NCBI GenBank assembly: GCA_031414335.1
Contig: JANNVI010000044.1
Location: 1,218 to 65,217 of the forward strand
Reading direction: 5' to 3'
DNA: 64,000 bases
Source of the DNA: Gammaproteobacteria bacterium
GTDB taxonomy: Bacteria; Pseudomonadota; Gammaproteobacteria; Steroidobacterales; Steroidobacteraceae
Positions 1-64,000 of the stretch are shown in pieces. Each line of letters opens with the position of its first letter. Position 1 is the first letter of the stretch. Both the position numbers and the translations under genes were made by a program. The notes beneath the pieces are model-generated. The model made no database searches. It was not told where the DNA came from and saw only the letters and a program-made list of their open reading frames with translations.

Positions 1-770
1 GTCAGCAACACCTGCGGCTCGGGCAATATTGCCACGCTGTCGCCATCCAGGAATCCTAACAAGCGTTCGCGATCGGCGACCGTCAGCCGGGTGTTGCTAT
101 CGACCAGGGCGCGGGCTTTCTCGAGCGCGGTGCTGTCACCGCCCTCCTGGAACTTGCGCCGCAACTGGCGATAGAGCGTGGCGTTCTTGCCGCCCAGACC
201 CTTGATGGCTTTTTCGACCTTGGTCTCGAAATCCGGTTCGCGTCCGTACAGGTGATTGAAGCGCCGCGCGATCTCGCGCGTGATCTCCACATGCGCTATC
301 TGGTCTTCGCCGACCGGCACACCGTAGGCGCGATACAACAGGATGTCGGCCGACTGCAGCAAGGGGTAACCGAGGAAGCCGTAGGTCGCGAGGTCTTTTT
401 CCTTGAGCGCTTCCTGCTGATCCTTGTAGCTCGGCACACGCTCGAGCCAGCCGAGCGGCGTGATCATGGACAGCAACAGGTGCAGTTCCGCGTGCTCCGG
501 CACGTGCGACTGGACGAACAGCGTTGCGACGCCCGGATCGATGCCCGCTGCCAGCCAGTCGATGACCATCTCATGCGTCTGCTCAGGCAGCGCACTGGTG
601 TCATCGTATCCCGTTGTCAGGGCGTGCCAGTCGGCAACGAAAAAGAAGCACTGGTACTGGTATTGCAGCTCCAGCCAGTTCTTCAGTGCGCCGTGATAAT
701 TGCCGAGGTGAAGTTGCCCGGTCGGACGCATGCCGGAAAGCACGCGTTTAGCTTGCGGTGTGGCGCTCAT
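1..770 (-). CDS. trpS: tryptophan--tRNA ligase (5' part only; 3' end lies beyond the window start)
   Basis: Reverse-strand reading from ATG at 768-770 gives MSATPQAKRVLSGMRPTGQLHLGNYHGALKNWLELQY..., the N-terminal HIGH-type region of TrpRS. The ORF runs off the left edge, so it is missing from the ORF track. The + ORF 252..788 is its antisense shadow. Confidence 0.85.
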   Translation of the reverse strand, partial: MSATPQAKRVLSGMRPTGQLHLGNYHGALKNWLELQYQYQCFFFVADWHALTTGYDDTSALPEQTHEMVIDWLAAGIDPGVATLFVQSHVPEHAELHLLLSMITPLGWLERVPSYKDQQEALKEKDLATYGFLGYPLLQSADILLYRAYGVPVGEDQIAHVEITREIARRFNHLYGREPDFETKVEKAIKGLGGKNATLYRQLRRKFQEGGDSTALEKARALVDSNTRLTVADRERLLGFLDGDSVAILPEPQVLL

Positions 771-815
771 GTTGTCGGGGAATTATAGCGAAGCGGCGGC
801 CTTGCCCCCGGATAA

Positions 816-1439
816 CTACAAGCCCAGTCGATCGAGCGGCCCTTTGCCGGCCCGCGTAATGACGGCTGGCGCAGCAATAAGATCGACAACGGTGGTTGGC
901 TCGATGCCGCAGTGGCCGCCGTCCAGGATGATATCGACCTGGTTCTCGAGGCGCCCCATCGCCTCCACGCCGTCGGTGACCGGCAGATGATCGCCCGGCA
1001 ACAGCAGCGTCGAGCTCATCAACGGTTCGCCCAGAGCCTCAAGCAGCATCTGCGGCACCGGATGATCCGGCACCCGGATACCGATGGTGCGGCGCTTTTC
1101 GTGCTGCAGGCGGCGCGGCGTCTCGCGAGTGGCTGGCAAGAGGAAGGTGTAAGGACCGGGCGTGCAGGATTTCAGGATGCGAAATTGCCAGGTATCGACC
1201 CGCGCGTACTTGGCGATTTCCGTGAGGTCGCGGCACACCAGCGTGAAGTGATGGTGGCGGTCGGTATGGCGTATGCGCCGGATGCGCTCCAACGCGTCCT
1301 TGTCGCCGATATGACAACCTAACGCATAACAACTGTCGGTCGGATAGACGATCAGGCCTCCGGCACGCACGGCTTCGGCCGCCTTCAGGACCAGGCGGCG
1401 CTCCGGATTCTTCGCGTGCAATAGATAATAGTCTGTCAA
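816..1439 (-). CDS. yciO: YrdC/Sua5-domain protein, YciO-like (threonylcarbamoyl-AMP synthase family)
   Basis: 207-aa ORF colinear with E. coli YciO (GGLIVYPTDSCYALGC, RRTIGIRVPDHPV, LLEALGEPLMSSTL, PTTVVDL). Confidence 0.8.
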   Translation of the reverse strand: MTDYYLLHAKNPERRLVLKAAEAVRAGGLIVYPTDSCYALGCHIGDKDALERIRRIRHTDRHHHFTLVCRDLTEIAKYARVDTWQFRILKSCTPGPYTFLLPATRETPRRLQHEKRRTIGIRVPDHPVPQMLLEALGEPLMSSTLLLPGDHLPVTDGVEAMGRLENQVDIILDGGHCGIEPTTVVDLIAAPAVITRAGKGPLDRLGL

Positions 1440-1496
1440 GGGATGGTCCCTGCGGCTGGTCGGCTATCATACCTGCTGCACTCGGAAAGCCTTGTC

Positions 1497-2057
1497 ATGC
1501 AAAGTCTGCTCACGCTCGCCCCACTCGCAATATTCCTGGTCGCCTACCAGGTGGCCGGTATTTATGCCGCCACCGGCGCACTGATGATTGCGATGCTCGC
1601 TGTGGTCGCGATCGACTGGCTGCGCACGCGCCATGTTCCGGCGGTGCACGGCTTCAGCCTGTTGTTAGTACTGATTTTCGGCGGCCTCACCCTGTGGCTG
1701 CGCGACGTGCATTTCATCCAGTGGAAGCCGACCATCCTGTTTGGAGCGTTAGGTCTGGCGCACCTGCTGTCGGAATTCATCGGCAGGCGCGTGCTGGCCG
1801 AGCGCCTGATGTCGGAAATGGTGCCGGAATTCAAGGCCATCGAGGCGCGCAACTGGCGCACCGCCAATCGGGCACTGGGCCTCTATTACTGGCTCATGGC
1901 AGGCGCCAACTGGTGGGTGGCAAACCATATGTCGGAAGCCGTCTGGGTCAGGTTCAAGACCATTGGCCTGACGCTGCTGATCATGCTGTTTTTTGTATGC
2001 CTGAGCTACTGGCTCATGCGCCGACCGGAGCTGCGCGATGAGCAACCCGCCGCCTGA
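1497..2057 (+). CDS. yciB: intracellular septation protein A (YciB/IspZ)
   Basis: Frame of ORF 1443..2057, with the start moved to ATG 1497 (MQSLLTLAPLAIFLVAYQVAGIYAAT...). Multi-pass membrane protein colinear with E. coli YciB (FGGLTLWL, IQWKPT). Confidence 0.85.
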   Translation: MQSLLTLAPLAIFLVAYQVAGIYAATGALMIAMLAVVAIDWLRTRHVPAVHGFSLLLVLIFGGLTLWLRDVHFIQWKPTILFGALGLAHLLSEFIGRRVLAERLMSEMVPEFKAIEARNWRTANRALGLYYWLMAGANWWVANHMSEAVWVRFKTIGLTLLIMLFFVCLSYWLMRRPELRDEQPAA

Positions 2058-2313
2058 TCTGGTTGCCAGGATTCGCGCGCTGCTGACCACCAGCCTGGCA
2101 CCGACCGAACTGACGGTGCTGGACGACAGTGCGGCCCACGCCGGCCACGCGGGCGCCCGGGAAGGCGGCCACTACCAGGTGCTGGTACGCAGCAGCCGGT
2201 TCAAGGGACTGCTGCCTCTGGCAAGGCACCGGCTGGTTTATGACGCATTGGCGCCCCTGATGGGCCCGGGCGGCATACATGCTCTTTCGATTGATGCCCG
2301 GCTGCCTTCATAA
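2038..2313 (+). CDS. BolA family protein
   Basis: 91-aa ORF with the BolA-like core (LTVLDDSAAHAGHAG...HYQVLVRSSRFKGL...RHRLVYDAL). Overlaps the yciB end by 20 nt. Confidence 0.75.
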   Translation: MSNPPPDLVARIRALLTTSLAPTELTVLDDSAAHAGHAGAREGGHYQVLVRSSRFKGLLPLARHRLVYDALAPLMGPGGIHALSIDARLPS

Positions 2314-2355
2314 TAGGGGTTTTGCCGACCGAACCCATTACCGAGAACTCACGAC

Positions 2356-3174
2356 ATGAAAACCCGTTTATTGCTCCCCCTCGCCGCGCTTGCCCTGGTG
2401 GCAGCCTGCAAACAGAAGCCCGCCGAGGCGCCCGCCGCCGCACCAGCAGCGCCCGTCGCCACGGTCAACGGCAAGGCGCTCAGCGCCGACATGCTGGAGA
2501 CTTACGTCAAGGCTGCAGCCGGCCGCAGTCTGTCTGAACTGGCGCCTGAGCAGCGTGCGGAAGCTGTCGATGCGCTGGTGCGCATGCAACTGCTGGCGGA
2601 CGAAGCCGACAAGCAGGGCGTAACCAAGGACAAGAACACGCTCGCGATGCTGGAGCTGTCGCGCCTGGAAGTGCTGCAGCGGACCGTGACCGCCAATTAC
2701 CTGAAGGGCAAAGAGCCGACTGAACAGGAAATGCGGGCGGAATACGATGCGCAGATGGCCGCTGCGCCACGCACCGAATTTCATGTGCGCCATATCCTGG
2801 TGCAGTCCGAAGAACTGGCGAACAAACTGGTTGCGCGCCTGCAGAAAGGCGAGAGTTTCGAGAAGCTGGCGGCCACGGAGTCCGCGGATGCGCAGTCCAA
2901 GCCCCGCGGCGGCGATCTTGGCTGGGTGTCGCCGGGCAGCGCGCTGCCGCCGCCTTTCATCCAGGCTTTGTTAGGCCTGAAGAAAGGCGCGTTCACGACG
3001 ACCCCGGTGCGCACCCAGTTCGGTTTTCATATTCTGAAAGTCGACGAAACCCGCGAAGCGACGCTGCCGACTTTTGACCAGGTCAAGGAACGCCTGGTGC
3101 AGATCGTGCTGAGCAAGAAGGTCAAGGCCTACACGGATGAATTGCTGAAGACCGCCAAGGTCGAACGCAAGTAA
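2356..3174 (+). CDS. peptidylprolyl isomerase, parvulin/PpiC type, lipoprotein
   Basis: Lipobox signal (LLLPLAALALVAAC) followed by a C-terminal rotamase domain (FHVRHILV, GGDLGWV, FGFHILKV). Confidence 0.8.
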   Translation: MKTRLLLPLAALALVAACKQKPAEAPAAAPAAPVATVNGKALSADMLETYVKAAAGRSLSELAPEQRAEAVDALVRMQLLADEADKQGVTKDKNTLAMLELSRLEVLQRTVTANYLKGKEPTEQEMRAEYDAQMAAAPRTEFHVRHILVQSEELANKLVARLQKGESFEKLAATESADAQSKPRGGDLGWVSPGSALPPPFIQALLGLKKGAFTTTPVRTQFGFHILKVDETREATLPTFDQVKERLVQIVLSKKVKAYTDELLKTAKVERK

Positions 3175-3177
3175 TCA

Positions 3178-6030
<2,853 letters not shown>

Positions 6031-6038
<8 letters not shown>

Positions 6039-6062
6039 GACTCAACTCGCTCATGACTCAAC
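6031..6062. repeat. perfect 16-bp tandem duplication (tcgctcatgactcaac x2) spanning the zipA start and the smc stop
   Basis: 6031-6046 and 6047-6062 are identical. Copy 1 carries the zipA ATG (6036-6038, minus strand). Copy 2 carries the smc TGA (6058-6060) and a second, out-of-frame ATG (6052-6054). Confidence 0.9.
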
Positions 6063-9000
6063 TGGCCGCCATCCGCAGTGCTTCGTCGATGTCGACCGAA
6101 ACCAGGCGCGAAACACCAGGTTCGCTCATCGTCACGCCTATCAACTGGGACGCCAGCTCCATGGTGGCCTTGTTGTGGGTAATGAAGATGAACTGCACGC
6201 GTTGCGCCATTTCGCGCACGATTTCGCAGAAGCGGCCGACGTTGTGTTCATCGAGCGGGGCGTCGACCTCATCAAGCAGGCAGAACGGCGCGGGATTCAA
6301 TTCGAAAATCGCAAACACCAGCGCGACCGCGGTCAGCGCCTTTTCGCCGCCCGACAATTGCGAGATCGTGACATTGCGCTTGCCGGGCGGTCTGGCCATG
6401 ACGGCGACGCCGGCGTTCAACGGGTCGTCGCCGACCAGCTCAAGATAGGCATGTCCGCCACCAAACAGGCGTGGAAATTTTTCCTTGAGGCCGGTGTTGA
6501 TGCGCTCGAAGGTCTCTTCGAACCGCACCCGAGTTTCCTTGTCGATCCGGCGCATCGCCTGCTCGAGCGTATCGAGCGCCGAGGTCAGATCCGCGTATTG
6601 GCTGTCGAGGTACTCCTTGCGCTGCGTGTTGTCACGCAGTTCATCGATGGCGGCAAGGTTGACCTGACCCAGCTTTTCAATGTCCTGGCGGCGATCCGCC
6701 AGTGCCTTGTCCCAGTCGATGGTGTTAGCTGATTCCGCAAGACCCGCGAGCACCTCCGCCAGCGTGAAATTAGTCGCCGCAAACTGCTCGGCGATTGACT
6801 CGCGCCGGACCCGGGTCTCCTGCGCGGTCATCCGCGCGGTCTCCAGACCGATGCGCGCATCCCCTACACGCTGCTCGCCGCTCAGGCGCTGCTCGTCCAG
6901 CCGCCGCATTTCGGCGTCCGCTTCTTCCTGGGCGCGCCGCGCCGCCGCGAACTCCGCTTCGACGTCGAGCCGCTGAGCTAACAATCCCTGCAATGCGCCT
7001 TCCAGGTCGACGATCGGCGCATCGCCGCCGGCCAGCTCTGATTCGAGCCCAAGGACGCGCACATCGAGCTGCTGGCGCTGCTCCGCCATGCGGCCGAGCC
7101 CGAGACCCAATGAGGTTTCAGCTGAGCGGCGCCCTTCGCTGCGGATCATCAGATCGCGCAGCACCAGCTGCGTCTGCTCGGCGCTGGCGCGGCAGCGCTG
7201 CAGATCGTCCCGGCGGGTCTCGCGTTCGGCGATCAACTCGGGCTGGCGCCGGTCGAGCTCACCGAGGGCCGCCAAGCCGCTTTCGAGCTCACCATGTGCG
7301 CGCGTCAGGGCCGCCTGGGTTTCATCACGCTCGCGCAGGACCTCGGCGCTTTCGTTTTCCAGCCGCTGCCGGCGATGCACAGTCTCCTGCGACCGTGCGC
7401 GCGATGCTTCCAGTTGTCCGAGCAGCTCGCTGTGCTCGCGATGCGAGCTCTGAATCTGTTCCTGCGTGGCGTCGCGCTGCCGTTCCGCCGCCAGAAGCGT
7501 TTGCCGCACATCGACCAGCGTCTGCTCGATAACGGCAACCTGGCCGTCACAGTCATGGCACTGCGCGCGCAGATCCTTGAGCCGATGTTCACGCTCGAGC
7601 ACGCCTTCATGGCCGCCGGCGCCGCGATTGACACGCAGCCAGTTGCGCCCCAGCCACTCACCACGCGCCGTAACCAGCGACTCGTCTGCGGCCAGCCGAC
7701 TGCGTTGCGCCAGGGCCTCCGCCAGCGAGCCGGCGGTGCGTACACGGCCTAACAAATCAAGCACCGCCGCAGGTCCACGGGCACGTTCGGCGAGACTGCC
7801 GGCCTTCGCGCCAGCGCCACCACCGGAGGTGTCCAGCAGCGCGAGGCGGCCGTCGCCCAGGCCCGCCAGGGCTTCCTGCAGGCTGTCGAAACCATCGACG
7901 CACACGGCTTCCAGGTAATCGCCCAGCACGGTCTCCACCGCGCGCTCCCAGCCGGCGTCGACGCTGAGGTTCTCGGCGAGTCGCGCCTTCTTCGCCAGGC
8001 CGTGGGTCGCCAGCCAGCCGGCGGCATTGCCCTCGGCACGGCGCAGCGCCGCCTGCTGCAAAGCCTCGACCGACAGCATTTCGGCGCGCGCCTTTTCGCG
8101 GCGCAGACGCGCCGACTCAAGCTCGGTTTCCAGCCGCAGTTGCCTGGCGCGCGTCGACTGGACGTCGCCTAACGCCGCGGTGAGCGTGGTGGTCAGGCCT
8201 TCGCTGGCACGACGCGCTTCGGACTCGCGCGATGCCAGGTCACCTAACAATGCATTGGCTTCCTGGGTTGCGAGCGCGTCACGCTCGAGCGACAGCCGGT
8301 CGGCCTGCGCCTGCAGGCGCCGGATCTGATTCTCCAGTTGCTCGATGCGGGCGCGCTCGACCTGCACCGTCTGCCGTGCTCCACCGAGCTCGGCGTTAAA
8401 CTCCTCCCAGGAGTGCTGCGCCTGTTGCAGGCCCGCCTCGGCAGCTAACAATGCAGTGCGCGCCGCCTGGTCGGCCGCACCCGACTGCGCCAGGCCGGGC
8501 GCCAGCGTCTCGAGTTCGTTGCGGATGGTGACCAGGTCGGATTCGTCGCGCGCGACGTGACTGGCCAGTTCGCCGATCGAGGTGCGCAGCTGCGCCAGTT
8601 CCGCGCGCTGGCGTTCGCGCATCTCGCGGGTGTGCTGAATCTGCTGCTCGTGGCGCGATACTTCGGCGCCCAGGGAGTAATAACGGCCCTGCACCTGGCT
8701 GACGCGTTCGCTGGTTTCGACCTGAAACTGCCGCTGGGTTTCCAGCGCCGCTTCGCTGGCGCGCAATTCGGCCAGTGCCGCCTGCAGCGCGATATCGCAC
8801 TCACGCACCGCTGAATCCTGCACTTCGCTGCCACTGTCGAGTTCGCGCAGCCGCAGAGCTAACAATTCCGCATGCAGCTTGCGTTCTTCATCCTTGAGAG
8901 TCTGGTAGCGGCGTGCGGTGGCCGCCTGGCGCTGCAGATGACGGATCTGCTTGTCGACCTCGTCACGCACGTCCTGCAGGCGTTCCAGGTTTTCGCGCGT

Positions 9001-9558
9001 ATCGCGAATCCGGGCTTCGGTTTCGCGGCGGCGTTCCTTGTAGCGGGAAATCCCCGCCGCCTCTTCGACGAACGCGCGCATGTCTTCGGTCTTGGCCTCG
9101 ATGACGCGCGAGATCATGCCCTGCTCAATGATCGCGTAGCTGCGTGAACCCAGTCCGGTGCCGAGGAACAACTGGGTAATGTCTTTGCGGCGGCAGCGCG
9201 CGCCGTTGATGAAATAATTCGAACTGCCGTCGCGCGCCACCTGGCGGCGCAGCGACACTTCGCTATAGGCCGCGTACGGCCCGCTGATCTTGCCGTCCGC
9301 GTTATCGAACACCAGTTCGACCGATGCAGTGCCTACCGGCTTGCGCGCGTTCGAGCCGTTGAAGATTACGTCCGCCATGCTGTCGCCGCGCAGGTGCTTG
9401 GCCGACAGCTCGCCCATGACCCAGCGCACCGCGTCGATGACATTGGATTTGCCGCAGCCATTGGGACCTACCACGCCGGTCAGATTGCTCGGAAACGCAA
9501 TGGCGGTGGGATCCACGAAGGATTTGAAACCAGAAAGTTTGATACGAACCAGCCGCAT
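6058..9558 (-). CDS. smc: chromosome segregation protein SMC
   Basis: Start moved to MRLVRIKLSGFKSF (ATG 9556-9558). Walker A GPNGCGKSN, long coiled coils, C-terminal LSGGEK signature and LLDEVDAPLD Walker B. Confidence 0.95.
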   Translation of the reverse strand: MRLVRIKLSGFKSFVDPTAIAFPSNLTGVVGPNGCGKSNVIDAVRWVMGELSAKHLRGDSMADVIFNGSNARKPVGTASVELVFDNADGKISGPYAAYSEVSLRRQVARDGSSNYFINGARCRRKDITQLFLGTGLGSRSYAIIEQGMISRVIEAKTEDMRAFVEEAAGISRYKERRRETEARIRDTRENLERLQDVRDEVDKQIRHLQRQAATARRYQTLKDEERKLHAELLALRLRELDSGSEVQDSAVRECDIALQAALAELRASEAALETQRQFQVETSERVSQVQGRYYSLGAEVSRHEQQIQHTREMRERQRAELAQLRTSIGELASHVARDESDLVTIRNELETLAPGLAQSGAADQAARTALLAAEAGLQQAQHSWEEFNAELGGARQTVQVERARIEQLENQIRRLQAQADRLSLERDALATQEANALLGDLASRESEARRASEGLTTTLTAALGDVQSTRARQLRLETELESARLRREKARAEMLSVEALQQAALRRAEGNAAGWLATHGLAKKARLAENLSVDAGWERAVETVLGDYLEAVCVDGFDSLQEALAGLGDGRLALLDTSGGGAGAKAGSLAERARGPAAVLDLLGRVRTAGSLAEALAQRSRLAADESLVTARGEWLGRNWLRVNRGAGGHEGVLEREHRLKDLRAQCHDCDGQVAVIEQTLVDVRQTLLAAERQRDATQEQIQSSHREHSELLGQLEASRARSQETVHRRQRLENESAEVLRERDETQAALTRAHGELESGLAALGELDRRQPELIAERETRRDDLQRCRASAEQTQLVLRDLMIRSEGRRSAETSLGLGLGRMAEQRQQLDVRVLGLESELAGGDAPIVDLEGALQGLLAQRLDVEAEFAAARRAQEEADAEMRRLDEQRLSGEQRVGDARIGLETARMTAQETRVRRESIAEQFAATNFTLAEVLAGLAESANTIDWDKALADRRQDIEKLGQVNLAAIDELRDNTQRKEYLDSQYADLTSALDTLEQAMRRIDKETRVRFEETFERINTGLKEKFPRLFGGGHAYLELVGDDPLNAGVAVMARPPGKRNVTISQLSGGEKALTAVALVFAIFELNPAPFCLLDEVDAPLDEHNVGRFCEIVREMAQRVQFIFITHNKATMELASQLIGVTMSEPGVSRLVSVDIDEALRMAAS

Positions 9559-9618
9559 GCGCCTATTTCCCCTGCTCCAGCCGGCAATCAGATGTCGATA
9601 GTGTAAATTATTCGCACC

Positions 9619-10002
9619 ATGAGTACGCAACCACTGCACATGATCGAAACTTTCCCGAATCCACATCCGGAACGCGATTACGACATCCGCATGCGGATGC
9701 CGGAGTTCACCTGCCTGTGCCCGAAGACCGGCCAGCCCGATTTTGCCACTCTGAAACTGGTTTATGTGCCGGACCAGCGCTGCGTGGAACTGAAGTCCCT
9801 GAAGCTGTACCTGTGGTCAATGAGGGATCGCGGCGCTTTCCATGAAGCGATCACCAACGAAATTGCCGGGCAGTTGATCAAGGTCCTGGAGCCACGTTTC
9901 CTGGAACTCAAGGCGCGATTTAACGTTCGTGGTGGCATCTACACGACAATTGTCGTCACGCATCGAAAAGACGGCTGGACGCGGCAAGAGTGGCCGGTAT
10001 AA
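9619..10002 (+). CDS. queF: NADPH-dependent 7-cyano-7-deazaguanine reductase (preQ0 reductase), short type
   Basis: 127 aa with the QueF catalytic-Cys region [14 protein letters not shown] and the ...E(A/S)ITNE... motif. Confidence 0.9.
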
Positions 10003-10003
10003 T
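9976..10003 (+). promoter_or_regulatory. candidate sigma70 promoter for dksA
   Basis: Perfect -10 TATAAT at 9998-10003 (overlapping the queF TAA), a 16-nt spacer, and a -35-like TGGACG at 9976-9981. Lies about 45 nt upstream of the dksA ATG. Confidence 0.35.
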
Positions 10004-10045
10004 CCCGCGTCCTTTTTTCCGGGCCTCCGTTTAACAGGGGGTAAA

Positions 10046-10906
10046 ATGCCCACGAAGAAGCCAGCTGCAAAACCCGCCAGATCCACCAAGGCCAGCGCCC
10101 CTGCGCGCAAGGTCGCTCCCAAGGCGCACGCAAAACCCGCCCCCAAAGCCAGCGCCAAGGCGTTGCCAACCAAGGGCGGCACGCGCAAGCCTGTCGTTCA
10201 CGAACCGAAACACGTGCCTAAACCTGTCACTAAATCCGTAGCCAAGCCGACAGCCAAGAGCGCGCCCGCTGTAAAAGCGGCGCCGAAATCGCCGCCAAAA
10301 CCAGCGCCAGTTCCGCAGCCAGCGGTGGTCGTGGCGGCCGTACCCGCCAGGAAGCCGCCACCCAGAACGCCAGCGGCTCGTGAGGCAGTGGCAGTAGCCA
10401 TGCCGGCGCGGGCCACGCGTCCGATCCATGACGCGGCTGATGGCGAGGACACCGACGGCGACAACAATCTGCTGGCTGGCCCGCGTAATGTCACACCGTA
10501 CATTGCGCAGCGCGGCGAGCAGTACATGAGCAAGGAGCAGCTCGGGCACTTTCGCGAGATCCTGGGCGCCTGGAAAACAGACTTGATGCGCGAAGTCGAT
10601 CGCACCGTAACGCACATGAAGGACGAGGCGGCCAATTTCCCGGACCCCAACGATCGCGCGACCCAGGAAGAAGAGTTCAGCCTGGAGCTGCGCACCCGCG
10701 ATCGCGAACGCAAGCTGATTCGCAAAATCGATGAAGCGCTGCAACGCATCGAGGACGGCAGCTACGGTTACTGCCTCGAGACCGGTGAAGAAATCGGCAT
10801 CAAGCGCCTGGAGGCTCGACCGGTAGCAACGCTGTCGCTCGAAGCGCAGGAACGGCGCGAACGGCGCGAGAAGCAATACGGCGACCGCGACGACCGCTAC
10901 CGCTAG
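10046..10906 (+). CDS. dksA: RNA polymerase-binding regulator DksA with a long Lys/Ala/Pro-rich N-terminal extension; the Cys4 zinc finger is not conserved
   Basis: Frame of ORF 9929..10906, with ATG 10046 preceded by ggggg. The C-terminal ~150 aa is a DksA coiled coil (DPNDRATQEEEFSLELRTRDRERKLIRKIDEALQRI) followed by YGYCLETGEEIGIKRLEARPVATLSLEAQ. Confidence 0.85.
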   Translation: MPTKKPAAKPARSTKASAPARKVAPKAHAKPAPKASAKALPTKGGTRKPVVHEPKHVPKPVTKSVAKPTAKSAPAVKAAPKSPPKPAPVPQPAVVVAAVPARKPPPRTPAAREAVAVAMPARATRPIHDAADGEDTDGDNNLLAGPRNVTPYIAQRGEQYMSKEQLGHFREILGAWKTDLMREVDRTVTHMKDEAANFPDPNDRATQEEEFSLELRTRDRERKLIRKIDEALQRIEDGSYGYCLETGEEIGIKRLEARPVATLSLEAQERRERREKQYGDRDDRYR

Positions 10907-10929
10907 TAACGGCAGTACTTCCGTTCCCT

Positions 10930-11810
10930 ATGTCGGCCGCTTTGCGCCGACTCCCAGCGGTCCACTGCACCTGGGCTCGCTGGTCGCCGCACTCGCCAGC
11001 TATCTCGATGCGCGCGCCGCAGGCGGCCGCTGGCTGCTGCGAATCGATGACCTCGACCAGCCGCGGGTGCGACCCGGCTGCGATGCACTGATCATCCGCC
11101 AGCTAACGAACCTCGGACTGGCGTGGGATGGCGAAATCCGGTATCAGTCCCCTCATCTGCCCGAGTATCAGCAGGCCCTGGGTCAGCTGCAGAAGCACTG
11201 CGTGGTTTTCGCCTGCGATTGCTCGCGCCGCACGCTGCGCGCCGCCGCCGCTGCCGACCCCGCGGATGACGCCGAGCAAGCTTGCGTGGGTCGCTGTCGT
11301 GAACGGCGGGTGACGCAGCCTGCGGCGCTGCGCCTCGACCTCAGAGACTTCCATTCGGATTGGGTCGACCGCTGGCAGGGCCCTATCGCGGCCGGCCTGA
11401 GCGATTGCATTGTCCAACGGCGGGACGGCCTCTTCGCCTATCACCTCACCGTCGTGGTGGATGATCTGGCGAGCGGGATCAGCGACGTGGTTCGCGGCGC
11501 GGACCTGCTGGGCAGCACGGGCGCCCAGCGAGGCATTCACCAGGGATTGGGCGCCCGGATGCCGCGCTATGCGCACACGCCCGTGATAACCGAGGCGGAC
11601 GGCTGCAAACTCGCCAAGACCCGGCGCAGCCTGGCGGTGGGCGAGCCTTTGCTGGCCCGGCGCGAGCTGGTTGCCGCGCTCAGGCTGCTGCAGCAGGATG
11701 CGCCGGTCGACTTGGAACGATTCCAGACAAGTACTATTCTTGAGCATGCCATCTGTCACTGGTCCCCGGCGAAATTTGCCGGCATCCGCTCGGTCGCCGC
11801 AGCACGCTAA
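10930..11810 (+). CDS. gluQ: glutamyl-Q tRNA(Asp) synthetase, with an apparent 1-nt frameshift directly after the start codon
   Basis: The conserved N-terminus YVGRFAPTPSGPLHLGSLVAALASYLDARA... is read from 10929 in the frame of ORF 11067..11810, but that frame has no ATG/GTG/TTG upstream of 11067. ATG 10930 is one base out of frame. Confidence 0.7.
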
Positions 11811-11854
11811 CAAATCTGCTTGGGGTTTTGCCCCGGCTGTACTATCGTAGCGCC

Positions 11855-12328
11855 ATGGCTGAGCCGCGGGTGATCAAGAAATACCCGAATCGACGGTTGT
11901 ATGACACCGCCGAGAGCCGCTATATCACGCTCGCCGATATCCGCAAACTGGTGGTCGACCGCGTCGAATTCGTGGTGCTGGACAAGACCACGCAGGATGA
12001 CATAACGCGCAGCATCCTCCTGCAGGTGATCTCGGAACAGGAACATGCGTCGGAACCGGTGATGAGCCGCGACTTTCTGTCGCAGATTATTCGTTCCTAT
12101 GGCGGCAACATGCAGAGCGTCGTCGGCAGCTACCTGGAACAGAGCCTGAAGCTGTTCGATGCGCAGCAGCGCGAGATCCGCGACAAGGTGCGTGGCGTCG
12201 TTGGCGTCGATCCGGTTGACGCGGTCACGCAGATCGCACAGAAGAATTACCAGCGCTGGCGCGCGGTTCAGGACGATATCTTCCGCACGCTGTTAGGCGG
12301 CGGCAAGGACAAGGATCACGACAAGTAG
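11855..12328 (+). CDS. phaR: polyhydroxyalkanoate synthesis repressor PhaR
   Basis: Start at ATG 11855 (MAEPRVIKKYPNRRLYDTAESRYITLADIRKLV...), the PhaR N-terminal DNA-binding signature. Confidence 0.85.
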   Translation: MAEPRVIKKYPNRRLYDTAESRYITLADIRKLVVDRVEFVVLDKTTQDDITRSILLQVISEQEHASEPVMSRDFLSQIIRSYGGNMQSVVGSYLEQSLKLFDAQQREIRDKVRGVVGVDPVDAVTQIAQKNYQRWRAVQDDIFRTLLGGGKDKDHDK

Positions 12329-12329
12329 A

Positions 12330-12367
12330 GCGCGGATCCATGGGCCTCAAGGCTCATGAACCCGCGC
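12330..12367. other. stem-loop between convergent phaR and pnp (possible bidirectional terminator)
   Basis: Outer stem gcgcgg/ccgcgc (12330-12335 with 12362-12367). Inner 8-bp stem 12339-12346 with 12351-12358 around loop tcaa. No clear U-tract. Confidence 0.3.
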
Positions 12368-12377
12368 ACCAGTCCTG

Positions 12378-14465
12378 TCAGGCGGCGTCGACGTCCTTCA
12401 TCGACAGGCGCACCCGGCCCTGGCGGTCGACTTCCAGCACCTTGACGCGCACGGAATCGCCTTCCTTGAGCTTGTCGGACACGCGCTCGACCCGCTCGTT
12501 GGAAATCTGCGAGATATGTACCAGGCCATCGCGGCCCGGCAGGATGGTGACGAAGGCGCCGAAATCCATCAGCCGCGCCACTTTGCCTTCGTAGACCGTG
12601 CCGACTTCGACATCGGCGGTGATCAGCTCGACCCGGCGCAGCGCTTCACGGCCGGCAGCACCGCTGACCGACGCGATCTTGACGGTGCCATCGCTTTCGA
12701 TATCGATGGTGGTGCCGGTTTCCTCGGTGATGCCACGAATGACCGCACCGCCCTTGCCGATGACGTCGCGGATCTTCTCGGGGTCAATTTTCAGCGTGAT
12801 GATGCTCGGCGCGTAGTCCGACATCTTCTCGCGCGTCGTGGACAGGACTTTGTTCATCTCGCCGAGAATATGCAGGCGACCATCTTTGGCCTGCGCCAGC
12901 GCGACTTTCATGATCTCGGGCGTGATGCCTTCGACCTTGATATCCATCTGCAGCGCGGTAATACCTTCTTTGGTACCGGCTACCTTGAAATCCATGTCGC
13001 CGAGGTGGTCTTCGTCACCGAGGATGTCGGTGATGACTTTGTAGCGGCTGCCATCCAGCACCAGGCCCATTGCGACACCGGCCACCGGCGCCTTGAGCGG
13101 TACGCCCGCATCCATCATTGCCAGTGACGCGCCGCAGACCGACGCCATGGACGAGGAGCCATTGGACTCGAGGATTTCCGAGACGACCCGGATTACATAC
13201 GGGAACTTGGTCATATCGGGCATCACGGCCTTGACGCCGCGGCGTGCCAGGTTGCCGTGGCCGATTTCGCGGCGCTTGGGCGAACCCATCATGCCGGTTT
13301 CACCCACCGAGAACGGAGGGAAGTTGTAATGCATCATGAAGGGCTCGCGGCGCTCGCCTTCCAGCGCATCGATGATCTGTGAATCGCGGCTGGTACCCAG
13401 CGTCGTAACCACCAGCGCCTGGGTTTCGCCGCGCGTAAACAGCGCCGAACCGTGGGTACGCGGCAGGACGCCGGTCTTGACGGTGATCGGGCGTACGGTG
13501 AAGGCATCGCGACCGTCGATACGCGGCTCGCCGGTCAGGATTCGCTCGCGGACGATGTTGCTTTCGAGACGGAAGAACGCATCGCCAATCTGGTTGGCGG
13601 TGAATTTTGCGCCGTCGCCGCTCGCGAGCATGGCGATCACGGCTTTCTTGATTTCGCTGATCTTGGCGTAGCGTGCCTGCTTCTCCGTGATGCGATAGGC
13701 ATCCGATAACCCGGCGCGGGCCTGGCCGGATACGGCAACGTCAAGCTCGGCATGCGAACTGTCGGGTTTCCACTCGATGCGCGCCTTGCGCGCTTCGGCG
13801 GCGATTTCGTTGATCGCCTTGATCGCGACCTGCATCTCTTTGTGGCCGAAGACCACCGAACCTAACATGACTTCTTCCGACAGGCACTTGGCTTCGGACT
13901 CGACCATCAGCACCGCGTCCTTGGTGCCTGCGACCACGAGGTGCAGTTCCGACTCCGCCAGTTCGGCAGCCGACGGGTTCAGCAGATACTGGCCATTCTT
14001 GTAGCCAACGCGCGCCGCAGCGATCGGGCCGTTGAACGGCACGCCTGACAGCAGCAGCGCCGCCGACGAGCCTAACAAGGCGGGGACGTCGGCGTCGATC
14101 TGCGGGTCCAGCGACAGCACCGTGGCAACGACCTGCACGTCGTTGAAGAAACCATCCGGGAACAGCGGGCGGATCGGGCGATCGATCAGACGGGAGTAAA
14201 GGGTTTCTTTTTCCGTCGGCCGGCCTTCGCGCTTGAAGAAGCCGCCCGGGATGCGGCCGGCAGCGTAGGTCTTTTCCTGGTAATTGACCGTGAGCGGGAA
14301 AAAGTCGCGGCCGGGCACAGCGGTCTTGGCGACGCAGGCCGTGCACAGCACGACCGTGTCGCCCATGGAAACGAGCACCGATCCGGCGGCCTGGCGAGCA
14401 AGCTCGCCGGTCTGGATGGTGACCTGCTGTGAACCGAACTGGAACGTGCGGGAATGAACTGCCAC
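12378..14465 (-). CDS. pnp: polyribonucleotide nucleotidyltransferase (PNPase)
   Basis: 695 aa with a GTG start. Two RNase PH domains, then KH and S1 domains ([15 protein letters not shown]; [16 protein letters not shown]). Confidence 0.95.
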
Positions 14466-14508
14466 GTTAGGAATCCTTAAAGTTTTGGAAGCTGAAATAA
14501 ACGAAAGA

Positions 14509-14540
14509 CCGCGCCGTATTCTTTTTGAAGAATGGCGCGG
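14509..14540 (-). terminator. rpsO intrinsic terminator / pnp leader hairpin
   Basis: 13-bp interrupted stem (ccgcgcc..attctt / aagaat..ggcgcgg). On the minus strand it is followed by the U-rich tract tctttcgtttatttc. Confidence 0.65.
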
Positions 14541-14558
14541 ACTTTACTTTGCGTCGTG

Positions 14559-14828
14559 TTAGCGACGCAGACCCAGACGCTCGACAACGTCCTGATACTT
14601 TTCCGGCTTGGTAGCCTTCAGGTAGTCAAGAAGTTTGCGGCGCTGATTAACGAGTTTCACAAGACCGCGACGCGAAGCATGATCGCTTTTGTGGGCCGTG
14701 AAGTGGCCACCGAGGCCGTTGATGCGCTCCGACAAGAGTGCGATTTGCACTTCGGGCGAACCCGTGTCGTTAGGTGCGCGCTGAAATTGGGAGACCGATC
14801 CGGTCTTCTTTTCCGCGGACAATGTCAT
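14559..14828 (-). CDS. rpsO: 30S ribosomal protein S15
   Basis: 89 aa, ...[51 protein letters not shown]...RLGLRR. Confidence 0.97.
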
Positions 14829-14870
14829 GTATCAAATTCCTAAAAATTTTATCTTGATTTGCGGGCGCGG

Positions 14871-14899
14871 ATTCTACCCGCAGGCGGCACCCGCCACAA
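14871..14899 (-). promoter_or_regulatory. candidate sigma70 promoter of rpsO
   Basis: Minus strand reads TTGTGG (14894-14899), a 17-nt spacer, then TAGAAT (14871-14876). Lies about 40 nt upstream of the rpsO ATG. Confidence 0.4.
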
Positions 14900-14926
14900 G
14901 CCCAAATTCTTTTTATAAACAGAGAC

Positions 14927-15823
14927 TTACGGTAAAGGCTGGGTAAACATCCTTTGCGGACGGATGATTGCGCCCGAATCCGGCGCCAAACTCTCCACGT
15001 GGCCGAGGCCCAGCCCGAGGCCAGCCTCATCCTGCAACCAGCAGGTGCCCGCTGCCGCTCCCAGCCGGCTGATGGTCTGTCCCTGCAGCAGCCGGCGTGC
15101 TTCCGCGACATTCAGCATCAGCCTGGGCATCAAAGGCAGGGCTGTCGAGGTCGCCAGGAGAAAATCGAGGCTGTTGGCCGCGAGCGCACCCGCGATCTCC
15201 CCGAGCTGCCACATCCGCAGGCCCTGAAAGGGCTCGACCCAGTCGCGGCGCAGCGCGATCAGGTGACCGCAACTGCCCAGGGCGCGAGCGATGTCCTCGC
15301 CCAGCACCCGGACATAGGTGCCCTTGCTGCAGCTAACAAAAAGTTCCAGAACCGCGCCGCTGACCTGCGTGCATTGCAGCTGGTCGATGCGGATGTTGCG
15401 CGGCTCGCGTTCGACCGTCTGTCCCTTGCGCGCCAGCCGATAGAGCGGCTGGCCGCCCTTCTTGATCGCCGAAAACATCGGTGGGACCTGAGTCTGCGGC
15501 CCAGTCATGCCTGCCAGAGCGTTGTTGACGGTCGCCAGGTCCAGCTGCGGCACCGGCAGGCGCTCGACAATGGCGCCCTCGGCGTCGCCCGTGGCGCTGC
15601 GTGCGCCCAGCAACAGCGTAAAGCGATAGCTCTTGTCGTGGCTTGCGACCAGGCCCGCGATCTTGGTCGCCTCGCCGAGGCAGACCGGCAGCATGCCGGT
15701 CGCCAGTGGGTCCAGGCTGCCGACATGCCCGGCGCGGGCCGCGCCGCACAGTTTCCGGACCCTGTCAGTTGCGCTGTGCGACGACAATCCCAGCGGCTTG
15801 TCGAGCAGGACTAGGCCATCCAT
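14927..15823 (-). CDS. truB: tRNA pseudouridine(55) synthase
   Basis: 298 aa with GLVLLDKPLGLSSH, the catalytic Asp region GHVGSLDPLATG, and CSKGTYVR. Confidence 0.95.
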   Translation of the reverse strand: MDGLVLLDKPLGLSSHSATDRVRKLCGAARAGHVGSLDPLATGMLPVCLGEATKIAGLVASHDKSYRFTLLLGARSATGDAEGAIVERLPVPQLDLATVNNALAGMTGPQTQVPPMFSAIKKGGQPLYRLARKGQTVEREPRNIRIDQLQCTQVSGAVLELFVSCSKGTYVRVLGEDIARALGSCGHLIALRRDWVEPFQGLRMWQLGEIAGALAANSLDFLLATSTALPLMPRLMLNVAEARRLLQGQTISRLGAAAGTCWLQDEAGLGLGLGHVESLAPDSGAIIRPQRMFTQPLP

Positions 15824-15852
15824 AACGGGCCATCCATAGCGCGCGGGCCGGA

Positions 15853-16254
15853 TCAGTCGTCGCGATGCTTGACGCGGTCCTGACGTACCGCGCCATCGAT
15901 CAATTCGGACAACTCGAGCGCCCGTACCAGGCTGTCGTCGTAGAGAAATTCCAGTCGTGGCGCGTGCCGCAATTCGAGCCGCTGCCCGACTTCGCGGCGC
16001 AGAAAACCGCTGGCGTTGGCAAGGCCGACCGCCACTTCCTCGGGTGAATGCGCTTTGCCAAAGGGCACAAAGAAGATCTGCGCGACCGACATATCGGGCG
16101 CAACCGTCACCGAGGTCAGCGTGACGTTGCCGACCCGCGGATCCTTGACCTCGCGCCGCAGCAGCTCAGCTAACACGCGCTGCAATTCGGCCTCGACGCG
16201 CATCAACCGTTGGCTGCGCGCCTGCGGCCCCTGGGTACGACTGCGCTTAACCAT
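15853..16254 (-). CDS. rbfA: ribosome-binding factor A
   Basis: 133 aa with [31 protein letters not shown]. Sits between infB and truB. Confidence 0.93.
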
Positions 16255-18817
16255 TCAGGGTGCGCGCAACCTCGACGCGGGAAAAACACTCGATCTGGTC
16301 GCCAACACGCACATCCTGGTAGTTTTTCACGCCAATGCCACACTCGGTGCCGGCCCGGACTTCGTTAGCTTCGTCCTTGAAGCGGCGCAGCGATTCCAGC
16401 TGGCCTTCGAAAATCACTACGTTGTCGCGCAGCACGCGGATCGGGTTATTGCGCTTGACGAAGCCCTCGCTGACCAGGCAGCCGGCGATCAGGCCGATCT
16501 TGCTGGAACGGAACACTTCGCGCACCAGTGCCGTGCCGACGATGGACTCGCGCACTTCCGGCGCCAGCATGCCCGTCATGCGTTGCTTCACGTCATCGAT
16601 GGCTTCATAAATGATGCTGAAGTAGCGGATCTCGACGCCGGTCTCCTTGACAGCATCGCGGGCCGCGGCATCCGCGCGCGTGTTGAAACCGATGACCAGG
16701 GCGCGCGATGCCGCAGCAAGCTGCACGTCCGAGGCCGTGATACCGCCAACACCGCTCGCGATCACCTTGACCTGGACTTCATCGGTCGACAGCTTGTTGA
16801 GCGCCTCGCGCAGTGCCTCGGCGCTGCCCTGCACATCGGTCTTGAGCAGCACATTGACCATGCCCGCCTTGGCCTCGCCCATTTGCGAGAACACGTCCTG
16901 GGCGCTGGTGGTCGCTTTCGCCAGTTTGACGTCGCGGAACTTGCCCTGCCGGTAGAGCGCGACTTCACGCGCCTTGCGGTCGCTTTCGACCGCCAGCAAT
17001 TCATCACCCGCGTTAGGCGAGGCCTGCAGACCCAGCATCACGACCGGCATGGATGGCGCCGCTTCCTGAACCGCCTTGCCGTGCTCATCGAACAGCGCGC
17101 GCACGCGACCGTACTCGTGGCCGACGATGATCGGGTCGCCTACCTTCAGCGTGCCTTTCTTGATCAGCAACGTGGCAACCGGGCCGCGCCCTTTTTCGAT
17201 GCTCGACTCGACCACGATACCGGATGCGAGACCGCCCTTGGGCGCCCTCAGCTCCATCACCTCGGCCTGCAGCAACAGCGAATCCAGCAGCTGCTCGACG
17301 CCCTGGCCGGTGCGCGCCGAGACATTTACAAAAATGCTCTGACCGCCCCATTCTTCCGGGATAACTTCATATTTCGCCAATTCCTGCCGCACGCGATCCG
17401 GGTCCGCATCGCCCTTGTCGATCTTGTTGACCGCAACGACTATGGGAACGCCCGCTGCCTTGGCATGCTGAATGGCCTCGATGGTCTGTGGCATGACGCC
17501 ATCGTCCGCCGCCACGACCAGCACCACGATGTCGGTGGCCTTGGCGCCGCGGGCGCGCATGGCCGTGAACGCTTCGTGGCCCGGCGTATCGAGGAAAGTC
17601 ACTTTGCCCTTCGGGGTAACCACGTGATAGGCGCCGATGTGCTGGGTGATGCCGCCGGCTTCGCCTGACGCGACCTTGGTGCTGCGGATGTAATCTAACA
17701 ATGATGTCTTGCCATGATCGACGTGGCCCATGACGGTCACGACCGGCGGACGCGCTTCGTATTCCGCCTCCGGAATCGACATGCCCTGCAGATCGGCGTC
17801 GAGCTGGTCTTCCTTCAGCGCAATTGCCGCATGACCCATCTCCTCGGCCACCAGCATCGCGGTGTCCTGGTCAATAGGCTGGTTGATGGTCGCCATCACG
17901 CCCATCTTCATCATGGCCTTGATGACTTCGGTCGCCTTGACCGCCATCTTCTGCGCCAGTTCCTGCGGCGTGATGGTTTCGCCTATGGTTACTTCGCGCA
18001 AAACCGGGGCGGTGGGCATTTCGAACGCGTGCTTGCTGTCCACGCCGACGGGAACCTTGCGATCGCGAACCTTCTTCTTCTTCTTGAAGCGCGAGCTGAC
18101 ATCGCCCTGCACATGCAGTTCGGCGCGGCCGTAACGCGTGCCGTCTTTCTTGTTGCGGTCGGCATCCGCCTCGTCCTTGCGAGCCGGCGCCTTGGCGGCC
18201 GGAGCGTCGGTGGCCTTTCTCGGTTTCGAATCGCGCTCGGACAGTTCGCGTTGTACCTGGACCTCGGCGGCTCGACGCGCCTCTTCAGCGGCCTTGCGAG
18301 AATTCGCCTCTTCTTCAATACGCCTGCGGTTCTCCTGATCGATGCGTTCCGCCTCGCGACGTTCATGCTCCTGGCGTTCGCGGTCGGCGCGTGCCGACTC
18401 CTCGAGTTCCTTCAAACGCTGATCCGAGGCTCCCTGCTGTACCTGCGCCTGCTGCTGCAGCACATCGCGCTTGACATAGGTTTTCTTGGAGCGAACTTCG
18501 ATGTTGACCGTGCGCTGGCGGCCGGCGGCGCCGGCGACCCGCACTTCGGATTGCTGCTTGCGCTGCAAGGTAATCTTCGGCGGCGCAGCGGCACCACCCA
18601 TGACCGGCTTACTACCGGCAGGCGCGGGCGGCGCCGCAGTTGCGCCGCCTGGACTATGGCTGCGACGCAAGTGCGTCAGCAATTCCATCTTGGCTTCGTC
18701 GCTGATGCGGTCGTCCGGCCCCAGTACCGTGATGCCGGCCTGCGCCAGCTGCGCGATCAAACGGTCGACCGGCACTTTCAGCACGTCGGCAAATTGGGCA
18801 ATCGTTACTTCGCTCAT
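16247..18817 (-). CDS. infB: translation initiation factor IF-2
   Basis: 856 aa. G-domain [51 protein letters not shown]. Confidence 0.97.
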
Positions 18818-18846
18818 CAGTTAAACCTCTGCACGGTACCGCAGCT

Positions 18847-20355
18847 TCAAGCCTTGGCTTCAGTGAACCAATGCTCGCGCGCCTTCATGATCAGCTTGCC
18901 GGCTTCTTCCGCCGTCAGACCCTGGATATCTAACAAATCGTCGACCGCCTGCTCCGCCAGGTCCTCGCGCGTGCGCACACCACGCCGCGCCAGCGCCAGC
19001 GCGAGGTCCGGCTGCATGCCTTCGAGCAGCAGCAGGTCGTCGGCCGGCAGCTGGTTATCAAGCGTTTCCTCGCTCGCGATCGCCTGCGTCAACAGCACGT
19101 CGCGGGCGCGATTGCGAAGTTCGCCGACCATGGTCTCGTCAAACTCTTCGATCGCATTCAGCTCAGCCTGCGGCACGTAGGCAATTTCCTCGATCGAAGA
19201 AAAGCCTTCCTGCACCAGGATCGCCGCGACGTCCTGGTCGACATCGAGCTGCTTCATGAAATTCTCGATCAGCGAACGGGACTCGGTTTCGCTCTTGGCT
19301 TCGGCGTCCGTTTCCGTCATGACGTTCAGATCCCAGCCTGTAAGCTGGCTGGCGAGCCGGATATTCTGACCGCCGCGGCCGATGGCCTGGGACAGTTTGT
19401 CTTCGGCAACAGCGATATCCATGCTGTGCGATTCTTCATCGACGACGATGGAGATAACTTCCGCGGGCGACATCGCATTGATGACAAACTGCGCTGGATT
19501 GTCGTCATGCGGGATGATGTCGACGCGCTCACCGGCAATTTCGTTAGAGACCGCCTGCACGCGCGAGCCACGCATGCCGACACAAGCGCCCACCGGATCG
19601 ATGCGGTTGTCGGAGCTGCGCACCGCGATCTTGGCGCGCACGCCCGGATCGCGCGCCGCACCCAGGATCTGGATGGTGCCCGCACCGACTTCCGGCACTT
19701 CGAGTTTGAAAAGCTCGACCAGGAACTCGGGCGCCGAACGCGTCAGAAATAACTGTGGGCCGCGCGGCTCGGGGCGTACCTCTTTGAGATAGGCCTTGAT
19801 GCGATCCTGCGGCTTGACCATTTCGCGCGCGATCATGTCGGTGCGCGACACAAAGCCTTCGGCATTGCTGCCGAGATCGACATAGATGCCGTTGCGATCG
19901 ATGCGCTTGACGATGCCGCTGACCAGCTGACCGACGCGATCCTTGTACGCATCGATTACCTGGGTCCGCTCGGCCTCGCGCACTTTCTGCACGATGACCT
20001 GCTTGGCCTGCTGCGCTGCGATGCGGCCGAACAGGATCGAATCCATCGGCTCCTCGACAAAGCCGCCGATTTCCGCCTTCGGATCAACATCGAGCCCGTC
20101 TTCGAGACGCAATTCGCGGGCCGGCGTTTCCATTTCGCGGGAATCGTCGGCGAAGACTTTCCAGCGGCGGAAGGTACTGTAGTCGCCGGTCTTGCGGTTG
20201 ATTGAAACCCTGACATCCCATTCTTCGGCGGCGTCACCCTGTTTCTTGCGGGTAGCCGAAGCCAGCGCCGCCTCCAGGGCTTCGAAAATAATTTCCTTGT
20301 CGACGCCCTTCTCGTTAGAGACCGCGTCCACCACCATCAGGATTTCCTTGTTCAT
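18847..20355 (-). CDS. nusA: transcription termination/antitermination factor NusA
   Basis: 502 aa with S1 and KH domains (GACVGMRGSRVQAVSNEIAGERVDI; QAIGRGGQNIRLASQLTGW) and C-terminal acidic repeats. Confidence 0.96.
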   Translation of the reverse strand: MNKEILMVVDAVSNEKGVDKEIIFEALEAALASATRKKQGDAAEEWDVRVSINRKTGDYSTFRRWKVFADDSREMETPARELRLEDGLDVDPKAEIGGFVEEPMDSILFGRIAAQQAKQVIVQKVREAERTQVIDAYKDRVGQLVSGIVKRIDRNGIYVDLGSNAEGFVSRTDMIAREMVKPQDRIKAYLKEVRPEPRGPQLFLTRSAPEFLVELFKLEVPEVGAGTIQILGAARDPGVRAKIAVRSSDNRIDPVGACVGMRGSRVQAVSNEIAGERVDIIPHDDNPAQFVINAMSPAEVISIVVDEESHSMDIAVAEDKLSQAIGRGGQNIRLASQLTGWDLNVMTETDAEAKSETESRSLIENFMKQLDVDQDVAAILVQEGFSSIEEIAYVPQAELNAIEEFDETMVGELRNRARDVLLTQAIASEETLDNQLPADDLLLLEGMQPDLALALARRGVRTREDLAEQAVDDLLDIQGLTAEEAGKLIMKAREHWFTEAKA

Positions 20356-20378
20356 CGCCAGTCGTCCTCCAACCGCGC

Positions 20379-20852
20379 TTACATTGCAAGCCGCGATTTA
20401 CTTATCTCGGCAAAAGGCAGCGACACCTTCTGACCGTCCACTTCAATTTCAATGCCCGACTCGCTCACTGTCTGCAGCGTGCCCGTATACCGGCGGCGCC
20501 CATCGCGCGCACCTGCCAGCTCAACCTTGATCCGCGAACCCGCGAACCGTTCGTAATGCGCGTGCGTGCGCAGCAATCGATCAAACCCTGGCGAGGACAC
20601 CTCGAGCGAATACGCGCCCGGTATGGGGTCCTCGACATCTAACAAAGCCGACACCTCGCGGCTCACTTTCTCGCAATCGTCCACACTCACATGGCGGCCG
20701 GCATCGGCCAGCGTGTCGACAAAGATCCGCAGCACGCCCTCGCGCCGGCCCGGAACCCACTCGATTTCAACCAGCTCCAGGCCCAGCGACACGACCAGCG
20801 GCTCGATCAAAGCCGTCAGGCGGGCGCGCTGCGTGGTCAGCTGATCCGTCAC
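20379..20852 (-). CDS. rimP: ribosome maturation factor RimP
   Basis: 157 aa with a GTG start. LELVEIEW...LRIFVD...VSVDDCEKVSREVSALLDVEDPIPGAYSLEVSSPG. Confidence 0.92.
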   Translation of the reverse strand: MTDQLTTQRARLTALIEPLVVSLGLELVEIEWVPGRREGVLRIFVDTLADAGRHVSVDDCEKVSREVSALLDVEDPIPGAYSLEVSSPGFDRLLRTHAHYERFAGSRIKVELAGARDGRRRYTGTLQTVSESGIEIEVDGQKVSLPFAEISKSRLAM

Positions 20853-20865
20853 AAAAACCTCGTCT

Positions 20866-20894
20866 ACAAAAGAAAAAAGGGCCTTCCAGCCCTT
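20866..20894 (-). terminator. intrinsic terminator-like hairpin in the rimP leader (proximal)
   Basis: Stem aagggc/gccctt (20877-20882 with 20889-20894). On the minus strand it is followed by a T-tract (+ strand A-run about 20866-20876). Lies 14 nt upstream of the rimP GTG. Confidence 0.5.
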
Positions 20895-20925
20895 CTTACC
20901 CAGCGATTTCTGGCCCGGCCAGGGT

Positions 20926-20955
20926 CAGAAAAAATAAAAGCCCCTCGGGGGGCTT
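20926..20955 (-). terminator. intrinsic terminator-like hairpin in the rimP leader (distal)
   Basis: Stem aagcccc/ggggctt (20938-20944 with 20949-20955). On the minus strand it is followed by ttttattttttc. Confidence 0.5.
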
Positions 20956-21177
20956 AATTAAATCAAGCACTTACGACGGTTTCTTCATCTGAAACGGTCA
21001 CCTGTGAGTCCGAGGCGGCCTCGCGGGCGGCGCATATTATGCGAATTCCGCTCCAAGCTCAATTGGAACCCGCCAATCCGGACGGCCGATTTGGACAGCC
21101 CGTGCCCTGACGATTGACCACAGGTGCGCCGCAGGCGCAGCGTGCCACACCCAACCACATGACACGGGGAATTCTGC

Positions 21178-22146
21178 ATGGAACGTCGCGATTTTCTGAT
21201 GACCGGAACCTTGGCCCTGGGCCTGAGCCCCGCGGTTGGCAGCTTGGCGTCAGCCAAGGCGACCAAGGCAATGCCACCGAGCCTCAAGGGCCCGTACCTC
21301 GATCTAACAACCGGCAAGGGCAACATGCTGGCGATGGCGCGTATCGACGCCAACCTCGATGAAACCAAGGTCAAGTACGGCAGCGCAACCGGCATGGTTG
21401 CCGGCGTACGTGATGGCGAACCGCTGCGTGATCTGTTTGGTTTTGAAGTGGTGTCTGCGGGCCGGGCCTGGAAACAGCCGGACGGCAGCTTCCGAATCCT
21501 GCACCGCGAGACGGTGCTGTATACCGACCCGCGCAGCGGCGAAGTGCTAACAGAATACCAGAACCCCTACAACAACGAAAAAGTGCGGGTGGTCGATGTC
21601 GTCAATGACCCGTGGAATGAATACATCGAGGAATTCAAGCCCCGCCCGCCGTCGTACGGCGGAATGAACAAGAACACCGACGTGCCGCGTGAACCGCTGA
21701 TCCTGCCGTGGCGCGAAGTGGCCGGTGGCATGGCGTCGATGGAGCGGCATATACACCTGTACTACCCCGCGGCCCTGACACCTGAGAAGTGGCCGCGCGA
21801 AAGTGCCGGCCGGATGAATCGGGTCAGCGAGTTGTTCACCTACAATGTGTCGATCGCCGACCTGCAGAACCCGAAGAAGACCACGATCGAACACAGCGGC
21901 ACATGGGTACGCGTGACGCCCTGGCTGCCGTGGATGCTGATGGGCCAGGCGCCGGGGCATTGCCTGTACCATTCGACCGTCAATTCCTTCAATGAAATCG
22001 ACGGCTTCAAACCTAACATCCTGAGCTACATGCAGAAGGCGCACCCGGAGATGCTGGAGCCGCCGCCGGAAGAATCCTGGTCGAAGCCGAACCTGTCGAG
22101 CCTCGAGGTCTACGCGCGCGATCAGAACCCGGCGCCGATCAAGTAA
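21178..22146 (+). CDS. hypothetical exported protein with a twin-arginine (Tat) signal
   Basis: 322 aa. The N-terminus MERRDFLMTGTLALGLSPAVGSLASA fits an S/T-RRxFL Tat signal. I do not securely recognise a family (possibly DUF1838-like). Confidence 0.6.
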   Translation: MERRDFLMTGTLALGLSPAVGSLASAKATKAMPPSLKGPYLDLTTGKGNMLAMARIDANLDETKVKYGSATGMVAGVRDGEPLRDLFGFEVVSAGRAWKQPDGSFRILHRETVLYTDPRSGEVLTEYQNPYNNEKVRVVDVVNDPWNEYIEEFKPRPPSYGGMNKNTDVPREPLILPWREVAGGMASMERHIHLYYPAALTPEKWPRESAGRMNRVSELFTYNVSIADLQNPKKTTIEHSGTWVRVTPWLPWMLMGQAPGHCLYHSTVNSFNEIDGFKPNILSYMQKAHPEMLEPPPEESWSKPNLSSLEVYARDQNPAPIK

Positions 22147-22168
22147 TAAGTCCGCGCTGGCGTGCTGG

Positions 22169-24268
22169 CTACTTGAGCCAGCGCGCCAGCCAGGCGTGAA
22201 CTTCCTGGAAGAAGAACCGGCTGTCCTCGCCCTTCAGCACCCAGTGGTTTTCCTCCGGAAAAACCACCAGCCGGCTTTCGATCCGGCGCCGTTGCAGGAT
22301 GGTCCAGTACTCGAGCGAATTGTTGAGCGGCACGCGGAAGTCCTGCTCGCCCACCGTGACTAACACCGGGGTCGCGAACTTGCCCGCATAGCGGATCGGA
22401 TTCTGCGTGCGCCACACTGGCCCCTGCTCCCAGACCGGTCCGCCGTTGTTGATTTCACGCGGATAAGTGCTGTCCGAGGTTCCGAACTGCGATTCGAGAT
22501 TGATCAGGCCCGCATGGCTGATCAGGCAACGGTAACGTGTCGTGGTCGCCTGCAGCCAGTTCGACAAATGCCCGCCATAGCTTGCGCCGCCCGCGCATTG
22601 CCGGCTGCTGTCGATGAACGCATAGCGCTTGATCGCCTCATCGGCCGCTTCGTTGATTTCCTCGCCCGCGGTGCGCAACGGATCGCCCTGGATATGGCGC
22701 GCAAATTCCTCGCCGAATCCGGTCGAGCCGGAATAGTTGGTCAGCAGCACGACATAGCCGGGCGCGGCCAGCATGTGGTAATTCCAGCGCAACACCCACT
22801 CGTCGCGCCACATGGTGTGCGGCCCGCCATGGATCACGACGAACAGCGGATATTTCTTGTTAGCGTCGAAACCCGGTGGCTTGATGAGGTAGCTGTGGAC
22901 CATCCGCCCCCTGGAGCTGCGGGTCCAGAAGGCCTCCGCCGGCGCGAGGTCGAGCTGCTGCGCGCGGGCGCCGGCAAAATTTGTCAGCGTCTGATGCTGG
23001 CCACCCGCGGCATCAAGGCGCACGAGTTCCCTGGGCGCAGCCACACTGTCGTAGTTGGCGATGAGCACCGGCATTTTGGCGCGATCAGCGACGACCAGAT
23101 TGCTGTAGGCGCCCTTCTTGAGGTCGATCGCAACCCGCACCGCGCCGCCCGCCACCGGCACCGAGTACAACTTCTCGTTGCCCGAGTCCTCGGCGGTCAG
23201 CCACACGATCCTGCTATCGGCGCTGACCGCAAACGAGCTCACCGAGCGGTCGAAGCCGGTTGTCAGTTCACGTAGCTGGCCCTGCTGCGGCCAGGTCATC
23301 GCGACCACCCGCGTCAGGTCGTAGACAAATCCAGTCACACGATCGCAGCTGGCTAACAGACGCGAGCCATCGGGCGCAAAGACCGGATGACCACAGCTGT
23401 AGTCCTTGCCGGTCAGCGCGCGCGGTTCACCGCCGGCCGCGGGGACGGAAAACAATGTCGTCGAAGCAAAGGCATAGGCCGCGGTATCGGCGTTGGTCGA
23501 CGCGGCAAACACCAGCGACTGGCTATCCGGCGCCCAGGCCGCATCCAGCGCTTCACCGCTGTCGCTGCGCCGGCCCGCAAAGCCCGGGAGCCTGGCCGGC
23601 GCGCTGTTGGCTAACAGATCGCGCGGCGCAGCGGCAGCGTTGCCGGCGGCGTCGAGCGCCAGCACCAGCAGCCGCGGTTGCCGGCCGTCGATCCAGTGAT
23701 CCCAGTTGCGGATCGGAAAGCTGGTGTAGACGCGGGCGTTGTATTTGCGCGCCTTGCGTTCTTCGTGGGCCTTGCGGTTGTCGTCCTCGGAGACCGTGCC
23801 CGGCCAGGCCATAGTTTCCAAGGCGAGCGCACGGCCATCGGGCGAGAATTGCGCATTGCGCGCACCGCCGACCAGGGTTGTCAGCCGGCGCGCCTCGCCA
23901 CCCGCGAGATCGAGCAGATAGAGCTGCTCGACTTCGTCATCGCCGCGCTTGGCCGAGAAGACGATGCGCTGGCTGTCGCGCGACCAGCTAACGCCGGACT
24001 CGCCGCCCAGCGTCTGCGTCAGCGGTTTGGGCGGGCTTTTGCCGTCGACGGCCACCAGCCACAGGTCCGAAGATTTCAGTTTCTCGTCGTAGGACGGCTG
24101 GTTGACGGACACGACGACCCAGCGGCCGTCGGGGCTAACAACCGGCGCGCCGACCCGGGGCATGAGCCAGAGACCTTCGTGAGTAATCGCCCGGGGTGCA
24201 GCCCATGCTGTCGCTGCACATGCGAGCAACGCCAAGGCCAGAATCGAGGTCGAATAACGAATGGTCAT
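22169..24268 (-). CDS. S9 family serine peptidase (prolyl oligopeptidase/dipeptidyl aminopeptidase-like), exported
   Basis: 699 aa with a signal peptide, a beta-propeller-like N-terminal half, and a C-terminal alpha/beta hydrolase domain carrying the nucleophile elbow GGASYGGH. Confidence 0.85.
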   Translation of the reverse strand: MTIRYSTSILALALLACAATAWAAPRAITHEGLWLMPRVGAPVVSPDGRWVVVSVNQPSYDEKLKSSDLWLVAVDGKSPPKPLTQTLGGESGVSWSRDSQRIVFSAKRGDDEVEQLYLLDLAGGEARRLTTLVGGARNAQFSPDGRALALETMAWPGTVSEDDNRKAHEERKARKYNARVYTSFPIRNWDHWIDGRQPRLLVLALDAAGNAAAAPRDLLANSAPARLPGFAGRRSDSGEALDAAWAPDSQSLVFAASTNADTAAYAFASTTLFSVPAAGGEPRALTGKDYSCGHPVFAPDGSRLLASCDRVTGFVYDLTRVVAMTWPQQGQLRELTTGFDRSVSSFAVSADSRIVWLTAEDSGNEKLYSVPVAGGAVRVAIDLKKGAYSNLVVADRAKMPVLIANYDSVAAPRELVRLDAAGGQHQTLTNFAGARAQQLDLAPAEAFWTRSSRGRMVHSYLIKPPGFDANKKYPLFVVIHGGPHTMWRDEWVLRWNYHMLAAPGYVVLLTNYSGSTGFGEEFARHIQGDPLRTAGEEINEAADEAIKRYAFIDSSRQCAGGASYGGHLSNWLQATTTRYRCLISHAGLINLESQFGTSDSTYPREINNGGPVWEQGPVWRTQNPIRYAGKFATPVLVTVGEQDFRVPLNNSLEYWTILQRRRIESRLVVFPEENHWVLKGEDSRFFFQEVHAWLARWLK

Positions 24269-24308
24269 ATGGACTTAACAGCGACTGCGAAAAGTCTGAG
24301 GAGTTGAT

Positions 24309-25211
24309 TCAGGCATTGGTAGCCATACCGCGCCAGGCTGCGCGAATATTGGCCGCAGTTGCCCCGCTGCCATCCGGCCGCCATCCGGGCGGTCCAAAAA
24401 CATACCTTACAACTTCGCGCGCGCTGCGCGCGTGCCAGACGTCGCGGAACATCGCCGCCCATTCGTGGAACGCGATACGAATCGGGTTGTAGGTCTCGAT
24501 GTTGCGGATCAGGCCGTACTTCGGCGGATCCTTGTCGGTCTCCGCGGCGAAGGTTCCGAACATGCGGTCCCAGACCATGAACATGCCGGCGTAGTTGCGG
24601 TCCACGTAGCGCGGATTGGAAGCGTGGTGCACGCGGTGATTGGAAGGCGTGTTGAACAGGTATTCATACCAGGCCGGCATCCGCTGGATGGCCTCGGTGT
24701 GGATCCAGAACTGGTACAGCAGGTTGATGCCACTCTGCAGCAAGACCATCTCGGGCGGAAACCCGATCAGCAACAACGGGAACCAGGGTATCCAGGTGCC
24801 GGCGGGCACACCGGTCCAAGGCTGCCGGATCGCCGTCGAGAGGTTGTACTCCTGCGACGAGTGATGGTTGACATGCGCTGCCCACCAGAAACGGCACTCG
24901 TGGCTGGCGCGGTGGAACCAGTAATACGCGAAGTCATCGAGCACCACGATCGCTGCCCACGCGTATACCGAGTTCATCGGAATGTCGAACAGCCGGAACT
25001 GGTAGATGAAGGCGAACACCACGGCAGTGGCACCCGCTAACATCACGTTGGTCGCATAGTTGCCGGCGCGCATGCCGATCGACGCGAGCGTGTCCTTCCA
25101 GGTGTAGTGGCCACTCACCAGCTGCGTCCGGATCAGCACCATCTCGACGGCCATCACCACGAAGCGCGTCAGCACCAGTATTTGTGCAACCGTGAGGGCT
25201 TTGATCCACAT
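24309..25211 (-). CDS. sterol desaturase / fatty-acid hydroxylase superfamily membrane protein
   Basis: 300 aa, multi-TM, with histidine boxes HRASHE, HVNHH and HRVHH. Confidence 0.8.
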   Translation of the reverse strand: MWIKALTVAQILVLTRFVVMAVEMVLIRTQLVSGHYTWKDTLASIGMRAGNYATNVMLAGATAVVFAFIYQFRLFDIPMNSVYAWAAIVVLDDFAYYWFHRASHECRFWWAAHVNHHSSQEYNLSTAIRQPWTGVPAGTWIPWFPLLLIGFPPEMVLLQSGINLLYQFWIHTEAIQRMPAWYEYLFNTPSNHRVHHASNPRYVDRNYAGMFMVWDRMFGTFAAETDKDPPKYGLIRNIETYNPIRIAFHEWAAMFRDVWHARSAREVVRYVFGPPGWRPDGSGATAANIRAAWRGMATNA

Positions 25212-25312
25212 ATTCTGCAGATCTTACCTCGAACTCAGTATCTTGCGCGCGGCCCCCCTCCCCGCGCGCAACGCCGGGCGCAAACTGGCGGCTGACCCAA
25301 CAAAGACGACGC

Positions 25313-25702
25313 TTACTTGCGAACGTTTGCGGTCAACGTTCGCACTTGTCCCATGGTCCTTTTGGCGGCCTGCTTGGCGCAGGTCGCATCGTCGGGAGCC
25401 GACTCCGGATATTGCCGTCCAATCTCCTGGCACAACGCCAGCGCCGCGTCATTGACGCGCTTTTCCAGCGTCACCATGTCACTGGCCAACTTGAGATCAA
25501 GGTCCTTCGCATTGACGCCATAGCTCAGTTCAAGGGTCTTATAGAGCGGGGTTGGCGTAAGGCCATTCGTTCCTGGCTTTATTTTCACGGTCGTCCGCGA
25601 CCCCAGCACTTTAACCTCGGCCACGTCCTGGGCAAAGGCGGCACTCATCACCAATCCGCAGGCGACTGCGGCGACCATCAGGGTTTTGCGACTGGCATTC
25701 AT
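25313..25702 (-). CDS. UrcA-like small secreted protein
   Basis: Start moved to ATG 25702 (MNASRKTLMVAAVACGLVMSAAFA signal) with an upstream aaggagaa RBS. About 129 aa with a conserved Cys pair (ALCQEIG...DDATCAKQA). Confidence 0.55.
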   Translation of the reverse strand: MNASRKTLMVAAVACGLVMSAAFAQDVAEVKVLGSRTTVKIKPGTNGLTPTPLYKTLELSYGVNAKDLDLKLASDMVTLEKRVNDAALALCQEIGRQYPESAPDDATCAKQAAKRTMGQVRTLTANVRK

Positions 25703-25894
25703 GGGTTTCTCCTTGTGCGGGATTCGCACTAACAAACTACCGGTCGCCAAATTAGGCTGGGTTCAGTCCTTTTACTATTCGGAGTTATGCGTTCCGGGCG
25801 GCGAAGTCTACGTATGCGCTGCGCTCGAATTTACAGAGCAATCAGGCTACGCTGCCTGCCTGGCCGCATGGCCACCTAGCGGAGGGTTTGCGCC

Positions 25895-26947
25895 ATGGAT
25901 CGAGGTATCAGAACACGTACTGCAATTGCGGTCGCGCTTGCGCTGTGCGCCGTGGGGCTCATGCCGGGCTCGGTCGCCTGCGCCGCCGAACATACGTTGT
26001 TAGCCAGTCCGCAGACGATCCAGTTCGGTCATTTCGATGCCTCGGTCAAGCCGGTGCTGACAATTGAGTCCGGCGACATCGTGACCATCGAAACCGCGAC
26101 GCAGATCGACCCGGTCGAGGTCGACGCGTCCGGTGCGGTGCCGCCGGCCGCCGTGCCGCAGTACGTGCGCGACATTTTCAATCAGGTGAAGGATCGCGGA
26201 CCAGGTCCGCATGTGCTCACCGGGCCGATCTATGTGAACGGCGCCGAGCCCGGCGATGTGCTCGAAGTTCGTATTCTGCAGATCGATCTCGCGACCGACT
26301 ACGGGTACAACACCCAGCGGCCGTATGCCGGCCTGCTGCCCGAAGATTTCCCGGCCGTGTGGCAGCGTGTGATCCCGATCAACCGGCGCACCAAGACCGC
26401 CGACGTGGCGCCCGGAGTCGTGGTGCCCGTTGATCACCCGTTCTTTGGCACCATCGGTGTGGCGCCGCCCGCCAAGCTCGGGCGCATCTCGAGCGGCCCG
26501 CCGGGGATTCATGCCGGCAACCTGGATAACAAGGACATCGGCGCCGGCGCCACTCTATATATCCCGATCCACGCACCGGGCGCGTTGTTCTCCGCTGGCG
26601 ATGGCCACGGCTCACAGGGCGATGGCGAGATCGACGTCAGCGCGATAGAAACCGGCTTGCGCGCCAGACTGCAGTTCTTCGTGCGCAAGGACATGAAGCT
26701 CGCCTGGCCGCGCGCCGAGACACCAACTCACTGGATCGTCATGGGACTGGCCCCGAGCCTCGATGAGGCAATGAAACTCGCGGCGCGCGAGACCATCGCG
26801 TTCATCACCCAGCACTACCCGAAGCTAACGCGCGAAGAGGCCTACATGATCGCGAGCACTGCGGTTGACTACCACGTGACTCAGGTGGTCGATCGCACGG
26901 TGGGCATTCACGGGATGATTCCGAAGGCGATATTCACCGGACGCTGA
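25895..26947 (+). CDS. acetamidase/formamidase family protein, exported
   Basis: 350 aa. FmdA/AmdA-type core HAGNLDNKDIGAGATLYIPIHAPGALFSAGDGHGSQGDGEI, with an N-terminal signal. Confidence 0.8.
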   Translation: MDRGIRTRTAIAVALALCAVGLMPGSVACAAEHTLLASPQTIQFGHFDASVKPVLTIESGDIVTIETATQIDPVEVDASGAVPPAAVPQYVRDIFNQVKDRGPGPHVLTGPIYVNGAEPGDVLEVRILQIDLATDYGYNTQRPYAGLLPEDFPAVWQRVIPINRRTKTADVAPGVVVPVDHPFFGTIGVAPPAKLGRISSGPPGIHAGNLDNKDIGAGATLYIPIHAPGALFSAGDGHGSQGDGEIDVSAIETGLRARLQFFVRKDMKLAWPRAETPTHWIVMGLAPSLDEAMKLAARETIAFITQHYPKLTREEAYMIASTAVDYHVTQVVDRTVGIHGMIPKAIFTGR

Positions 26948-28226
26948 ATGACTGGGCTGAACCGCGGGCCGCCAAGGCCTCCACCGCCTGCACGACGCGG
27001 TCGATTTCCTGTGGCGTGTTGTAGTGCACCGCGCCTATCCGCACCATTCCGTGCTGCGCCAGCCCGAGTCGCGCCACCAGTTCCACCGCGTAGTAATTGC
27101 CGTCCCACACAAAGATATTTTGCGCTCCCAGCTCCTGCGCCACCTGCGACGGCGTGTATCCCTCGAGAGTGAACGAGACCGTGGCGACGCGCTGATCGAA
27201 CCGCCGTGCATCGGTGATGCCGTAGACCCGCACGCCCGCAATGCGCTGCAACCCTGCAACCAGCCGCTCGCTGAGCGTGCGCTCGTAATCATGGATGGCA
27301 GCCATCGCGCACGCCAACCTCTGCCGGCGCCCCTGCAGATGCGCAAACTGCGCCGCGTACGCGCCGCCCTCGACGCTTCCCAGCCACTCAAAGTAATCAA
27401 CCGCGCCCAGCACTCCGGCCAGGCCTTCGTGGCTTTGCGTTCCAGTCTCGAATTTTCCTGGCGCCTTGTCAGATGCCGGACGCACCTTGTAGGCGGGCAG
27501 CTGGTCGAGCAACTCCCGGCGGCCCCACAGGATGCCCTGGTGCGGGCCGAAGAATTTGTAGCCACTGCAGGCTAACAGATCGGCGCCCAGCTGCTGCACG
27601 TCGGTGGAGCCGTGCGCTGCCCCCTGCACCGCGTCCACGAACAGCAGCGCGCCGGCCGCGTGTACCTGCGCGGCGATCTCCGCCACGGGGTTGACCGTGC
27701 CCACGGCGTTCGATGCCAAACCCACCGCCACCAGCCGCGTGCGCGGCGTTAGCAGCGACTGCAACTGGTCTACCCGCAGCGTGCAGTCTTCGGGATTGAT
27801 GTCCAGCCATTTGACCGTCATGCCCCGGTCAGTCGCCACCGCAAGCCACGGCGCGATGTTGGCGTCGTGGTCGAGGCGCGTGACAATCAGTTCGTCGTCG
27901 GGCTTCCAGCCTTGCGCCAGCGAACGCGAGACCGAGAAAGTCAGGCTGGTCATGTTCTGCCCGAACACGATTTCATCCGGCGACGACGCGTTCAGGAAGT
28001 CCGCCATGGCCATGCGCGCTGCGGTAACAGAAGTGTCCGAGTCGCGCGAAGTTCGAAACGCGCCGCCGCTGTTAGCGTTGTGCTGCACCAGGTAGTGCTG
28101 CATGCGATCGAGCACCTGTTGCGCCACCTGGGTCCCACCCGGGTTGTCGAGGTAGACCCGGGGCTGGCCGTCATCGATGAGACCAAGCGCGGGGAATTTG
28201 GCGCGAATGCGCGGCAGATCTAACAT
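26934..28226 (-). CDS. class V aminotransferase-fold PLP enzyme (cysteine desulfurase-like)
   Basis: Start moved to ATG 28226 (MLDLPRIRAKFPAL...). PLP-lysine region CSGYKFFGPHQG. The 3' end overlaps the convergent formamidase gene by 14 nt. Confidence 0.8.
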   Translation of the reverse strand: MLDLPRIRAKFPALGLIDDGQPRVYLDNPGGTQVAQQVLDRMQHYLVQHNANSGGAFRTSRDSDTSVTAARMAMADFLNASSPDEIVFGQNMTSLTFSVSRSLAQGWKPDDELIVTRLDHDANIAPWLAVATDRGMTVKWLDINPEDCTLRVDQLQSLLTPRTRLVAVGLASNAVGTVNPVAEIAAQVHAAGALLFVDAVQGAAHGSTDVQQLGADLLACSGYKFFGPHQGILWGRRELLDQLPAYKVRPASDKAPGKFETGTQSHEGLAGVLGAVDYFEWLGSVEGGAYAAQFAHLQGRRQRLACAMAAIHDYERTLSERLVAGLQRIAGVRVYGITDARRFDQRVATVSFTLEGYTPSQVAQELGAQNIFVWDGNYYAVELVARLGLAQHGMVRIGAVHYNTPQEIDRVVQAVEALAARGSAQSFSVR

Positions 28227-28236
28227 TGTTTCTTCT

Positions 28237-28890
28237 CTACTTGATTGCAACCAGGACGTCAGTGACCACCGCACGCGGCAGCCTGCCGATGTGCTTCACC
28301 ACGACACCGTGCTCGATGGACTTCCAGTACTCATCGACCGACTGTGACGTCCGGATGTAATGCACCGTGGAAAATGTCCCGGCGGGGACGGTTATCGTCT
28401 CGCGAATTGCGACGATCTTGAGGGTTCCGGCCGGCGACGCCGCCGAAGCTGTGGTCTGCTGCGATCGATAGCTCGCCGTCACCGACGGGATCCGCCACGA
28501 CCGCCCGGCGCAGGCGCGAAACGCCGGATCGCTGACGATGCCGGGGCGAAACAGCGTCGATTCAAGCGCGCCGCCCTGGGCATTCATCCGCCGGGTCTCA
28601 TCGAGCACCGCGACATCGTCGGCAATGTGGTGTCGATTGACCTGTACCGACACCGCGCCGCCCCGCGTCGTGCGCACCCGGCTGCCGGTTGCCGTCACCG
28701 ACTCCCAGTGATCAGTGTAGTGCGATTTCCCGCCCGTCGATTCAACGTGCTGATAGTTGTAGCCAAGCGCGGGCTTTGGCGTCGCGATGGTCACGCAGTC
28801 CTGCGCGGTGTTAGCCGACTGCAATCCCGTGCTGAACGTCAGCAGCAATCCGGTGACAACTAGAATCCGCATCGCTCGTAGCATACACAC
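28237..28890 (-). CDS. hypothetical secreted protein
   Basis: 217-aa ORF with a signal-like N-terminus (MRILVVTGLLLTFSTGLQSA; the real start may be ATG 28872). No family recognised. Tightly packed between the aminotransferase and PhyH genes. Confidence 0.5.
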   Translation of the reverse strand: MCMLRAMRILVVTGLLLTFSTGLQSANTAQDCVTIATPKPALGYNYQHVESTGGKSHYTDHWESVTATGSRVRTTRGGAVSVQVNRHHIADDVAVLDETRRMNAQGGALESTLFRPGIVSDPAFRACAGRSWRIPSVTASYRSQQTTASAASPAGTLKIVAIRETITVPAGTFSTVHYIRTSQSVDEYWKSIEHGVVVKHIGRLPRAVVTDVLVAIK

Positions 28891-28902
28891 AGGAAAATCA
28901 AT

Positions 28903-29709
28903 TCAGCCGAACAATGACTTCGATGCTTCGAAGTGCGTGTCGGCAATTTTATCCATGCCGGGGCGGGGCCGCAGGTAGCTGAAGTACGCCACCCAACGCT
29001 CCTGCGCGCTGGCGTTGGCGAGGCCCCGGTGCAGGATCCGGTCGTCGAAGATCAGGCAATCGCCCGCCGCCATCGCCTGCACGACCGACTCTGTCGTTCC
29101 TGCCTCCTGCGCCTGCCCGGCGCGCCGCAAGGTCGCTGGCGTTATCTCCGTGTCTGTCTGATAAAGAAGGTCGTCGCGGTCCAGCCACGGACGCGCGAGA
29201 TGATTGGTCATCTGGTGCGTGCCACTGGCCACCTCGGTCGGGCCGGCCGCGAGCGGAATATCCGCCAGCGCCAGCAGCACGTTCACCGCGTGCGCCGGCC
29301 GGGGATCCACCGCCTCGTGAGGAGAGTCGATGTGCCACTGCTGCGCAGGCGAGCCGGGTCGCGAGAACACGACCCCGCAGAACGAAGGCCGCGCATCCGG
29401 GCCCAGCGCCGCCCGGACCATCCCCAGCCAGGGCACCTCGGGCGCCGTGGAGCCTTGCGCGCCCCAGATCGGCGCCAGATCCTGCTCGCTCATGGGGACA
29501 TCAAACCTGCCAGGCGAGCGTTGCACCAGTTCGTGGAACCCATGCCGGCTGCCGATGCCGATCGGCCTGGTTCCAAGCGCGTCCATGACGCGTGCTGCTC
29601 GCGCGCGCATCACGTCGTTGATTGTGCGCAGCAGCGCTGCAGGCACCAGGCCGCGCACCAGCGCGACACCGTCCGCCGCGAACTGCTGCGGGCCAAATTG
29701 CAGGGTCAT
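28903..29709 (-). CDS. phytanoyl-CoA dioxygenase (PhyH) family Fe(II)/2-oxoglutarate oxygenase
   Basis: 268 aa with a PhyH-like HxD region (QQWHIDSPHE) and the distal ...DDRILHRGLAN. Confidence 0.7.
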   Translation of the reverse strand: MTLQFGPQQFAADGVALVRGLVPAALLRTINDVMRARAARVMDALGTRPIGIGSRHGFHELVQRSPGRFDVPMSEQDLAPIWGAQGSTAPEVPWLGMVRAALGPDARPSFCGVVFSRPGSPAQQWHIDSPHEAVDPRPAHAVNVLLALADIPLAAGPTEVASGTHQMTNHLARPWLDRDDLLYQTDTEITPATLRRAGQAQEAGTTESVVQAMAAGDCLIFDDRILHRGLANASAQERWVAYFSYLRPRPGMDKIADTHFEASKSLFG

Positions 29710-29804
29710 GCATGTGCTCCTGCCCCTGGGGCAGATGTAATCGTTAGGTGCCGTGCCGGCGGGTGCGATTGTAATCCAGTTCTTGTTGTGCTGGAGTCAC
29801 CGCC

Positions 29805-30551
29805 ATGACTATCTCCCCGCCAAATGAATCCCAGGCTCGCACCGATCTGGCCGCGGCGTTTCGCTGGGCGGCGCGACTGAACCTGCATGAGTCGATCGCC
29901 AACCATTTCAGCCTTGTCGTCTCCGAGGACCGGCATAAATTCCTGCTGAACCCGAACGGGCGGCATTTCTCGCGCATCCGTGCCAGCGAACTGTTGCTGC
30001 TGGACGCGAGCGATGAATCGTCGGCCAAAGGCCCCAACGCGCCGGACCCCACCGCCTGGCATCTGCACGGACAGCTGCACCGCCTGCTGCCGCACGCGCG
30101 CTGCATCCTGCACACGCATATGCCGTATGTGACGGCGCTCAGTTGCCTCAAGGACTTCGAATTCCTGATGCTGGATCAAAACGCCTGCCGCTACCATCGG
30201 CGCATTGCCTACGACCGCAACTTCGACGGCATGGCGCTCAACGCGTCAGAAGGCGCGCGCGTGGCCGGCCTGCTCGGCGAGGACAAGAGCGTGCTGATGA
30301 TGGGCAATCATGGCGTGCTGGTGATAGGCGCCTCGGTTGCCGAGGCGTTTGATGATCTTTATTACCTCGAGCGCGCCGCGAAGGTGCAAATCCTGGCGCT
30401 GTCCACCGGGCGGGCGCCGGCGTTGATACCGGACGCCATTGCGGCCAAGACCTGCGCGCAATGGTTTTCTTACCCGAGCGAATTTTCCAGACTGCACTTC
30501 GCAGCTTTGAAGGAAATTCTGCACGAGGAAGAACCGAGCTATCGGCAATAG
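29805..30551 (+). CDS. class II aldolase/adducin family protein
   Basis: 248 aa with the metal-binding His region (CILHTHMPY, MGNHGVLVIG). Confidence 0.8.
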   Translation: MTISPPNESQARTDLAAAFRWAARLNLHESIANHFSLVVSEDRHKFLLNPNGRHFSRIRASELLLLDASDESSAKGPNAPDPTAWHLHGQLHRLLPHARCILHTHMPYVTALSCLKDFEFLMLDQNACRYHRRIAYDRNFDGMALNASEGARVAGLLGEDKSVLMMGNHGVLVIGASVAEAFDDLYYLERAAKVQILALSTGRAPALIPDAIAAKTCAQWFSYPSEFSRLHFAALKEILHEEEPSYRQ

Positions 30552-30575
30552 CGGCGTCGATCCGGACGTTTCGGT

Positions 30576-30652
30576 TGGTAGCGGGGGCAGGATTTGAACC
30601 TGCGACCTTCGGGTTATGAGCCCGACGAGCTGCCAGACTGCTCCACCCCGCA
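30576..30652 (-). tRNA. initiator tRNA-fMet (anticodon CAT)
   Basis: The reverse complement TGCGGGGTGGAGCAGTCTGGCAGCTCGTCGGGCTCATAACCCGAAGGTCGCAGGTTCAAATCCTGCCCCCGCTACCA is near-identical to E. coli tRNA-fMet. It has the three G:C pairs of the anticodon stem and an unpaired 1:72 position (here U/U). Confidence 0.9.
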
Positions 30653-30727
30653 CCAGTTGGGGACGCGGATGATACACAGGTTGTCTGGACGCGTCACGCT
30701 CGCAAAAAGCTGTTGCCGCTCAGGGAG

Positions 30728-32170
30728 TTAGGACAGCACCCGCGCGCACAGATCCAGCAGCGGCCCCGGGAACAGGCCCAGCACCAGCACCGCCAGCGCA
30801 TTGATGCCCAGAACCAGCCGCAGGCCCAGCCCTGCCCGGCTCACCGGCATATCCGCCGGCGCGTCGAAATACATGATCTTGACGATGCGCAGGTAGTAAT
30901 AAAGGCCGACCACCGACATCAGCGCTGCGATCACCAGCAGCACGGTGTGCTGCGTATTCCACAGCGCCTGGAAGATCTGCAGCTTGGCCCAGAAGCCGAC
31001 GAAGGGCGGCACGCCGGCAGTCGAGAACATCAGGAACAGCATCGCGCCGGCCAGCAGCGGATCGCGCGCATGCAGGCCGCGCAGGTGGATGATCTCCTCC
31101 GCCTCGAAACCGCTGCGGCTGGCTAACAAAATAACGCCGAAGGAGCCGAGCGCCATCAGCACGTAGACCAGCGTGTAATAGAGCGCGGCCTCGTAGCCCT
31201 GCTCCGTACCGGCGACGAAGCCGAGCAAGATGAAGCCGACGTTGCCAATCGCCGAGTAAGCCAGCATGCGCTTGAGATTGGTCTGCGCAATGGCGATCAG
31301 GTTGCCGGCCACGAGCGACAGCACCGCGATGATGCCGAACATCTCGGTCCACCAGCCATCGACGCTGCCCAGACCCTGCGACAGCAGGCGGAACGCGAGC
31401 GCGAACGAGCCGATCTTGGGCGCCGCGGCGACGAAGGCGCCGACCGCGGCAGGCGAGCCGTGGTAGACATCCGGCACCCACATGTGAAACGGTGCGGCGC
31501 CAAACTTGAAGGCCACGCCGACCACGACGAACACCACGCCTAACACGACTCCGAGCCCGGGGTTGTTGCCGAGCTTTTCGGTGAGATCGGTAAACAGCAA
31601 CGAACCGGTCAGGCCATAGATGAGCGACATGCCATAGAGCAGGCAGCCCGTCGCGATCGCGCCAAGCACGAAATACTTCATCGCGGATTCTGCCGCGACG
31701 CCGGATTCGCGATCGAAGGCCACCATCGCGTATAGCGACAGCGCCAGCAGCTCCACGCCCAGGTACATGGTCAGGAGCCCGCTCGCGGACACCATGACGC
31801 AGATGCCTAACAGCGCGGTCAGCGCGAGCACGTAGTATTCGCCGCGCAGCATGCCGCGCGATTCCAGCGACGGCCGCGAATAGAGCAAAGTCACCGCGAC
31901 GAACAGGAACGCCGCGAGCTTGAGCGTGGTGGCGAGCGGATCCGCGATGTACATCCCCGCGAACAGCAGGACTGGTTCAGTCACCGCCGCATAACGAATG
32001 GTCAGCACGGCGCCGAGCGCGATCATGAACAGCGTCAGCGTCGGCGTCAGGCGTGAGCGGCTGCGCCCCGCGAATACGTCGGCCAGCAGCACCACGCAGA
32101 TCGAGAACGCGAGCCACATTTCGGGCAGCGCCGGCTTCAGATTTGCGAGAGTCCATTGGGCGTTATGCAT
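30728..32170 (-). CDS. nuoN: NADH-quinone oxidoreductase subunit N
   Basis: Start moved to ATG 32170 (MHNAQWTLANLKPALPEMWL), just after the nuoM stop. Antiporter-like polytopic subunit at the end of the nuo operon. Confidence 0.92.
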   Translation of the reverse strand: MHNAQWTLANLKPALPEMWLAFSICVVLLADVFAGRSRSRLTPTLTLFMIALGAVLTIRYAAVTEPVLLFAGMYIADPLATTLKLAAFLFVAVTLLYSRPSLESRGMLRGEYYVLALTALLGICVMVSASGLLTMYLGVELLALSLYAMVAFDRESGVAAESAMKYFVLGAIATGCLLYGMSLIYGLTGSLLFTDLTEKLGNNPGLGVVLGVVFVVVGVAFKFGAAPFHMWVPDVYHGSPAAVGAFVAAAPKIGSFALAFRLLSQGLGSVDGWWTEMFGIIAVLSLVAGNLIAIAQTNLKRMLAYSAIGNVGFILLGFVAGTEQGYEAALYYTLVYVLMALGSFGVILLASRSGFEAEEIIHLRGLHARDPLLAGAMLFLMFSTAGVPPFVGFWAKLQIFQALWNTQHTVLLVIAALMSVVGLYYYLRIVKIMYFDAPADMPVSRAGLGLRLVLGINALAVLVLGLFPGPLLDLCARVLS

Positions 32171-32178
32171 GGCGGACC

Positions 32179-33705
32179 TTAAAGCGGCAACTTGCTGGTG
32201 AGCACTTGCTGGACCAGGTGCTGTACCGAGGCCTGGGTGATTTCGAGCAGTGGCGCGGGCCACAGGCCGATGAGCAGCACGCCGGCCGCCAGTATGCCAA
32301 GCACCAGGAACTCGCGCGGGTTCAGGTCCTCGAGTTCCGCCACGTGTTTGTTAGCCACCGGACCGAAGATGACGCGCTTGACGAGCCACAGCGTATAGGC
32401 GGCGCCGAGGATCAGCGTGGTGGCCGCGAGGAATGCAAACCAGAAATTGGCCTTGAAGGCGGCAATGATCACCAGGAACTCACCGACGAAACCCGAGGTG
32501 CCCGGCAGGCCGGAGTTCGCGAGCGCAAACAGCACCATGAAGGCGCCGAAAATCGGCATGGTGTTGATCACCCCGCCATAGGCACCGATCTCCCGGCTGT
32601 GAACGCGGTCATACAGCACGCCCACACTGAGAAACAGCGCGCCCGAAATCAGGCCATGCGAGACCATCTGCACGATCGCGCCGTCGATGCCCATGCCGGC
32701 GCCCTGCGTCATGCCGGTCTGCGTGACGATCCCGAAGGCGATGAAACAACCTAACGTGACAAACCCCATATGCGCGATCGACGAATACGCGATGAGTTTC
32801 TTCATGTCGGTCTGCACCAGCGCGACGAAGCCGATGTAGACCACGGCGATCAGCGACAGCGCGATGATGAACATGTCGAGCGAGCGGCTGGCATCGGGCG
32901 CAATTGGCAGCGAGAAACGCAGGAAGCCGTAGCCACCCATCTTCAGCATGATGGCCGCCAGCACCACCGAGCCGCCGGTTGGCGCTTCAACGTGCGCATC
33001 CGGCAACCAGGTATGGACCGGGAACATCGGCACCTTGACCGCAAACGCCGCGAAGAACGCGAGGAAAATCCAGAACTGTTCCTTGAGCGTCAGCGGCAGC
33101 GCGTGGAAGGCTGCGATTTCGTAGCTGCCCGCCTTGATGTAAAGATAGATCAGCGCGACCAGCATCAGCACCGAACCGAGGAAGGTGTACAGGAAGAATT
33201 TCAGCGTTGCGTAGACGCGCCGCGGACCGCCCCAGATGCCAATGATCAGGAACATCGGAATCAGCATCGCTTCCCAGAAAAAATAGAACAGCAGCCCGTC
33301 GAGCGATGAGAACACGCCGATCATCAGACCTTCCATGATCAGGAACGCGGCGTAGTACTGTGCGACGCGCTGCTCGATCACGGTCCAGGCGGCAATCAGC
33401 ACCGGCACGGTGATCACGGTCGTCAGCAGGATGAGTGGCAGCGAGATGCCATCGATGCCAAGGTAATAATCGGCGCTCCAGGCCTTGATCCACGGCAGGC
33501 GCTCGACGAACTGCCAGGCACTGGTGCCGGTGTCGAAGCCGGTGTAGAGCGGCACCGACGCGCCCAGCGTGACCAGGGCGATGATCAGCGCCAGCCAGCG
33601 CGCCGCCGCGACGCGGCGCTCACCTAACGCCAGCACGGCGAGACCGCCGAGGATCGGCAGCCACACCAGCAACGAAAGGAGGCCCATCTGCCGCATGTCG
33701 TTCAA
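32179..33705 (-). CDS. nuoM: NADH-quinone oxidoreductase subunit M
   Basis: 508 aa antiporter-like subunit (WLPDAHVEAPTGGSVVLA) in operon position. Confidence 0.95.
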   Translation of the reverse strand: MNDMRQMGLLSLLVWLPILGGLAVLALGERRVAAARWLALIIALVTLGASVPLYTGFDTGTSAWQFVERLPWIKAWSADYYLGIDGISLPLILLTTVITVPVLIAAWTVIEQRVAQYYAAFLIMEGLMIGVFSSLDGLLFYFFWEAMLIPMFLIIGIWGGPRRVYATLKFFLYTFLGSVLMLVALIYLYIKAGSYEIAAFHALPLTLKEQFWIFLAFFAAFAVKVPMFPVHTWLPDAHVEAPTGGSVVLAAIMLKMGGYGFLRFSLPIAPDASRSLDMFIIALSLIAVVYIGFVALVQTDMKKLIAYSSIAHMGFVTLGCFIAFGIVTQTGMTQGAGMGIDGAIVQMVSHGLISGALFLSVGVLYDRVHSREIGAYGGVINTMPIFGAFMVLFALANSGLPGTSGFVGEFLVIIAAFKANFWFAFLAATTLILGAAYTLWLVKRVIFGPVANKHVAELEDLNPREFLVLGILAAGVLLIGLWPAPLLEITQASVQHLVQQVLTSKLPL

Positions 33706-35726
33706 ACCCTGAGGACGAACCAGCCCAGCAACAACGCCAGGCCGATCACCATCCAGAATGCATAGGAATACAGGTAGCCGGTCTGCACGCGACGCGCCAT
33801 GCCGGCCAGCGATTCGACGATACCCGCGGCGCCGTCAACCAGGCCGCGATCGATGATGGCCTGGTCCCCGCCCTTCCACAGGCCCGTGCCTAACAGACGG
33901 CTGCCGGCCGCGAGCACGTTTTCATTGAACCAGTCAAAGCCGTACTTGCGCTCCAGGACCCACCGCGGCACCGCGAAGATCTGCGCGAGGCGATCGGCGG
34001 TGGCCGGGCTCTTCAGGAACAGGTACCAGGCGGTCAGCACGCCCGCCGCGGCAAGCCAGAACGGCGGCGCGGCCAGGCCATGCAGCGCGAAATTCGCCCA
34101 GCCGTGGAATTCGCCGGCCAACTCGCCAACCACATTGTTGGCTTCGCGAACAAAGATCGCGTTGCCGAATGCGCCGCCGAACAGCAGCGGACCCACGGTC
34201 ATGGCGCCGATGAAGATCGACGGGATCGCGAGCGCAATCAGCGGTACCGTGACCACCGCGGGGCTCTCATGCGGTTCGCCGCCGCCATGCCCATGTGCAT
34301 GGTCGTCGTGCGCGTGCTTGTCGTGCCCATGAGCGTGATCATCGTGCGCCGCCCAGCGCGCTTCGCCGTGGAAGGTCAAGAACAGCATGCGGAAGGTATA
34401 GAGCGCGGTGACAAAGACGCCGATCAGCACGCAGTAGTAGGCGTATTTCGCGCCGAAGCGATGCGACTCCTTGACCGAGTCGATGATGAAATCCTTGGAA
34501 TAGAACCCCGAGAAGAACGGCGTGCCGATCAGCGCCAGCGAGCCAATCCAGCAGGTAATCGCGGTGATCTTCATCTTGCTGAACAGGCCGCCCATCTTGC
34601 GCATGTCCTGTTCGTGGTGCATGCCGATGATCACCGAGCCCGCGGCGAGGAACAGCAGCGCCTTGAAGAACGCATGCGTCATCAGGTGGAAGATCGCAAC
34701 GCTGTAGGCCGACGCGCCCAGCGCGACCGTCATGTAACCGAGCTGCGACAAAGTCGAATACGCGATCACGCGCTTGATGTCGTTGTTGATGATGCCGAGG
34801 AAACCCATGAACAGCGCCGTGGTCGCGCCGATGATCAGCACGAAGCTGAGCGCCGCCTCTGAAAACTCGAACAGCGGCGACATGCGCGCAACCATGAAGA
34901 TGCCGGCGGTCACCATGGTCGCCGCATGGATCAGGGCCGAGATCGGCGTCGGGCCTTCCATGGAATCTGGCAGCCAGACGTGCAGCGGCACCTGCGCGGA
35001 CTTGCCCATCGCGCCGATAAAGAGACAGACGCAGATCAGCGTCAGCGCCGACACGCTGGTGGTCGCGGTCAGCGCAAACTGCGCGCCGGCGATGGATTCC
35101 GCGGATTCGAACGCCCGCAGGTAATCCAGCGAGCCGGTGTAGTACACGACGCCGGCGATGCCTAACACGAAGCCGAAGTCGCCGACCCGGTTGACGAGAA
35201 ACGCCTTGAGGTTCGCGAATATCGCGGACGGCCTGGTATACCAGAAGCCGATCAGCAGGTAGGACACCACGCCCACCGCTTCCCAGCCAAAGAACAGCTG
35301 CATGAAGTTGTTGGCCATCACCAGCATCAGCATCGAGAACGTGAACAGCGAGATGTAGCTGAAGAAGCGCTGGTAACCGTCGTCGTCATGCATGTAGCCG
35401 ATGGTGTAGACATGCACGCACAGCGATACGAACGTGACCACCACCATCATCAGCGCGGTCAGCTGATCGACCAGGAAACCGATCTCCATCGAGATGCCGT
35501 CGCTGACCAGCCAGGTATAGACCGTGCCGTTGTAGACGCCCACATGACCGGAAAAGAGGTCCCAGGCGATCTTGCCGGAGAGCGCACAGGAACCCGCTAC
35601 CGCGAGAATCGTGAGCCAGTGCGACGCCGCGCGGCCGATCCGGCGGCCAAGCAGCCCGGCGATCACCGCGGCCACCAGCGGCAACAGCGGAATCCAGAGC
35701 AGCAGCGTGGGATTCATGGAATTCAA
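33702..35726 (-). CDS. nuoL: NADH-quinone oxidoreductase subunit L
   Basis: 674 aa (LFFGWEAVGVVSYLLIGFW, WLPDSMEGPTPISALIHAATMV) with a C-terminal lateral-helix extension. Confidence 0.95.
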   Translation of the reverse strand: MNSMNPTLLLWIPLLPLVAAVIAGLLGRRIGRAASHWLTILAVAGSCALSGKIAWDLFSGHVGVYNGTVYTWLVSDGISMEIGFLVDQLTALMMVVVTFVSLCVHVYTIGYMHDDDGYQRFFSYISLFTFSMLMLVMANNFMQLFFGWEAVGVVSYLLIGFWYTRPSAIFANLKAFLVNRVGDFGFVLGIAGVVYYTGSLDYLRAFESAESIAGAQFALTATTSVSALTLICVCLFIGAMGKSAQVPLHVWLPDSMEGPTPISALIHAATMVTAGIFMVARMSPLFEFSEAALSFVLIIGATTALFMGFLGIINNDIKRVIAYSTLSQLGYMTVALGASAYSVAIFHLMTHAFFKALLFLAAGSVIIGMHHEQDMRKMGGLFSKMKITAITCWIGSLALIGTPFFSGFYSKDFIIDSVKESHRFGAKYAYYCVLIGVFVTALYTFRMLFLTFHGEARWAAHDDHAHGHDKHAHDDHAHGHGGGEPHESPAVVTVPLIALAIPSIFIGAMTVGPLLFGGAFGNAIFVREANNVVGELAGEFHGWANFALHGLAAPPFWLAAAGVLTAWYLFLKSPATADRLAQIFAVPRWVLERKYGFDWFNENVLAAGSRLLGTGLWKGGDQAIIDRGLVDGAAGIVESLAGMARRVQTGYLYSYAFWMVIGLALLLGWFVLRV

Positions 35727-35728
35727 GC

Positions 35729-36034
35729 TCAGCCCTTCATCGTATTCAGGTCTTCGACATTGATGCTGCGCCGTTCACGGAACAGCACCACCAGGATTGC
35801 GAGGCCGATCGCCGATTCCGCCGCCGCCACCGTCAGCACGAAGAACACAAAGATCTGGCCGTCCATATCGTTGAGAAAACGCGAGAACGAAACGAAATTG
35901 AAATTGACCGCCAGCAGCATCAGCTCGATGCACATCAGCAGCAGGATGACATTCTTGCGATTGAGGAAAATGCCGGCGATCGCAATGGCAAACAGGATGC
36001 CGCCTAACACCAGCAGCTGCGTCAGGGTAATCAT
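35729..36034 (-). CDS. nuoK: NADH-quinone oxidoreductase subunit K
   Basis: 101 aa, three TM helices ([13 protein letters not shown]). Confidence 0.95.
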
Positions 36035-36648
36035 GGCGCCGGCCTCTCGTCTTTTCTATGGGGCTCAACCTTGACCATGCGTACCCGGTCGGCGGCGTTG
36101 ACCGACACCTGGCGATTGATGTCCTGCACCTTGAGCCCCGGTCGCTTGCGCATGGTCAGCGCGATGGCGGCCACGATGGCAACCAGCAGCAACATCGCCG
36201 CCAGTTCCAGCGGGTAGATGTAGTCGGTATATAACAAGGTGCCGAGATCGCGGGTATTGCTGTACCCGGCCGGCAGCGGTGTGACGCCCGCGCCTACGTC
36301 CAGCCCGAACCCGACCGCGGCGACCACGCCGACAATCTCGATGATGACCGCGAGCGCGACCAGCCAGCCAAGCCACGCGAAGCGCGTGAAGCCAAGGCGG
36401 ATTTCTTCCAGGTTGATATCCAGCATCATCACGACGAACAGGAACAGCACCATCACCGCACCGACATAGACCAGCACCAGCACGATCGCGAGGAACTCCG
36501 CCTGGATCAGCAACCAGATGGCCGCGCTGGTGAAAAACGCCAGCACCAGCAACAGCGCGGAATGCACCGGATTGCGCGCCACGATGACGCCGAGCGCCGA
36601 CGCGACCAGCACCGCAGCGAACCCCCAGAACAGAATCGTGACTAACAC
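36031..36648 (-). CDS. nuoJ: NADH-quinone oxidoreductase subunit J
   Basis: 205 aa with a GTG start. Membrane subunit in operon position. Confidence 0.9.
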
Positions 36649-36659
36649 CCTATTCGCTC

Positions 36660-37139
36660 CTAACGGTACGGCGCGTCTGCGGCTTTGTCGGCGGCGATCA
36701 TCGCGTCATAGCGCTCGCCAATTGCCAGCAGCTTGTCCTTGGACATGATGTTCTCGCCGCGGTTTTCCATGTGATATTCATGAATCCGGGTTTCGACGAT
36801 CGCATCGACCGGGCAGGCTTCCTCGCAGAAGCCGCAATAAATGCACTTGAACAGATCGATGTCGTAGCGCGTCGTGCGGCGCGTGCCGTCCGCGGCCACA
36901 TCCGATTCGATCGTGATCGCCAGCGCCGGACACGCCGCCTCGCACAGCTTGCAGGCGATGCAGCGCTCCTCGCCGTTAGGATAGCGCCGCAGCGCATGCA
37001 GGCCGCGAAACCGCACCGACTGCGGGGTTTTTTCTTCCGGATAGTTGATCGTGAATTTCTTGCGGAACAGCGTGCGCGCGGTGAGCCACATGCCCTTGCG
37101 CAGTTCCGACAATGTCAGCGTTTTCCAGATCTGCGCCAT
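36660..37139 (-). CDS. nuoI: NADH-quinone oxidoreductase subunit I
   Basis: 159 aa with two 4Fe-4S ferredoxin motifs ([24 protein letters not shown]). Confidence 0.97.
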
Positions 37140-37140
37140 G

Positions 37141-38223
37141 TCAGTGCTTCCAGGGTCCGATTCGGAAAAAAGCCGCCAGGCCTTCGACGAAGATCCACAC
37201 CAGCGTCACGGGAATCAGGACCTTCCAGCCGAGCCGCATGATCTGGTCGTAGCGATAGCGCGGAAAAGTCGCCCGGTACCACATGAACGCCGTCAGGAAG
37301 AACACCAGCTTGAGCAGCAGCCAGACAACGCTTGAGACCATCAGGAACTGCAGGAAAGTGCCTTGCAGGAACGACCAGCCCTCGAACGGACTCAGCCAGC
37401 CGCCCATGAAAAATACCGCGGTCAGGCCCGAAATGAGGATCATGTTCGCGTATTCGGCCAGGAAGAACAGCGCGAATGCGATGCCCGAGTACTCGACATG
37501 AAAACCCGCGACGATTTCCGACTCGCCTTCCGCAACGTCGAACGGCGCGCGATTGGTTTCCGCGAGTCCCGAAATGACATACACGACGAACAGCGGCAGC
37601 AGCGGCAGGAAATACCAGTTCGAGAACCCGCCCTGCTGGCCACGGACGATCTCGCCGAGGTTCAGGCTGCCGGCCGCCATGACCACGCCCACCAGCGCAA
37701 AGCCCATCGCAATTTCATAGGCGACGATTTGCGCCGCGGAGCGCATCGCACCTAACAGCGCGTACTTGGAATTCGAGGCCCAGCCGGCAATGATGATGCC
37801 GTACACGCCAACCGAGGTCAGCGACAGCACGTACAGTAGACCGGCATCGATTTTCGCGATGGTCAGGTTCGGATCGAGCGGCATGACCGCCCAGATCGCA
37901 AACGCAGGGATCAGCGTGATCATCGGCGCCAGCCGGAACAGCACCTTGTTAGCGGCCGACGGAATGACGACTTCCTTGACCAGCAGCTTGATGACGTCCG
38001 CGAACGGCTGGAAGATGCCCGGGAGCAGGCCAAAGATGCTGCCAACGCGGTTGGGTCCCTTGCGCAGCTGCATCCAGCCGATGACCTTGCGTTCCCACAG
38101 GGTCGTGAAGGCGACGCTGAGTATCAGTGTCACCGTGACGATCAGGATCCAGACGGTCGAGACCAGCGCGGATTGCAGCTCTGGGGCCAATCCGGGAAGC
38201 AAGGTGGCGATGAGTTTGCCCAT
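37141..38223 (-). CDS. nuoH: NADH-quinone oxidoreductase subunit H
   Basis: 360 aa ([27 protein letters not shown]). Confidence 0.96.
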
Positions 38224-38231
38224 GCTTGCGC

Positions 38232-40415
38232 TCAGCCCAGCGCCCGAATTGATTGCAGCGCTGGCGCGCGCCGCACCAATGCGTCGATGCGATACGGCAG
38301 GAACCCGTAGCCTGTGGGCTGGACCATGCCGCTCAGCGCGCCGACCGGCTCGGCGCCGACTGGCTTGTCATCTGCGGACGCGCAGATCTTCTGCAGCTCG
38401 TCGCGGATGTCCTCCGAGCTGTTGTAGTCGAAGCCGGGCAGATTCAGCAGGTTGCCCAGCACGCGCAGGATCTTCCAGCCGGGCCGCGCCTCGCCCTGCG
38501 GCGGAATTGCGCCCGCCCAGCTCTGCCAGCGGCCCTCGAGACTCACGAACGTACCCGAGGATTCGGCAAAGCTGCCCATCGGCAACAACACCTGGGCCGC
38601 GCGCAGCAAATCCGCCGAGGCATACGGCGTTATCGCCGCCAGGAATTTCGCGCCAGCTAACAACCTGAGGTCCGCGCCGCCCGCGGCGTCCAGCCAGGGC
38701 TCCACGCCGCCCACCAGCAGGTAGCCATTGGACGGCTGGGCGAGCATCTGCGCCGCATTCCGGCCCGGCTTGGCAATGGTATTTCCGCCCGCCTCACGGT
38801 GTGGCACGGCGCCAGCGAGGTAGGCACCGGTCGCATTGGCGCCCTCCGCCAGCACACCTAACGACGCGCCGACGACGCCCGCGAGCACTGCCGCCAACGC
38901 CCTGATCTCGGCGTAGGCCGGGTGCCTGATTGCTAACGCGCCTAGCCAGATCGCACAGTTGCCGCCGTTCACGAACGCCGCGGCTGCGGCCCGGTGCTGC
39001 TCGTTCACGGTCGCGGCCTTGATGCGCCCGTACAGCCAGGCAGGCAGCGCCGGGGAACCCGGTATGGCAGCAATCACCGCGACCAGATCGTCGACGAGCC
39101 GGGCAAACGAGGATTGCACGTAGCCGGTCACCGGGAACAGGTAGTCGAAAGAGGCTGGATTCACGAACGCGATCTTTGCGCCAAGTCGCGTCGCCTTCCT
39201 GACCCGGTGCGCGAGCATCGGCAGTTCCATGCGCAGATCCGAGCCGATGACCAGCAGCCCGGAGAGCTTTTCGACATCGGCAATTGCCACGCCGAGCGAG
39301 GGCTGCAGCGAGTCGTCGCCATCGCCGCGGAAATCCACCTGGCGCAGGCGATGATCGACGCTGTTAGATCCAAGCGCGCGCGTCAGTCGCGCGGCCAGGT
39401 ACTGTTCTTCCACCGTTGCCGACGCAGACACCAGCGTATCGAGGCCCGCCCCCGCCGCCCGCAGACCATTCGCGCAACGCGTCAGCGCCGTCTGCCAGTC
39501 GACCTTGCGCCACTCGCCGCCCTCGCGGACCATCGGGCTCGTGAGCCGATCGTTCGCATAGATGCCCTCGTAGCTGAATCGATCGCGATCCGAAATCCAG
39601 GTTTCGTTGATCGCCTCGTTGGACCGCGGCACGACCCGCATCAGGCGGCCACGCAATACATGCGCATAAATGTTGGATCCGATGCCGTCATGCGGCGCCA
39701 CCAGCGCGTGCTGGGTCATCTCCCAGGCGCGGGCACGGAACCGGAACGGCTTGGAGTTCAGCGCACCGACCGGGCACAGGTCGATAATATTCCCGGACAA
39801 TTCGTGATCGACGCTGCGCTCTATGAAGGTGCCGATCTCCATGTTTTCGCCGCGGCCGGTGGTACCGAGTTCCTGGATGCCCGCGATGTCCTGGCCGAAG
39901 CGCACACAGCGCGTGCAATGAATGCAGCGTGTCATGTCGGTGGAAATCAACGGACCGATGTTCTTGTCCTTGACGACGCGCTTGCGTTCGTGGAAGCGCG
40001 AGATATCGCGGCCGAAACCCATCGCCAGGTCCTGCAGCTCGCACTCGCCGCCCTGGTCGCAGATCGGGCAATCGAGCGGATGGTTGATCAGCAGGAACTC
40101 CATGGTCGCGCGTTGCGCCGCGATGGCGTTAGGCGACTTGGTAAAGATCTTCATGCCCTCGGCGATCGGCGTCGCACATGCCGGCAGCGGCTTGGGCGCT
40201 TTCTCGACCTCGACCAGGCACATGCGGCAGTTGGCTGCGATCGGCAGCTTGTCGTGATAACAGAAACGCGGCACGTAGGCGTCGCTGGCATCCGTGACAT
40301 GGATGATCATCGCGCCCTTCCTGCCCTGGCAGGGTTTGCCGTCGACTTCGACGTTGACCATGTCAGACGCGGGGGGCTGTGGCGGCGGAACGACGACTTT
40401 CGGATCTGCTGCCAT
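38232..40415 (-). CDS. nuoG: NADH-quinone oxidoreductase subunit G
   Basis: 727 aa. N-terminal 2Fe-2S/4Fe-4S cysteine clusters ([43 protein letters not shown]). Confidence 0.96.
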
Positions 40416-40418
40416 GGC

Positions 40419-41744
40419 CTACGCTGCCGCCTGCTTCTGGCCGTCGACGATACTGCGGCCGCCGTGCTGGATCATGTACTCGAACTCATGCCGGAAGTGC
40501 TTGATGAAACTCTGTACCGGCCAGGCCGCGGCATCGCCGAGCGCGCAGATCGTATGACCCTCGATTCTGTTAGCCACGTCGACCAGCAGATTCAGATCGT
40601 CCATGTGACCCTGACCCGCCAGGATTCGCTTCAGCATCCGGTTGAGCCAGCCCGTGCCTTCGCGGCAGGGTGTGCACTGCCCGCAGGACTCGCTCATGTA
40701 GAAGCGCGACAGGCGCTCGAGCGCGCCCACCATGCAGGTGGTCTCATCCATGACGATGACCGCCGCCGAACCCACAGACGACCCGGCCGCGCGCAGCGAG
40801 TCGAAATCCATGTTCGCGGCCATGATGATCGATCCGGGAACGACCTTGACCGACGAACCACCGGGAATCACGGCCTTCAGGCCGCGCCCGCCGCGCACCC
40901 CGCCGGCGATCTCGAGCAGGTCCGCAAACGGAATACCTAACGGCAGCTCGTAGTTGCCGGGCTTGTTGACATGCCCGGTTACCGAAAAGATCGCTGTGCC
41001 GCCCGAATTCGTCACGCCGAGCCTGGCAAACCACTCCGGGCCGTTCTGCAGGATCTTGGGCACCGAGGCGTAGCTCTGGGTGTTGTTGATCGTCGTCGGC
41101 GCGCCGTAGAGACCGTAGGCGGCGGGGAACGGCGGCTTGAAGCGCGGTTTGCCCTGCTTCCCTTCCAGCGACTCGAGCAGCGCGGTTTCTTCGCCGCAGA
41201 TATAGGCGCCGGCGCCGACAAACGTGTACAGGTCGAAGTCGACGCCCGAGCCGAGGATGTTCTTGCCTAACAAACCGGCCGCGTAGGCTTCCTTGACAGC
41301 GGCCTCGAAGCGCGGCACCGGCTCGCCGAGGAACTCGCCGCGGATGTAGTTGTAGCCAACGGTTGCGCCCATCGCATAACCACCGATCGCCATGCCTTCG
41401 ATCAGCGAGTGCGGATTGAAACGCAGGATGTCGCGGTCGTGGCAGGTGCCGGGCTCGCTCTCGTCGGAATTGCAGACCGCATACTTCTGCATCGGCGCAT
41501 TGCGCGGCATGAAGCTCCACTTCGTGCCGGTCGGGAATCCTGCGCCGCCGCGGCCGCGCAGGCCGCTCGCCTTCACGGATTCGATCACCGCCTCGCGCGT
41601 GATCTTGTCGGCGAGAATTTTTTTCCAGGACTCGTAGCCGCCACTTTTCTGGTAGCCGCCGAGCGTCCAGGGTTTTTCATCCTTCAGCGGCGCGAACACC
41701 ACCAGGTTCATCTTGTCGCGCCATTTATCGAGTGCTGCGCTCAT
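40419..41744 (-). CDS. nuoF: NADH-quinone oxidoreductase subunit F
   Basis: 441 aa with the FMN/NADH site [13 protein letters not shown] and the 4Fe-4S motif [12 protein letters not shown]. Confidence 0.97.
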
Positions 41745-41746
41745 GA

Positions 41747-42292
41747 CTATTTCAGCTCATCCAGTATCTGATCCACTTTGTCCGTGGTCAGGTGCTCGTG
41801 AAACACGTGATCCACCATCATCATCGGCGCGCCGGTGCAGGACGCGAGGCACTCTTCTTCCTGCTTCAGGAAGATGCGCAGGTCCGGCGTGCTCTCGCCG
41901 ACCTTGATGCCGAGTTTCTTTTCGCAGTGCGCCAGGATCGCCTCGCCGCCATTCAGCCAGCAGGAGATGTTAGTGCAGACGCTGACGTGGTGGCGCCCGC
42001 ACTTGTGCGTCTCGAACATCGAGTAAAAGCTGGCGACTTCATAGATCTGGATCGACGGCAGGCGCAGATACTGCGCCACCGCATCCATCAGATCGGTGGT
42101 CAGGAAACCGTTGTTCTGTTCCTGCGCAAACCGCAGCGCCGACAGGCTGGCCGAACGCTGGCGGCCCGCCGGGAAGCGCCCGATCCACTGGTCGATCTCA
42201 TGCCGCGTGTGCTCTGTCAGCAGCGCGACCTTGTCGCCGCTGCCTGGCTCGAACCCCTGGCCATCCGCGGTTTTTACCTGGCCGTTAGTCAC
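41747..42292 (-). CDS. nuoE: NADH-quinone oxidoreductase subunit E
   Basis: Frame of ORF 41747..42412. The likely start is GTG 42290-42292, overlapping the nuoD TGA (GTGA). 2Fe-2S cysteines (VCTNISCWL...CLASCTGAP). Confidence 0.88.
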
Positions 42293-43542
42293 CGGTCGAT
42301 CTCCCCGAAAACGATATCCTGCGTGCCGATCACCGCGACCACGTCCGCGAGCATGTGGCCCTTGACCATTTCCTCGAGCGACGCCAGATGCACGAATCCC
42401 GGCGCCCGGCACTTCAGCCGGTATGGTTTGTTAGCGCCGTCGGACACGAGGTAGATGCCGAACTCGCCCTTGGGCGCTTCGACTGCGGCGTAGGTCTCGC
42501 CCGCGGGCACCGTATAGCCCTCGGTCATCAGCTTGAAGTGATGGATCAGCGATTCCATGTCGCCTTTCATTTCTTCGCGGCGCGGCGCGCGCACCTTGCT
42601 GTCATCCAGCATCACGGGCCCTGGATTGACTTTCAGCCACTCGACGCACTGTTTGACGATTCGATTGGACTGGCGCATCTCGGCCACACGCACCAGGTAG
42701 CGGTCGTAGCAATCGCCGTTCACGCCGACCGGAATGTCGAACTGCATGCGATCGTAGACTTCGTATGGCTGCTGCTTGCGCAAGTCCCAGGCGATGCCGG
42801 AGCCGCGCAGCATCGGCCCGGTAAAGCCGAGCTGCAACGCGCGCTCGGGACTCACCACGCCGATGTTGACAGTGCGCTGTTTCCAGATGCGGTTATCGGT
42901 CAGCAGGGTCTCGTATTCGTCGATCAAGGCCGGAAAGCGCTGCGTGAAGTCATCAATAAATTCCAGCAGGCCGGCGGCGCGCGCTTGGTTGAGGCGCGCG
43001 GCATCTTTCTCGCTGCGCCAGCGCGATGCCTGGTACTTCGGCATTTCTTTCGGCAGGTCGCGATACACGCCGCCCGGCCGGTAGTAGGTGGCGTGCATGC
43101 GCGTGCCGGACACCGCCTCGTAGCAGTCCATCAGGTCTTCGCGTTCCTTGAAACACAGCAGGAACACCGTCATCGCGCCGATATCGAGGCCGTGCGCACC
43201 AAGCCACATCAGGTGATTCAGGATGCGCGTGATCTCATCGAACATGACGCGGATGTACTGCGCCCTGAGCGGCGCCTGCAGGCCTAACAGACGTTCGATG
43301 GCCAGCACGTAAGCGTGCTCGCTGCACATCATCGACACGTAGTCGAGACGGTCCATGTAGCCGATCGACTGGTTGAATACCTTGGATTCCGCGAGCTTCT
43401 CGGTCGCGCGATGCAGCAGGCCGATGTGCGGATCCGCCTTCTGGATGGTCTCGCCGTCCATTTCCAGCACCAGGCGCAGTACGCCATGCGCAGCCGGATG
43501 CTGTGGCCCGAAGTTCAGGGTGAAATTACGAATCTCAGCCAC
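42289..43542 (-). CDS. nuoD: NADH-quinone oxidoreductase subunit D
   Basis: 417 aa ([22 protein letters not shown]...; ends ...DIVFGEIDR). Confidence 0.97.
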
Positions 43543-44293
43543 GTTTGCCGTCCCCCGGCACTGTGGAATTAACCGCCGGGCGACTCAGCGCGGGGTCGTA
43601 GCGATGGTCGTCGCGGATGGTCTTGGGCACCAGCACGCGCGGCTCGATCGAGACAGGCTCGTACACCACGCGACCCTGGGTCGCGTCGTAACGCACCTCG
43701 ACATTGCCGATCAGAGGAAAATCCTTGCGAAACGGATGACCGATGAAGCCATAGTCCGTGAGAATGCGGCGCAGATCGACATGGCCGCGGAACAGGATGC
43801 CGTACAGATCGAAGGCTTCGCGTTCGAACCAGTTCGCCGAGGCCCAGATGCCGGCCACGGAATCGATGATCGGATCTTCGTTATCTTCGCCATACACGCG
43901 CAGCCGCAGGCGCTCGTTGTGCGTGACAGACAACAGTTGATAGGCGGCCGCAAAGCGCGCGCGATGCCCGCCCCAGGGCGCCTCGCCATGGCCGCTGCCG
44001 GCCGGACCGCGCGCCGCGCCACGACTGAATCCTGAGCGCGTCGCCGACTCGGTTTGCCACTCGCTGCTGCCGTACTCGAGGTAGTCGACACCGGCAATGT
44101 CGATCAGCATCTCGAAGCGCAGCGCCGGATGGTCGCGCAACACCGTAGCCACAGCTAACAAATTTGCCGCCGCAACCTCATAGCAGATTTCATCGCTCAG
44201 GGCCGGCAAGCGGCTGACGCGATCGCCCAATGCCGCCTGTACATTTGCCGCCAGGCGCTCGATCCTGGCGATACCGCTCAAGCCGACGCTCAC
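43535..44293 (-). CDS. nuoC: NADH-quinone oxidoreductase subunit C
   Basis: 252 aa ([25 protein letters not shown]) with a Gly/Ala/Arg-rich internal insertion. Confidence 0.93.
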
Positions 44294-44811
44294 GCCGCGG
44301 CTCCCGCCAGCGGCCGCTTCGCCATCGCGCCACCGGCAATGGTGCTGGTGCGGGCGATTTTCTTCTGCAATTGAATGATGCCGTACAGCAGGGCCTCGGC
44401 CGTGGGCGGGCAGCCCGGCACGTAGACATCGACCGGCACGATGCGATCGCAGCCACGCACCACCGCATAGGAATAGTGGTAGTAGCCGCCTCCGTTGGCG
44501 CAGGAACCCATCGAGATCACCCAGCGCGGCTCGGCCATCTGGTCATAAACCTTGCGCAAGGCCGGCGCCATCTTGTTGACCAGGGTCCCGGCGACAATCA
44601 TCACATCCGACTGCCGTGGGCTGGGGCGAAACACCACGCCGAAGCGGTCGAGGTCGTAGCGCGAGGCGCCTGCATGCATCATTTCGATCGCGCAGCAGGC
44701 AAGCCCGAAAGTCATGGGCCACAAGGAACCGGTGCGTGCCCAATTGACGAGGTTATCAACGCCGGTGGTGACAAAGCCGCGTTGCGCAAACCCTTCTTCG
44801 TCTAATCCCAC
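44290..44811 (-). CDS. nuoB: NADH-quinone oxidoreductase subunit B
   Basis: [16 protein letters not shown]...[10 protein letters not shown]...VPGCPP. Start chosen at GTG 44811 (AGGGAG RBS 7 nt upstream). An alternative GTG lies at 44832. Confidence 0.9.
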
Positions 44812-45170
44812 TCGAGCGCTCCCTTTTTCCACTCGTAGATGAAGCCCACGACCAGAATGAGCAGGAACAGGCCCATGGCAATCAGGCCGGGAGCGCCGAT
44901 GTCCCGGATGGCCACCGCCCAGGGAAACAGGAAGGCAATTTCGAGGTCGAAGATGATGAAGAGGATGGCCACCAGGTAATACCTGACGTCAAACTTCATG
45001 CGGCTGTCTTCAAAGGCCTCAAAGCCGCATTCGTAGGGGGATTTTTTCGCCGCGTCCTCGGGCTGACGGGTGAAATAACCGCCGATGGCCGTGCCCAGCA
45101 GCATCAAAACGACGGCTATGCCGGTCGCAACAGCTAGGAAAATCAGGACCGGAAGATAATTTGTTAGCAT
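44802..45170 (-). CDS. nuoA: NADH-quinone oxidoreductase subunit A
   Basis: Start moved to ATG 45168-45170 ([17 protein letters not shown]...). [10 protein letters not shown]...[15 protein letters not shown]. Confidence 0.92.
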
Positions 45171-45266
45171 CGAACCGCCATTCACCGCGCGACCGCGCCG
45201 AACGGGGCGCAATTCTAGCAGTGCAGCATCATGCTGTGAAATCTAGATTTATACCTAGATTCGATT

Positions 45267-45351
45267 TGGTGCCGACGGGGAGACTCGAACTCCCACACCT
45301 TGCGGCGCTAGCCCCTCAAGCTAGTGTGTCTACCAATTCCACCACGTCGGC
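45267..45351 (-). tRNA. leuU: tRNA-Leu (anticodon GAG)
   Basis: The reverse complement GCCGACGTGGTGGAATTGGTAGACAC...CTTGAGGGG...(long variable arm)...GGGAGTTCGAGTCTCCCCGTCGGCACCA is like E. coli leuU. Sits in the same secG-leuU arrangement. Confidence 0.9.
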
Positions 45352-45376
45352 GAAAAATCTGATCCTGGCTACGGCG

Positions 45377-45754
45377 TTATTTTTTTTCCGGAGCCGCCGG
45401 CGTTGTCGCTGCGGCCGGCGCGGACGAAGTCACTGGGGGCAAGGCAGGCGCCGTGGTTGCCGGCACCGTGGCGGGCAGCGTGGTCGCGGGGACTTCCAGC
45501 AGCGGCTTGGGCGCTGCAACTTCCAGCTTGCCGGTGTAGGCCAGCACCAGGCTGTTGATCATGAAGATGATCGCGGCGATTGCGGTCGCCCGGGACAAGC
45601 CGGTAGTCGCACCACGCGCGCCAAAGACCGTGCCGGACGCGCCGGCGCCAAAACCAGCGCCCGCATCCGCGCCGCGGCCTCGTTGCAGCAACACCAGCGC
45701 GATGATGATCACCGCACTGAACAACTGCACACCTGTTAGAAAAATTCGCAACAT
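45377..45754 (-). CDS. secG: preprotein translocase subunit SecG
   Basis: 125 aa (ALVLLQRGRGADAGAGFGAGASGTVFGARG). Confidence 0.92.
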   Translation of the reverse strand: MLRIFLTGVQLFSAVIIIALVLLQRGRGADAGAGFGAGASGTVFGARGATTGLSRATAIAAIIFMINSLVLAYTGKLEVAAPKPLLEVPATTLPATVPATTAPALPPVTSSAPAAATTPAAPEKK

Positions 45755-45784
45755 AGTTTGGTATCCAATCCAGTCCTGATCGCG

Positions 45785-46540
45785 TCAGCCGTCCGCGGCC
45801 GCGACAATCGCCAAAAATTCATCCGCCTTCAGGGACGCGCCGCCGATCAAGCCGCCATCCACATCCGGCTTGGCAAACAGCTCCGCGGCATTCCCGGCCT
45901 TGACACTGCCGCCGTACAGGACGCGCGTCAGAGCGGCAATTTTAGCATCGTGGCCCGCCAACCGCCCCCGAATGAACCGGTGAACCTCCTGTGCCTGGTC
46001 AGGGCTCGCGGTCCGGCCGGTACCAATGGCCCAGACGGGCTCATAGGCGATCACGGCGCCTGCAAAGCTGGATACGCCGCTCAGTGCCAGGACCGCGTCC
46101 AGCTGGCGCGCAACCACGGCCTCTGTCTGGTCTGCTTCGCGCTCAGCCAGCAGCTCGCCGACGCACAAGATCGGGGTCAGTCCGGCTACCAGGGCGGCCG
46201 CGTACTTGCGGGCAACCAGCGCGTCCGTTTCGCCGAACAGGCTGCGACGCTCGGAATGGCCGACGATCACATGGCTGCAGCCCACGTCTTTCAGCATGCT
46301 GGCGGCAATTTCGCCGGTAAATGCGCCCGGCGCTTCCGCGCAGACCGTCTGGGCGCCCAGCCGCACGCGGCTGCCATGGATGGCGCGACCGACATCCGGC
46401 AAATAGAGCGCGGGCGGACAAACGACGCACTCGCTGGCGCCACGGTCTTTCAGACCCGCCAATACCGCCTCGATCAGGCGCGCGTTCTCGGCGCGCGATC
46501 CGTGCATTTTCCAGTTACCGGCAACAATCGGCTGGCGCAT
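45785..46540 (-). CDS. tpiA: triose-phosphate isomerase
   Basis: Start moved to ATG 46540 (MRQPIVAGNWKMHGS). VIVGHSERR, AYEPVWAIGTG, YGGS. Confidence 0.95.
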   Translation of the reverse strand: MRQPIVAGNWKMHGSRAENARLIEAVLAGLKDRGASECVVCPPALYLPDVGRAIHGSRVRLGAQTVCAEAPGAFTGEIAASMLKDVGCSHVIVGHSERRSLFGETDALVARKYAAALVAGLTPILCVGELLAEREADQTEAVVARQLDAVLALSGVSSFAGAVIAYEPVWAIGTGRTASPDQAQEVHRFIRGRLAGHDAKIAALTRVLYGGSVKAGNAAELFAKPDVDGGLIGGASLKADEFLAIVAAADG

Positions 46541-46633
46541 GGGCTGGGCCTTGCCCGTGGGGGGCATGAAAAAGGGGCGCGATCATAGCGGCGCAGCTGG
46601 CGCCGGGCAACCAAAGTCGGCGGAGATTGGGAC

Positions 46634-47968
46634 TCAGGCGGCGGCGCGACGGACCACGTCCGCCAGTTCGTTGGCACAGGCGGCCGTGGTCGGCTGGTCC
46701 CGCCCTTCGACCATCACCCGGATCACGGGTTCGGTGCCGGAGGCGCGCAGCACCACGCGACCTGCGCCTGCCAGCCGAAGTTCGATGGCGGCCACCGCGT
46801 CCCGCACTTTGGCATTGGCTGAGGGGTCGAAACGCTGCGCGACGCGCACATTGACCATGACCTGCGGCATCTTGCTCATGCCTGCCGTGAGCTCCTGCAG
46901 CGTCTTGCCGGTCTCGCGCATCACCGCGAGCACCTGCAGCGCCGCCACCATCGCGTCGCCGGTCGTGGCCTTGTCGAGGCACAGGAGATGCCCTGAAGTC
47001 TCGCCACCTAACACGCCACCGGTTTCCTTGAGCATGGCGAGCACATGCCGGTCACCCACCTGGGCGCGGCGAAACTCGATGCCAAGCTCCCGCAGCCCCA
47101 GCTCGAGTCCCAGGTTGCTCATCAACGTGCCGACCACGGGACCCTTGAGTTGTTTCGCGGCGGCGCGCGCCCGCGCAATGATGTAGATGAGCTGGTCGCC
47201 GTCAATGGCAGTGCCGGTATGGTCGACCATGACCAGCCGATCGCCGTCGCCATCCAACGCGATGCCAGCGTGCGCCTTGACGCCCGGCACCATCATTTCC
47301 AGCAACTTGGTGTCGGTCGAACCGCAGCCTTCGTTGATATTGCGGCCGTTAGGCGAGCAGCCAATCGGAATGACCTGCGCGCCGAGATCGCCGAGAATGC
47401 GCGGCGCCACCTTATAGCCCGCGCCATTGGCGCAATCGATGGCCAGTGTCATGCCCTCGAGCGTCATGCCGGCCGGCAGGGTGCCGGCGCAGAATTCCTG
47501 GTAAAAGGTGCGGGACTTGTCGACGCGGCGCGCGGTGCCCAGGCTTTCCGACGGGCGCGTGATGGCCCCTTTGGCCAGTTCCGCTTCGATGGCTTCCTCG
47601 ACTTCGTCCGACAGCTTGCTGCCATGGCGGTCAAAAAACTTGATGCCGTTATCCATGTACTTGTTGTGCGAGGCGCTGATCACGACGCCAAAATCACACT
47701 CAAACTTGCAGGTCAGGTAGGCAATGCCCGGGGTCGGCAACGGCCCGATCAACATGACATTGACGCCCGAGGCGACGAAACCCGCCTCCAGCGCTGCTTC
47801 GAACAGGTAGCCCGACACACGGGTGTCCTTGCCGATCAGGACCGAGCCGCCTTTGGGCGCAAGCACGCGCGCGGCGGCGCTCGCCAGCGTCAGCGCAAAT
47901 TCGGCGGTCATCGGATGTTCGCCGACCCGGCCGCGCACTCCGTCAGTTCCGAAATACTTACGGGCCAT
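46634..47968 (-). CDS. glmM: phosphoglucosamine mutase
   Basis: 444 aa (YFGTDGVRG, phosphoserine loop GVVISASHN, DGDGDR, GGETSGH). Confidence 0.96.
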   Translation of the reverse strand: MARKYFGTDGVRGRVGEHPMTAEFALTLASAAARVLAPKGGSVLIGKDTRVSGYLFEAALEAGFVASGVNVMLIGPLPTPGIAYLTCKFECDFGVVISASHNKYMDNGIKFFDRHGSKLSDEVEEAIEAELAKGAITRPSESLGTARRVDKSRTFYQEFCAGTLPAGMTLEGMTLAIDCANGAGYKVAPRILGDLGAQVIPIGCSPNGRNINEGCGSTDTKLLEMMVPGVKAHAGIALDGDGDRLVMVDHTGTAIDGDQLIYIIARARAAAKQLKGPVVGTLMSNLGLELGLRELGIEFRRAQVGDRHVLAMLKETGGVLGGETSGHLLCLDKATTGDAMVAALQVLAVMRETGKTLQELTAGMSKMPQVMVNVRVAQRFDPSANAKVRDAVAAIELRLAGAGRVVLRASGTEPVIRVMVEGRDQPTTAACANELADVVRRAAA

Positions 47969-47972
47969 AAAA

Positions 47973-48806
47973 TCAGATCCCTTGCTCTACCTGGCGTATT
48001 ACCCGCAACACATCTACTGTCTCCTGGACATCATGCGCGCGCACGATACGCGCTCCCGCATGAATCGCAAGCATGGCTAACGCCAGGCTCCCTGCGAGAC
48101 GCTCGCCGACTGCGCGGCCTGTTAGCAAACCGACCAGCGACTTGCGCGACAGGCCGGCCAGCACCGGCACTCCCAGTTGCGCGATCTCCGGCAAGCCGCG
48201 CAGCAACGCCAGATTATGCGCCGCGGTCTTGCCAAAGCCGAATCCCGGATCAACCACCAGCCTGTCAGCAGCAATGCCGGCGGCACGACAAGCCTGCAGG
48301 CGTTCGGCCAGGAACGCCTTGACCTCCGTCACGACATCGGAATACGAGGGATCGTTTTGCATGGTCTGGGGCTCGCCCTGCGCATGCATCACGCAAGCCG
48401 CCAGCCGGGTTGCCGCCAGCGCCGCGAGCGCTCCAGGACGGCGGAAGCCGCGCACATCGTTGATCATCCCCGCGCCGGCCTCGGCGGCCAGCCGCATCAC
48501 TTCCGCGGAACTCGTGTCGACCGAAACCAGCACCTCGCGCCTGGCAAGGCCCTCGACCACCGGCAACACGCGCGCGATCTCCTGGTCGATGGAAACTGGT
48601 TGCGCGCCTGGCCGGGTTGATTCCCCGCCGACATCCACGATCGCGGCACCCTCTGCCTGCATGGCGAGGCCCGCATCGATCGCAGCTAACAGGCTGGGAT
48701 AACGGCCACCGTCGGAGAATGAATCCGGCGTGATATTCAAGATGCCCATGACCACCGGCTGGCTCAAATCCAGCCGCCGGTCGCCGCAAGCTAACAGGCC
48801 GTTCAA
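47973..48806 (-). CDS. folP: dihydropteroate synthase
   Basis: VMGILNITPDSFSDGG, IVDVGGESTRPG, DPGFGFGK. The ORF-track start at 48977 would overlap ftsH by 150 nt, so an in-frame TTG at 48804-48806 (MNGLLACGDRRLDL...) is preferred. The start is uncertain. Confidence 0.85.
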   Translation of the reverse strand: MNGLLACGDRRLDLSQPVVMGILNITPDSFSDGGRYPSLLAAIDAGLAMQAEGAAIVDVGGESTRPGAQPVSIDQEIARVLPVVEGLARREVLVSVDTSSAEVMRLAAEAGAGMINDVRGFRRPGALAALAATRLAACVMHAQGEPQTMQNDPSYSDVVTEVKAFLAERLQACRAAGIAADRLVVDPGFGFGKTAAHNLALLRGLPEIAQLGVPVLAGLSRKSLVGLLTGRAVGERLAGSLALAMLAIHAGARIVRAHDVQETVDVLRVIRQVEQGI

Positions 48807-48825
48807 GTTGGCCGCCAGCTGGACC

Positions 48826-50748
48826 TCAGCTGGCGCTGCCCGGCGCCGGTGTACCGACACCGCCCGGCCCCGCCTCGGGGGGCGGCGGCCTGAACCCGCC
48901 CTTGGTGCCGATGCTGTCGTCCCAGTCTGCGGGCGGGCTCGGCGGGCGGCCCTCCATGATTTCCTTAATCTGGCCATCGTCGATGGTTTCGTACTTGATC
49001 AGGGCCTGCGCCATCGCGTCGAGTTTGTCGCGATGCTCAGTCAGGATAGTCTTGGCGCGCTGATAGGCCGAATCGATCACCCGGCGCACCTCGATGTCGA
49101 TGACATGGGCTGTCTCATCCGAGACCTGCTTGTTCTGCGTCACCGAACGTCCCAGGAATACCTCGCCGCTTTCCTCGAGATAGGTCAGCGGGCCCAGGCG
49201 GTCTGACAGGCCCCACTTGGTCACCATGTTGCGGGCCAGGGTGGTGGCGCGCTCGATGTCGTTGGACGCGCCGGTGGTGACCGCGTCCTTGCCAAAGGCC
49301 AGTTCCTCGGCGATGCGGCCGCCGAACAAGCTCGAAATCTGCGACTCGAGCCGCTGACGGCTGTAGCTGTAGCGATCTTCTTCCGGCAGGAAGAACGTCA
49401 CGCCTAACGCACGGCCGCGCGGGATGATCGTGACCTTGTACACCGGATCATGCTCCGGCAGGTTGACGCCGACGATCGCATGCCCGGCCTCGTGATAGGC
49501 GGTATTGAGCTTTTCCTTTTCGCTCATCACCATGGAGCGGCGCTCCGTGCCCATCATGATCTTGTCCTTGGCTTTCTCCAGCTCTTCCATGTTGACGGTG
49601 CGCTTGTTAGCACGCGCGGCAAACAGCGCCGCCTCGTTGACCAGATTGGCAAGATCGGCGCCCGAGAACCCGGGCGTGCCGCGCGCGATCAGCGCCGGCT
49701 TGACGTCATCGCCCAGCGGCACCTTGCGCATATGCACGCGCAGGATCTGCTCGCGGCCACGGACATCGGGCAGCGGCACCACGACCTGGCGGTCGAAGCG
49801 GCCCGGGCGCAGCAGCGCCGGGTCGAGGACATCCGGGCGGTTGGTCGCGGCGATGACGATGATGCCTTCATTGCCTTCGAAGCCGTCCATCTCCACCAGC
49901 AGCTGGTTGAGGGTCTGTTCGCGCTCGTCGTGGCCACCGCCAAGTCCAGCGCCGCGATGGCGCCCGACCGCGTCGATTTCGTCGATGAAGATGATGCACG
50001 GCGCGGTCTTCTTGGCCTGCTCGAACATGTCGCGCACGCGCGAGGCGCCCACACCGACAAACATTTCGACGAAATCGGAACCGGAAATCGTGAAGAACGG
50101 CACCTTGGCCTCGCCGGCAATCGCGCGCGCCAGCAGAGTCTTGCCGGTGCCGGGCGAGCCGACCATCAGCACGCCCTTGGGGATCTTGCCGCCCAGCTTC
50201 TGGAACTTGCCCGGGTCCTTGAGGAAGTCGACGATTTCGCCCACTTCCTGCTTGGCTTCATCGACGCCCGCGACATCCGCAAACGTGACATTGACCTGGT
50301 CCTCACCTAACAACCGCGCGCGGCTCTTGCCGAACGACATGGCGCCACGGCCATTGCCGCCACCCTGCATCTGCCGCAGCATGTAGAAAAACAGGAACAG
50401 CACCAGCGCTACCGGCGCGAGTTGCAGCAGGATCTGGTAGATCAACGGCGTTTCCGGCGGCGGCTCGGACTTGATGCGCACGCGGGACTTGTCGAGCATG
50501 CCGATCAGGGCCGTGTAATCGGTTTCCGGGTTGTGGACTTTGAGCTTGCTCTGGTTCTTGTCGAGCGCGTAGATCATCCCGCCCTGCAGGGTCACCTCGC
50601 TGACATCGCCACTGCGGACCTTGGCGAGAAAATCGGAATACGCAAGTTCGGCAGGTTGCGCCCCACGCGGCATGAATTCACTGAAAACCAGCAACAGGGC
50701 CACCAAGACTACGGCCCAGATGGCGAAATTCTTGAATGAATCGTTCAT
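48826..50748 (-). CDS. ftsH: ATP-dependent zinc metalloprotease FtsH
   Basis: 640 aa with Walker [32 protein letters not shown] and the Zn site HEAGHA. Confidence 0.97.
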
Positions 50749-50792
50749 GTATTCCTCTTTGGATCGACCCTACACCATTCAGTTCCCACCGG

Positions 50793-50981
50793 CTATGCCG
50801 GGGGTTTCAGCGCCGCGAGATCCAGGTCGCGACCCCCGCCTTTGCCTACAACGTATAACTCAGGACTACGGTCTCGGGAGGCAGCCGGATTCGCAAATTT
50901 GACCTTTTTCGAAGATTTGTCCCATGGCGGCGACCCGCTGGGGCAAAGCGACACCCAAGAACGCTTGCATAAGGGCGTCAC
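50793..50981 (-). pseudogene. rlmE: probable 3' remnant of rlmE/ftsJ (23S rRNA U2552 2'-O-methyltransferase)
   Basis: The 62-aa ORF ends ...SKKVKFANPAASRDRSPELYVVGKGG, resembling the RlmE C-terminus (E. coli ...[29 protein letters not shown]). It sits exactly where rlmE lies upstream of ftsH, but only ~270 bp separate ftsH from divergent yhbY. Confidence 0.4.
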
Positions 50982-51018
50982 TCCCCGACTTCAAGACCCA
51001 GTATGCGAAAATGATCGG

Positions 51019-51315
51019 ATGGACCTGAACGAACGACAGCGAAAATTCCTGCGCGGACTCGCGCACGCACTGAACCCGGTGATTTGGATCGGCAATGCCG
51101 GGCTCAGCGACGCGGTTGTGCGGGAGACGCAGAACGCGCTGGAGTCGCACGAGCTCATCAAGGTCAAGGCGCGCGGCGCCGAGCGTGGCGCGCGCGATGA
51201 CCTGCTTGGGCAACTGGCCAAACGCAGTGACAGCGTACTGGTGCATCGTATCGGTCATGTGGGCGTGCTATACCGGCAGCATCCGAAGCTGCCCAAGATT
51301 GTCATTCCGGACTGA
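51019..51315 (+). CDS. yhbY: ribosome assembly RNA-binding protein YhbY (CRM domain)
   Basis: Start moved to ATG 51019 (MDLNERQRKFLRGLAHALNPVIWIGNAGLSDAVVRETQNALESHELIKVK...), colinear with E. coli YhbY. Confidence 0.9.
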   Translation: MDLNERQRKFLRGLAHALNPVIWIGNAGLSDAVVRETQNALESHELIKVKARGAERGARDDLLGQLAKRSDSVLVHRIGHVGVLYRQHPKLPKIVIPD

Positions 51316-51321
51316 CGCGGG

Positions 51322-51794
51322 CTATTCGTAGCGGACTTTGACGACTTCAAAGCTGCGCACGCCACCAGGCGCGGTTACGGCCACTTCATCGCCAACGCTC
51401 TTGCCGATCAGTGCGCGGGCGATCGGCGAGGTGATCGCGATGCGGCCGGCCTTGATATCCGCCTCGTCCTCGCCAACCAGCCGGTAAACGACCTTGGTCC
51501 CGTCGTCGAGATTCTCGATCTCGACCGTGGCGCCGAAAATCACCTTGCCGGTGTTAGGTATCGCGGTGACGTCAATGATCTCGCAATTGCCGAGCTTGGA
51601 TTCGATGTCGCCGATGCGGCCTTCGATGAACCCCTGCTGCTCGCGCGCGGCATGGTATTCGGCATTTTCAGACAGATCGCCATGGCTGCGCGCCTCGGCA
51701 ATCGCCTTGATGACCGCCGGCCGTGACTCGCTCTTGAGCTTCTTCAGCTCGGCGCGCAATTGCTCGGCGCCGCGCAGGGTCATTGGACTTCGCT

Positions 51795-51798
<4 letters not shown>
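51322..51798 (-). CDS. greA: transcription elongation factor GreA
   Basis: 158 aa ([38 protein letters not shown]-like). Confidence 0.95.
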
Positions 51799-55031
<3,233 letters not shown>

Positions 55032-55032
55032 G

Positions 55033-56211
55033 CTAACGCCCAGCGCCCGTGTTGAGCTTCTTCAACTGGTTCGCAAGACGGCGCACCATCAGCTGGGTAA
55101 AGCTCTCAAACAACGCCTTGAGATCATGGGGCCCGGGGCTGGCCTCGGGATGCCCCTGGAAACTGAAGGCCGGCTTGTCGGTGCGCCGAATGCCCTGCAG
55201 CGTGCCGTCGAACAGCGAACGGTGCGTCGGCTTCAGGTTGGCTGGCAGGCTGCTTTCATCGACTGCGAAACCGTGATTCTGCGAGGTAATCAGCACCCGC
55301 CCGGTTTCCAGGTCCTGCACCGGGTGATTGGCGCCATGATGACCGAACTTCATCTTGACGGTCTTTGCACCGCTCGCCAGAGCTAACAATTGGTGGCCGA
55401 GGCAGATGCCGAACATTGGCAGATTGGTCGCAACAAGATCGCGAATTGCATTGATCGCGTAGTCGCAGGGCTCCGGGTCGCCCGGACCGTTGCTGAGAAA
55501 TATGCCATCGGGCTGCAGCGCAATCACCTCGGCGGCCGTGGTCTTGGCAGGCACAACCGTCATTCGCCCGCCCTGGTCAGCTAACAGGCGCAGGATGTTG
55601 CGCTTGATGCCAAAATCGTAGGCCACGACGTGCATGCGCTGATGCGCCCGGATCGGCGGACGCGATGGGGCATCGAAAGTGGAGCCGTCGTTCCACTGGT
55701 AGCTGCGCGGTGTGGTGACAATCTGCGCGAGGTCCATGCCCTTGAGGCCCGCAAAGGCGCGCGCCGCCCGTACCGCCGCATCGATATCGATGCTGGCGCC
55801 GGCCGCGATGCAGCCCGCCTGCGCGCCCTGTTCCCGCAACATGCGGGTCAGCTTGCGCGTGTCGATGCCAGCAATCGCGACCGTGCGGCAACGCTGCAGA
55901 AAACCCGGCAGCGTTTCCGACATGCGCCAGTTGCTGGCCTGCAACGGCAGGTCGCGAATGATCAAGCCCGCGGCAAAGATTTCCGACGCCTCCATGTCCT
56001 CGGCGTTAGCACCGGTGTTGCCGATGTGCGGGTAGGTCAGCGTGACCAACTGTCTTGAGTAGGAGGGGTCGGTGAGAATTTCCTGGTAGCCGGTCATCGC
56101 GGTGTTGAATACCACTTCGCCGACGCTTTGCCCGATGGCGCCAATTGATTGGCCGCGAAAAACCGTGCCGTCAGCTAACGCCAGCACCGCAGGTACACTC
56201 ACGCGCTTCAT
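55033..56211 (-). CDS. carA: carbamoyl-phosphate synthase small subunit
   Basis: Start moved to ATG 56211 ([20 protein letters not shown]). Glutaminase triad region [31 protein letters not shown]. Confidence 0.96.
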
Positions 56212-56303
56212 CCCCTTCAGCCGGCGCCAAGCTGCGCCCGCCACAAAAATTGTTCCAGCTCTCCGTGGCTAGCAGGCAGGTTTTCAGGCCGCGCATGTGC
56301 AAA

Positions 56304-56333
56304 GCGGGAGGGGCTCTTGCGACCCCCTCCCGC
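56304..56333 (-). terminator. GC-rich hairpin downstream of dapB (weak terminator candidate)
   Basis: Perfect 10-bp stem gcgggagggg/cccctcccgc with a 10-nt loop. Only a short U-run (ttt) follows on the minus strand. Confidence 0.35.
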
Positions 56334-56479
56334 CCTGCGTGGACCAACCCGCGGATACGGATTAGGCCGAAATTTTACGATTTAGCACGGTCCCCGTCCA
56401 TGAAAAACCGGGCTGATTTGCGGAAAATTTGGCGAGAAAAACCTTGCGTTTTTCAGCACATAATCGTCTAAGTCTTTGT

Positions 56480-57277
56480 TTATAAACCAAGTACTTCGCG
56501 CATGGTGTAACGGCCCGCAGGCCGTCCAGCCAGCCAGGCAGCCGCCCGGAGTGCCCCGCGGGCGAATATGGCCCGGTCGGTCGCCTGGTGGCGCAGCACC
56601 ACCCGCTCACCCGCGCCGGCAAATATGACGTCGTGATCGCCGACGATGTCGCCGCCGCGGACCACGGAAAATCCGATTTCATCATCCTTGCGCAGCGCAA
56701 TCCCCTCGCGGGAACGTCCGCGTACGGTCTCGAAATCCTGCTCGCGGCCGCGTGCCGCCGCACGGCCGAGCGCCAGCGCCGTGCCCGAAGGCGCGTCCTG
56801 CTTGTGGCGGTGGTGCGCTTCGATGATCTCGATATCGTATCCGGGCAGACTCCGTGCGGCCTGCTGCACCAGTTCCACCAGCAAACTGACACCGACCGAG
56901 GTGTTCGCGGTCTGCAGCACTGCGATCGAGCGCGCCGCCCTGGCAAGCTCGGCCTCGAAACCGGCGGGCTGGCCGGTCGTGCCGATGACACAGGCGACGC
57001 CGGCTGCAACACAATCGGCCAGCAGTTCGCTGCTGGCGTGCGCCGCAGAAAAGTCGACGGCGATGTCGGCCTCGCGCAGTGCCGCCGCGCGATCAGCCCG
57101 GACCATAATCTTGTTAGGCGCAAGGCCGGCCAGCTGGCCGGAATCGGCGCCGATGACCTCGCTGCCAGCCTGATCGATGGCGACCGCAAGAGTCAGCGCA
57201 GGAAACCCGGCAAGACTGGCCACCAGCGACCGGCCCATGCGCCCTCCGGCGCCCATGATTGCGAGGCGATGTCCCAT
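56480..57277 (-). CDS. dapB: 4-hydroxy-tetrahydrodipicolinate reductase
   Basis: 265 aa (AIMGAGGRMG, IEIIEAHHRHKQDAPSGTA). Confidence 0.95.
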   Translation of the reverse strand: MGHRLAIMGAGGRMGRSLVASLAGFPALTLAVAIDQAGSEVIGADSGQLAGLAPNKIMVRADRAAALREADIAVDFSAAHASSELLADCVAAGVACVIGTTGQPAGFEAELARAARSIAVLQTANTSVGVSLLVELVQQAARSLPGYDIEIIEAHHRHKQDAPSGTALALGRAAARGREQDFETVRGRSREGIALRKDDEIGFSVVRGGDIVGDHDVIFAGAGERVVLRHQATDRAIFARGALRAAAWLAGRPAGRYTMREVLGL

Positions 57278-57309
57278 GCGGCCCTGCTCCGGAGCGAATG
57301 TTAGGTCAG

Positions 57310-58461
57310 TTAACTGGTGAAAAATCGTTTGACGCCGTCGAAGAAACTCTGCTCGCGCGGCGAGTGCTTGCTGCCATCGCGTTTAAGGGACTCTTCAAAA
57401 TTGCGCAGCAGCTCGCGCTGCTCAGTCGACAGGCTCACCGGTGTTTCTACCACAACACGGCAAAAGAGGTCTCCCCGGCCACTGGAGCGCACCGGCTTGA
57501 CGCCTTTGTCCCGCAGCCGGAACACGCGGCCCGATTGCGTCTCCGCCGGGATCTTCAGCACCACCTGGCCGTCCAGGGTTGGCACTTCCACGGTGCCGCC
57601 GAGCACGGCGGTGGCAAAAGAAATCGGCACCTCGCAGGACAGGTGCTCGCCATCACGCTCGAAAATCGCGTGTTCCTTGACGCTGACTTCGACATACAGG
57701 TCGCCCGGGGGTCCGCCATTGCGGCCGGCCTCGCCCTCGCCGGCCAGTCGAATGCGATCGCCGGTGTCGACGCCGGCCGGAATCTTGACCGACAGCTTCT
57801 TGGAACGGCGCACGCGGCCCTGCCCGAGGCAGGTGTCGCAGGGGTTCTTGACGATCTTGCCGCTGCCGCGACAGCGCGGACAGGTCTGCTGCAACTGGAA
57901 AAAACCCTGGCTGACACGCACCTGGCCATTGCCGCCGCAGGTGTCGCAGGTCACGGGTGAGTGGCCGCGCGCCGCGCCGCTGCCATGGCAGGTCTCACAC
58001 TCGATCAGCTTGGGGATGTCGATTTCGGCCTGATAGCCGAACACCGCTTCATGCAGGTCGAGCGGCATTTCATAGCGCAGGTCCGCGCCACGGAAAGCCT
58101 GGTTGCCGCCCGCACCGCGCCGGCGGCCGCCACCGAAAATATCACCGAACACATCGCCGAAAATTTCGTTGAAATCCTGTCCGCCGGTAAAGCCGCCCGC
58201 GCCACCTGGGCCGCCGCCGCCCCCCTGGCGCGCCGCTTCGACGCCTGCATGACCATGCTGGTCAAAGACTGCGCGTTGCTCGGCATCGGAGAGCACATCG
58301 TGCGCCTCCTTGGCCTCCTTGAATTTCTCTTCGGCTTCCTTGTCGCCCGGATTGCGGTCCGGGTGAAATTTCATGGCCAGCCGCCGATAGGCCTTCTTCA
58401 GCTCTTCAGCTGAGGCCGTCTTCGGAAGCCCGAGAACCTTGTAATAGTCGCGTTTTGCCAT
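57310..58461 (-). CDS. dnaJ: molecular chaperone DnaJ
   Basis: 383 aa with a J-domain (DYYKVLGL...HPDRNPGD), a G/F region and four CxxCxGxG repeats. Confidence 0.97.
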
Positions 58462-58475
58462 TCAAGGCGCGGTCG

Positions 58476-60440
58476 CTATGAAGCGCGCTGGTCCTTATCC
58501 TTGTCTTTCACTTCCTCGAACTCGGCGTCGACGACATTGTCGTCGCGCTTCTTGCCACTGCCCGAGTCGCCGCCGTCGCTGCCCTGACCGCCACCCGCGC
58601 CGTCGGCGCCAGCCGCGCCCGCGCTTGCCTGGTAGGCCTGCTGCACAATCGCGGCCGAGGCCTGCATCAGCGCTTCGAGCTTCTTCTGGATCTTGTCCTT
58701 GTCGTCATCTTTCGCGACCGACTTCAATTCGCCTAACGCGGACTCGACCTTGGCGCGATCTTCACCGGAAACTTTTTCGCCAAGATCGGCCAGTGATTTC
58801 CCAACCTGATGGATGGCGGCATCGGCCTGGTTGCGCGTCTCAGTCAGCTCACGGAATTGGCGGTCTTCCTCGGCATGCGCCTCGGCATCACGCACCATGC
58901 GCTTGATCTCTTCCTCATTGAGGCCGGAGTTCGCCTTGATGATGATTTTCTGTTCCTTGCCCGTCGCCTTGTCCTTGGCGGACACATTCAGGATGCCGTT
59001 CGCGTCGATATCGAAGGTGACTTCGATCTGCGGCGCGCCGCGCGGCGCCGGCGGAATGTCCGTCAGATCGAACTTGCCGAGCGACTTGTTGTCCTGCGCG
59101 CGCTGGCGCTCGCCCTGCAGCACGTGCACGGTGACCGCGGTCTGGCTGTCGGCCGCGGTGGAGTAGGTCTTGGTCGCCTTGGTCGGGATCGTGGTGTTCT
59201 TCTCGATCACCTTGTCAACGATGCTGCCGAGCGTCTCGATTCCCAGCGACAGCGGCGTGACATCTAACAACAGCACGTCCTTGACGTCGCCCGCGAGCAC
59301 GCCACCCTGGATCGCGGCGCCCACGGCTACCGCCTCATCCGGATTGACGTCCTTGCGCGGCTCCTTGCCGAAGAAGTCCTTGACGTATTTCTGCACCAGC
59401 GGCATGCGCGTCTGGCCGCCGACCAGGATCACTTCCGAGATGTCGTTGTTAGTGACGCCCGCATCCTTGAGCGCGACGCGGCAGGGTTCGATGGTCCGGC
59501 GCACCAGGTCATCGACCAGCGATTCGAGCTTGGCGCGCGTCAGCTTGAGCGCGAGATGCTTCGGTCCGGACGCGTCCATGGTGACGTACGGCAGGTTGAT
59601 ATCGGTCTGCTGCGACGAAGACAGCTCGACCTTCGCTTTCTCGGCAGCTTCCTTCAGGCGTTGCATCGCGAGCGGATCCTTGCGCACATCGACGCCGGAC
59701 TCCTTGAGGAATTCTTCCGCGATGAAATGGATGATCTTGAGGTCGAAGTCCTCGCCGCCGAGGAAAGTGTCGCCGTTGGTCGAGAGCACCTCGAACTGGC
59801 GCTCGCCATCAACGTTGGCAATCTCGATGACCGACACGTCAAAGGTACCGCCACCCAGGTCGTAGACCGCAATCTTGCGATCGCCGCCGGCCTTGTCCAG
59901 GCCGTAAGCTAACGCGGCCGCCGTGGGCTCATTGATGATGCGGCGCACGTTGAGGCCCGCGATGCGTCCGGCGTCCTTGGTCGCCTGGCGCTGCGAGTCG
60001 TTGAAATACGCAGGCACAGTGATGACGGCCTCGGTGACCGGTTCGCCGAGAAAATCCTCGGCGGTCTTTTTCATCTTCATCAGCACGCGCGCGGAAATTT
60101 CTGGCGGCGCCATTTTCTTGCCGGAGACGTCGACCCAGGCATCGCCATTGTCGGCCTTGACGATCTTGTAAGGCACCATGTCGATGTCTTTCTGCACGAT
60201 CTGCTCTTCGAAGCGGCGACCGATCAGGCGCTTGACCGCGTACAGCGTGTTATGCGGATTGGTGACCGCCTGGCGCTTGGCAGACTGGCCGACGATGACT
60301 TCGTCGTCCTTGGTAAAGGCGACGATCGAGGGCGTGGTGCGATCACCTTCGCTGTTTTCGATGACGCGCGGCTTCCCGCCCTCCATGATGGCGACGCAGG
60401 AATTGGTCGTGCCGAGGTCAATACCGATAATTTTTGCCAT
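58476..60440 (-). CDS. dnaK: molecular chaperone DnaK (Hsp70)
   Basis: 654 aa ([38 protein letters not shown]). Confidence 0.98.
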
Positions 60441-60523
60441 AACAAATCACTCCGCTGGGAATCTCTTGGCAAAACAATTGGTTCTGCTTGCCAAAAATCA
60501 AGGTGTAGACAGGTGCTAAAGGC

Positions 60524-61102
60524 TCAGCTTTTTGGGTCCGCCGGCGCCTTGGCCACGATCACCCGCGCCGGCCGCAACAGGCGTCCGTTCAAGGTATAGC
60601 CCCGCTGCACGACCGCGAGCACCGAGTTCGGCTCGGCGGTGGTCGATTCCTGCGCCATGATGGCTTCGTGCTGGTGTGCATCGAAGGGCTGGCCGACCGG
60701 ATGCAGCTCGGTAACGCCGGCCTTCTCCAACGCCTTTGTTAGCAGGCGCAGGGTCGCCTGCTGGCCATCCCGGAGCGCAGCGGCATCGGCCTTGTCGGCG
60801 TTTTCAACACCCAGGTCCAGGCCGTCCTTGACCGGCAAGATCTCGCCAAGAAATTTCTCCAGGCCATAACGCTGGGCCGCTTCGATATCGCGCAGCGCGC
60901 GCTTGCGGATGTTGTCCTGTTCGGCGACCGCCCGCAGATACTCGCTCCAGTGATTCCTGGCGCGCTCGTCGGACTCGGCCAGCTTGACGCGCAACTGCTC
61001 CAGTTCCACCAGCGCCGCAGCCGATTCCGGCATCACCGCGGTCGCCTCGGGATTCGCTTCAGTTGCTGGAGGTGGTGCGCTGGATGCGAAATCAGCCATC
61101 AA
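60524..61102 (-). CDS. grpE: nucleotide exchange factor GrpE
   Basis: 192 aa (RAVAEQDNIRKRALRDIEAAQRYGLEKF, GYTLNGRLLRPARV). Confidence 0.95.
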   Translation of the reverse strand: MMADFASSAPPPATEANPEATAVMPESAAALVELEQLRVKLAESDERARNHWSEYLRAVAEQDNIRKRALRDIEAAQRYGLEKFLGEILPVKDGLDLGVENADKADAAALRDGQQATLRLLTKALEKAGVTELHPVGQPFDAHQHEAIMAQESTTAEPNSVLAVVQRGYTLNGRLLRPARVIVAKAPADPKS

Positions 61103-61188
61103 ATAAATCTCCGGAATTCAACATGTTACAGAGGTCTTCTAACGTAAATTAGCGCGAACTCGCCGACGCGCTGGCCGGCATATGGAGG

Positions 61189-62265
61189 CTAACGGCGGGA
61201 ATTCAAGGCGGCGCTGAGTAATTTCGCCGTGATATCGACGATCGGGATTACGCGCTCATAGGCCATCCGCGTGGGGCCGATCACGCCCAGCACGCCCATG
61301 ACATTCTGATCGAGCGAGTACGGCGCCGCGATCACACTGACCTCATTTGGGATGTGATAGCCGGACTCCTGGCCGATGAAGATCTGCACGCCGTCCGCCT
61401 TCAGCGATCCATCCAGCAGCGTCAGGAAATCGCGCCGCTCGTTGAAGGCTTCGAAAAGACGTTTCAATTTGTCGACGCTGGCCAGGTCCGCGACGCCCAT
61501 CAGGTTGGTTTCGCCGGCAATTACATATTCCAATTTCTCATCCGGCAGGGGCGCGATGGCAGCCTCGGCCACCTGCACCGCATCCAGCATGATCTGGTTC
61601 ATGGTCTCGCGGGCTTCCTGCATTTGCCGCAGGATTTCCTGGCGGGCCTCGTGCACAGTGCGGCCGCGCAGCAATTCACTCAGATAGGAGGAAGCACGCC
61701 GTAGCTCCTCGGTGGAATGATAGCGATCCATCTGTAGAATGCGGTTCTGGACTTCGCGATCGCCTAACACCAGCACCACCAACACGCGGTTGTCAGACAA
61801 GCTGACAAACTCGACATGGGTAATCGCGGCCTGTGCCGAGCGCGGCAAGGTGACCACGCCTGCGAGCTGAGTCACGTTGGACAACATTTGCGAGGCCGCG
61901 GCGACCAGGGCCTTGTCGTCAACCACCAGGCGTGCATTTTCAAATTGACGGATCAGCTCGCCACTGTCCTGCTGGTTGAGCCCCTGGCCATGCAGCAAGG
62001 TGTCGACAAAGAACCGGTAGCCTTTATTGGTGGGTACGCGACCCGCCGAGGTATGCGGCGAGCTGATGAAACCAAGCTCTTCGAGGTCGGCCATCACGTT
62101 GCGTACCGTGGCTGAGCTCAGCGTAAGACCCGAATCCCGGGTCAGGCTGCGCGAACCGACCGGCTGCCCGTCGCGGATATAGCTGCCCACCAGCGTTCGC
62201 AGCAGGCGCTGCGCGCGTTCATTAAATACATCCTCGAATTTGTCGTGGCTCATGCTCGGCGCCAC
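61189..62265 (-). CDS. hrcA: heat-inducible transcription repressor HrcA
   Basis: 358 aa (ERAQRLLRTLVGSYIRDGQPVGSRSL, GVLGVIGPTRMAYERVIPIVD). An alternative start lies at ATG 62253. Confidence 0.92.
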   Translation of the reverse strand: MAPSMSHDKFEDVFNERAQRLLRTLVGSYIRDGQPVGSRSLTRDSGLTLSSATVRNVMADLEELGFISSPHTSAGRVPTNKGYRFFVDTLLHGQGLNQQDSGELIRQFENARLVVDDKALVAAASQMLSNVTQLAGVVTLPRSAQAAITHVEFVSLSDNRVLVVLVLGDREVQNRILQMDRYHSTEELRRASSYLSELLRGRTVHEARQEILRQMQEARETMNQIMLDAVQVAEAAIAPLPDEKLEYVIAGETNLMGVADLASVDKLKRLFEAFNERRDFLTLLDGSLKADGVQIFIGQESGYHIPNEVSVIAAPYSLDQNVMGVLGVIGPTRMAYERVIPIVDITAKLLSAALNSRR

Positions 62266-62377
62266 GCTACCGACTGCCGCCGTCCAGCGTCAAGTGATCC
62301 TGCAACACATATCGATGCGGGCATGGCTCTTTGTCGGCTGGGTTTTGCCAGCGCGGCATGCTACAAGGTGAGGCCCT

Positions 62378-63280
62378 ATGAGCATACGTACCTGCGCCCT
62401 GATCGCGCGTTACGCCGACGCCCGCATCGCCGAAAGCAGCGCCCAGCTCGCGGCGCATTTGCGGGCGCGCGGCGTGGCCGTGCTGGTTCCCGACGACGAT
62501 TCGGTGCTGGCGGCGTCCGGCGACGTGCGGCCCGTCAACGAGGCGGAACTGGTGCGTCAGGCCGATCTGGTCATCGCCATTGGCGGCGACGGCACCCTGC
62601 TGTACGCGGCCGGCCTGGTCGCCACCCGCGGGACGCCGCTGCTGGGCGTCAATCGTGGTCGCCTGGGATTTCTTACCGATATCAGCCCGGACGACATGCT
62701 GGCGTCCGTCGATGCTGCGATCGACGGCCGCTGCGTCGTGGACCGCCGAGCCTTGTTAGCTGCCGGAATTGTTGCCAGCGCGACCGGCGCCTCCTCGCGC
62801 GCGGCAGCGCGCGGGCTGGCACTGAACGATGTCGTACTCGAGGGCGCGCAGCCGGGCCGGCTGCTGGATTTTTCAACCACCATCGATGGCCGCTATGTAA
62901 ATAGTCACGGTGGCGACGGCCTGGTCATCGCGACGGCCACAGGCTCGACCGCCTACGCGCTGTCCTGCGGTGGGCCCATTCTGGAGCCCGGCCTTGATGC
63001 GCTGGTAGTCGCGCCGATCTGCCCGCACACATTGTCGGACCGGCCCATCGTCGTGTCCGGACGCTCGGTTATCGAGGTGGCCTTGGTCGACCGGCCCGAC
63101 TGCCATGGCCTGGTTGCCTGCGATGGCCGGCCCCTGGGCGAGCTCATGCCCGGGGATAAACTCATCGTGCGACCGTCACCTGACAAGATTACCTTGCTGC
63201 ACCCGACTGGCTACGATTACTTCCGCCTGCTGCGCTCCAAGCTCAACTGGGGCCGGCGCAACTTCGACCCTGCCCGTTAG
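62378..63280 (+). CDS. nadK: NAD(+) kinase
   Basis: 300 aa (IAIGGDGTLL, GVNRGRLGFLTD, ATATGSTAYALSCGGPI). Confidence 0.94.
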   Translation: MSIRTCALIARYADARIAESSAQLAAHLRARGVAVLVPDDDSVLAASGDVRPVNEAELVRQADLVIAIGGDGTLLYAAGLVATRGTPLLGVNRGRLGFLTDISPDDMLASVDAAIDGRCVVDRRALLAAGIVASATGASSRAAARGLALNDVVLEGAQPGRLLDFSTTIDGRYVNSHGGDGLVIATATGSTAYALSCGGPILEPGLDALVVAPICPHTLSDRPIVVSGRSVIEVALVDRPDCHGLVACDGRPLGELMPGDKLIVRPSPDKITLLHPTGYDYFRLLRSKLNWGRRNFDPAR

Positions 63281-63291
63281 GTTCGCGCACC

Positions 63292-64000
63292 ATGCTGACG
63301 CACCTGCAAATCCGCGATTTCGCCATCGTCGACACGCTGGAAGTGGATTTCACCGCCGGCCTCACGGTGCTGACCGGTGAAACCGGCGCGGGCAAGTCGA
63401 TCATCGTCGATGCACTGCAATGGCTCGCCGGTGGCAGGCTGGGCGCCGATGCGATCCGCCATGGCGCCGAACGCGCCGAGGTCAGCGCCGTGTTCGACCT
63501 GGCGGGCGCGCCCAAAGACCTCTGCGCCTTGCTCGACCAGCAGGCCATCGAACACAGCGGCGAACTCCTGATCCGCCGCGTGGTCAGCCAGGACGGCAAA
63601 TCGCGCGCGTTTCTCAACGGCCAGGCGGTCGCGGTGCAACAGCTGCGCGACATCGGCGGCTGGCTGATCGACATCCACGGCCAGCACGAATTCCAGGCGC
63701 TGTTGCGCGCCGGTGCGCAGCGCGCGTTGCTGGATGACTTCGCCGGGCTTGAAGCGCAGTCCGAAGCACTTGGCCGCGATACGCGTGCGTACACCGAGGC
63801 CGAAGCCGCCCTCAATGAACTGCAGCAGGCCGCGCGCGACCGCGATGCGCGCTTCGATCTGCTGCGTTACCAGTGCGGCGAACTCGCCGCCCTCCAGCTA
63901 ACAAGCGGCGAAGCCGCGAGCCTCATGGCAGAGGCGACTCGCCTGCGTCACAGCGGCCGGCTTGCAGAGGCCGCACGCTCCGCCTGCGACCTGCTCTACG
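63292..64000 (+). CDS. recN: DNA repair protein RecN (5' part; continues beyond the window end)
   Basis: ATG 63292 gives MLTHLQIRDFAIVDTLEVDFTAGLTVLTGETGAGKSIIVDAL... (Walker A). The open frame runs to the window edge, so it is absent from the ORF track. Confidence 0.9.
   Translation, partial: MLTHLQIRDFAIVDTLEVDFTAGLTVLTGETGAGKSIIVDALQWLAGGRLGADAIRHGAERAEVSAVFDLAGAPKDLCALLDQQAIEHSGELLIRRVVSQDGKSRAFLNGQAVAVQQLRDIGGWLIDIHGQHEFQALLRAGAQRALLDDFAGLEAQSEALGRDTRAYTEAEAALNELQQAARDRDARFDLLRYQCGELAALQLTSGEAASLMAEATRLRHSGRLAEAARSACDLLY

Follow-up and report, generated by a model that had tools for sequence, protein, structure and literature searches.

Uptake sequences are used by some bacteria to recognise their own DNA. 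Here, we describe a short word, CTAACR, that is dispersed throughout the window (the whole 64-kb stretch of DNA that was analysed), which carries housekeeping DNA of a Steroidobacteraceae-like bacterium, uncultured, from soil or freshwater. By analogy, we tentatively propose, with a probability of roughly 0.4, that CTAACR may be a word for self-recognition, comparable to USS, DUS and HIP1 and linked to DNA uptake or transformation.

First, an exact count of the + strand gave 118 CTAAC/GTTAG sites in the window (73 CTAAC and 45 GTTAG; Table 1), which bears out the hyper-abundance claimed in the first-pass annotation. All 73 CTAAC coordinates that it had listed and 43 of its 45 GTTAG coordinates were exact, but two were off by one (the sites start at 57113 and 59448, not at 57112 and 59447). 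The base 3′ of CTAAC is A at 81 sites, G at 36, T at one and C at none, so that 117 of the 118 read CTAACR, while on the 5′ side G or C is found at 100 sites (C 50, G 50, T 11, A 7). Under an order-1 Markov model, CTAACA is observed 81 times against 6.9 expected (z=28) and CTAACAA 41 times against 1.5. The excess also far surpasses that of 500 per-gene synonymous-codon shuffles, in which CTAAC reached 33.3±5.0 copies with a maximum of 49 (118 observed, z=17) and CTAACR 22.0±3.9 (117 observed); this null keeps protein and codon usage and thus already contains TTA and GCT codons in their inflated numbers. Comparison words are as rare as had been claimed (GTAAC/GTTAC 27, TTAAC/GTTAA 11, CTAAT/ATTAG 6) and TTAG is indeed almost always preceded by G (118/133).

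Table 1. The 118 sites of the 64-kb window; all are CTAACR except the site at 30727. Strand is that on which CTAAC reads.
Position	Strand	Gene or location	Reading or context
56..60	+	trpS	G-TTA-G Leu
1319..1323	+	tsaC-like	G-TTA-G Leu
1664..1668	-	ispZ	G-TTA-G Leu
1748..1752	-	ispZ	G-TTA-G Leu
2970..2974	-	PPIase	G-TTA-G Leu
3591..3595	+	ligA	G-TTA-G Leu
4725..4729	+	ligA	G-TTA-G Leu; inverted pair with 4762
4762..4766	-	ligA	xCT-AAC Xaa-Asn
5381..5385	+	zipA	G-TTA-G Leu
5819..5823	+	zipA	G-TTA-G Leu
6724..6728	-	smc	xCT-AAC Xaa-Asn
6978..6982	+	smc	G-TTA-G Leu
7749..7753	+	smc	G-TTA-G Leu
8169..8173	+	smc	G-TTA-G Leu
8244..8248	+	smc	G-TTA-G Leu
8445..8449	+	smc	G-TTA-G Leu
8859..8863	+	smc	G-TTA-G Leu
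11103..11107	+	gluQRS-like	CTA-ACR Leu-Thr
11807..11811	+	gluQRS-like	motif contains TAA stop
12292..12296	-	phaR	G-TTA-G Leu
13862..13866	+	pnp	G-TTA-G Leu
14072..14076	+	pnp	G-TTA-G Leu
14466..14470	-	intergenic	pnp start immediately downstream
14558..14562	-	rpsO	motif contains TAA stop
14769..14773	-	rpsO	xCT-AAC Xaa-Asn
15333..15337	+	truB	GTT-AGC Val-Ser
16170..16174	+	rbfA	G-TTA-G Leu
16364..16368	-	infB	xCT-AAC Xaa-Asn
17012..17016	-	infB	xCT-AAC Xaa-Asn
17695..17699	+	infB	G-TTA-G Leu
18930..18934	+	nusA	G-TTA-G Leu
19543..19547	-	nusA	xCT-AAC Xaa-Asn
20314..20318	-	nusA	xCT-AAC Xaa-Asn
20639..20643	+	rimP	G-TTA-G Leu
21304..21308	+	DUF1838 gene	CTA-ACR Leu-Thr
21547..21551	+	DUF1838 gene	CTA-ACR Leu-Thr
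22013..22017	+	DUF1838 gene	xCT-AAC Xaa-Asn
22360..22364	+	S9 peptidase	G-TTA-G Leu
22859..22863	-	S9 peptidase	xCT-AAC Xaa-Asn
23353..23357	+	S9 peptidase	G-TTA-G Leu
23611..23615	+	S9 peptidase	G-TTA-G Leu
23988..23992	+	S9 peptidase	GTT-AGC Val-Ser
24135..24139	+	S9 peptidase	GTT-AGC Val-Ser
25037..25041	+	fatty-acid hydroxylase	G-TTA-G Leu
25729..25733	+	non-coding	upstream of probable ATG start, 25313-25700 gene
25999..26003	-	formamidase-like	G-TTA-G Leu
26825..26829	+	formamidase-like	CTA-ACR Leu-Thr
27572..27576	+	aminotransferase V	G-TTA-G Leu
27748..27752	-	aminotransferase V	CTA-ACR Leu-Thr
28071..28075	-	aminotransferase V	xCT-AAC Xaa-Asn
28220..28224	+	aminotransferase V	G-TTA-G Leu
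28810..28814	-	hypothetical gene	xCT-AAC Xaa-Asn
29743..29747	-	intergenic	
30727..30731	-	nuoN	motif contains TAA stop; sole CTAACT
31123..31127	+	nuoN	G-TTA-G Leu
31540..31544	+	nuoN	G-TTA-G Leu
31807..31811	+	nuoN	G-TTA-G Leu
32350..32354	-	nuoM	xCT-AAC Xaa-Asn
32751..32755	+	nuoM	G-TTA-G Leu
33624..33628	+	nuoM	G-TTA-G Leu
33890..33894	+	nuoL	G-TTA-G Leu
35162..35166	+	nuoL	G-TTA-G Leu
36004..36008	+	nuoK	G-TTA-G Leu
36642..36646	+	nuoJ start region	GTG-TTA-G
36660..36664	+	nuoI	CGT-TAG stop
36975..36979	-	nuoI	xCT-AAC Pro-Asn
37752..37756	+	nuoH	G-TTA-G Leu
37948..37952	-	nuoH	GCT-AAC Ala-Asn
38657..38661	+	nuoG	G-TTA-G Leu
38858..38862	+	nuoG	G-TTA-G Leu
38933..38937	+	nuoG	G-TTA-G Leu
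39363..39367	-	nuoG	TCT-AAC Ser-Asn
40128..40132	-	nuoG	CCT-AAC Pro-Asn
40569..40573	-	nuoF	GCT-AAC Ala-Asn
40937..40941	+	nuoF	CCG-TTA-G
41267..41271	+	nuoF	TTG-TTA-GGC
41969..41973	-	nuoE	ACT-AAC Thr-Asn
42284..42288	-	nuoE ORF	ACT-AAC
42430..42434	-	nuoD	GCT-AAC Ala-Asn
43284..43288	+	nuoD	G-TTA-G Leu
44155..44159	+	nuoC	G-TTA-G Leu
45163..45167	-	nuoA	CTA-ACA Leu-Thr
45735..45739	-	secG	CTA-ACA Leu-Thr
47008..47012	+	glmM	G-TTA-G Leu
47348..47352	-	glmM	CCT-AAC Pro-Asn
48077..48081	+	folP	G-TTA-G Leu; inverted pair with 48121
48121..48125	-	folP	CTA-ACA Leu-Thr
48686..48690	+	folP	G-TTA-G Leu
48791..48795	+	folP	G-TTA-G Leu
49404..49408	+	ftsH	G-TTA-G Leu
49606..49610	-	ftsH	GCT-AAC Ala-Asn
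50307..50311	+	ftsH	G-TTA-G Leu
51553..51557	-	greA	xCT-AAC Xaa-Asn
51831..51835	-	carB	xCT-AAC Xaa-Asn
52124..52128	+	carB	G-TTA-G Leu
52565..52569	+	carB	G-TTA-G Leu
52859..52863	+	carB	G-TTA-G Leu
53310..53314	-	carB	xCT-AAC Xaa-Asn
53715..53719	-	carB	xCT-AAC Xaa-Asn
54707..54711	+	carB	G-TTA-G Leu
55033..55037	+	carA	CGT-TAG stop
55383..55387	+	carA	G-TTA-G Leu
55581..55585	+	carA	G-TTA-G Leu
56005..56009	-	carA	xCT-AAC Xaa-Asn
56175..56179	+	carA	G-TTA-G Leu
57113..57117	-	dapB	xCT-AAC Xaa-Asn
57300..57304	-	intergenic	dnaJ-dapB
58733..58737	+	dnaK	G-TTA-G Leu
59264..59268	+	dnaK	TTG-TTA-GAT (Leu-Leu-Asp)
59448..59452	-	dnaK	ACT-AAC Thr-Asn
59909..59913	+	dnaK	G-TTA-G Leu
60738..60742	-	grpE	CTA-ACA Leu-Thr
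61139..61143	+	intergenic	grpE-hrcA
61189..61193	+	hrcA	CGT-TAG stop
61764..61768	+	hrcA	G-TTA-G Leu
62755..62759	-	nadK	G-TTA-G Leu
63276..63280	-	nadK	CGT-TAG stop
63898..63902	+	recN	CTA-ACA Leu-Thr

Within genes, all three reading frames are occupied, as previously stated, but very unevenly: 65 of the 111 genic sites read NYG-TTA-G (Leu), followed by xCT-AAC (29), CTA-ACR (10), CGT-TAG stops (4) and GTT-AGC (3). The five positions that had been called non-coding (14466, 25729, 29743, 57300 and 61139) hold up, the one at 25729 lying upstream of a probable ATG start that is preceded by AAGGAG. In the 64-kb window, the density of CTAACR is the same in intergenic DNA as in genes. Since the sites occupy several frames and both strands, run across stop codons and are equally dense outside genes, the earlier view that the constraint acts on a DNA word, and not through a peptide or codon effect, is supported.

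The spacing of the sites had been described as irregular. Indeed, no fixed period was found, but the sites are spread significantly more evenly than expected by chance (CV 0.68 vs 1.0). Moreover, sites of opposite orientation avoid one another at short range and, therefore, a single CTAACR site, whichever its orientation, seems to serve its neighbourhood. Gene strand and the opportunities offered by each reading frame can explain the 73:45 orientation split. In + strand genes the split is 7:6, counts so low that an effect of gene strand cannot be told apart from one of replication direction.

The main rival to a self-recognition word is that CTAACR would be a methylation target serving an intracellular process. 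No machinery for CTAACR lies within the 64-kb window and literature searches, in line with the first-pass annotation, matched it to no described motif. A Chi-like role, which had also been suggested, is unlikely because the canonical Chi-like octamer GCTGGTGG is itself present in the window with a strand skew of 17:2, whereas CTAACR is split only 73:45.

Comparison with relatives bears on the remaining explanations. Three independent metagenome genomes, with NuoG 92-96% identical, contain about 2 sites/kb, most of which occupy the same positions as in the window, and two more distant lineages carry 1.1-1.5 sites/kb, while most of the family has 0-0.3 sites/kb. The position of the nuoF site at 41267 is common to 15 genomes and a C-to-T change specific to the window created the nuoE site at 41969. 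Sites are introduced mostly via silent codon changes, in several steps (CTC/CTG to TTA, GCC to GCT), and sometimes via amino-acid changes: Val-Leu-Gly in the window vs Thr-Leu-Ser in outgroups at nuoK 36004, Pro-Asn vs Pro-Lys at nuoG 40128, and Leu (G-TTA-G) vs Arg-Asp-Ala at folP 48686. A by-product of codon bias, which would raise the count with no constraint on position, is thus ruled out by positional conservation in relatives together with the low density in most of the family. The presence of the same sites in independent natural metagenome assemblies rules out an artefact, as well as the watermark by synonymous recoding that had been kept as an alternative.

Altogether, among the known systems with which CTAACR has been compared, uptake signals offer the best analogy because CTAACR, like uptake sequences, is evenly spaced, favours certain frames, has entailed amino-acid changes, is conserved in position and comes in lineage 'dialects'.

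The word CTAACR is present in the window far more often than the proteins and the codon usage of its genes require. An exact scan of the + strand counted 73 CTAAC and 45 GTTAG, 118 in total, and reproduced the site list of the first-pass annotation except for two one-base slips, whose true positions are entered in the table. That annotation had also proposed that the count be set against codon-preserving shuffles and that the sites be looked for in orthologues, and its expectation of a genuine excess is borne out on both counts. As a null model, we used 500 per-gene synonymous-codon shuffles in which every protein and each gene's codon usage were kept. These yielded 33.3±5.0 CTAAC (maximum 49) and 22.0±3.9 CTAACR, against 118 and 117 observed, so that the observed count lies 17-24 SD over the shuffles. 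This null is conservative because the inflated numbers of TTA and GCT codons are retained in it. Under an order-1 Markov model, the 81 CTAACA compare with 6.9 expected and the 41 CTAACAA with 1.5. The density of the word, about 1 per 540 bp or 1.8/kb, is 10-20 times that of most relatives. The data comprise the 64 kb window and one orthologous region in relatives; by extrapolation, a genome of 4-5 Mb would hold about 7,000-9,000 sites.

The base after CTAAC is A at 81 of the 118 sites, G at 36, T at one and C at none, and the base before it is G or C at 100. At position -2, A or G is found in 73% of sites, and at position +6 A is found in 41%. These flank preferences lead to a working consensus R-S-CTAAC-R-(A), which we estimate to comprise an invariant core of 5 bp and about four degenerate positions, with an information content of roughly 13 bits. 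CTAA itself occurs 133 times in the window and is followed by C in 118 cases. Variants differing from the core at one base showed neither enrichment nor flank preference in the window scan, the strongest case being CTATC with good flanks, a weak signal at 17 against about 7. The specificity of the core is sharp, like that of an enzyme recognition site, and sets the word apart from USS and DUS.

The word is a unit of DNA, and no codon or peptide effect accounts for it. Among the 111 genic sites, 65 read NYG-TTA-G (Leu), 29 xCT-AAC (Xaa-Asn) and 10 CTA-ACR (Leu-Thr), the remainder being three GTT-AGC and four CGT-TAG stops; the gene models behind these figures are based on ORFs and GC3 and were fixed manually, and the uncertainty of a few start codons leaves the counts unaffected. 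At least one site lies in 48 of the 58 gene models, and site density is 1.6/kb between genes and 1.8/kb within them. The positions at which the word could be written synonymously are occupied at 28%, 14%, 8% and 2%, a strong reading-frame bias. Rare codons are put to use: TTA for Leu, GCT, CCT, TCT or ACT before AAC, and TTG before TTA. Of 76 TTA codons in the window, 65 stand in a YG-TTA-G context and 11 elsewhere. The second base of the codon preceding TTA-G is invariably a pyrimidine, and this codon is TTG 26 times and CTG 11 times, against a window-wide usage of 245 TTG and 1241 CTG. After TTA-G, GGN and GCN codons greatly outnumber GAN and GTN, and T is enriched at their third base; the constraint extends to the second base of the preceding codon and to the third base of the following one. 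A codon-usage or TTA-context effect was excluded by the codon shuffles together with the sites in other frames and in non-coding DNA. Finally, a TAA stop lies inside three further sites, so that altogether 7 of the 31 TAA/TAG stops are embedded in the word, which may thereby influence the choice of stop codon.

Three side observations concern translation and gene limits. The 56 stops of the window are 25 TGA, 16 TAA and 15 TAG, and such a share of TAA and TAG is high for a genome of 63% GC. The two tRNA genes of the window are tRNA-Met(CAT) and tRNA-Leu(GAG); tRNA-Leu(UAA), the decoder of TTA codons, was not found within the 64 kb. As listed, the nuoE ORF shares 124 nt with the 3′ end of nuoD, and Pfam places its domain from residue 74 onwards only; the true start of nuoE is probably internal. 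In that case the CTAAC at 42284, which lies in the upstream extension of this ORF and outside nuoD, would be non-coding.

The sites are also spaced more evenly than chance allows. The mean gap is 546 bp with a CV of 0.68; random placement led to 0.99, and a value as low as the observed one was not reached in any of 5000 simulations. When the same number of sites per class was drawn from the 850 synonymously possible positions, the CV was 1.00±0.10 against 0.70 observed (p about 0.0002), and of the 163 control 5-mers with similar counts, none except the overlapping TAACA had a lower value. Gaps under 200 bp and over 1 kb are both deficient. The orientations of neighbours are independent of each other (45:27:27:18), and mutual avoidance reaches about 200-300 bp whichever way the sites point: pairs in opposite orientation within 150 bp number 3 against 15.5 expected, an avoidance as strong as that between sites in the same orientation. 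Close inverted pairs (CTAAC ... GTTAG, 32-39 nt apart) are limited to two, both inside genes and none at terminators. Since avoidance is short-range and holds in both orientations, one site seems to suffice for the few hundred bp around it; since either orientation will do, the word appears to act on duplex DNA and with diminishing returns. A strand-specific effect on RNA or translation, or a purely local mutational process, would not yield this pattern.

We compared the window with related loci on MAG or Logan contigs; a NuoG-based scan with one genome per species gave 80 of them. NuoG places the window among Steroidobacteraceae-like MAGs, and the densities of the word in its relatives are collected in the table. 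Measured against the family-wide rate in the orthologous region, the strongest outlier in the window, in its close relative L001 and in the more distant L024 is CTAAC (p 1e-15 to 1e-23); in L016 it comes second, after TGCCA (p = 2e-9). The window clade favours RSCTAACR, whereas CTAACAA is favoured in L024 and L016 as well as in the sister clade of these two; the few CTAAC of background lineages have no preferred flanks. Among the 80 relatives, a search for hyper-abundant words with a different core gave nothing convincing, most other signals being compositional.

Features of the window and density of the word in related loci
Feature	Position in window (nt)	NuoG identity	Word sites	Remarks
trpS, ligA, zipA, smc, queF				Pfam
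pnp-rpsO-truB-rbfA-infB-nusA-rimP				Pfam
Metabolic gene block				Pfam
nuoN to nuoA, secG, tpiA, glmM, folP, ftsH, greA, carB, carA				Pfam
dapB, dnaJ-dnaK-grpE, hrcA, nadK, recN				Pfam
Accessory block	21-30.5 kb		2.0 sites/kb	
Longest word-free stretch (2.2 kb)	8864-11102			5′ end of smc, queF, hypothetical gene without Pfam match
tRNA-Met(CAT)	30576-30652			Upstream of nuoN
tRNA-Leu(GAG)	45267-45351			Between secG and nuoA
nuoE ORF as listed	41747-42412			
nuoD	42289-43542			
NuoF site TTG-TTA-GGC	41267-41271			Bears the word in 15 genomes from three clades
Close inverted pair in ligA	4725/4762			
Close inverted pair in folP	48077/48121			
Sites with corrected position	57113, 59448			
CTAAC followed by GCACGT	1752(-), 4725, 7749, 14470(-), 27572, 31123, 31807, 33890, 43284, 59264, 59909			
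L001, L002, L003 (independent MAGs, different projects)		92-96%	2.0-2.9 sites/kb	
L081 (Logan contig over the right end of the window)			12 sites in 6.8 kb	Has the window's exact NadK protein
L024		about 66%	1.49 sites/kb	
L016 (JADJBE010000003.1)		about 66%	1.13 sites/kb	
Sister clade of L024/L016			0.14-0.41 sites/kb	
Nearly all other family members			0-0.1 sites/kb	

In a codon-level alignment of the nuo-ftsH region, which holds 37 of the window's sites, orthologous sites are retained to a high degree: 23/24 in L003 (96%) and 30/37 in L001 (81%). In these two genomes, the corresponding values for all other 5-mers are 75% and 62%, and fourfold-degenerate sites are identical at 85% and 77%. 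TTA is kept at 21 of 25 sites. The first-pass annotation had left room for deliberate recoding, a watermark, as the origin of the word; this does not stand, the same sites being found in L001, L002, L003 and L081, which come from different studies. The presence of the same sites in independent assemblies, together with the lineage pattern, excludes an artefact, a watermark or a family-wide codon habit.

The outgroups indicate how the sites came about. Their codons at these positions are mostly CTC, CTG or TTG where the window has TTA, and GCC or GCG where it has GCT; thus many sites needed two or three substitutions, transversions included. Even L001, at 91% nucleotide identity to the window, differs from it by two bases within single codons. 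Most of the changes are silent, some replace amino acids and some concern the choice of stop codon. The amino acids differ from the outgroup majority at 15 of the 37 sites, towards Leu-Leu-Gly/Ala or Xaa-Asn, and at six the residue combination is absent from all 24 outgroups. Examples are Pro-Lys to Pro-Asn in NuoG, Thr-Leu-Ser to Val-Leu-Gly in NuoK and Arg-Asp-Ala to Leu-Leu-Ala in FolP. As the window clade and L024 or L016 share only 6/37 positions, accumulation was largely independent in the two. A few positions are of old date. The NuoF site at a Leu-Leu-Gly position, found in the window and at the orthologous position of 14 loci, looks like a synonymous site conserved over long evolutionary time. 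TTA is otherwise almost absent from the clades that share this position.

The window is bacterial, with 63% GC and long intact ORFs. Pfam searches over its 58 gene models returned housekeeping and metabolic families only, four models having no Pfam match; genes for DNA modification, restriction, pili or competence were not found among the 58 models, nor was a prophage or an IS element within the 64 kb. In the longest word-free stretch, queF and the hypothetical gene have the lowest GC3 in the window, 0.69. These values would fit a more recent acquisition, short though the stretch is.

Three other readings of the word were discarded. A eukaryotic intron branch point, which has the sequence CTAAC, is incompatible with the lack of GT...AG in the flanks and with bacterial codon periodicity and intact ORFs. 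For a planted or replaced word, no expected word is missing, CCAAC being only mildly depleted. As to a composite motif or a second half-site, a 3-nt periodicity is all that the flanks display, and the downstream enrichment of GCACGT described below has no fixed offset and does not recur in L024 or L016.

We consider it at least nearly certain that the word exists as a genuine feature of natural DNA and is maintained as such. It is a lineage-specific word in duplex DNA, installed by nucleotide substitution across core and accessory genes. As to its role, our preferred reading, with a probability of about 0.4, is that of a self-recognition word of the USS/DUS/HIP1 kind, linked to DNA uptake or transformation. 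It is favoured because the hyper-abundance against codon preference, the peptide changes, the retention of sites, the dialects and the even spacing all match properties of USS and DUS. In such a mechanism, a DNA-binding component of the uptake or transformation pathway would prefer fragments that bear the word, and the reader component might recognise a methylated form of it. Biased uptake followed by homologous recombination (molecular drive) could have spread the word, and/or selection could have acted for at least one site per fragment of a few hundred bp. The word would then have spread to saturation with diminishing returns. Such drive or selection would be expected to yield even spacing, a frame bias set by coding cost, changes in peptides and lineage "dialects", which would here be RSCTAACR in the window clade and CTAACAA in L024, L016 and the sister clade.

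Among the alternatives, a DNA methyltransferase could modify CTAACR (an orphan, Type IIG or Type III-like enzyme, probably placing m6A on one of the adenines), and the methylated word could be read by an intracellular process, such as strand discrimination in mismatch repair, control of replication or segregation, or organisation of the nucleoid, with about one site per 0.5 kb being kept. We hold this to be unlikely, with some appreciable chance of being right. A sharp, six-base, non-palindromic core with a degenerate R, tolerating no one-off variant, resembles what an enzyme recognises, and the even spacing with interference regardless of orientation, the equal density within and between genes and the conservation of single positions over long periods are all in keeping with it. 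Two methyltransferases are reported to target HIP1, which comes closest among hyper-abundant words (PMC4390886). Our literature searches returned no CTAACR/YGTTAG methylation motif, no over-representation of CTAAC/GTTAG and no new gammaproteobacterial uptake sequences, and the 64-kb window holds no methyltransferase gene. For a restriction-modification, BREX or Dnd target, sites are usually avoided or neutral in the host, and the enrichment seen here runs the other way. To our knowledge, a 10-20-fold enrichment over relatives has no parallel among methyltransferase targets other than HIP1, and HIP1 is now tied to transformation.

The word could also be bound by an abundant protein that belongs to the nucleoid or organises the chromosome, involving neither methylation nor uptake, and be kept up by selection for an evenly covered chromosome. 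Even spacing, indifference to orientation, action at the level of the duplex and conserved positions would all be expected of such a site, and an asymmetric footprint of about 9 bp would be compatible with a monomeric DNA-binding domain. However, known nucleoid proteins read degenerate or structural features, and we know of none that drives rewriting of a genome at the codon level. This explanation also gives no reason for the gradation among close lineages (0.1, 0.3, 1.5 and 2 sites/kb), and we regard it as improbable.

A third possibility is a local bias of mutation or repair in certain sequence contexts, for instance VSP repair with a cytosine methyltransferase, or a context-specific deaminase, which would turn near-matches into CTAACR and leave the excess as a neutral by-product. 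The window does carry the classical signature attributed to very-short-patch repair, a deficit of CTAG (26 against 120-160 expected) with an excess of CCAG/CTGG, its most over-represented tetranucleotide (993 against 541, order-1). Many sites could be finished by a C-to-T change (CCAAC to CTAAC, with TTG becoming TTA and NCC becoming NCT), CCAAC is somewhat depleted (74 against 112±9 in the codon shuffles), and a strong bias would also mimic positional conservation. Nevertheless, outgroup states are mostly CTC or CTG, from which a transversion and/or two to three steps are needed, and six sites needed amino-acid combinations unseen in any outgroup. In addition, CTAAT, CTAAA and CTAAG are at the levels found in relatives and not drained, and a local process cannot give even spacing or mutual avoidance. 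We therefore give this bias a small chance only of being the explanation.

The first-pass annotation had likened the word to Chi. A Chi-like hotspot or a KOPS-like polar signal, read by RecBCD/AddAB or FtsK, would agree with over-representation in core genes, with the variation of Chi sequences between taxa, some of them short, and with the excess of GTTAG over CTAAC (73 against 45) on the presumed leading strand. The - strand is taken as leading from a GC skew that is negative throughout and from the KOPS-like GGGNAGGG, which is distributed 4:0 in favour of this strand. Of the 19 copies of the E. coli-type Chi octamer GCTGGTGG, 17 are on the - strand, where the codon shuffles gave 7.5±2.5, and two on the + strand; in the 80 relatives its distribution is 143:12, co-oriented with nuo. 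A canonical Chi/KOPS system seems to operate in this family. Set against these words, with 89% of GCTGGTGG and 100% of GGGNAGGG on the leading strand, CTAACR is weakly oriented, at 62%, and its neighbours are randomly oriented. Read in the sense direction, GTTAG and CTAAC stand at 65:33 for genes on the - strand and at 7:6 for those on the + strand, the latter covering 7.7 kb in one replichore segment and being too few to decide between replication and gene strand. Synonymous opportunities for the two orientations number 455 and 221. Gene strand and these opportunities can account for the split, both polar roles appear to be filled already, and the analogy with Chi is thus very unlikely to hold.

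That there is no biological signal at all, the word being an artefact, a watermark or a product of codon, codon-pair or tRNA usage in the lineage, draws on the synonymous nature of most sites and on their use of a single rare codon, TTA, and its chance is close to nil given the same sites in four independent public assemblies, the 17-24 SD excess, the sites in other frames, on the antisense strand, in stops and between genes, and a constraint that spans the preceding and following codons.

Several other words were noted in passing. GCACGT lies 5-60 nt 3′ of CTAAC 11 times against 1.8 expected, which is a quarter of all GCACGT in the window; the offsets are 9-42 nt, mostly multiples of 3, and the association is marginal after correction for multiple testing. 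L001 and L003 have two such cases each, L024 and L016 none. The palindromic hexamers of the window include two that are depleted, AAGCTT (1 against about 7) and GTTAAC (1 against 4.4), and an enriched one, AGTACT (8 against 2.4), which also occurs 14-16 times per 22 kb in L013, another related locus, and in L016. For the 22 kb of L016, the family rate predicts 7.1 TGGCAA/TTGCCA and 34.6 TGCCA, where 31 and 89 are found; this may be a second lineage-specific word or a shift in codon usage. The related loci L055 and L064 show 28 TACCGA against 6.3 and 30 CTCCTC against 6.3, respectively. Finally, the public record of the locus L079 (CAMCBU010000026.1), entitled "MAG: Klebsiella pneumoniae", is probably mislabelled: its nuo region falls among Steroidobacteraceae/Nevskiaceae-like MAGs, with 62% NuoG identity and a place beside L055 in the tree.

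Words installed genome-wide against codon preference are rare, and USS, DUS, HIP1 and Chi each exposed a basic mechanism of DNA handling. The occurrence of such a word in an uncultured family widespread in soil, freshwater and wastewater suggests that sequence-specific self-recognition of DNA, or marking of the chromosome, is more widespread than models built on pathogens and cyanobacteria imply. With the graded densities and shifts in flanks, comparative genomics could identify the responsible protein and test drive against selection. If the word does serve uptake, the graded series would allow the birth and saturation of such a signal to be reconstructed, together with a co-evolving receptor or methyltransferase. 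In practice, the word could serve as a sharp taxonomic and binning marker and flag native versus foreign DNA in MAGs; it distorts analyses of codon usage and dN/dS in the window clade.

Among known systems, Chi (GCTGGTGG and taxon-specific variants) and KOPS (GGGNAGGG) are likewise over-represented short asymmetric words that lie in core genes and mark a cell's own chromosome. Unlike CTAACR, both are strongly co-oriented with replication, and the density of CTAACR is about six times that of the Chi-like word in the window.

The uptake sequences USS of Pasteurellaceae (AAGTGCGGT / ACAAGCGGT) and DUS of Neisseriaceae (GCCGTCTGAA and dialects) have no sequence similarity to CTAACR. They share with it an abundance of thousands of copies per genome, implied here by extrapolation, non-palindromic sequences used in both orientations, a spacing beyond random evenness, a reading-frame bias governed by coding cost and the reshaping of local peptides. 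In both cases, sites are common to related species, and lineages differ in dialect and in density (PMC2817400, PMC1939737, PMC7811141 and PMC3630211 for USS and DUS). The cores differ, with 9 bp in USS and 10-12 bp in DUS against an invariant 5 bp in CTAACR, AT-rich in a genome of 63% GC, and the density here is about twice theirs (about 1.8/kb against about 1/kb). USS and DUS are relatively enriched outside coding sequence, whereas CTAACR is as dense between genes as within them, and DUS often form inverted pairs at terminators, whereas the only two such pairs of CTAACR lie inside genes. An excess of one-off variants was not found in the window either. The host is an uncultured environmental Steroidobacteraceae-like lineage. 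Because of these differences, we keep the methyltransferase target and the protein-binding site under consideration. We propose, tentatively and by analogy, that these uncultured environmental Steroidobacteraceae possess a new self-recognition word for uptake or transformation, which would have originated independently and join USS, DUS and, as proposed, HIP1, with lineages at about 0.1, 0.3, 1.5 and 2 sites/kb and two dialects.

HIP1 (GCGATCGC), the highly iterated palindrome of cyanobacteria, is also a hyper-abundant short word found in genes in all frames; like CTAACR, it is conserved between genomes beyond neutral expectation and varies in abundance by lineage. Its function was long unknown, and its conservation has been argued to reflect selection rather than neutral replenishment (PMC5861425, PMC4390886). 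More recently, methylated HIP1 has been reported to boost natural transformation (bioRxiv 10.1101/2024.09.10.611283), and a role as uptake sequence has been suggested for it (bioRxiv 10.64898/2026.06.24.733823). With its 8 bp, HIP1 forms a GC-rich palindrome that embeds known methyltransferase targets (GATC, CGATCG), whereas CTAACR is asymmetric and has no known methyltransferase. Moreover, the periodicity reported for HIP1 is of 10-90 kb, beyond the scope of 64 kb, and the signal of CTAACR is a short-range regularity.

In Campylobacter, uptake is discriminated by methylation of RAATTY by CtsM, so that a short AT-rich word marks self DNA. Unlike CTAACR, RAATTY is a palindrome that base composition alone makes frequent in an AT-rich genome, and we know of no report of its installation against codon usage. 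It shows that the target of a methyltransferase and an uptake signal can coincide, which, for CTAACR, would merge our preferred reading with its main rival.

Follow-up and report, generated by a model that had tools for sequence, protein, structure and literature searches.

Our analysis confirms a strong DNA-level word and supports the reading that it forces rare, otherwise hardly used codons into genes, invariant protein segments included. The word is A+T-rich with the core CTAACR, and it occurs about every 550 bases in a bacterial genome of 63% G+C, including within essential genes. In the window, i.e. the whole analysed stretch of 64,000 nucleotides, there are 118 CTAAC/GTTAG sites (73 CTAAC and 45 GTTAG, counted on the + strand), corresponding to a density of 1.84 per kb and a mean distance of 546 bp. 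The copies extend from 56 to 63903, and the range of 17695-59914 given in an earlier sequence-only reading of the same DNA holds only part of them. The base following CTAAC is R in 117 of the 118 sites, and the extended word, R-S-CTAAC-R-a, is longer than five bases. It is found on both strands, in every frame and in coding as well as non-coding DNA, with an even spacing (CV 0.69 vs 1.0) and with no strand polarity seen among the 118 copies in the window. With the flanks included in the definition, the word behaves in the same way in every frame, on either strand and outside genes, and the pressure therefore acts on DNA rather than on translation.

By frame, the sites comprise 64 G-TTA-G, 28 NCT-AAC, 10 CTA-ACR, 3 GTT-AGC and 4 CGT-TAG, the TAG of the latter being the stop codon of the gene, while 9 are intergenic or overlap a stop codon. 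The sequence-only reading had arrived at the same counts for G-TTA-G and CTA-ACR (Leu-Thr), and at a close 29 for NCT-AAC. Leucine codons carry the clearest signal, as 64 of the 74 TTA codons in the window lie within G-TTA-G, leaving 10 outside this context, where only two had been noticed earlier; some of these 10 may sit in over-extended gene starts. In the permissive context, defined as [LVMAPST]-Leu-[codon starting with G], TTA represents 64 of 452 Leu codons compared to 10 of 1649 in other contexts (odds ratio 27; p = 4e-34 in Fisher's test), i.e. its frequency is approximately 23 times higher where it spells the word, in line with the earlier claim that rare codons are recruited for this purpose. 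When synonymous codons were shuffled while retaining the window's own codon usage, 24.3 +/- 4.6 sites were expected in coding DNA, compared to 109 observed.

Further rare codons, namely TTG, GGT, GCT, GAT and AGA, are drawn in by the flanks of the word. The codon before TTA is TTG in 25 cases and CTG in 11 (background TTG:CTG 211:1231), and the codon after it is GGT, GCT or GAT in 33 cases vs 7.9 expected. Of the 24 CTA codons, 10 overlap the word. AGA follows NCT-AAC because position 6 needs R, so that an Arg codon there must be AGR; the three AGA codons noticed earlier directly after CTAAC are indeed present, but they are 3 of 15, and AGA is thus not specific to the word.

Each copy is given here with the strand on which CTAACR reads 5' to 3'; those marked g are CTAACG and the unmarked ones CTAACA. 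The G-TTA-G (Leu TTA) copies start in the trpS ORF 3-770(-) with 56..61(+), followed by ORF 816-1370(-) with 1319..1324(+)g, ORF 1443-2057(+) with 1663..1668(-) and 1747..1752(-)g, the PPIase ORF 2356-3174(+) with 2969..2974(-), ligA 3178-5226(-) with 3591..3596(+) and 4725..4730(+), zipA 5238-6038(-) with 5381..5386(+) and 5819..5824(+), and smc 6058-9666(-) with 6978..6983(+), 7749..7754(+), 8169..8174(+)g, 8244..8249(+), 8445..8450(+) and 8859..8864(+). They continue through phaR 11855-12328(+) at 12291..12296(-), pnp 12378-14465(-) at 13862..13867(+) and 14072..14077(+), the rbfA ORF 15853-16254(-) at 16170..16175(+), infB 16247-18817(-) at 17695..17700(+), spelled TCA TTG TTA GAT (SLLD), the nusA ORF 18847-20355(-) at 18930..18935(+), rimP 20379-20852(-) at 20639..20644(+), the peptidase S9 ORF 22169-24268(-) at 22360..22365(+), 23353..23358(+) and 23611..23616(+), ORF 24309-25211(-) at 25037..25042(+), ORF 25895-26947(+) at 25998..26003(-), and ORF 26934-28274(-) at 27572..27577(+) and 28220..28225(+). 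Among the nuo genes, such copies lie in ORFs 30728-32263(-) (31123..31128(+), 31540..31545(+), 31807..31812(+)), 32179-33696(-) (32751..32756(+)g, 33624..33629(+)g), 33702-35717(-) (33890..33895(+), 35162..35167(+)), 35729-36034(-) (36004..36009(+)), 36031-36648(-) (36642..36647(+)), 37141-38223(-) (37752..37757(+)), 38232-40415(-) (38657..38662(+), 38858..38863(+)g, 38933..38938(+)g), nuoF 40419-41744(-) (40937..40942(+)g, 41267..41272(+)), nuoD 42289-43542(-) (43284..43289(+)) and 43535-44293(-) (44155..44160(+)). Further along the window, they are found in glmM 46634-47968(-) at 47008..47013(+), the folP ORF 47973-48824(-) at 48077..48082(+)g, 48686..48691(+) and 48791..48796(+), ftsH 48826-50748(-) at 50307..50312(+), carB 51795-55031(-) at 54707..54712(+), carA 55033-56244(-) at 55383..55388(+), spelled CAA TTG TTA GCT (QLLA), 55581..55586(+) and 56175..56180(+)g, dnaK 58476-60440(-) at 58733..58738(+)g, and nadK 62378-63280(+) at 62754..62759(-).

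Copies with NCT-AAC include GCT-AAC (Ala-Asn) in smc (6723..6728(-)), infB (16363..16368(-)g), the peptidase S9 ORF (22858..22863(-)), ORF 26934-28274 (28070..28075(-)), ORF 28237-28890(-) (28809..28814(-)), nuo ORFs 32179-33696 (32349..32354(-)) and 37141-38223 (37947..37952(-)), nuoD (42429..42434(-)), ftsH (49605..49610(-)) and carA (56004..56009(-)g), and in nuoF as GCT AAC AGA (Ala-Asn-Arg; 40568..40573(-)), where AGA provides the R at position 6. CCT-AAC (Pro-Asn) is found in ligA (4761..4766(-)g), infB (17011..17016(-)g), the DUF1838 ORF 21178-22146(+) (22013..22018(+)), nuoI ORF 36660-37139(-) as TAT CCT AAC GGC (YPNG; 36974..36979(-)g), nuo ORF 38232-40415 (40127..40132(-)g), glmM (47347..47352(-)g) and dapB 56480-57277(-) (57112..57117(-)). 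TCT-AAC is present in the nusA ORF (19542..19547(-)g, 20313..20318(-)g) and nuo ORF 38232-40415 (39362..39367(-)), and additional NCT-AAC copies in rpsO 14559-14828(-) (14768..14773(-)g) and the nuoE ORF 41747-42229(-) (41968..41973(-)). CTA-ACG copies are located in the gluQ-like ORF 11067-11810(+) (11103..11108(+)g), ORF 25895-26947 (26825..26830(+)g) and ORF 26934-28274 (27747..27752(-)g), and CTA-ACA copies in the DUF1838 ORF (21304..21309(+), 21547..21552(+)), the nuoA ORF 44802-45185(-) (45162..45167(-)), the secG ORF 45377-45754(-) (45734..45739(-)), the folP ORF (48120..48125(-)) and the recN ORF 63292-63999(+) (63898..63903(+)). GTT-AGC (Val-Ser) occurs in truB 14927-15823(-) (15333..15338(+)) and the peptidase S9 ORF (23988..23993(+)g, 24135..24140(+)).

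The word also reaches gene ends and non-coding DNA. The TAG of CGT-TAG terminates nuoI (36660..36665(+)g), carA (55033..55038(+)g), hrcA (61189..61194(+)g) and nadK (63275..63280(-)g), and the TAA within the word terminates the gluQ-like ORF (11807..11812(+)), rpsO (14557..14562(-), in the loop of the hairpin GCGTCG-CTAACA-CGACGC) and nuo ORF 30728-32263 (30726..30731(-)), the last being CTAACT and the sole copy without R at position 6. The others lie at the pnp start or intergenically (14465..14470(-)g), intergenically or at the start of ORF 25313-25729(-) (25729..25734(+)), in intergenic DNA (29742..29747(-)g), and between nuoD and nuoE (42283..42288(-)g), dnaJ and dapB (57299..57304(-)), and hrcA and grpE (61139..61144(+)g).

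At invariant positions, G+C-rich orthologues use the preferred codons CTG/CTC and CCG/CCC, not TTA or CCT, as seen for VLG and PN of carB, ALG of FtsH, and LLD and ALA of DnaK; this comparison did not refute the claim made in the sequence-only reading. Thus, CGT GCG TTA GGC (RALG) in ftsH (49404..49409(+)g) encodes residues invariant in 21/21 outgroups, with CTG/CTC; TAT GTG TTA GGC (YVLG; 52859..52864(+)) and the PN of GGG CCT AAC AGA (GPNR; 53309..53314(-)) in carB are invariant in 37/37, with CTC/CTG and CCG/CCC, respectively; and CTG TTG TTA GAT (LLLD; 59264..59269(+), CTC/CTG in outgroups) and GCC GCG TTA GCT (AALA; 59909..59914(+)g) in dnaK are invariant in 8/8. Many other sites fall on variable residues that differ from the outgroups, and the changes are therefore not all synonymous. 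Examples are ATA CCT AAC ACC in greA 51322-51798(-) (51552..51557(-); outgroups DA/NA) and CCT AAC AGA in carB (53714..53719(-); outgroups PE/PD/AE), neither of which is synonymous. Also in carB, the outgroups have VN/VY/VR at CCT-AAC 51830..51835(-) and AKA/ARA at GCG TTA GGG 52565..52570(+)g, and G-TTA-G 52124..52129(+), like ACT-AAC 59447..59452(-) in dnaK, is at a variable position. Outgroups lack the encoded amino acids at about half of the evaluable sites, and conservation relative to the nearest word-free relatives is lower under the word than for other residues of the same kind (scores of 0.50 vs 0.70 for Asn, 0.21 vs 0.69 for Thr in CTA-ACR, and 0.71 vs 0.79 for Leu). The word therefore shapes protein sequence too, or favours variable positions. 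All codon examples quoted in the sequence-only reading (starting at 17695, 36974, 40568, 49404, 51552, 52859, 53309, 53714, 55383, 59264 and 59909) were found in place, and its view of the changes as synonymous holds for those in invariant segments, but not overall.

In G+C-matched relatives (up to 773 kb), the density of CTAAC/GTTAG is approximately 0.10 per kb. Compared to these, CTAAC is enriched about 17-fold (118 observed, 6.5 expected) and CTAACA more than 100-fold (81 observed, 0.7 expected), and among all 6-mers of the 47 screened G+C-matched loci, CTAACA deviates most. The same word at equal density is present in sister lineages that were assembled independently, among them a k141-named MAG contig (L001) and contigs from Logan, JGI and ENA. 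Together with the TTA frequencies and the preferred codons of the orthologues, this supports the central claim and shows that the word is not a sequencing error, in agreement with the sequence-only reading. Word sites are conserved more than same-frame controls; additionally, sister lineages have gained sites independently, and sites were lost in one nested lineage. GTG TTA GGC in hrcA (61764..61769(+)) is common to L001, L164 and L168 and not found in L167, and CTA-ACA in grpE 60524-61099(-) (60737..60742(-)) is common to L001 and L164, with L168 having GTTAGC shifted by 1 bp.

The best reading of these data is that a putative DNA-binding factor specific to this lineage recognizes the word, which would most likely tag self-DNA for uptake or recombination. 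CTAACR seems to add a new case to the "signature words" that occur throughout genomes, as known from DNA-uptake sequences and cyanobacterial HIP1.

The anomalous codon usage of this stretch is a by-product of a pressure that acts at the level of the DNA, independently of reading frame and strand. Counted over the window (G+C 63.2%), the plus strand carries 73 copies of CTAAC and 45 of GTTAG, together 118 sites spread over positions 56 to 63903, a density of 1.84 per kb or one site per ~550 bp. The sequence-only reading had confined the phenomenon to 17695-59914, where such sites do occur, but that range covers only part of the field. The base 3' of CTAAC is a purine in 117 of the 118 sites (A in 81, G in 36). 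In G+C-matched loci, taken mostly from the carB neighbourhood of other bacteria (sets of 420 kb and 773 kb), CTAAC is found at 0.10 per kb, and the window thus stands ~17-fold higher. CTAACA, with 81 copies observed against 0.7 expected, is enriched more than 100-fold over G+C-matched relatives and is the most deviant 6-mer of any among the 47 G+C-matched loci screened. Besides the window and its close relative L001 (a k141-named MAG contig), the only large-fold excess of a single word in this screen was that of AGAGGG in L115, an unrelated metagenome contig with a G+C of 0.615 (24 copies vs 2.2 expected, ~10-fold). In loci of 36-47% G+C, CTAACR occurs by chance at ~0.5-1.1 per kb.

Read in the CTAAC orientation, the word is R-S-C-T-A-A-C-R-a, ~9 bp long, asymmetric and A+T-rich, with an invariant core of 6 bp (CTAACR) and weak flanks, ~13 bits in total. 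Downstream of the core A is enriched, fading over ~4 positions, and outside positions -2 to +9 the sequence information is gone. Where the word is spelled around a Leu TTA codon, the preceding codon is TTG in 25 cases and CTG in 11, against a background of 211 TTG to 1231 CTG, and the following codon is GGT, GCT or GAT in 33 cases vs 7.9 expected, while GCG is avoided and Glu never follows. Occupancy of the G-TTA-G frame depends on the next residue, from Gly (31%) through Ala (16%), Asp (8%) and Val (4%) to Glu (0%). The GTT-AGN frame had been considered as an unenriched exception, which was rejected once the S-Y flank was required, as the word occupies 3 of 18 Val-Ser(AGY) pairs when the next codon begins with Y and 0 of 20 otherwise. 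The three AGA codons that follow CCT-AAC or GCT-AAC are likewise explained by the need for a purine at position 6. These flank preferences depend neither on the frame nor on the transcript strand and hold for non-coding DNA as well, and the sequence logo of L001, an independent genome, is the same as that of the window.

Both strands of the word contain a stop triplet, TAA in one and TAG in the other, and since it is A+T-rich and the genome has 63% G+C, it can be accommodated within genes in only a few frames and only by rare codons, namely Leu TTA, CTA and TTG, the NCT codons, GGT, GCT, GAT and AGA, sometimes with an amino-acid change. Genes were called on the basis of codon-position G+C, and the list was amended by hand (one false antisense ORF was dropped, and queF, dksA, rpsO, nuoE, secG and folP were added), giving 58 genes that cover 95.6% of the window. 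By frame, the 118 sites comprise 64 G-TTA-G, 28 NCT-AAC, 10 CTA-ACR and three GTT-AGC, four CGT-TAG in which TAG is the stop of the gene, and nine that are intergenic or stop-overlapping, three of these with the TAA of the word as stop codon. All usable coding frames are therefore occupied, and so is non-coding DNA (nine sites in 2.8 kb). The initial tally of 64, 10 and 29 sites for the TTA, CTA-ACR and NCT-AAC frames was thus nearly exact, and the individual codon examples quoted with it were all correctly placed.

In the word-compatible context, i.e. [LVMAPST]-Leu followed by a codon starting with G, 64 of 452 Leu codons (14%) are TTA, but outside it only 10 of 1649 (0.6%) are (odds ratio 27, p = 4e-34). 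The observation that TTA belongs to the word therefore stands, with ten exceptions rather than the two that had been noticed; the remaining 64 of the 74 TTA codons lie in a Y-G-TTA-G-S context within housekeeping genes (among them infB, dnaK, ftsH, carAB and nuo). The same idea holds only partly for CTA, for which 10 of 24 codons overlap the word, and is weak for AGA, for which 3 of 15 do. When synonymous codons were shuffled, 24.3 +/- 4.6 sites were expected in coding DNA vs 109 observed, the shuffle keeping the codon usage of the window, which is itself already inflated by the word. Stop codons number 16 TAG, 15 TAA and 25 TGA, a usage rich in TAG and TAA that is unusual at 63% G+C, and the word itself provides seven of the TAA and TAG stops (four as CGT-TAG, three as C-TAA-C). 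The TAA stop of rpsO is within a copy that forms the loop of a hairpin, GCGTCG-CTAACA-CGACGC (14551-14568, minus strand); comparison of this fold with shuffled sequences gave no significance. No gene for tRNA-Leu(UAA), tRNA-Leu(UAG) or tRNA-Arg(UCU) was found within the window or the fetched loci of relatives, where the tRNA and related RNA genes are limited to Met(CAT), Leu(GAG) and tmRNA. An Rfam scan returned two tRNAs and nothing else: tRNA-Met(CAT) at 30576-30652 (minus strand), next to the final nuo gene, and tRNA-Leu(GAG) at 45267-45351 (minus strand), between nuoA and secG.

With regard to the encoded residues, the sequence-only reading had taken all changes to be synonymous and had placed rare codons even inside invariant protein segments. 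The latter is borne out, as orthologues keep the same amino acids with preferred codons: the residues are invariant for VLG and PN of carB (37/37), ALG of FtsH (21/21) and LLD and ALA of DnaK (8/8), and G+C-rich orthologues use CTG/CTC and CCG/CCC there. The former is true of such invariant positions, but at about half of the evaluable sites the window has residues that outgroups lack, including PN in carB where outgroups have PE or PD, ALG in carB where they have AKA or ARA, and PN in greA where they have DA or NA. With the ten nearest relatives that lack the word as reference, conservation under it is lower than for the same residue elsewhere for Asn (0.50 vs 0.70), Leu (0.71 vs 0.79) and, in CTA-ACR, for Thr (0.21 vs 0.69), and the residue following TTA scores 0.55 vs a general background of 0.73. 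Intragenic copies thus use frames that tolerate them and preferentially residues of low conservation, with some in invariant segments, and the lower conservation means either that the word favours variable positions or that it drives replacements. Weakly conserved residues under CTAACR match what has been found for uptake sequences (PMC2817400).

The sites are also more evenly spaced than chance would allow. The coefficient of variation of spacing is 0.68 for all sites vs 0.99 for random placement, with none of 5000 simulations as low, and 0.69 for coding sites vs 1.0 +/- 0.096 when positions are drawn from the 840 that are synonymously possible, a value that none of 5000 samples reaches; in L001 it is 0.65. 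Gaps shorter than 200 bp number 19 vs 36 expected. Since only 105 of the 840 synonymously possible positions are used (12.5%, ~1 in 8) and spacing is even, the pressure acts per stretch of DNA and not per potential site. The raw strand skew of 73:45 is accounted for by coding opportunities together with the location of 46 of the 58 genes on the minus strand, and occupancy in the two replication-strand orientations is 17.3% vs 15.4% (p = 0.58; 64 kb of one replichore). No inverted pairs were seen among the 118 copies of the window, and with 9 of 118 copies non-coding or stop-overlapping and one in a hairpin loop, there is no concentration in terminators. A CIRCE/HrcA operator behind the TTAGC-containing sites was considered and rejected, the window having no CIRCE. 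The largest word-free gap, 8864-11103, includes queF and, at 10046-10906 on the plus strand, a gene for a DksA-type C4 zinc-finger protein, neither with a copy of the word; the latter protein has an N-terminal extension of ~150 aa that is rich in Lys, Ala and Pro and resembles histone H1.

According to carB, the window belongs among Steroidobacterales-like Gammaproteobacteria, and the organism is uncultured. Its nearest genome by this gene is L001 (JANMYM010000030.1), with 97% amino-acid and 90.7% nucleotide identity and 1.76 sites per kb, and the next carB relatives, at 79-81% identity, have ~0.1 sites per kb, i.e. they are without the word. Scans for carB in metagenomes and genomes gave no relative between 81% and 97% identity, and an rpsO look-up for relatives gave short contigs only; intermediate lineages came from an HrcA protein search, after which their contigs were fetched. 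These are word-rich at HrcA identities to the window of 99% (L177, 1.95 sites per kb), 90% (L164-L166, 2.1-2.4), 84% (L168, 2.6) and 77% (L169, 2.2), and weakly enriched at 73% (L171/L172, 0.8) and 70% (L174/L175, 0.6), with CTAACGC found four times in L174 vs 0.1 expected. The weak enrichment in these last two pairs could be an incipient or a decaying form of the word. L167, at 87%, has 0.43 sites per kb and no CTAACR in 4.6 kb, and it nests within the word-rich set in a neighbour-joining tree of HrcA, with which NadK and GrpE identities agree. The simplest history would be a single gain of the word and a later loss in L167, because orthologous sites are common to the window, L001, L164 and L168 and the sequence of L167 differs there. 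A comparable substitute word, or dialect, was found in none of the CTAACR-less relatives L002-L006, L081-L093, L167, L171 and L174.

Two further features of these loci concern composition and assembly. Words containing AATT (AATTG, AAATT) are ~2-fold over G+C-matched controls in the window, L001 and L164, and AATTG is also in excess in the word-less L167, where it occurs 13 times vs 2.9 expected; the AATT excess is a second quirk of composition in the clade, independent of CTAACR. Many genes of L177 are split, as would be expected of an error-prone long-read assembly, and its positions 1-4072 are a mobile island that encodes three integrases and a relaxase and adjoins the tmRNA gene. Word density in this island (four sites in 3.7 kb) does not differ significantly from that in the rest of the locus (2.1 per kb).

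Within the clade, sites are both maintained and replaced. In the region aligned to L001, 31 of 41 window sites are shared, and in-frame 5-mers of the motif are intact in 22 of 28 cases vs 0.59 for control 5-mers in the same frame. Of 24 sites compared with L164 (78% nucleotide identity), 13 are intact vs 6.4 expected (p = 0.004). Each lineage also has many private sites, which implies that acquisition is ongoing, and the private sites of the window and L001 lie near each other (mean 473 bp vs 1075 bp by chance, p = 0.045), which hints at compensatory turnover. At window positions 60737-60742 in grpE, the window, L001 and L164 have TTG/CTG-CTA-ACA, and L168 has TTG-TTA-GCC, which is the word on the opposite strand shifted by 1 bp, so that one spot has been solved in two ways.

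The word is thus conserved with turnover, gains new sites independently in sister lineages, is restricted to one clade and is lost in the nested L167 lineage. From this we infer that R-S-CTAAC-R-a is a putative binding site of a dispensable, lineage-specific factor that reads DNA sequence. Its most likely function, to which we give a probability of roughly 0.4-0.45 by analogy with known systems, would be to label DNA as self, for uptake and/or recombination in natural transformation. A factor specific to the lineage would read the word along the chromosome, the word would tag the DNA as self for one or both of these processes, and sites would build up via biased uptake or recombination plus selection, as those of USS and DUS do and as has recently been suggested for HIP1. 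We favour this function because uptake-sequence drive and the upkeep of HIP1 are the only processes known to yield such patterns. Neither the 64 kb window nor the fetched loci contain a competence gene, a methyltransferase gene or a candidate reader gene. Counting against a self tag are the short core of 6 bp and ~13 bits and the poor discrimination that it would offer, which would work only against G+C-rich DNA because A+T-rich foreign DNA has CTAACR by chance at a similar density. Also against it, comparison of the window with L001 revealed no recent recombination blocks (maximum identity in 300-bp windows 0.97), and third-position divergence was flat with distance from the sites (0.20-0.24), with no gradient around them. 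Moreover, even spacing and site conservation would fit any intracellular segment-level function equally well.

One such function would be that of a chromosomal site, needed every few hundred bp by a nucleoid-associated, condensin-loading, replication- or repair-linked protein, for example for strand discrimination or loop anchoring. Besides the even spacing and a site conservation above background, the equal occurrence of the word in coding and non-coding DNA speaks for this, and like arguments have been made for HIP1 (PMC5861425) and historically from the spacing of USS (Karlin et al., as cited in PMC1939737). We nevertheless hold it to be rather unlikely: L167 and all other Steroidobacterales relatives manage without the word, so that such a function would have to be both dispensable and of recent origin; it has no known candidate protein, and a generic architectural role would scarcely warrant the cost of rare codons in all housekeeping genes. 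Asymmetric motifs of 5-6 bp are typical of Type III, IIG and BREX methyltransferases, and methylation-linked biased repair, following the model of Elhai, would have such an enzyme act on CTAACR while mismatch or nicking repair converts near-matches and protects existing copies, the word spreading as a molecular drive that needs no function at the level of the organism. HIP words do co-occur with cognate methyltransferases (PMC4390886), the loss in L167 fits that of a dispensable enzyme, and at private sites it is mostly a single transition that separates the window from L001. This explanation is nonetheless unlikely in our view, since site-autonomous conversion should ignore neighbours, yet only 12.5% of possible sites are converted and their spacing is under-dispersed. 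One-mismatch neighbours of CTAAC are moreover not generally depleted (ratios 0.7-1.2, with CTAAG, at 2 vs ~9 expected, the exception), the graded flank preferences look like binding affinity and not like strict methyltransferase specificity, and from the conservation of HIP1 Xu et al. argue for selection over biased repair (PMC5861425). Active conversion directed by sequence, in which dispensable enzymes (e.g. a reader or methyltransferase with nicking and patch repair) would convert near-matches to R-S-CTAAC-R-a and repair mutated copies, seems to us a distant prospect. If it were true, the word would act as a molecular drive of the selfish kind, prevailing over codon bias and even over the amino acids of essential genes, and would vanish upon loss of the system, as in the L167 lineage.

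Other known roles of short sequences explain the data less well. Chi sites are short, lineage-specific and over-represented, with the 5-mer AGCGG serving in Bacillus subtilis, and recognition of CTAACR by the RecBCD or AddAB of the lineage would spare self DNA from degradation. A contribution of this kind has been suggested for HIP1 (bioRxiv 10.1101/2024.09.10.611283), and the raw strand skew points the same way; as that skew is gone after correction for coding opportunities and gene-strand bias, and as an enrichment of more than 100-fold at ~2 per kb is far above that of known Chi sites, we regard a Chi-like hotspot as improbable. In Streptomyces TTA is a regulatory rare codon, and regulation of this bldA type, ribosome pausing or selection for off-frame ('hidden') stops would place the cause in translation. 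The word does by its very sequence always create an off-frame stop on both strands, and selection on such stops has been reported (PMC2996987). However, TGA-containing words would be far cheaper, other TAA- and TTA-containing 5-mers that were tabulated are not comparably enriched, and the TTA codons are in essential housekeeping genes (dnaK, ftsH, carB, infB) and not in conditional ones. Above all, one and the same 9-bp preference is seen in non-coding DNA, in four coding frames and whichever strand is transcribed, which leaves no room for explanations at the level of translation or RNA; this frame and strand independence already contradicts them, and we give them next to no credence. An artefact, whether from base-calling or assembly errors at a modified motif or from a dispersed repeat or mobile element, could be suspected from the error-prone assembly and split genes of L177. 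It is likewise already contradicted, and we dismiss it almost entirely, given the same density in independent assemblies (the k141-named L001; Logan, JGI and ENA contigs), sites that keep reading frame and conserved residues, and an absence of information beyond -2 to +9 that shows the word to be no repeat element.

Whatever its function, the conflict between word and codon bias means that the strength of a DNA-level pressure can be read from codon usage and from replacements in essential genes, and the graded series of word-rich lineages with a nested loss should allow phylogenetic profiling to pinpoint the responsible gene or genes. The word is also a practical clade marker for metagenome binning, and predictors of genes or of horizontal transfer that are based on codon usage will be distorted in this clade. 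If its role is indeed in uptake, soil Gammaproteobacteria would join the groups with sequence-specific transformation.

Among known systems, CTAACR shares with Chi its shortness, lineage specificity and over-representation, and Chi also marks self DNA; unlike Chi, which has strong co-orientation with replication and modest enrichment, it shows no polarity after normalisation and is enriched more than 100-fold. It differs from TTA codons of the bldA type, found in conditional genes and in no fixed context, in that those of the window stand in a fixed context within housekeeping genes. The RAATTY motif of Campylobacter jejuni, as described in PMC8468864 and papers cited there, indicates that 6 bp can be enough for a self signal in DNA uptake, but the signal there is the methylation of a motif whose abundance follows from composition, with no described genome-wide enrichment against codon bias. 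Like HIP1 (GCGATCGC) and the alternative HIP words of cyanobacteria, which are hyper-abundant and can exceed one copy per gene, CTAACR occurs in coding and non-coding DNA, is conserved above expectation and is patchily lost. HIP1 is over-represented 15-300-fold and conserved beyond codon-level expectation (PMC5861425), and HIP words show patchy loss across lineages (PMC4390886). The function of HIP1, long obscure, is now tied to transformation, which is boosted by methylated HIP1 (bioRxiv 10.1101/2024.09.10.611283), and a correlation of HIP1 abundance with DNA-uptake genes has been described (bioRxiv 10.64898/2026.06.24.733823). HIP words are, however, G+C-rich palindromes with known methyltransferases, whereas CTAACR is asymmetric, A+T-rich and without a known methyltransferase; HIP1 periodicity is in the range of 10-90 kb, compared with a regularity of ~0.5 kb here, and the phylum differs.

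The USS of Pasteurellaceae and the DUS of Neisseriaceae resemble CTAACR in being short, asymmetric, clade-specific and vastly over-represented at ~1-2 per kb. As in those systems, copies of CTAACR are found on both strands with no replication polarity, are mostly intragenic, in tolerable frames and at poorly conserved residues, are evenly spaced, have a strong core with graded flanks that include an A-rich side, and are common to sister lineages with turnover. USS and DUS preferentially occupy poorly conserved residues and alter peptide frequencies and measurably affect the proteome (PMC2817400), have no orientation bias (PMC1939737) and, according to Karlin et al. as cited in the same source, are significantly evenly spaced. 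A survey of October 2025 describes uptake sequences in only two families (bioRxiv 10.1101/2025.10.24.684340). There are clear differences as well: CTAACR has a core of 6 bp (~13 bits), and it shows no DUS-like preference for terminators or inverted pairs. Known uptake sequences have cores of 9-12 bp. Unlike USS, whose frames correlate with preferred codons, CTAACR is an A+T-rich word in a G+C-rich genome and needs the rarest codons, and its host is an uncultured gammaproteobacterial lineage of soil or sediment type with no known competence. A literature search for CTAAC and GTTAG returned nothing relevant, and to our knowledge genome-wide signature words are known in very few groups, the Pasteurellaceae, Neisseriaceae and cyanobacteria, with their origin and function debated. 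Alongside these, CTAACR is a hyper-abundant and selectively maintained genomic word, distinctive in being asymmetric, A+T-rich in a G+C-rich genome and spelled against codon bias, and it looks like an independent case of a signature word in an uncultured clade related to Steroidobacterales.
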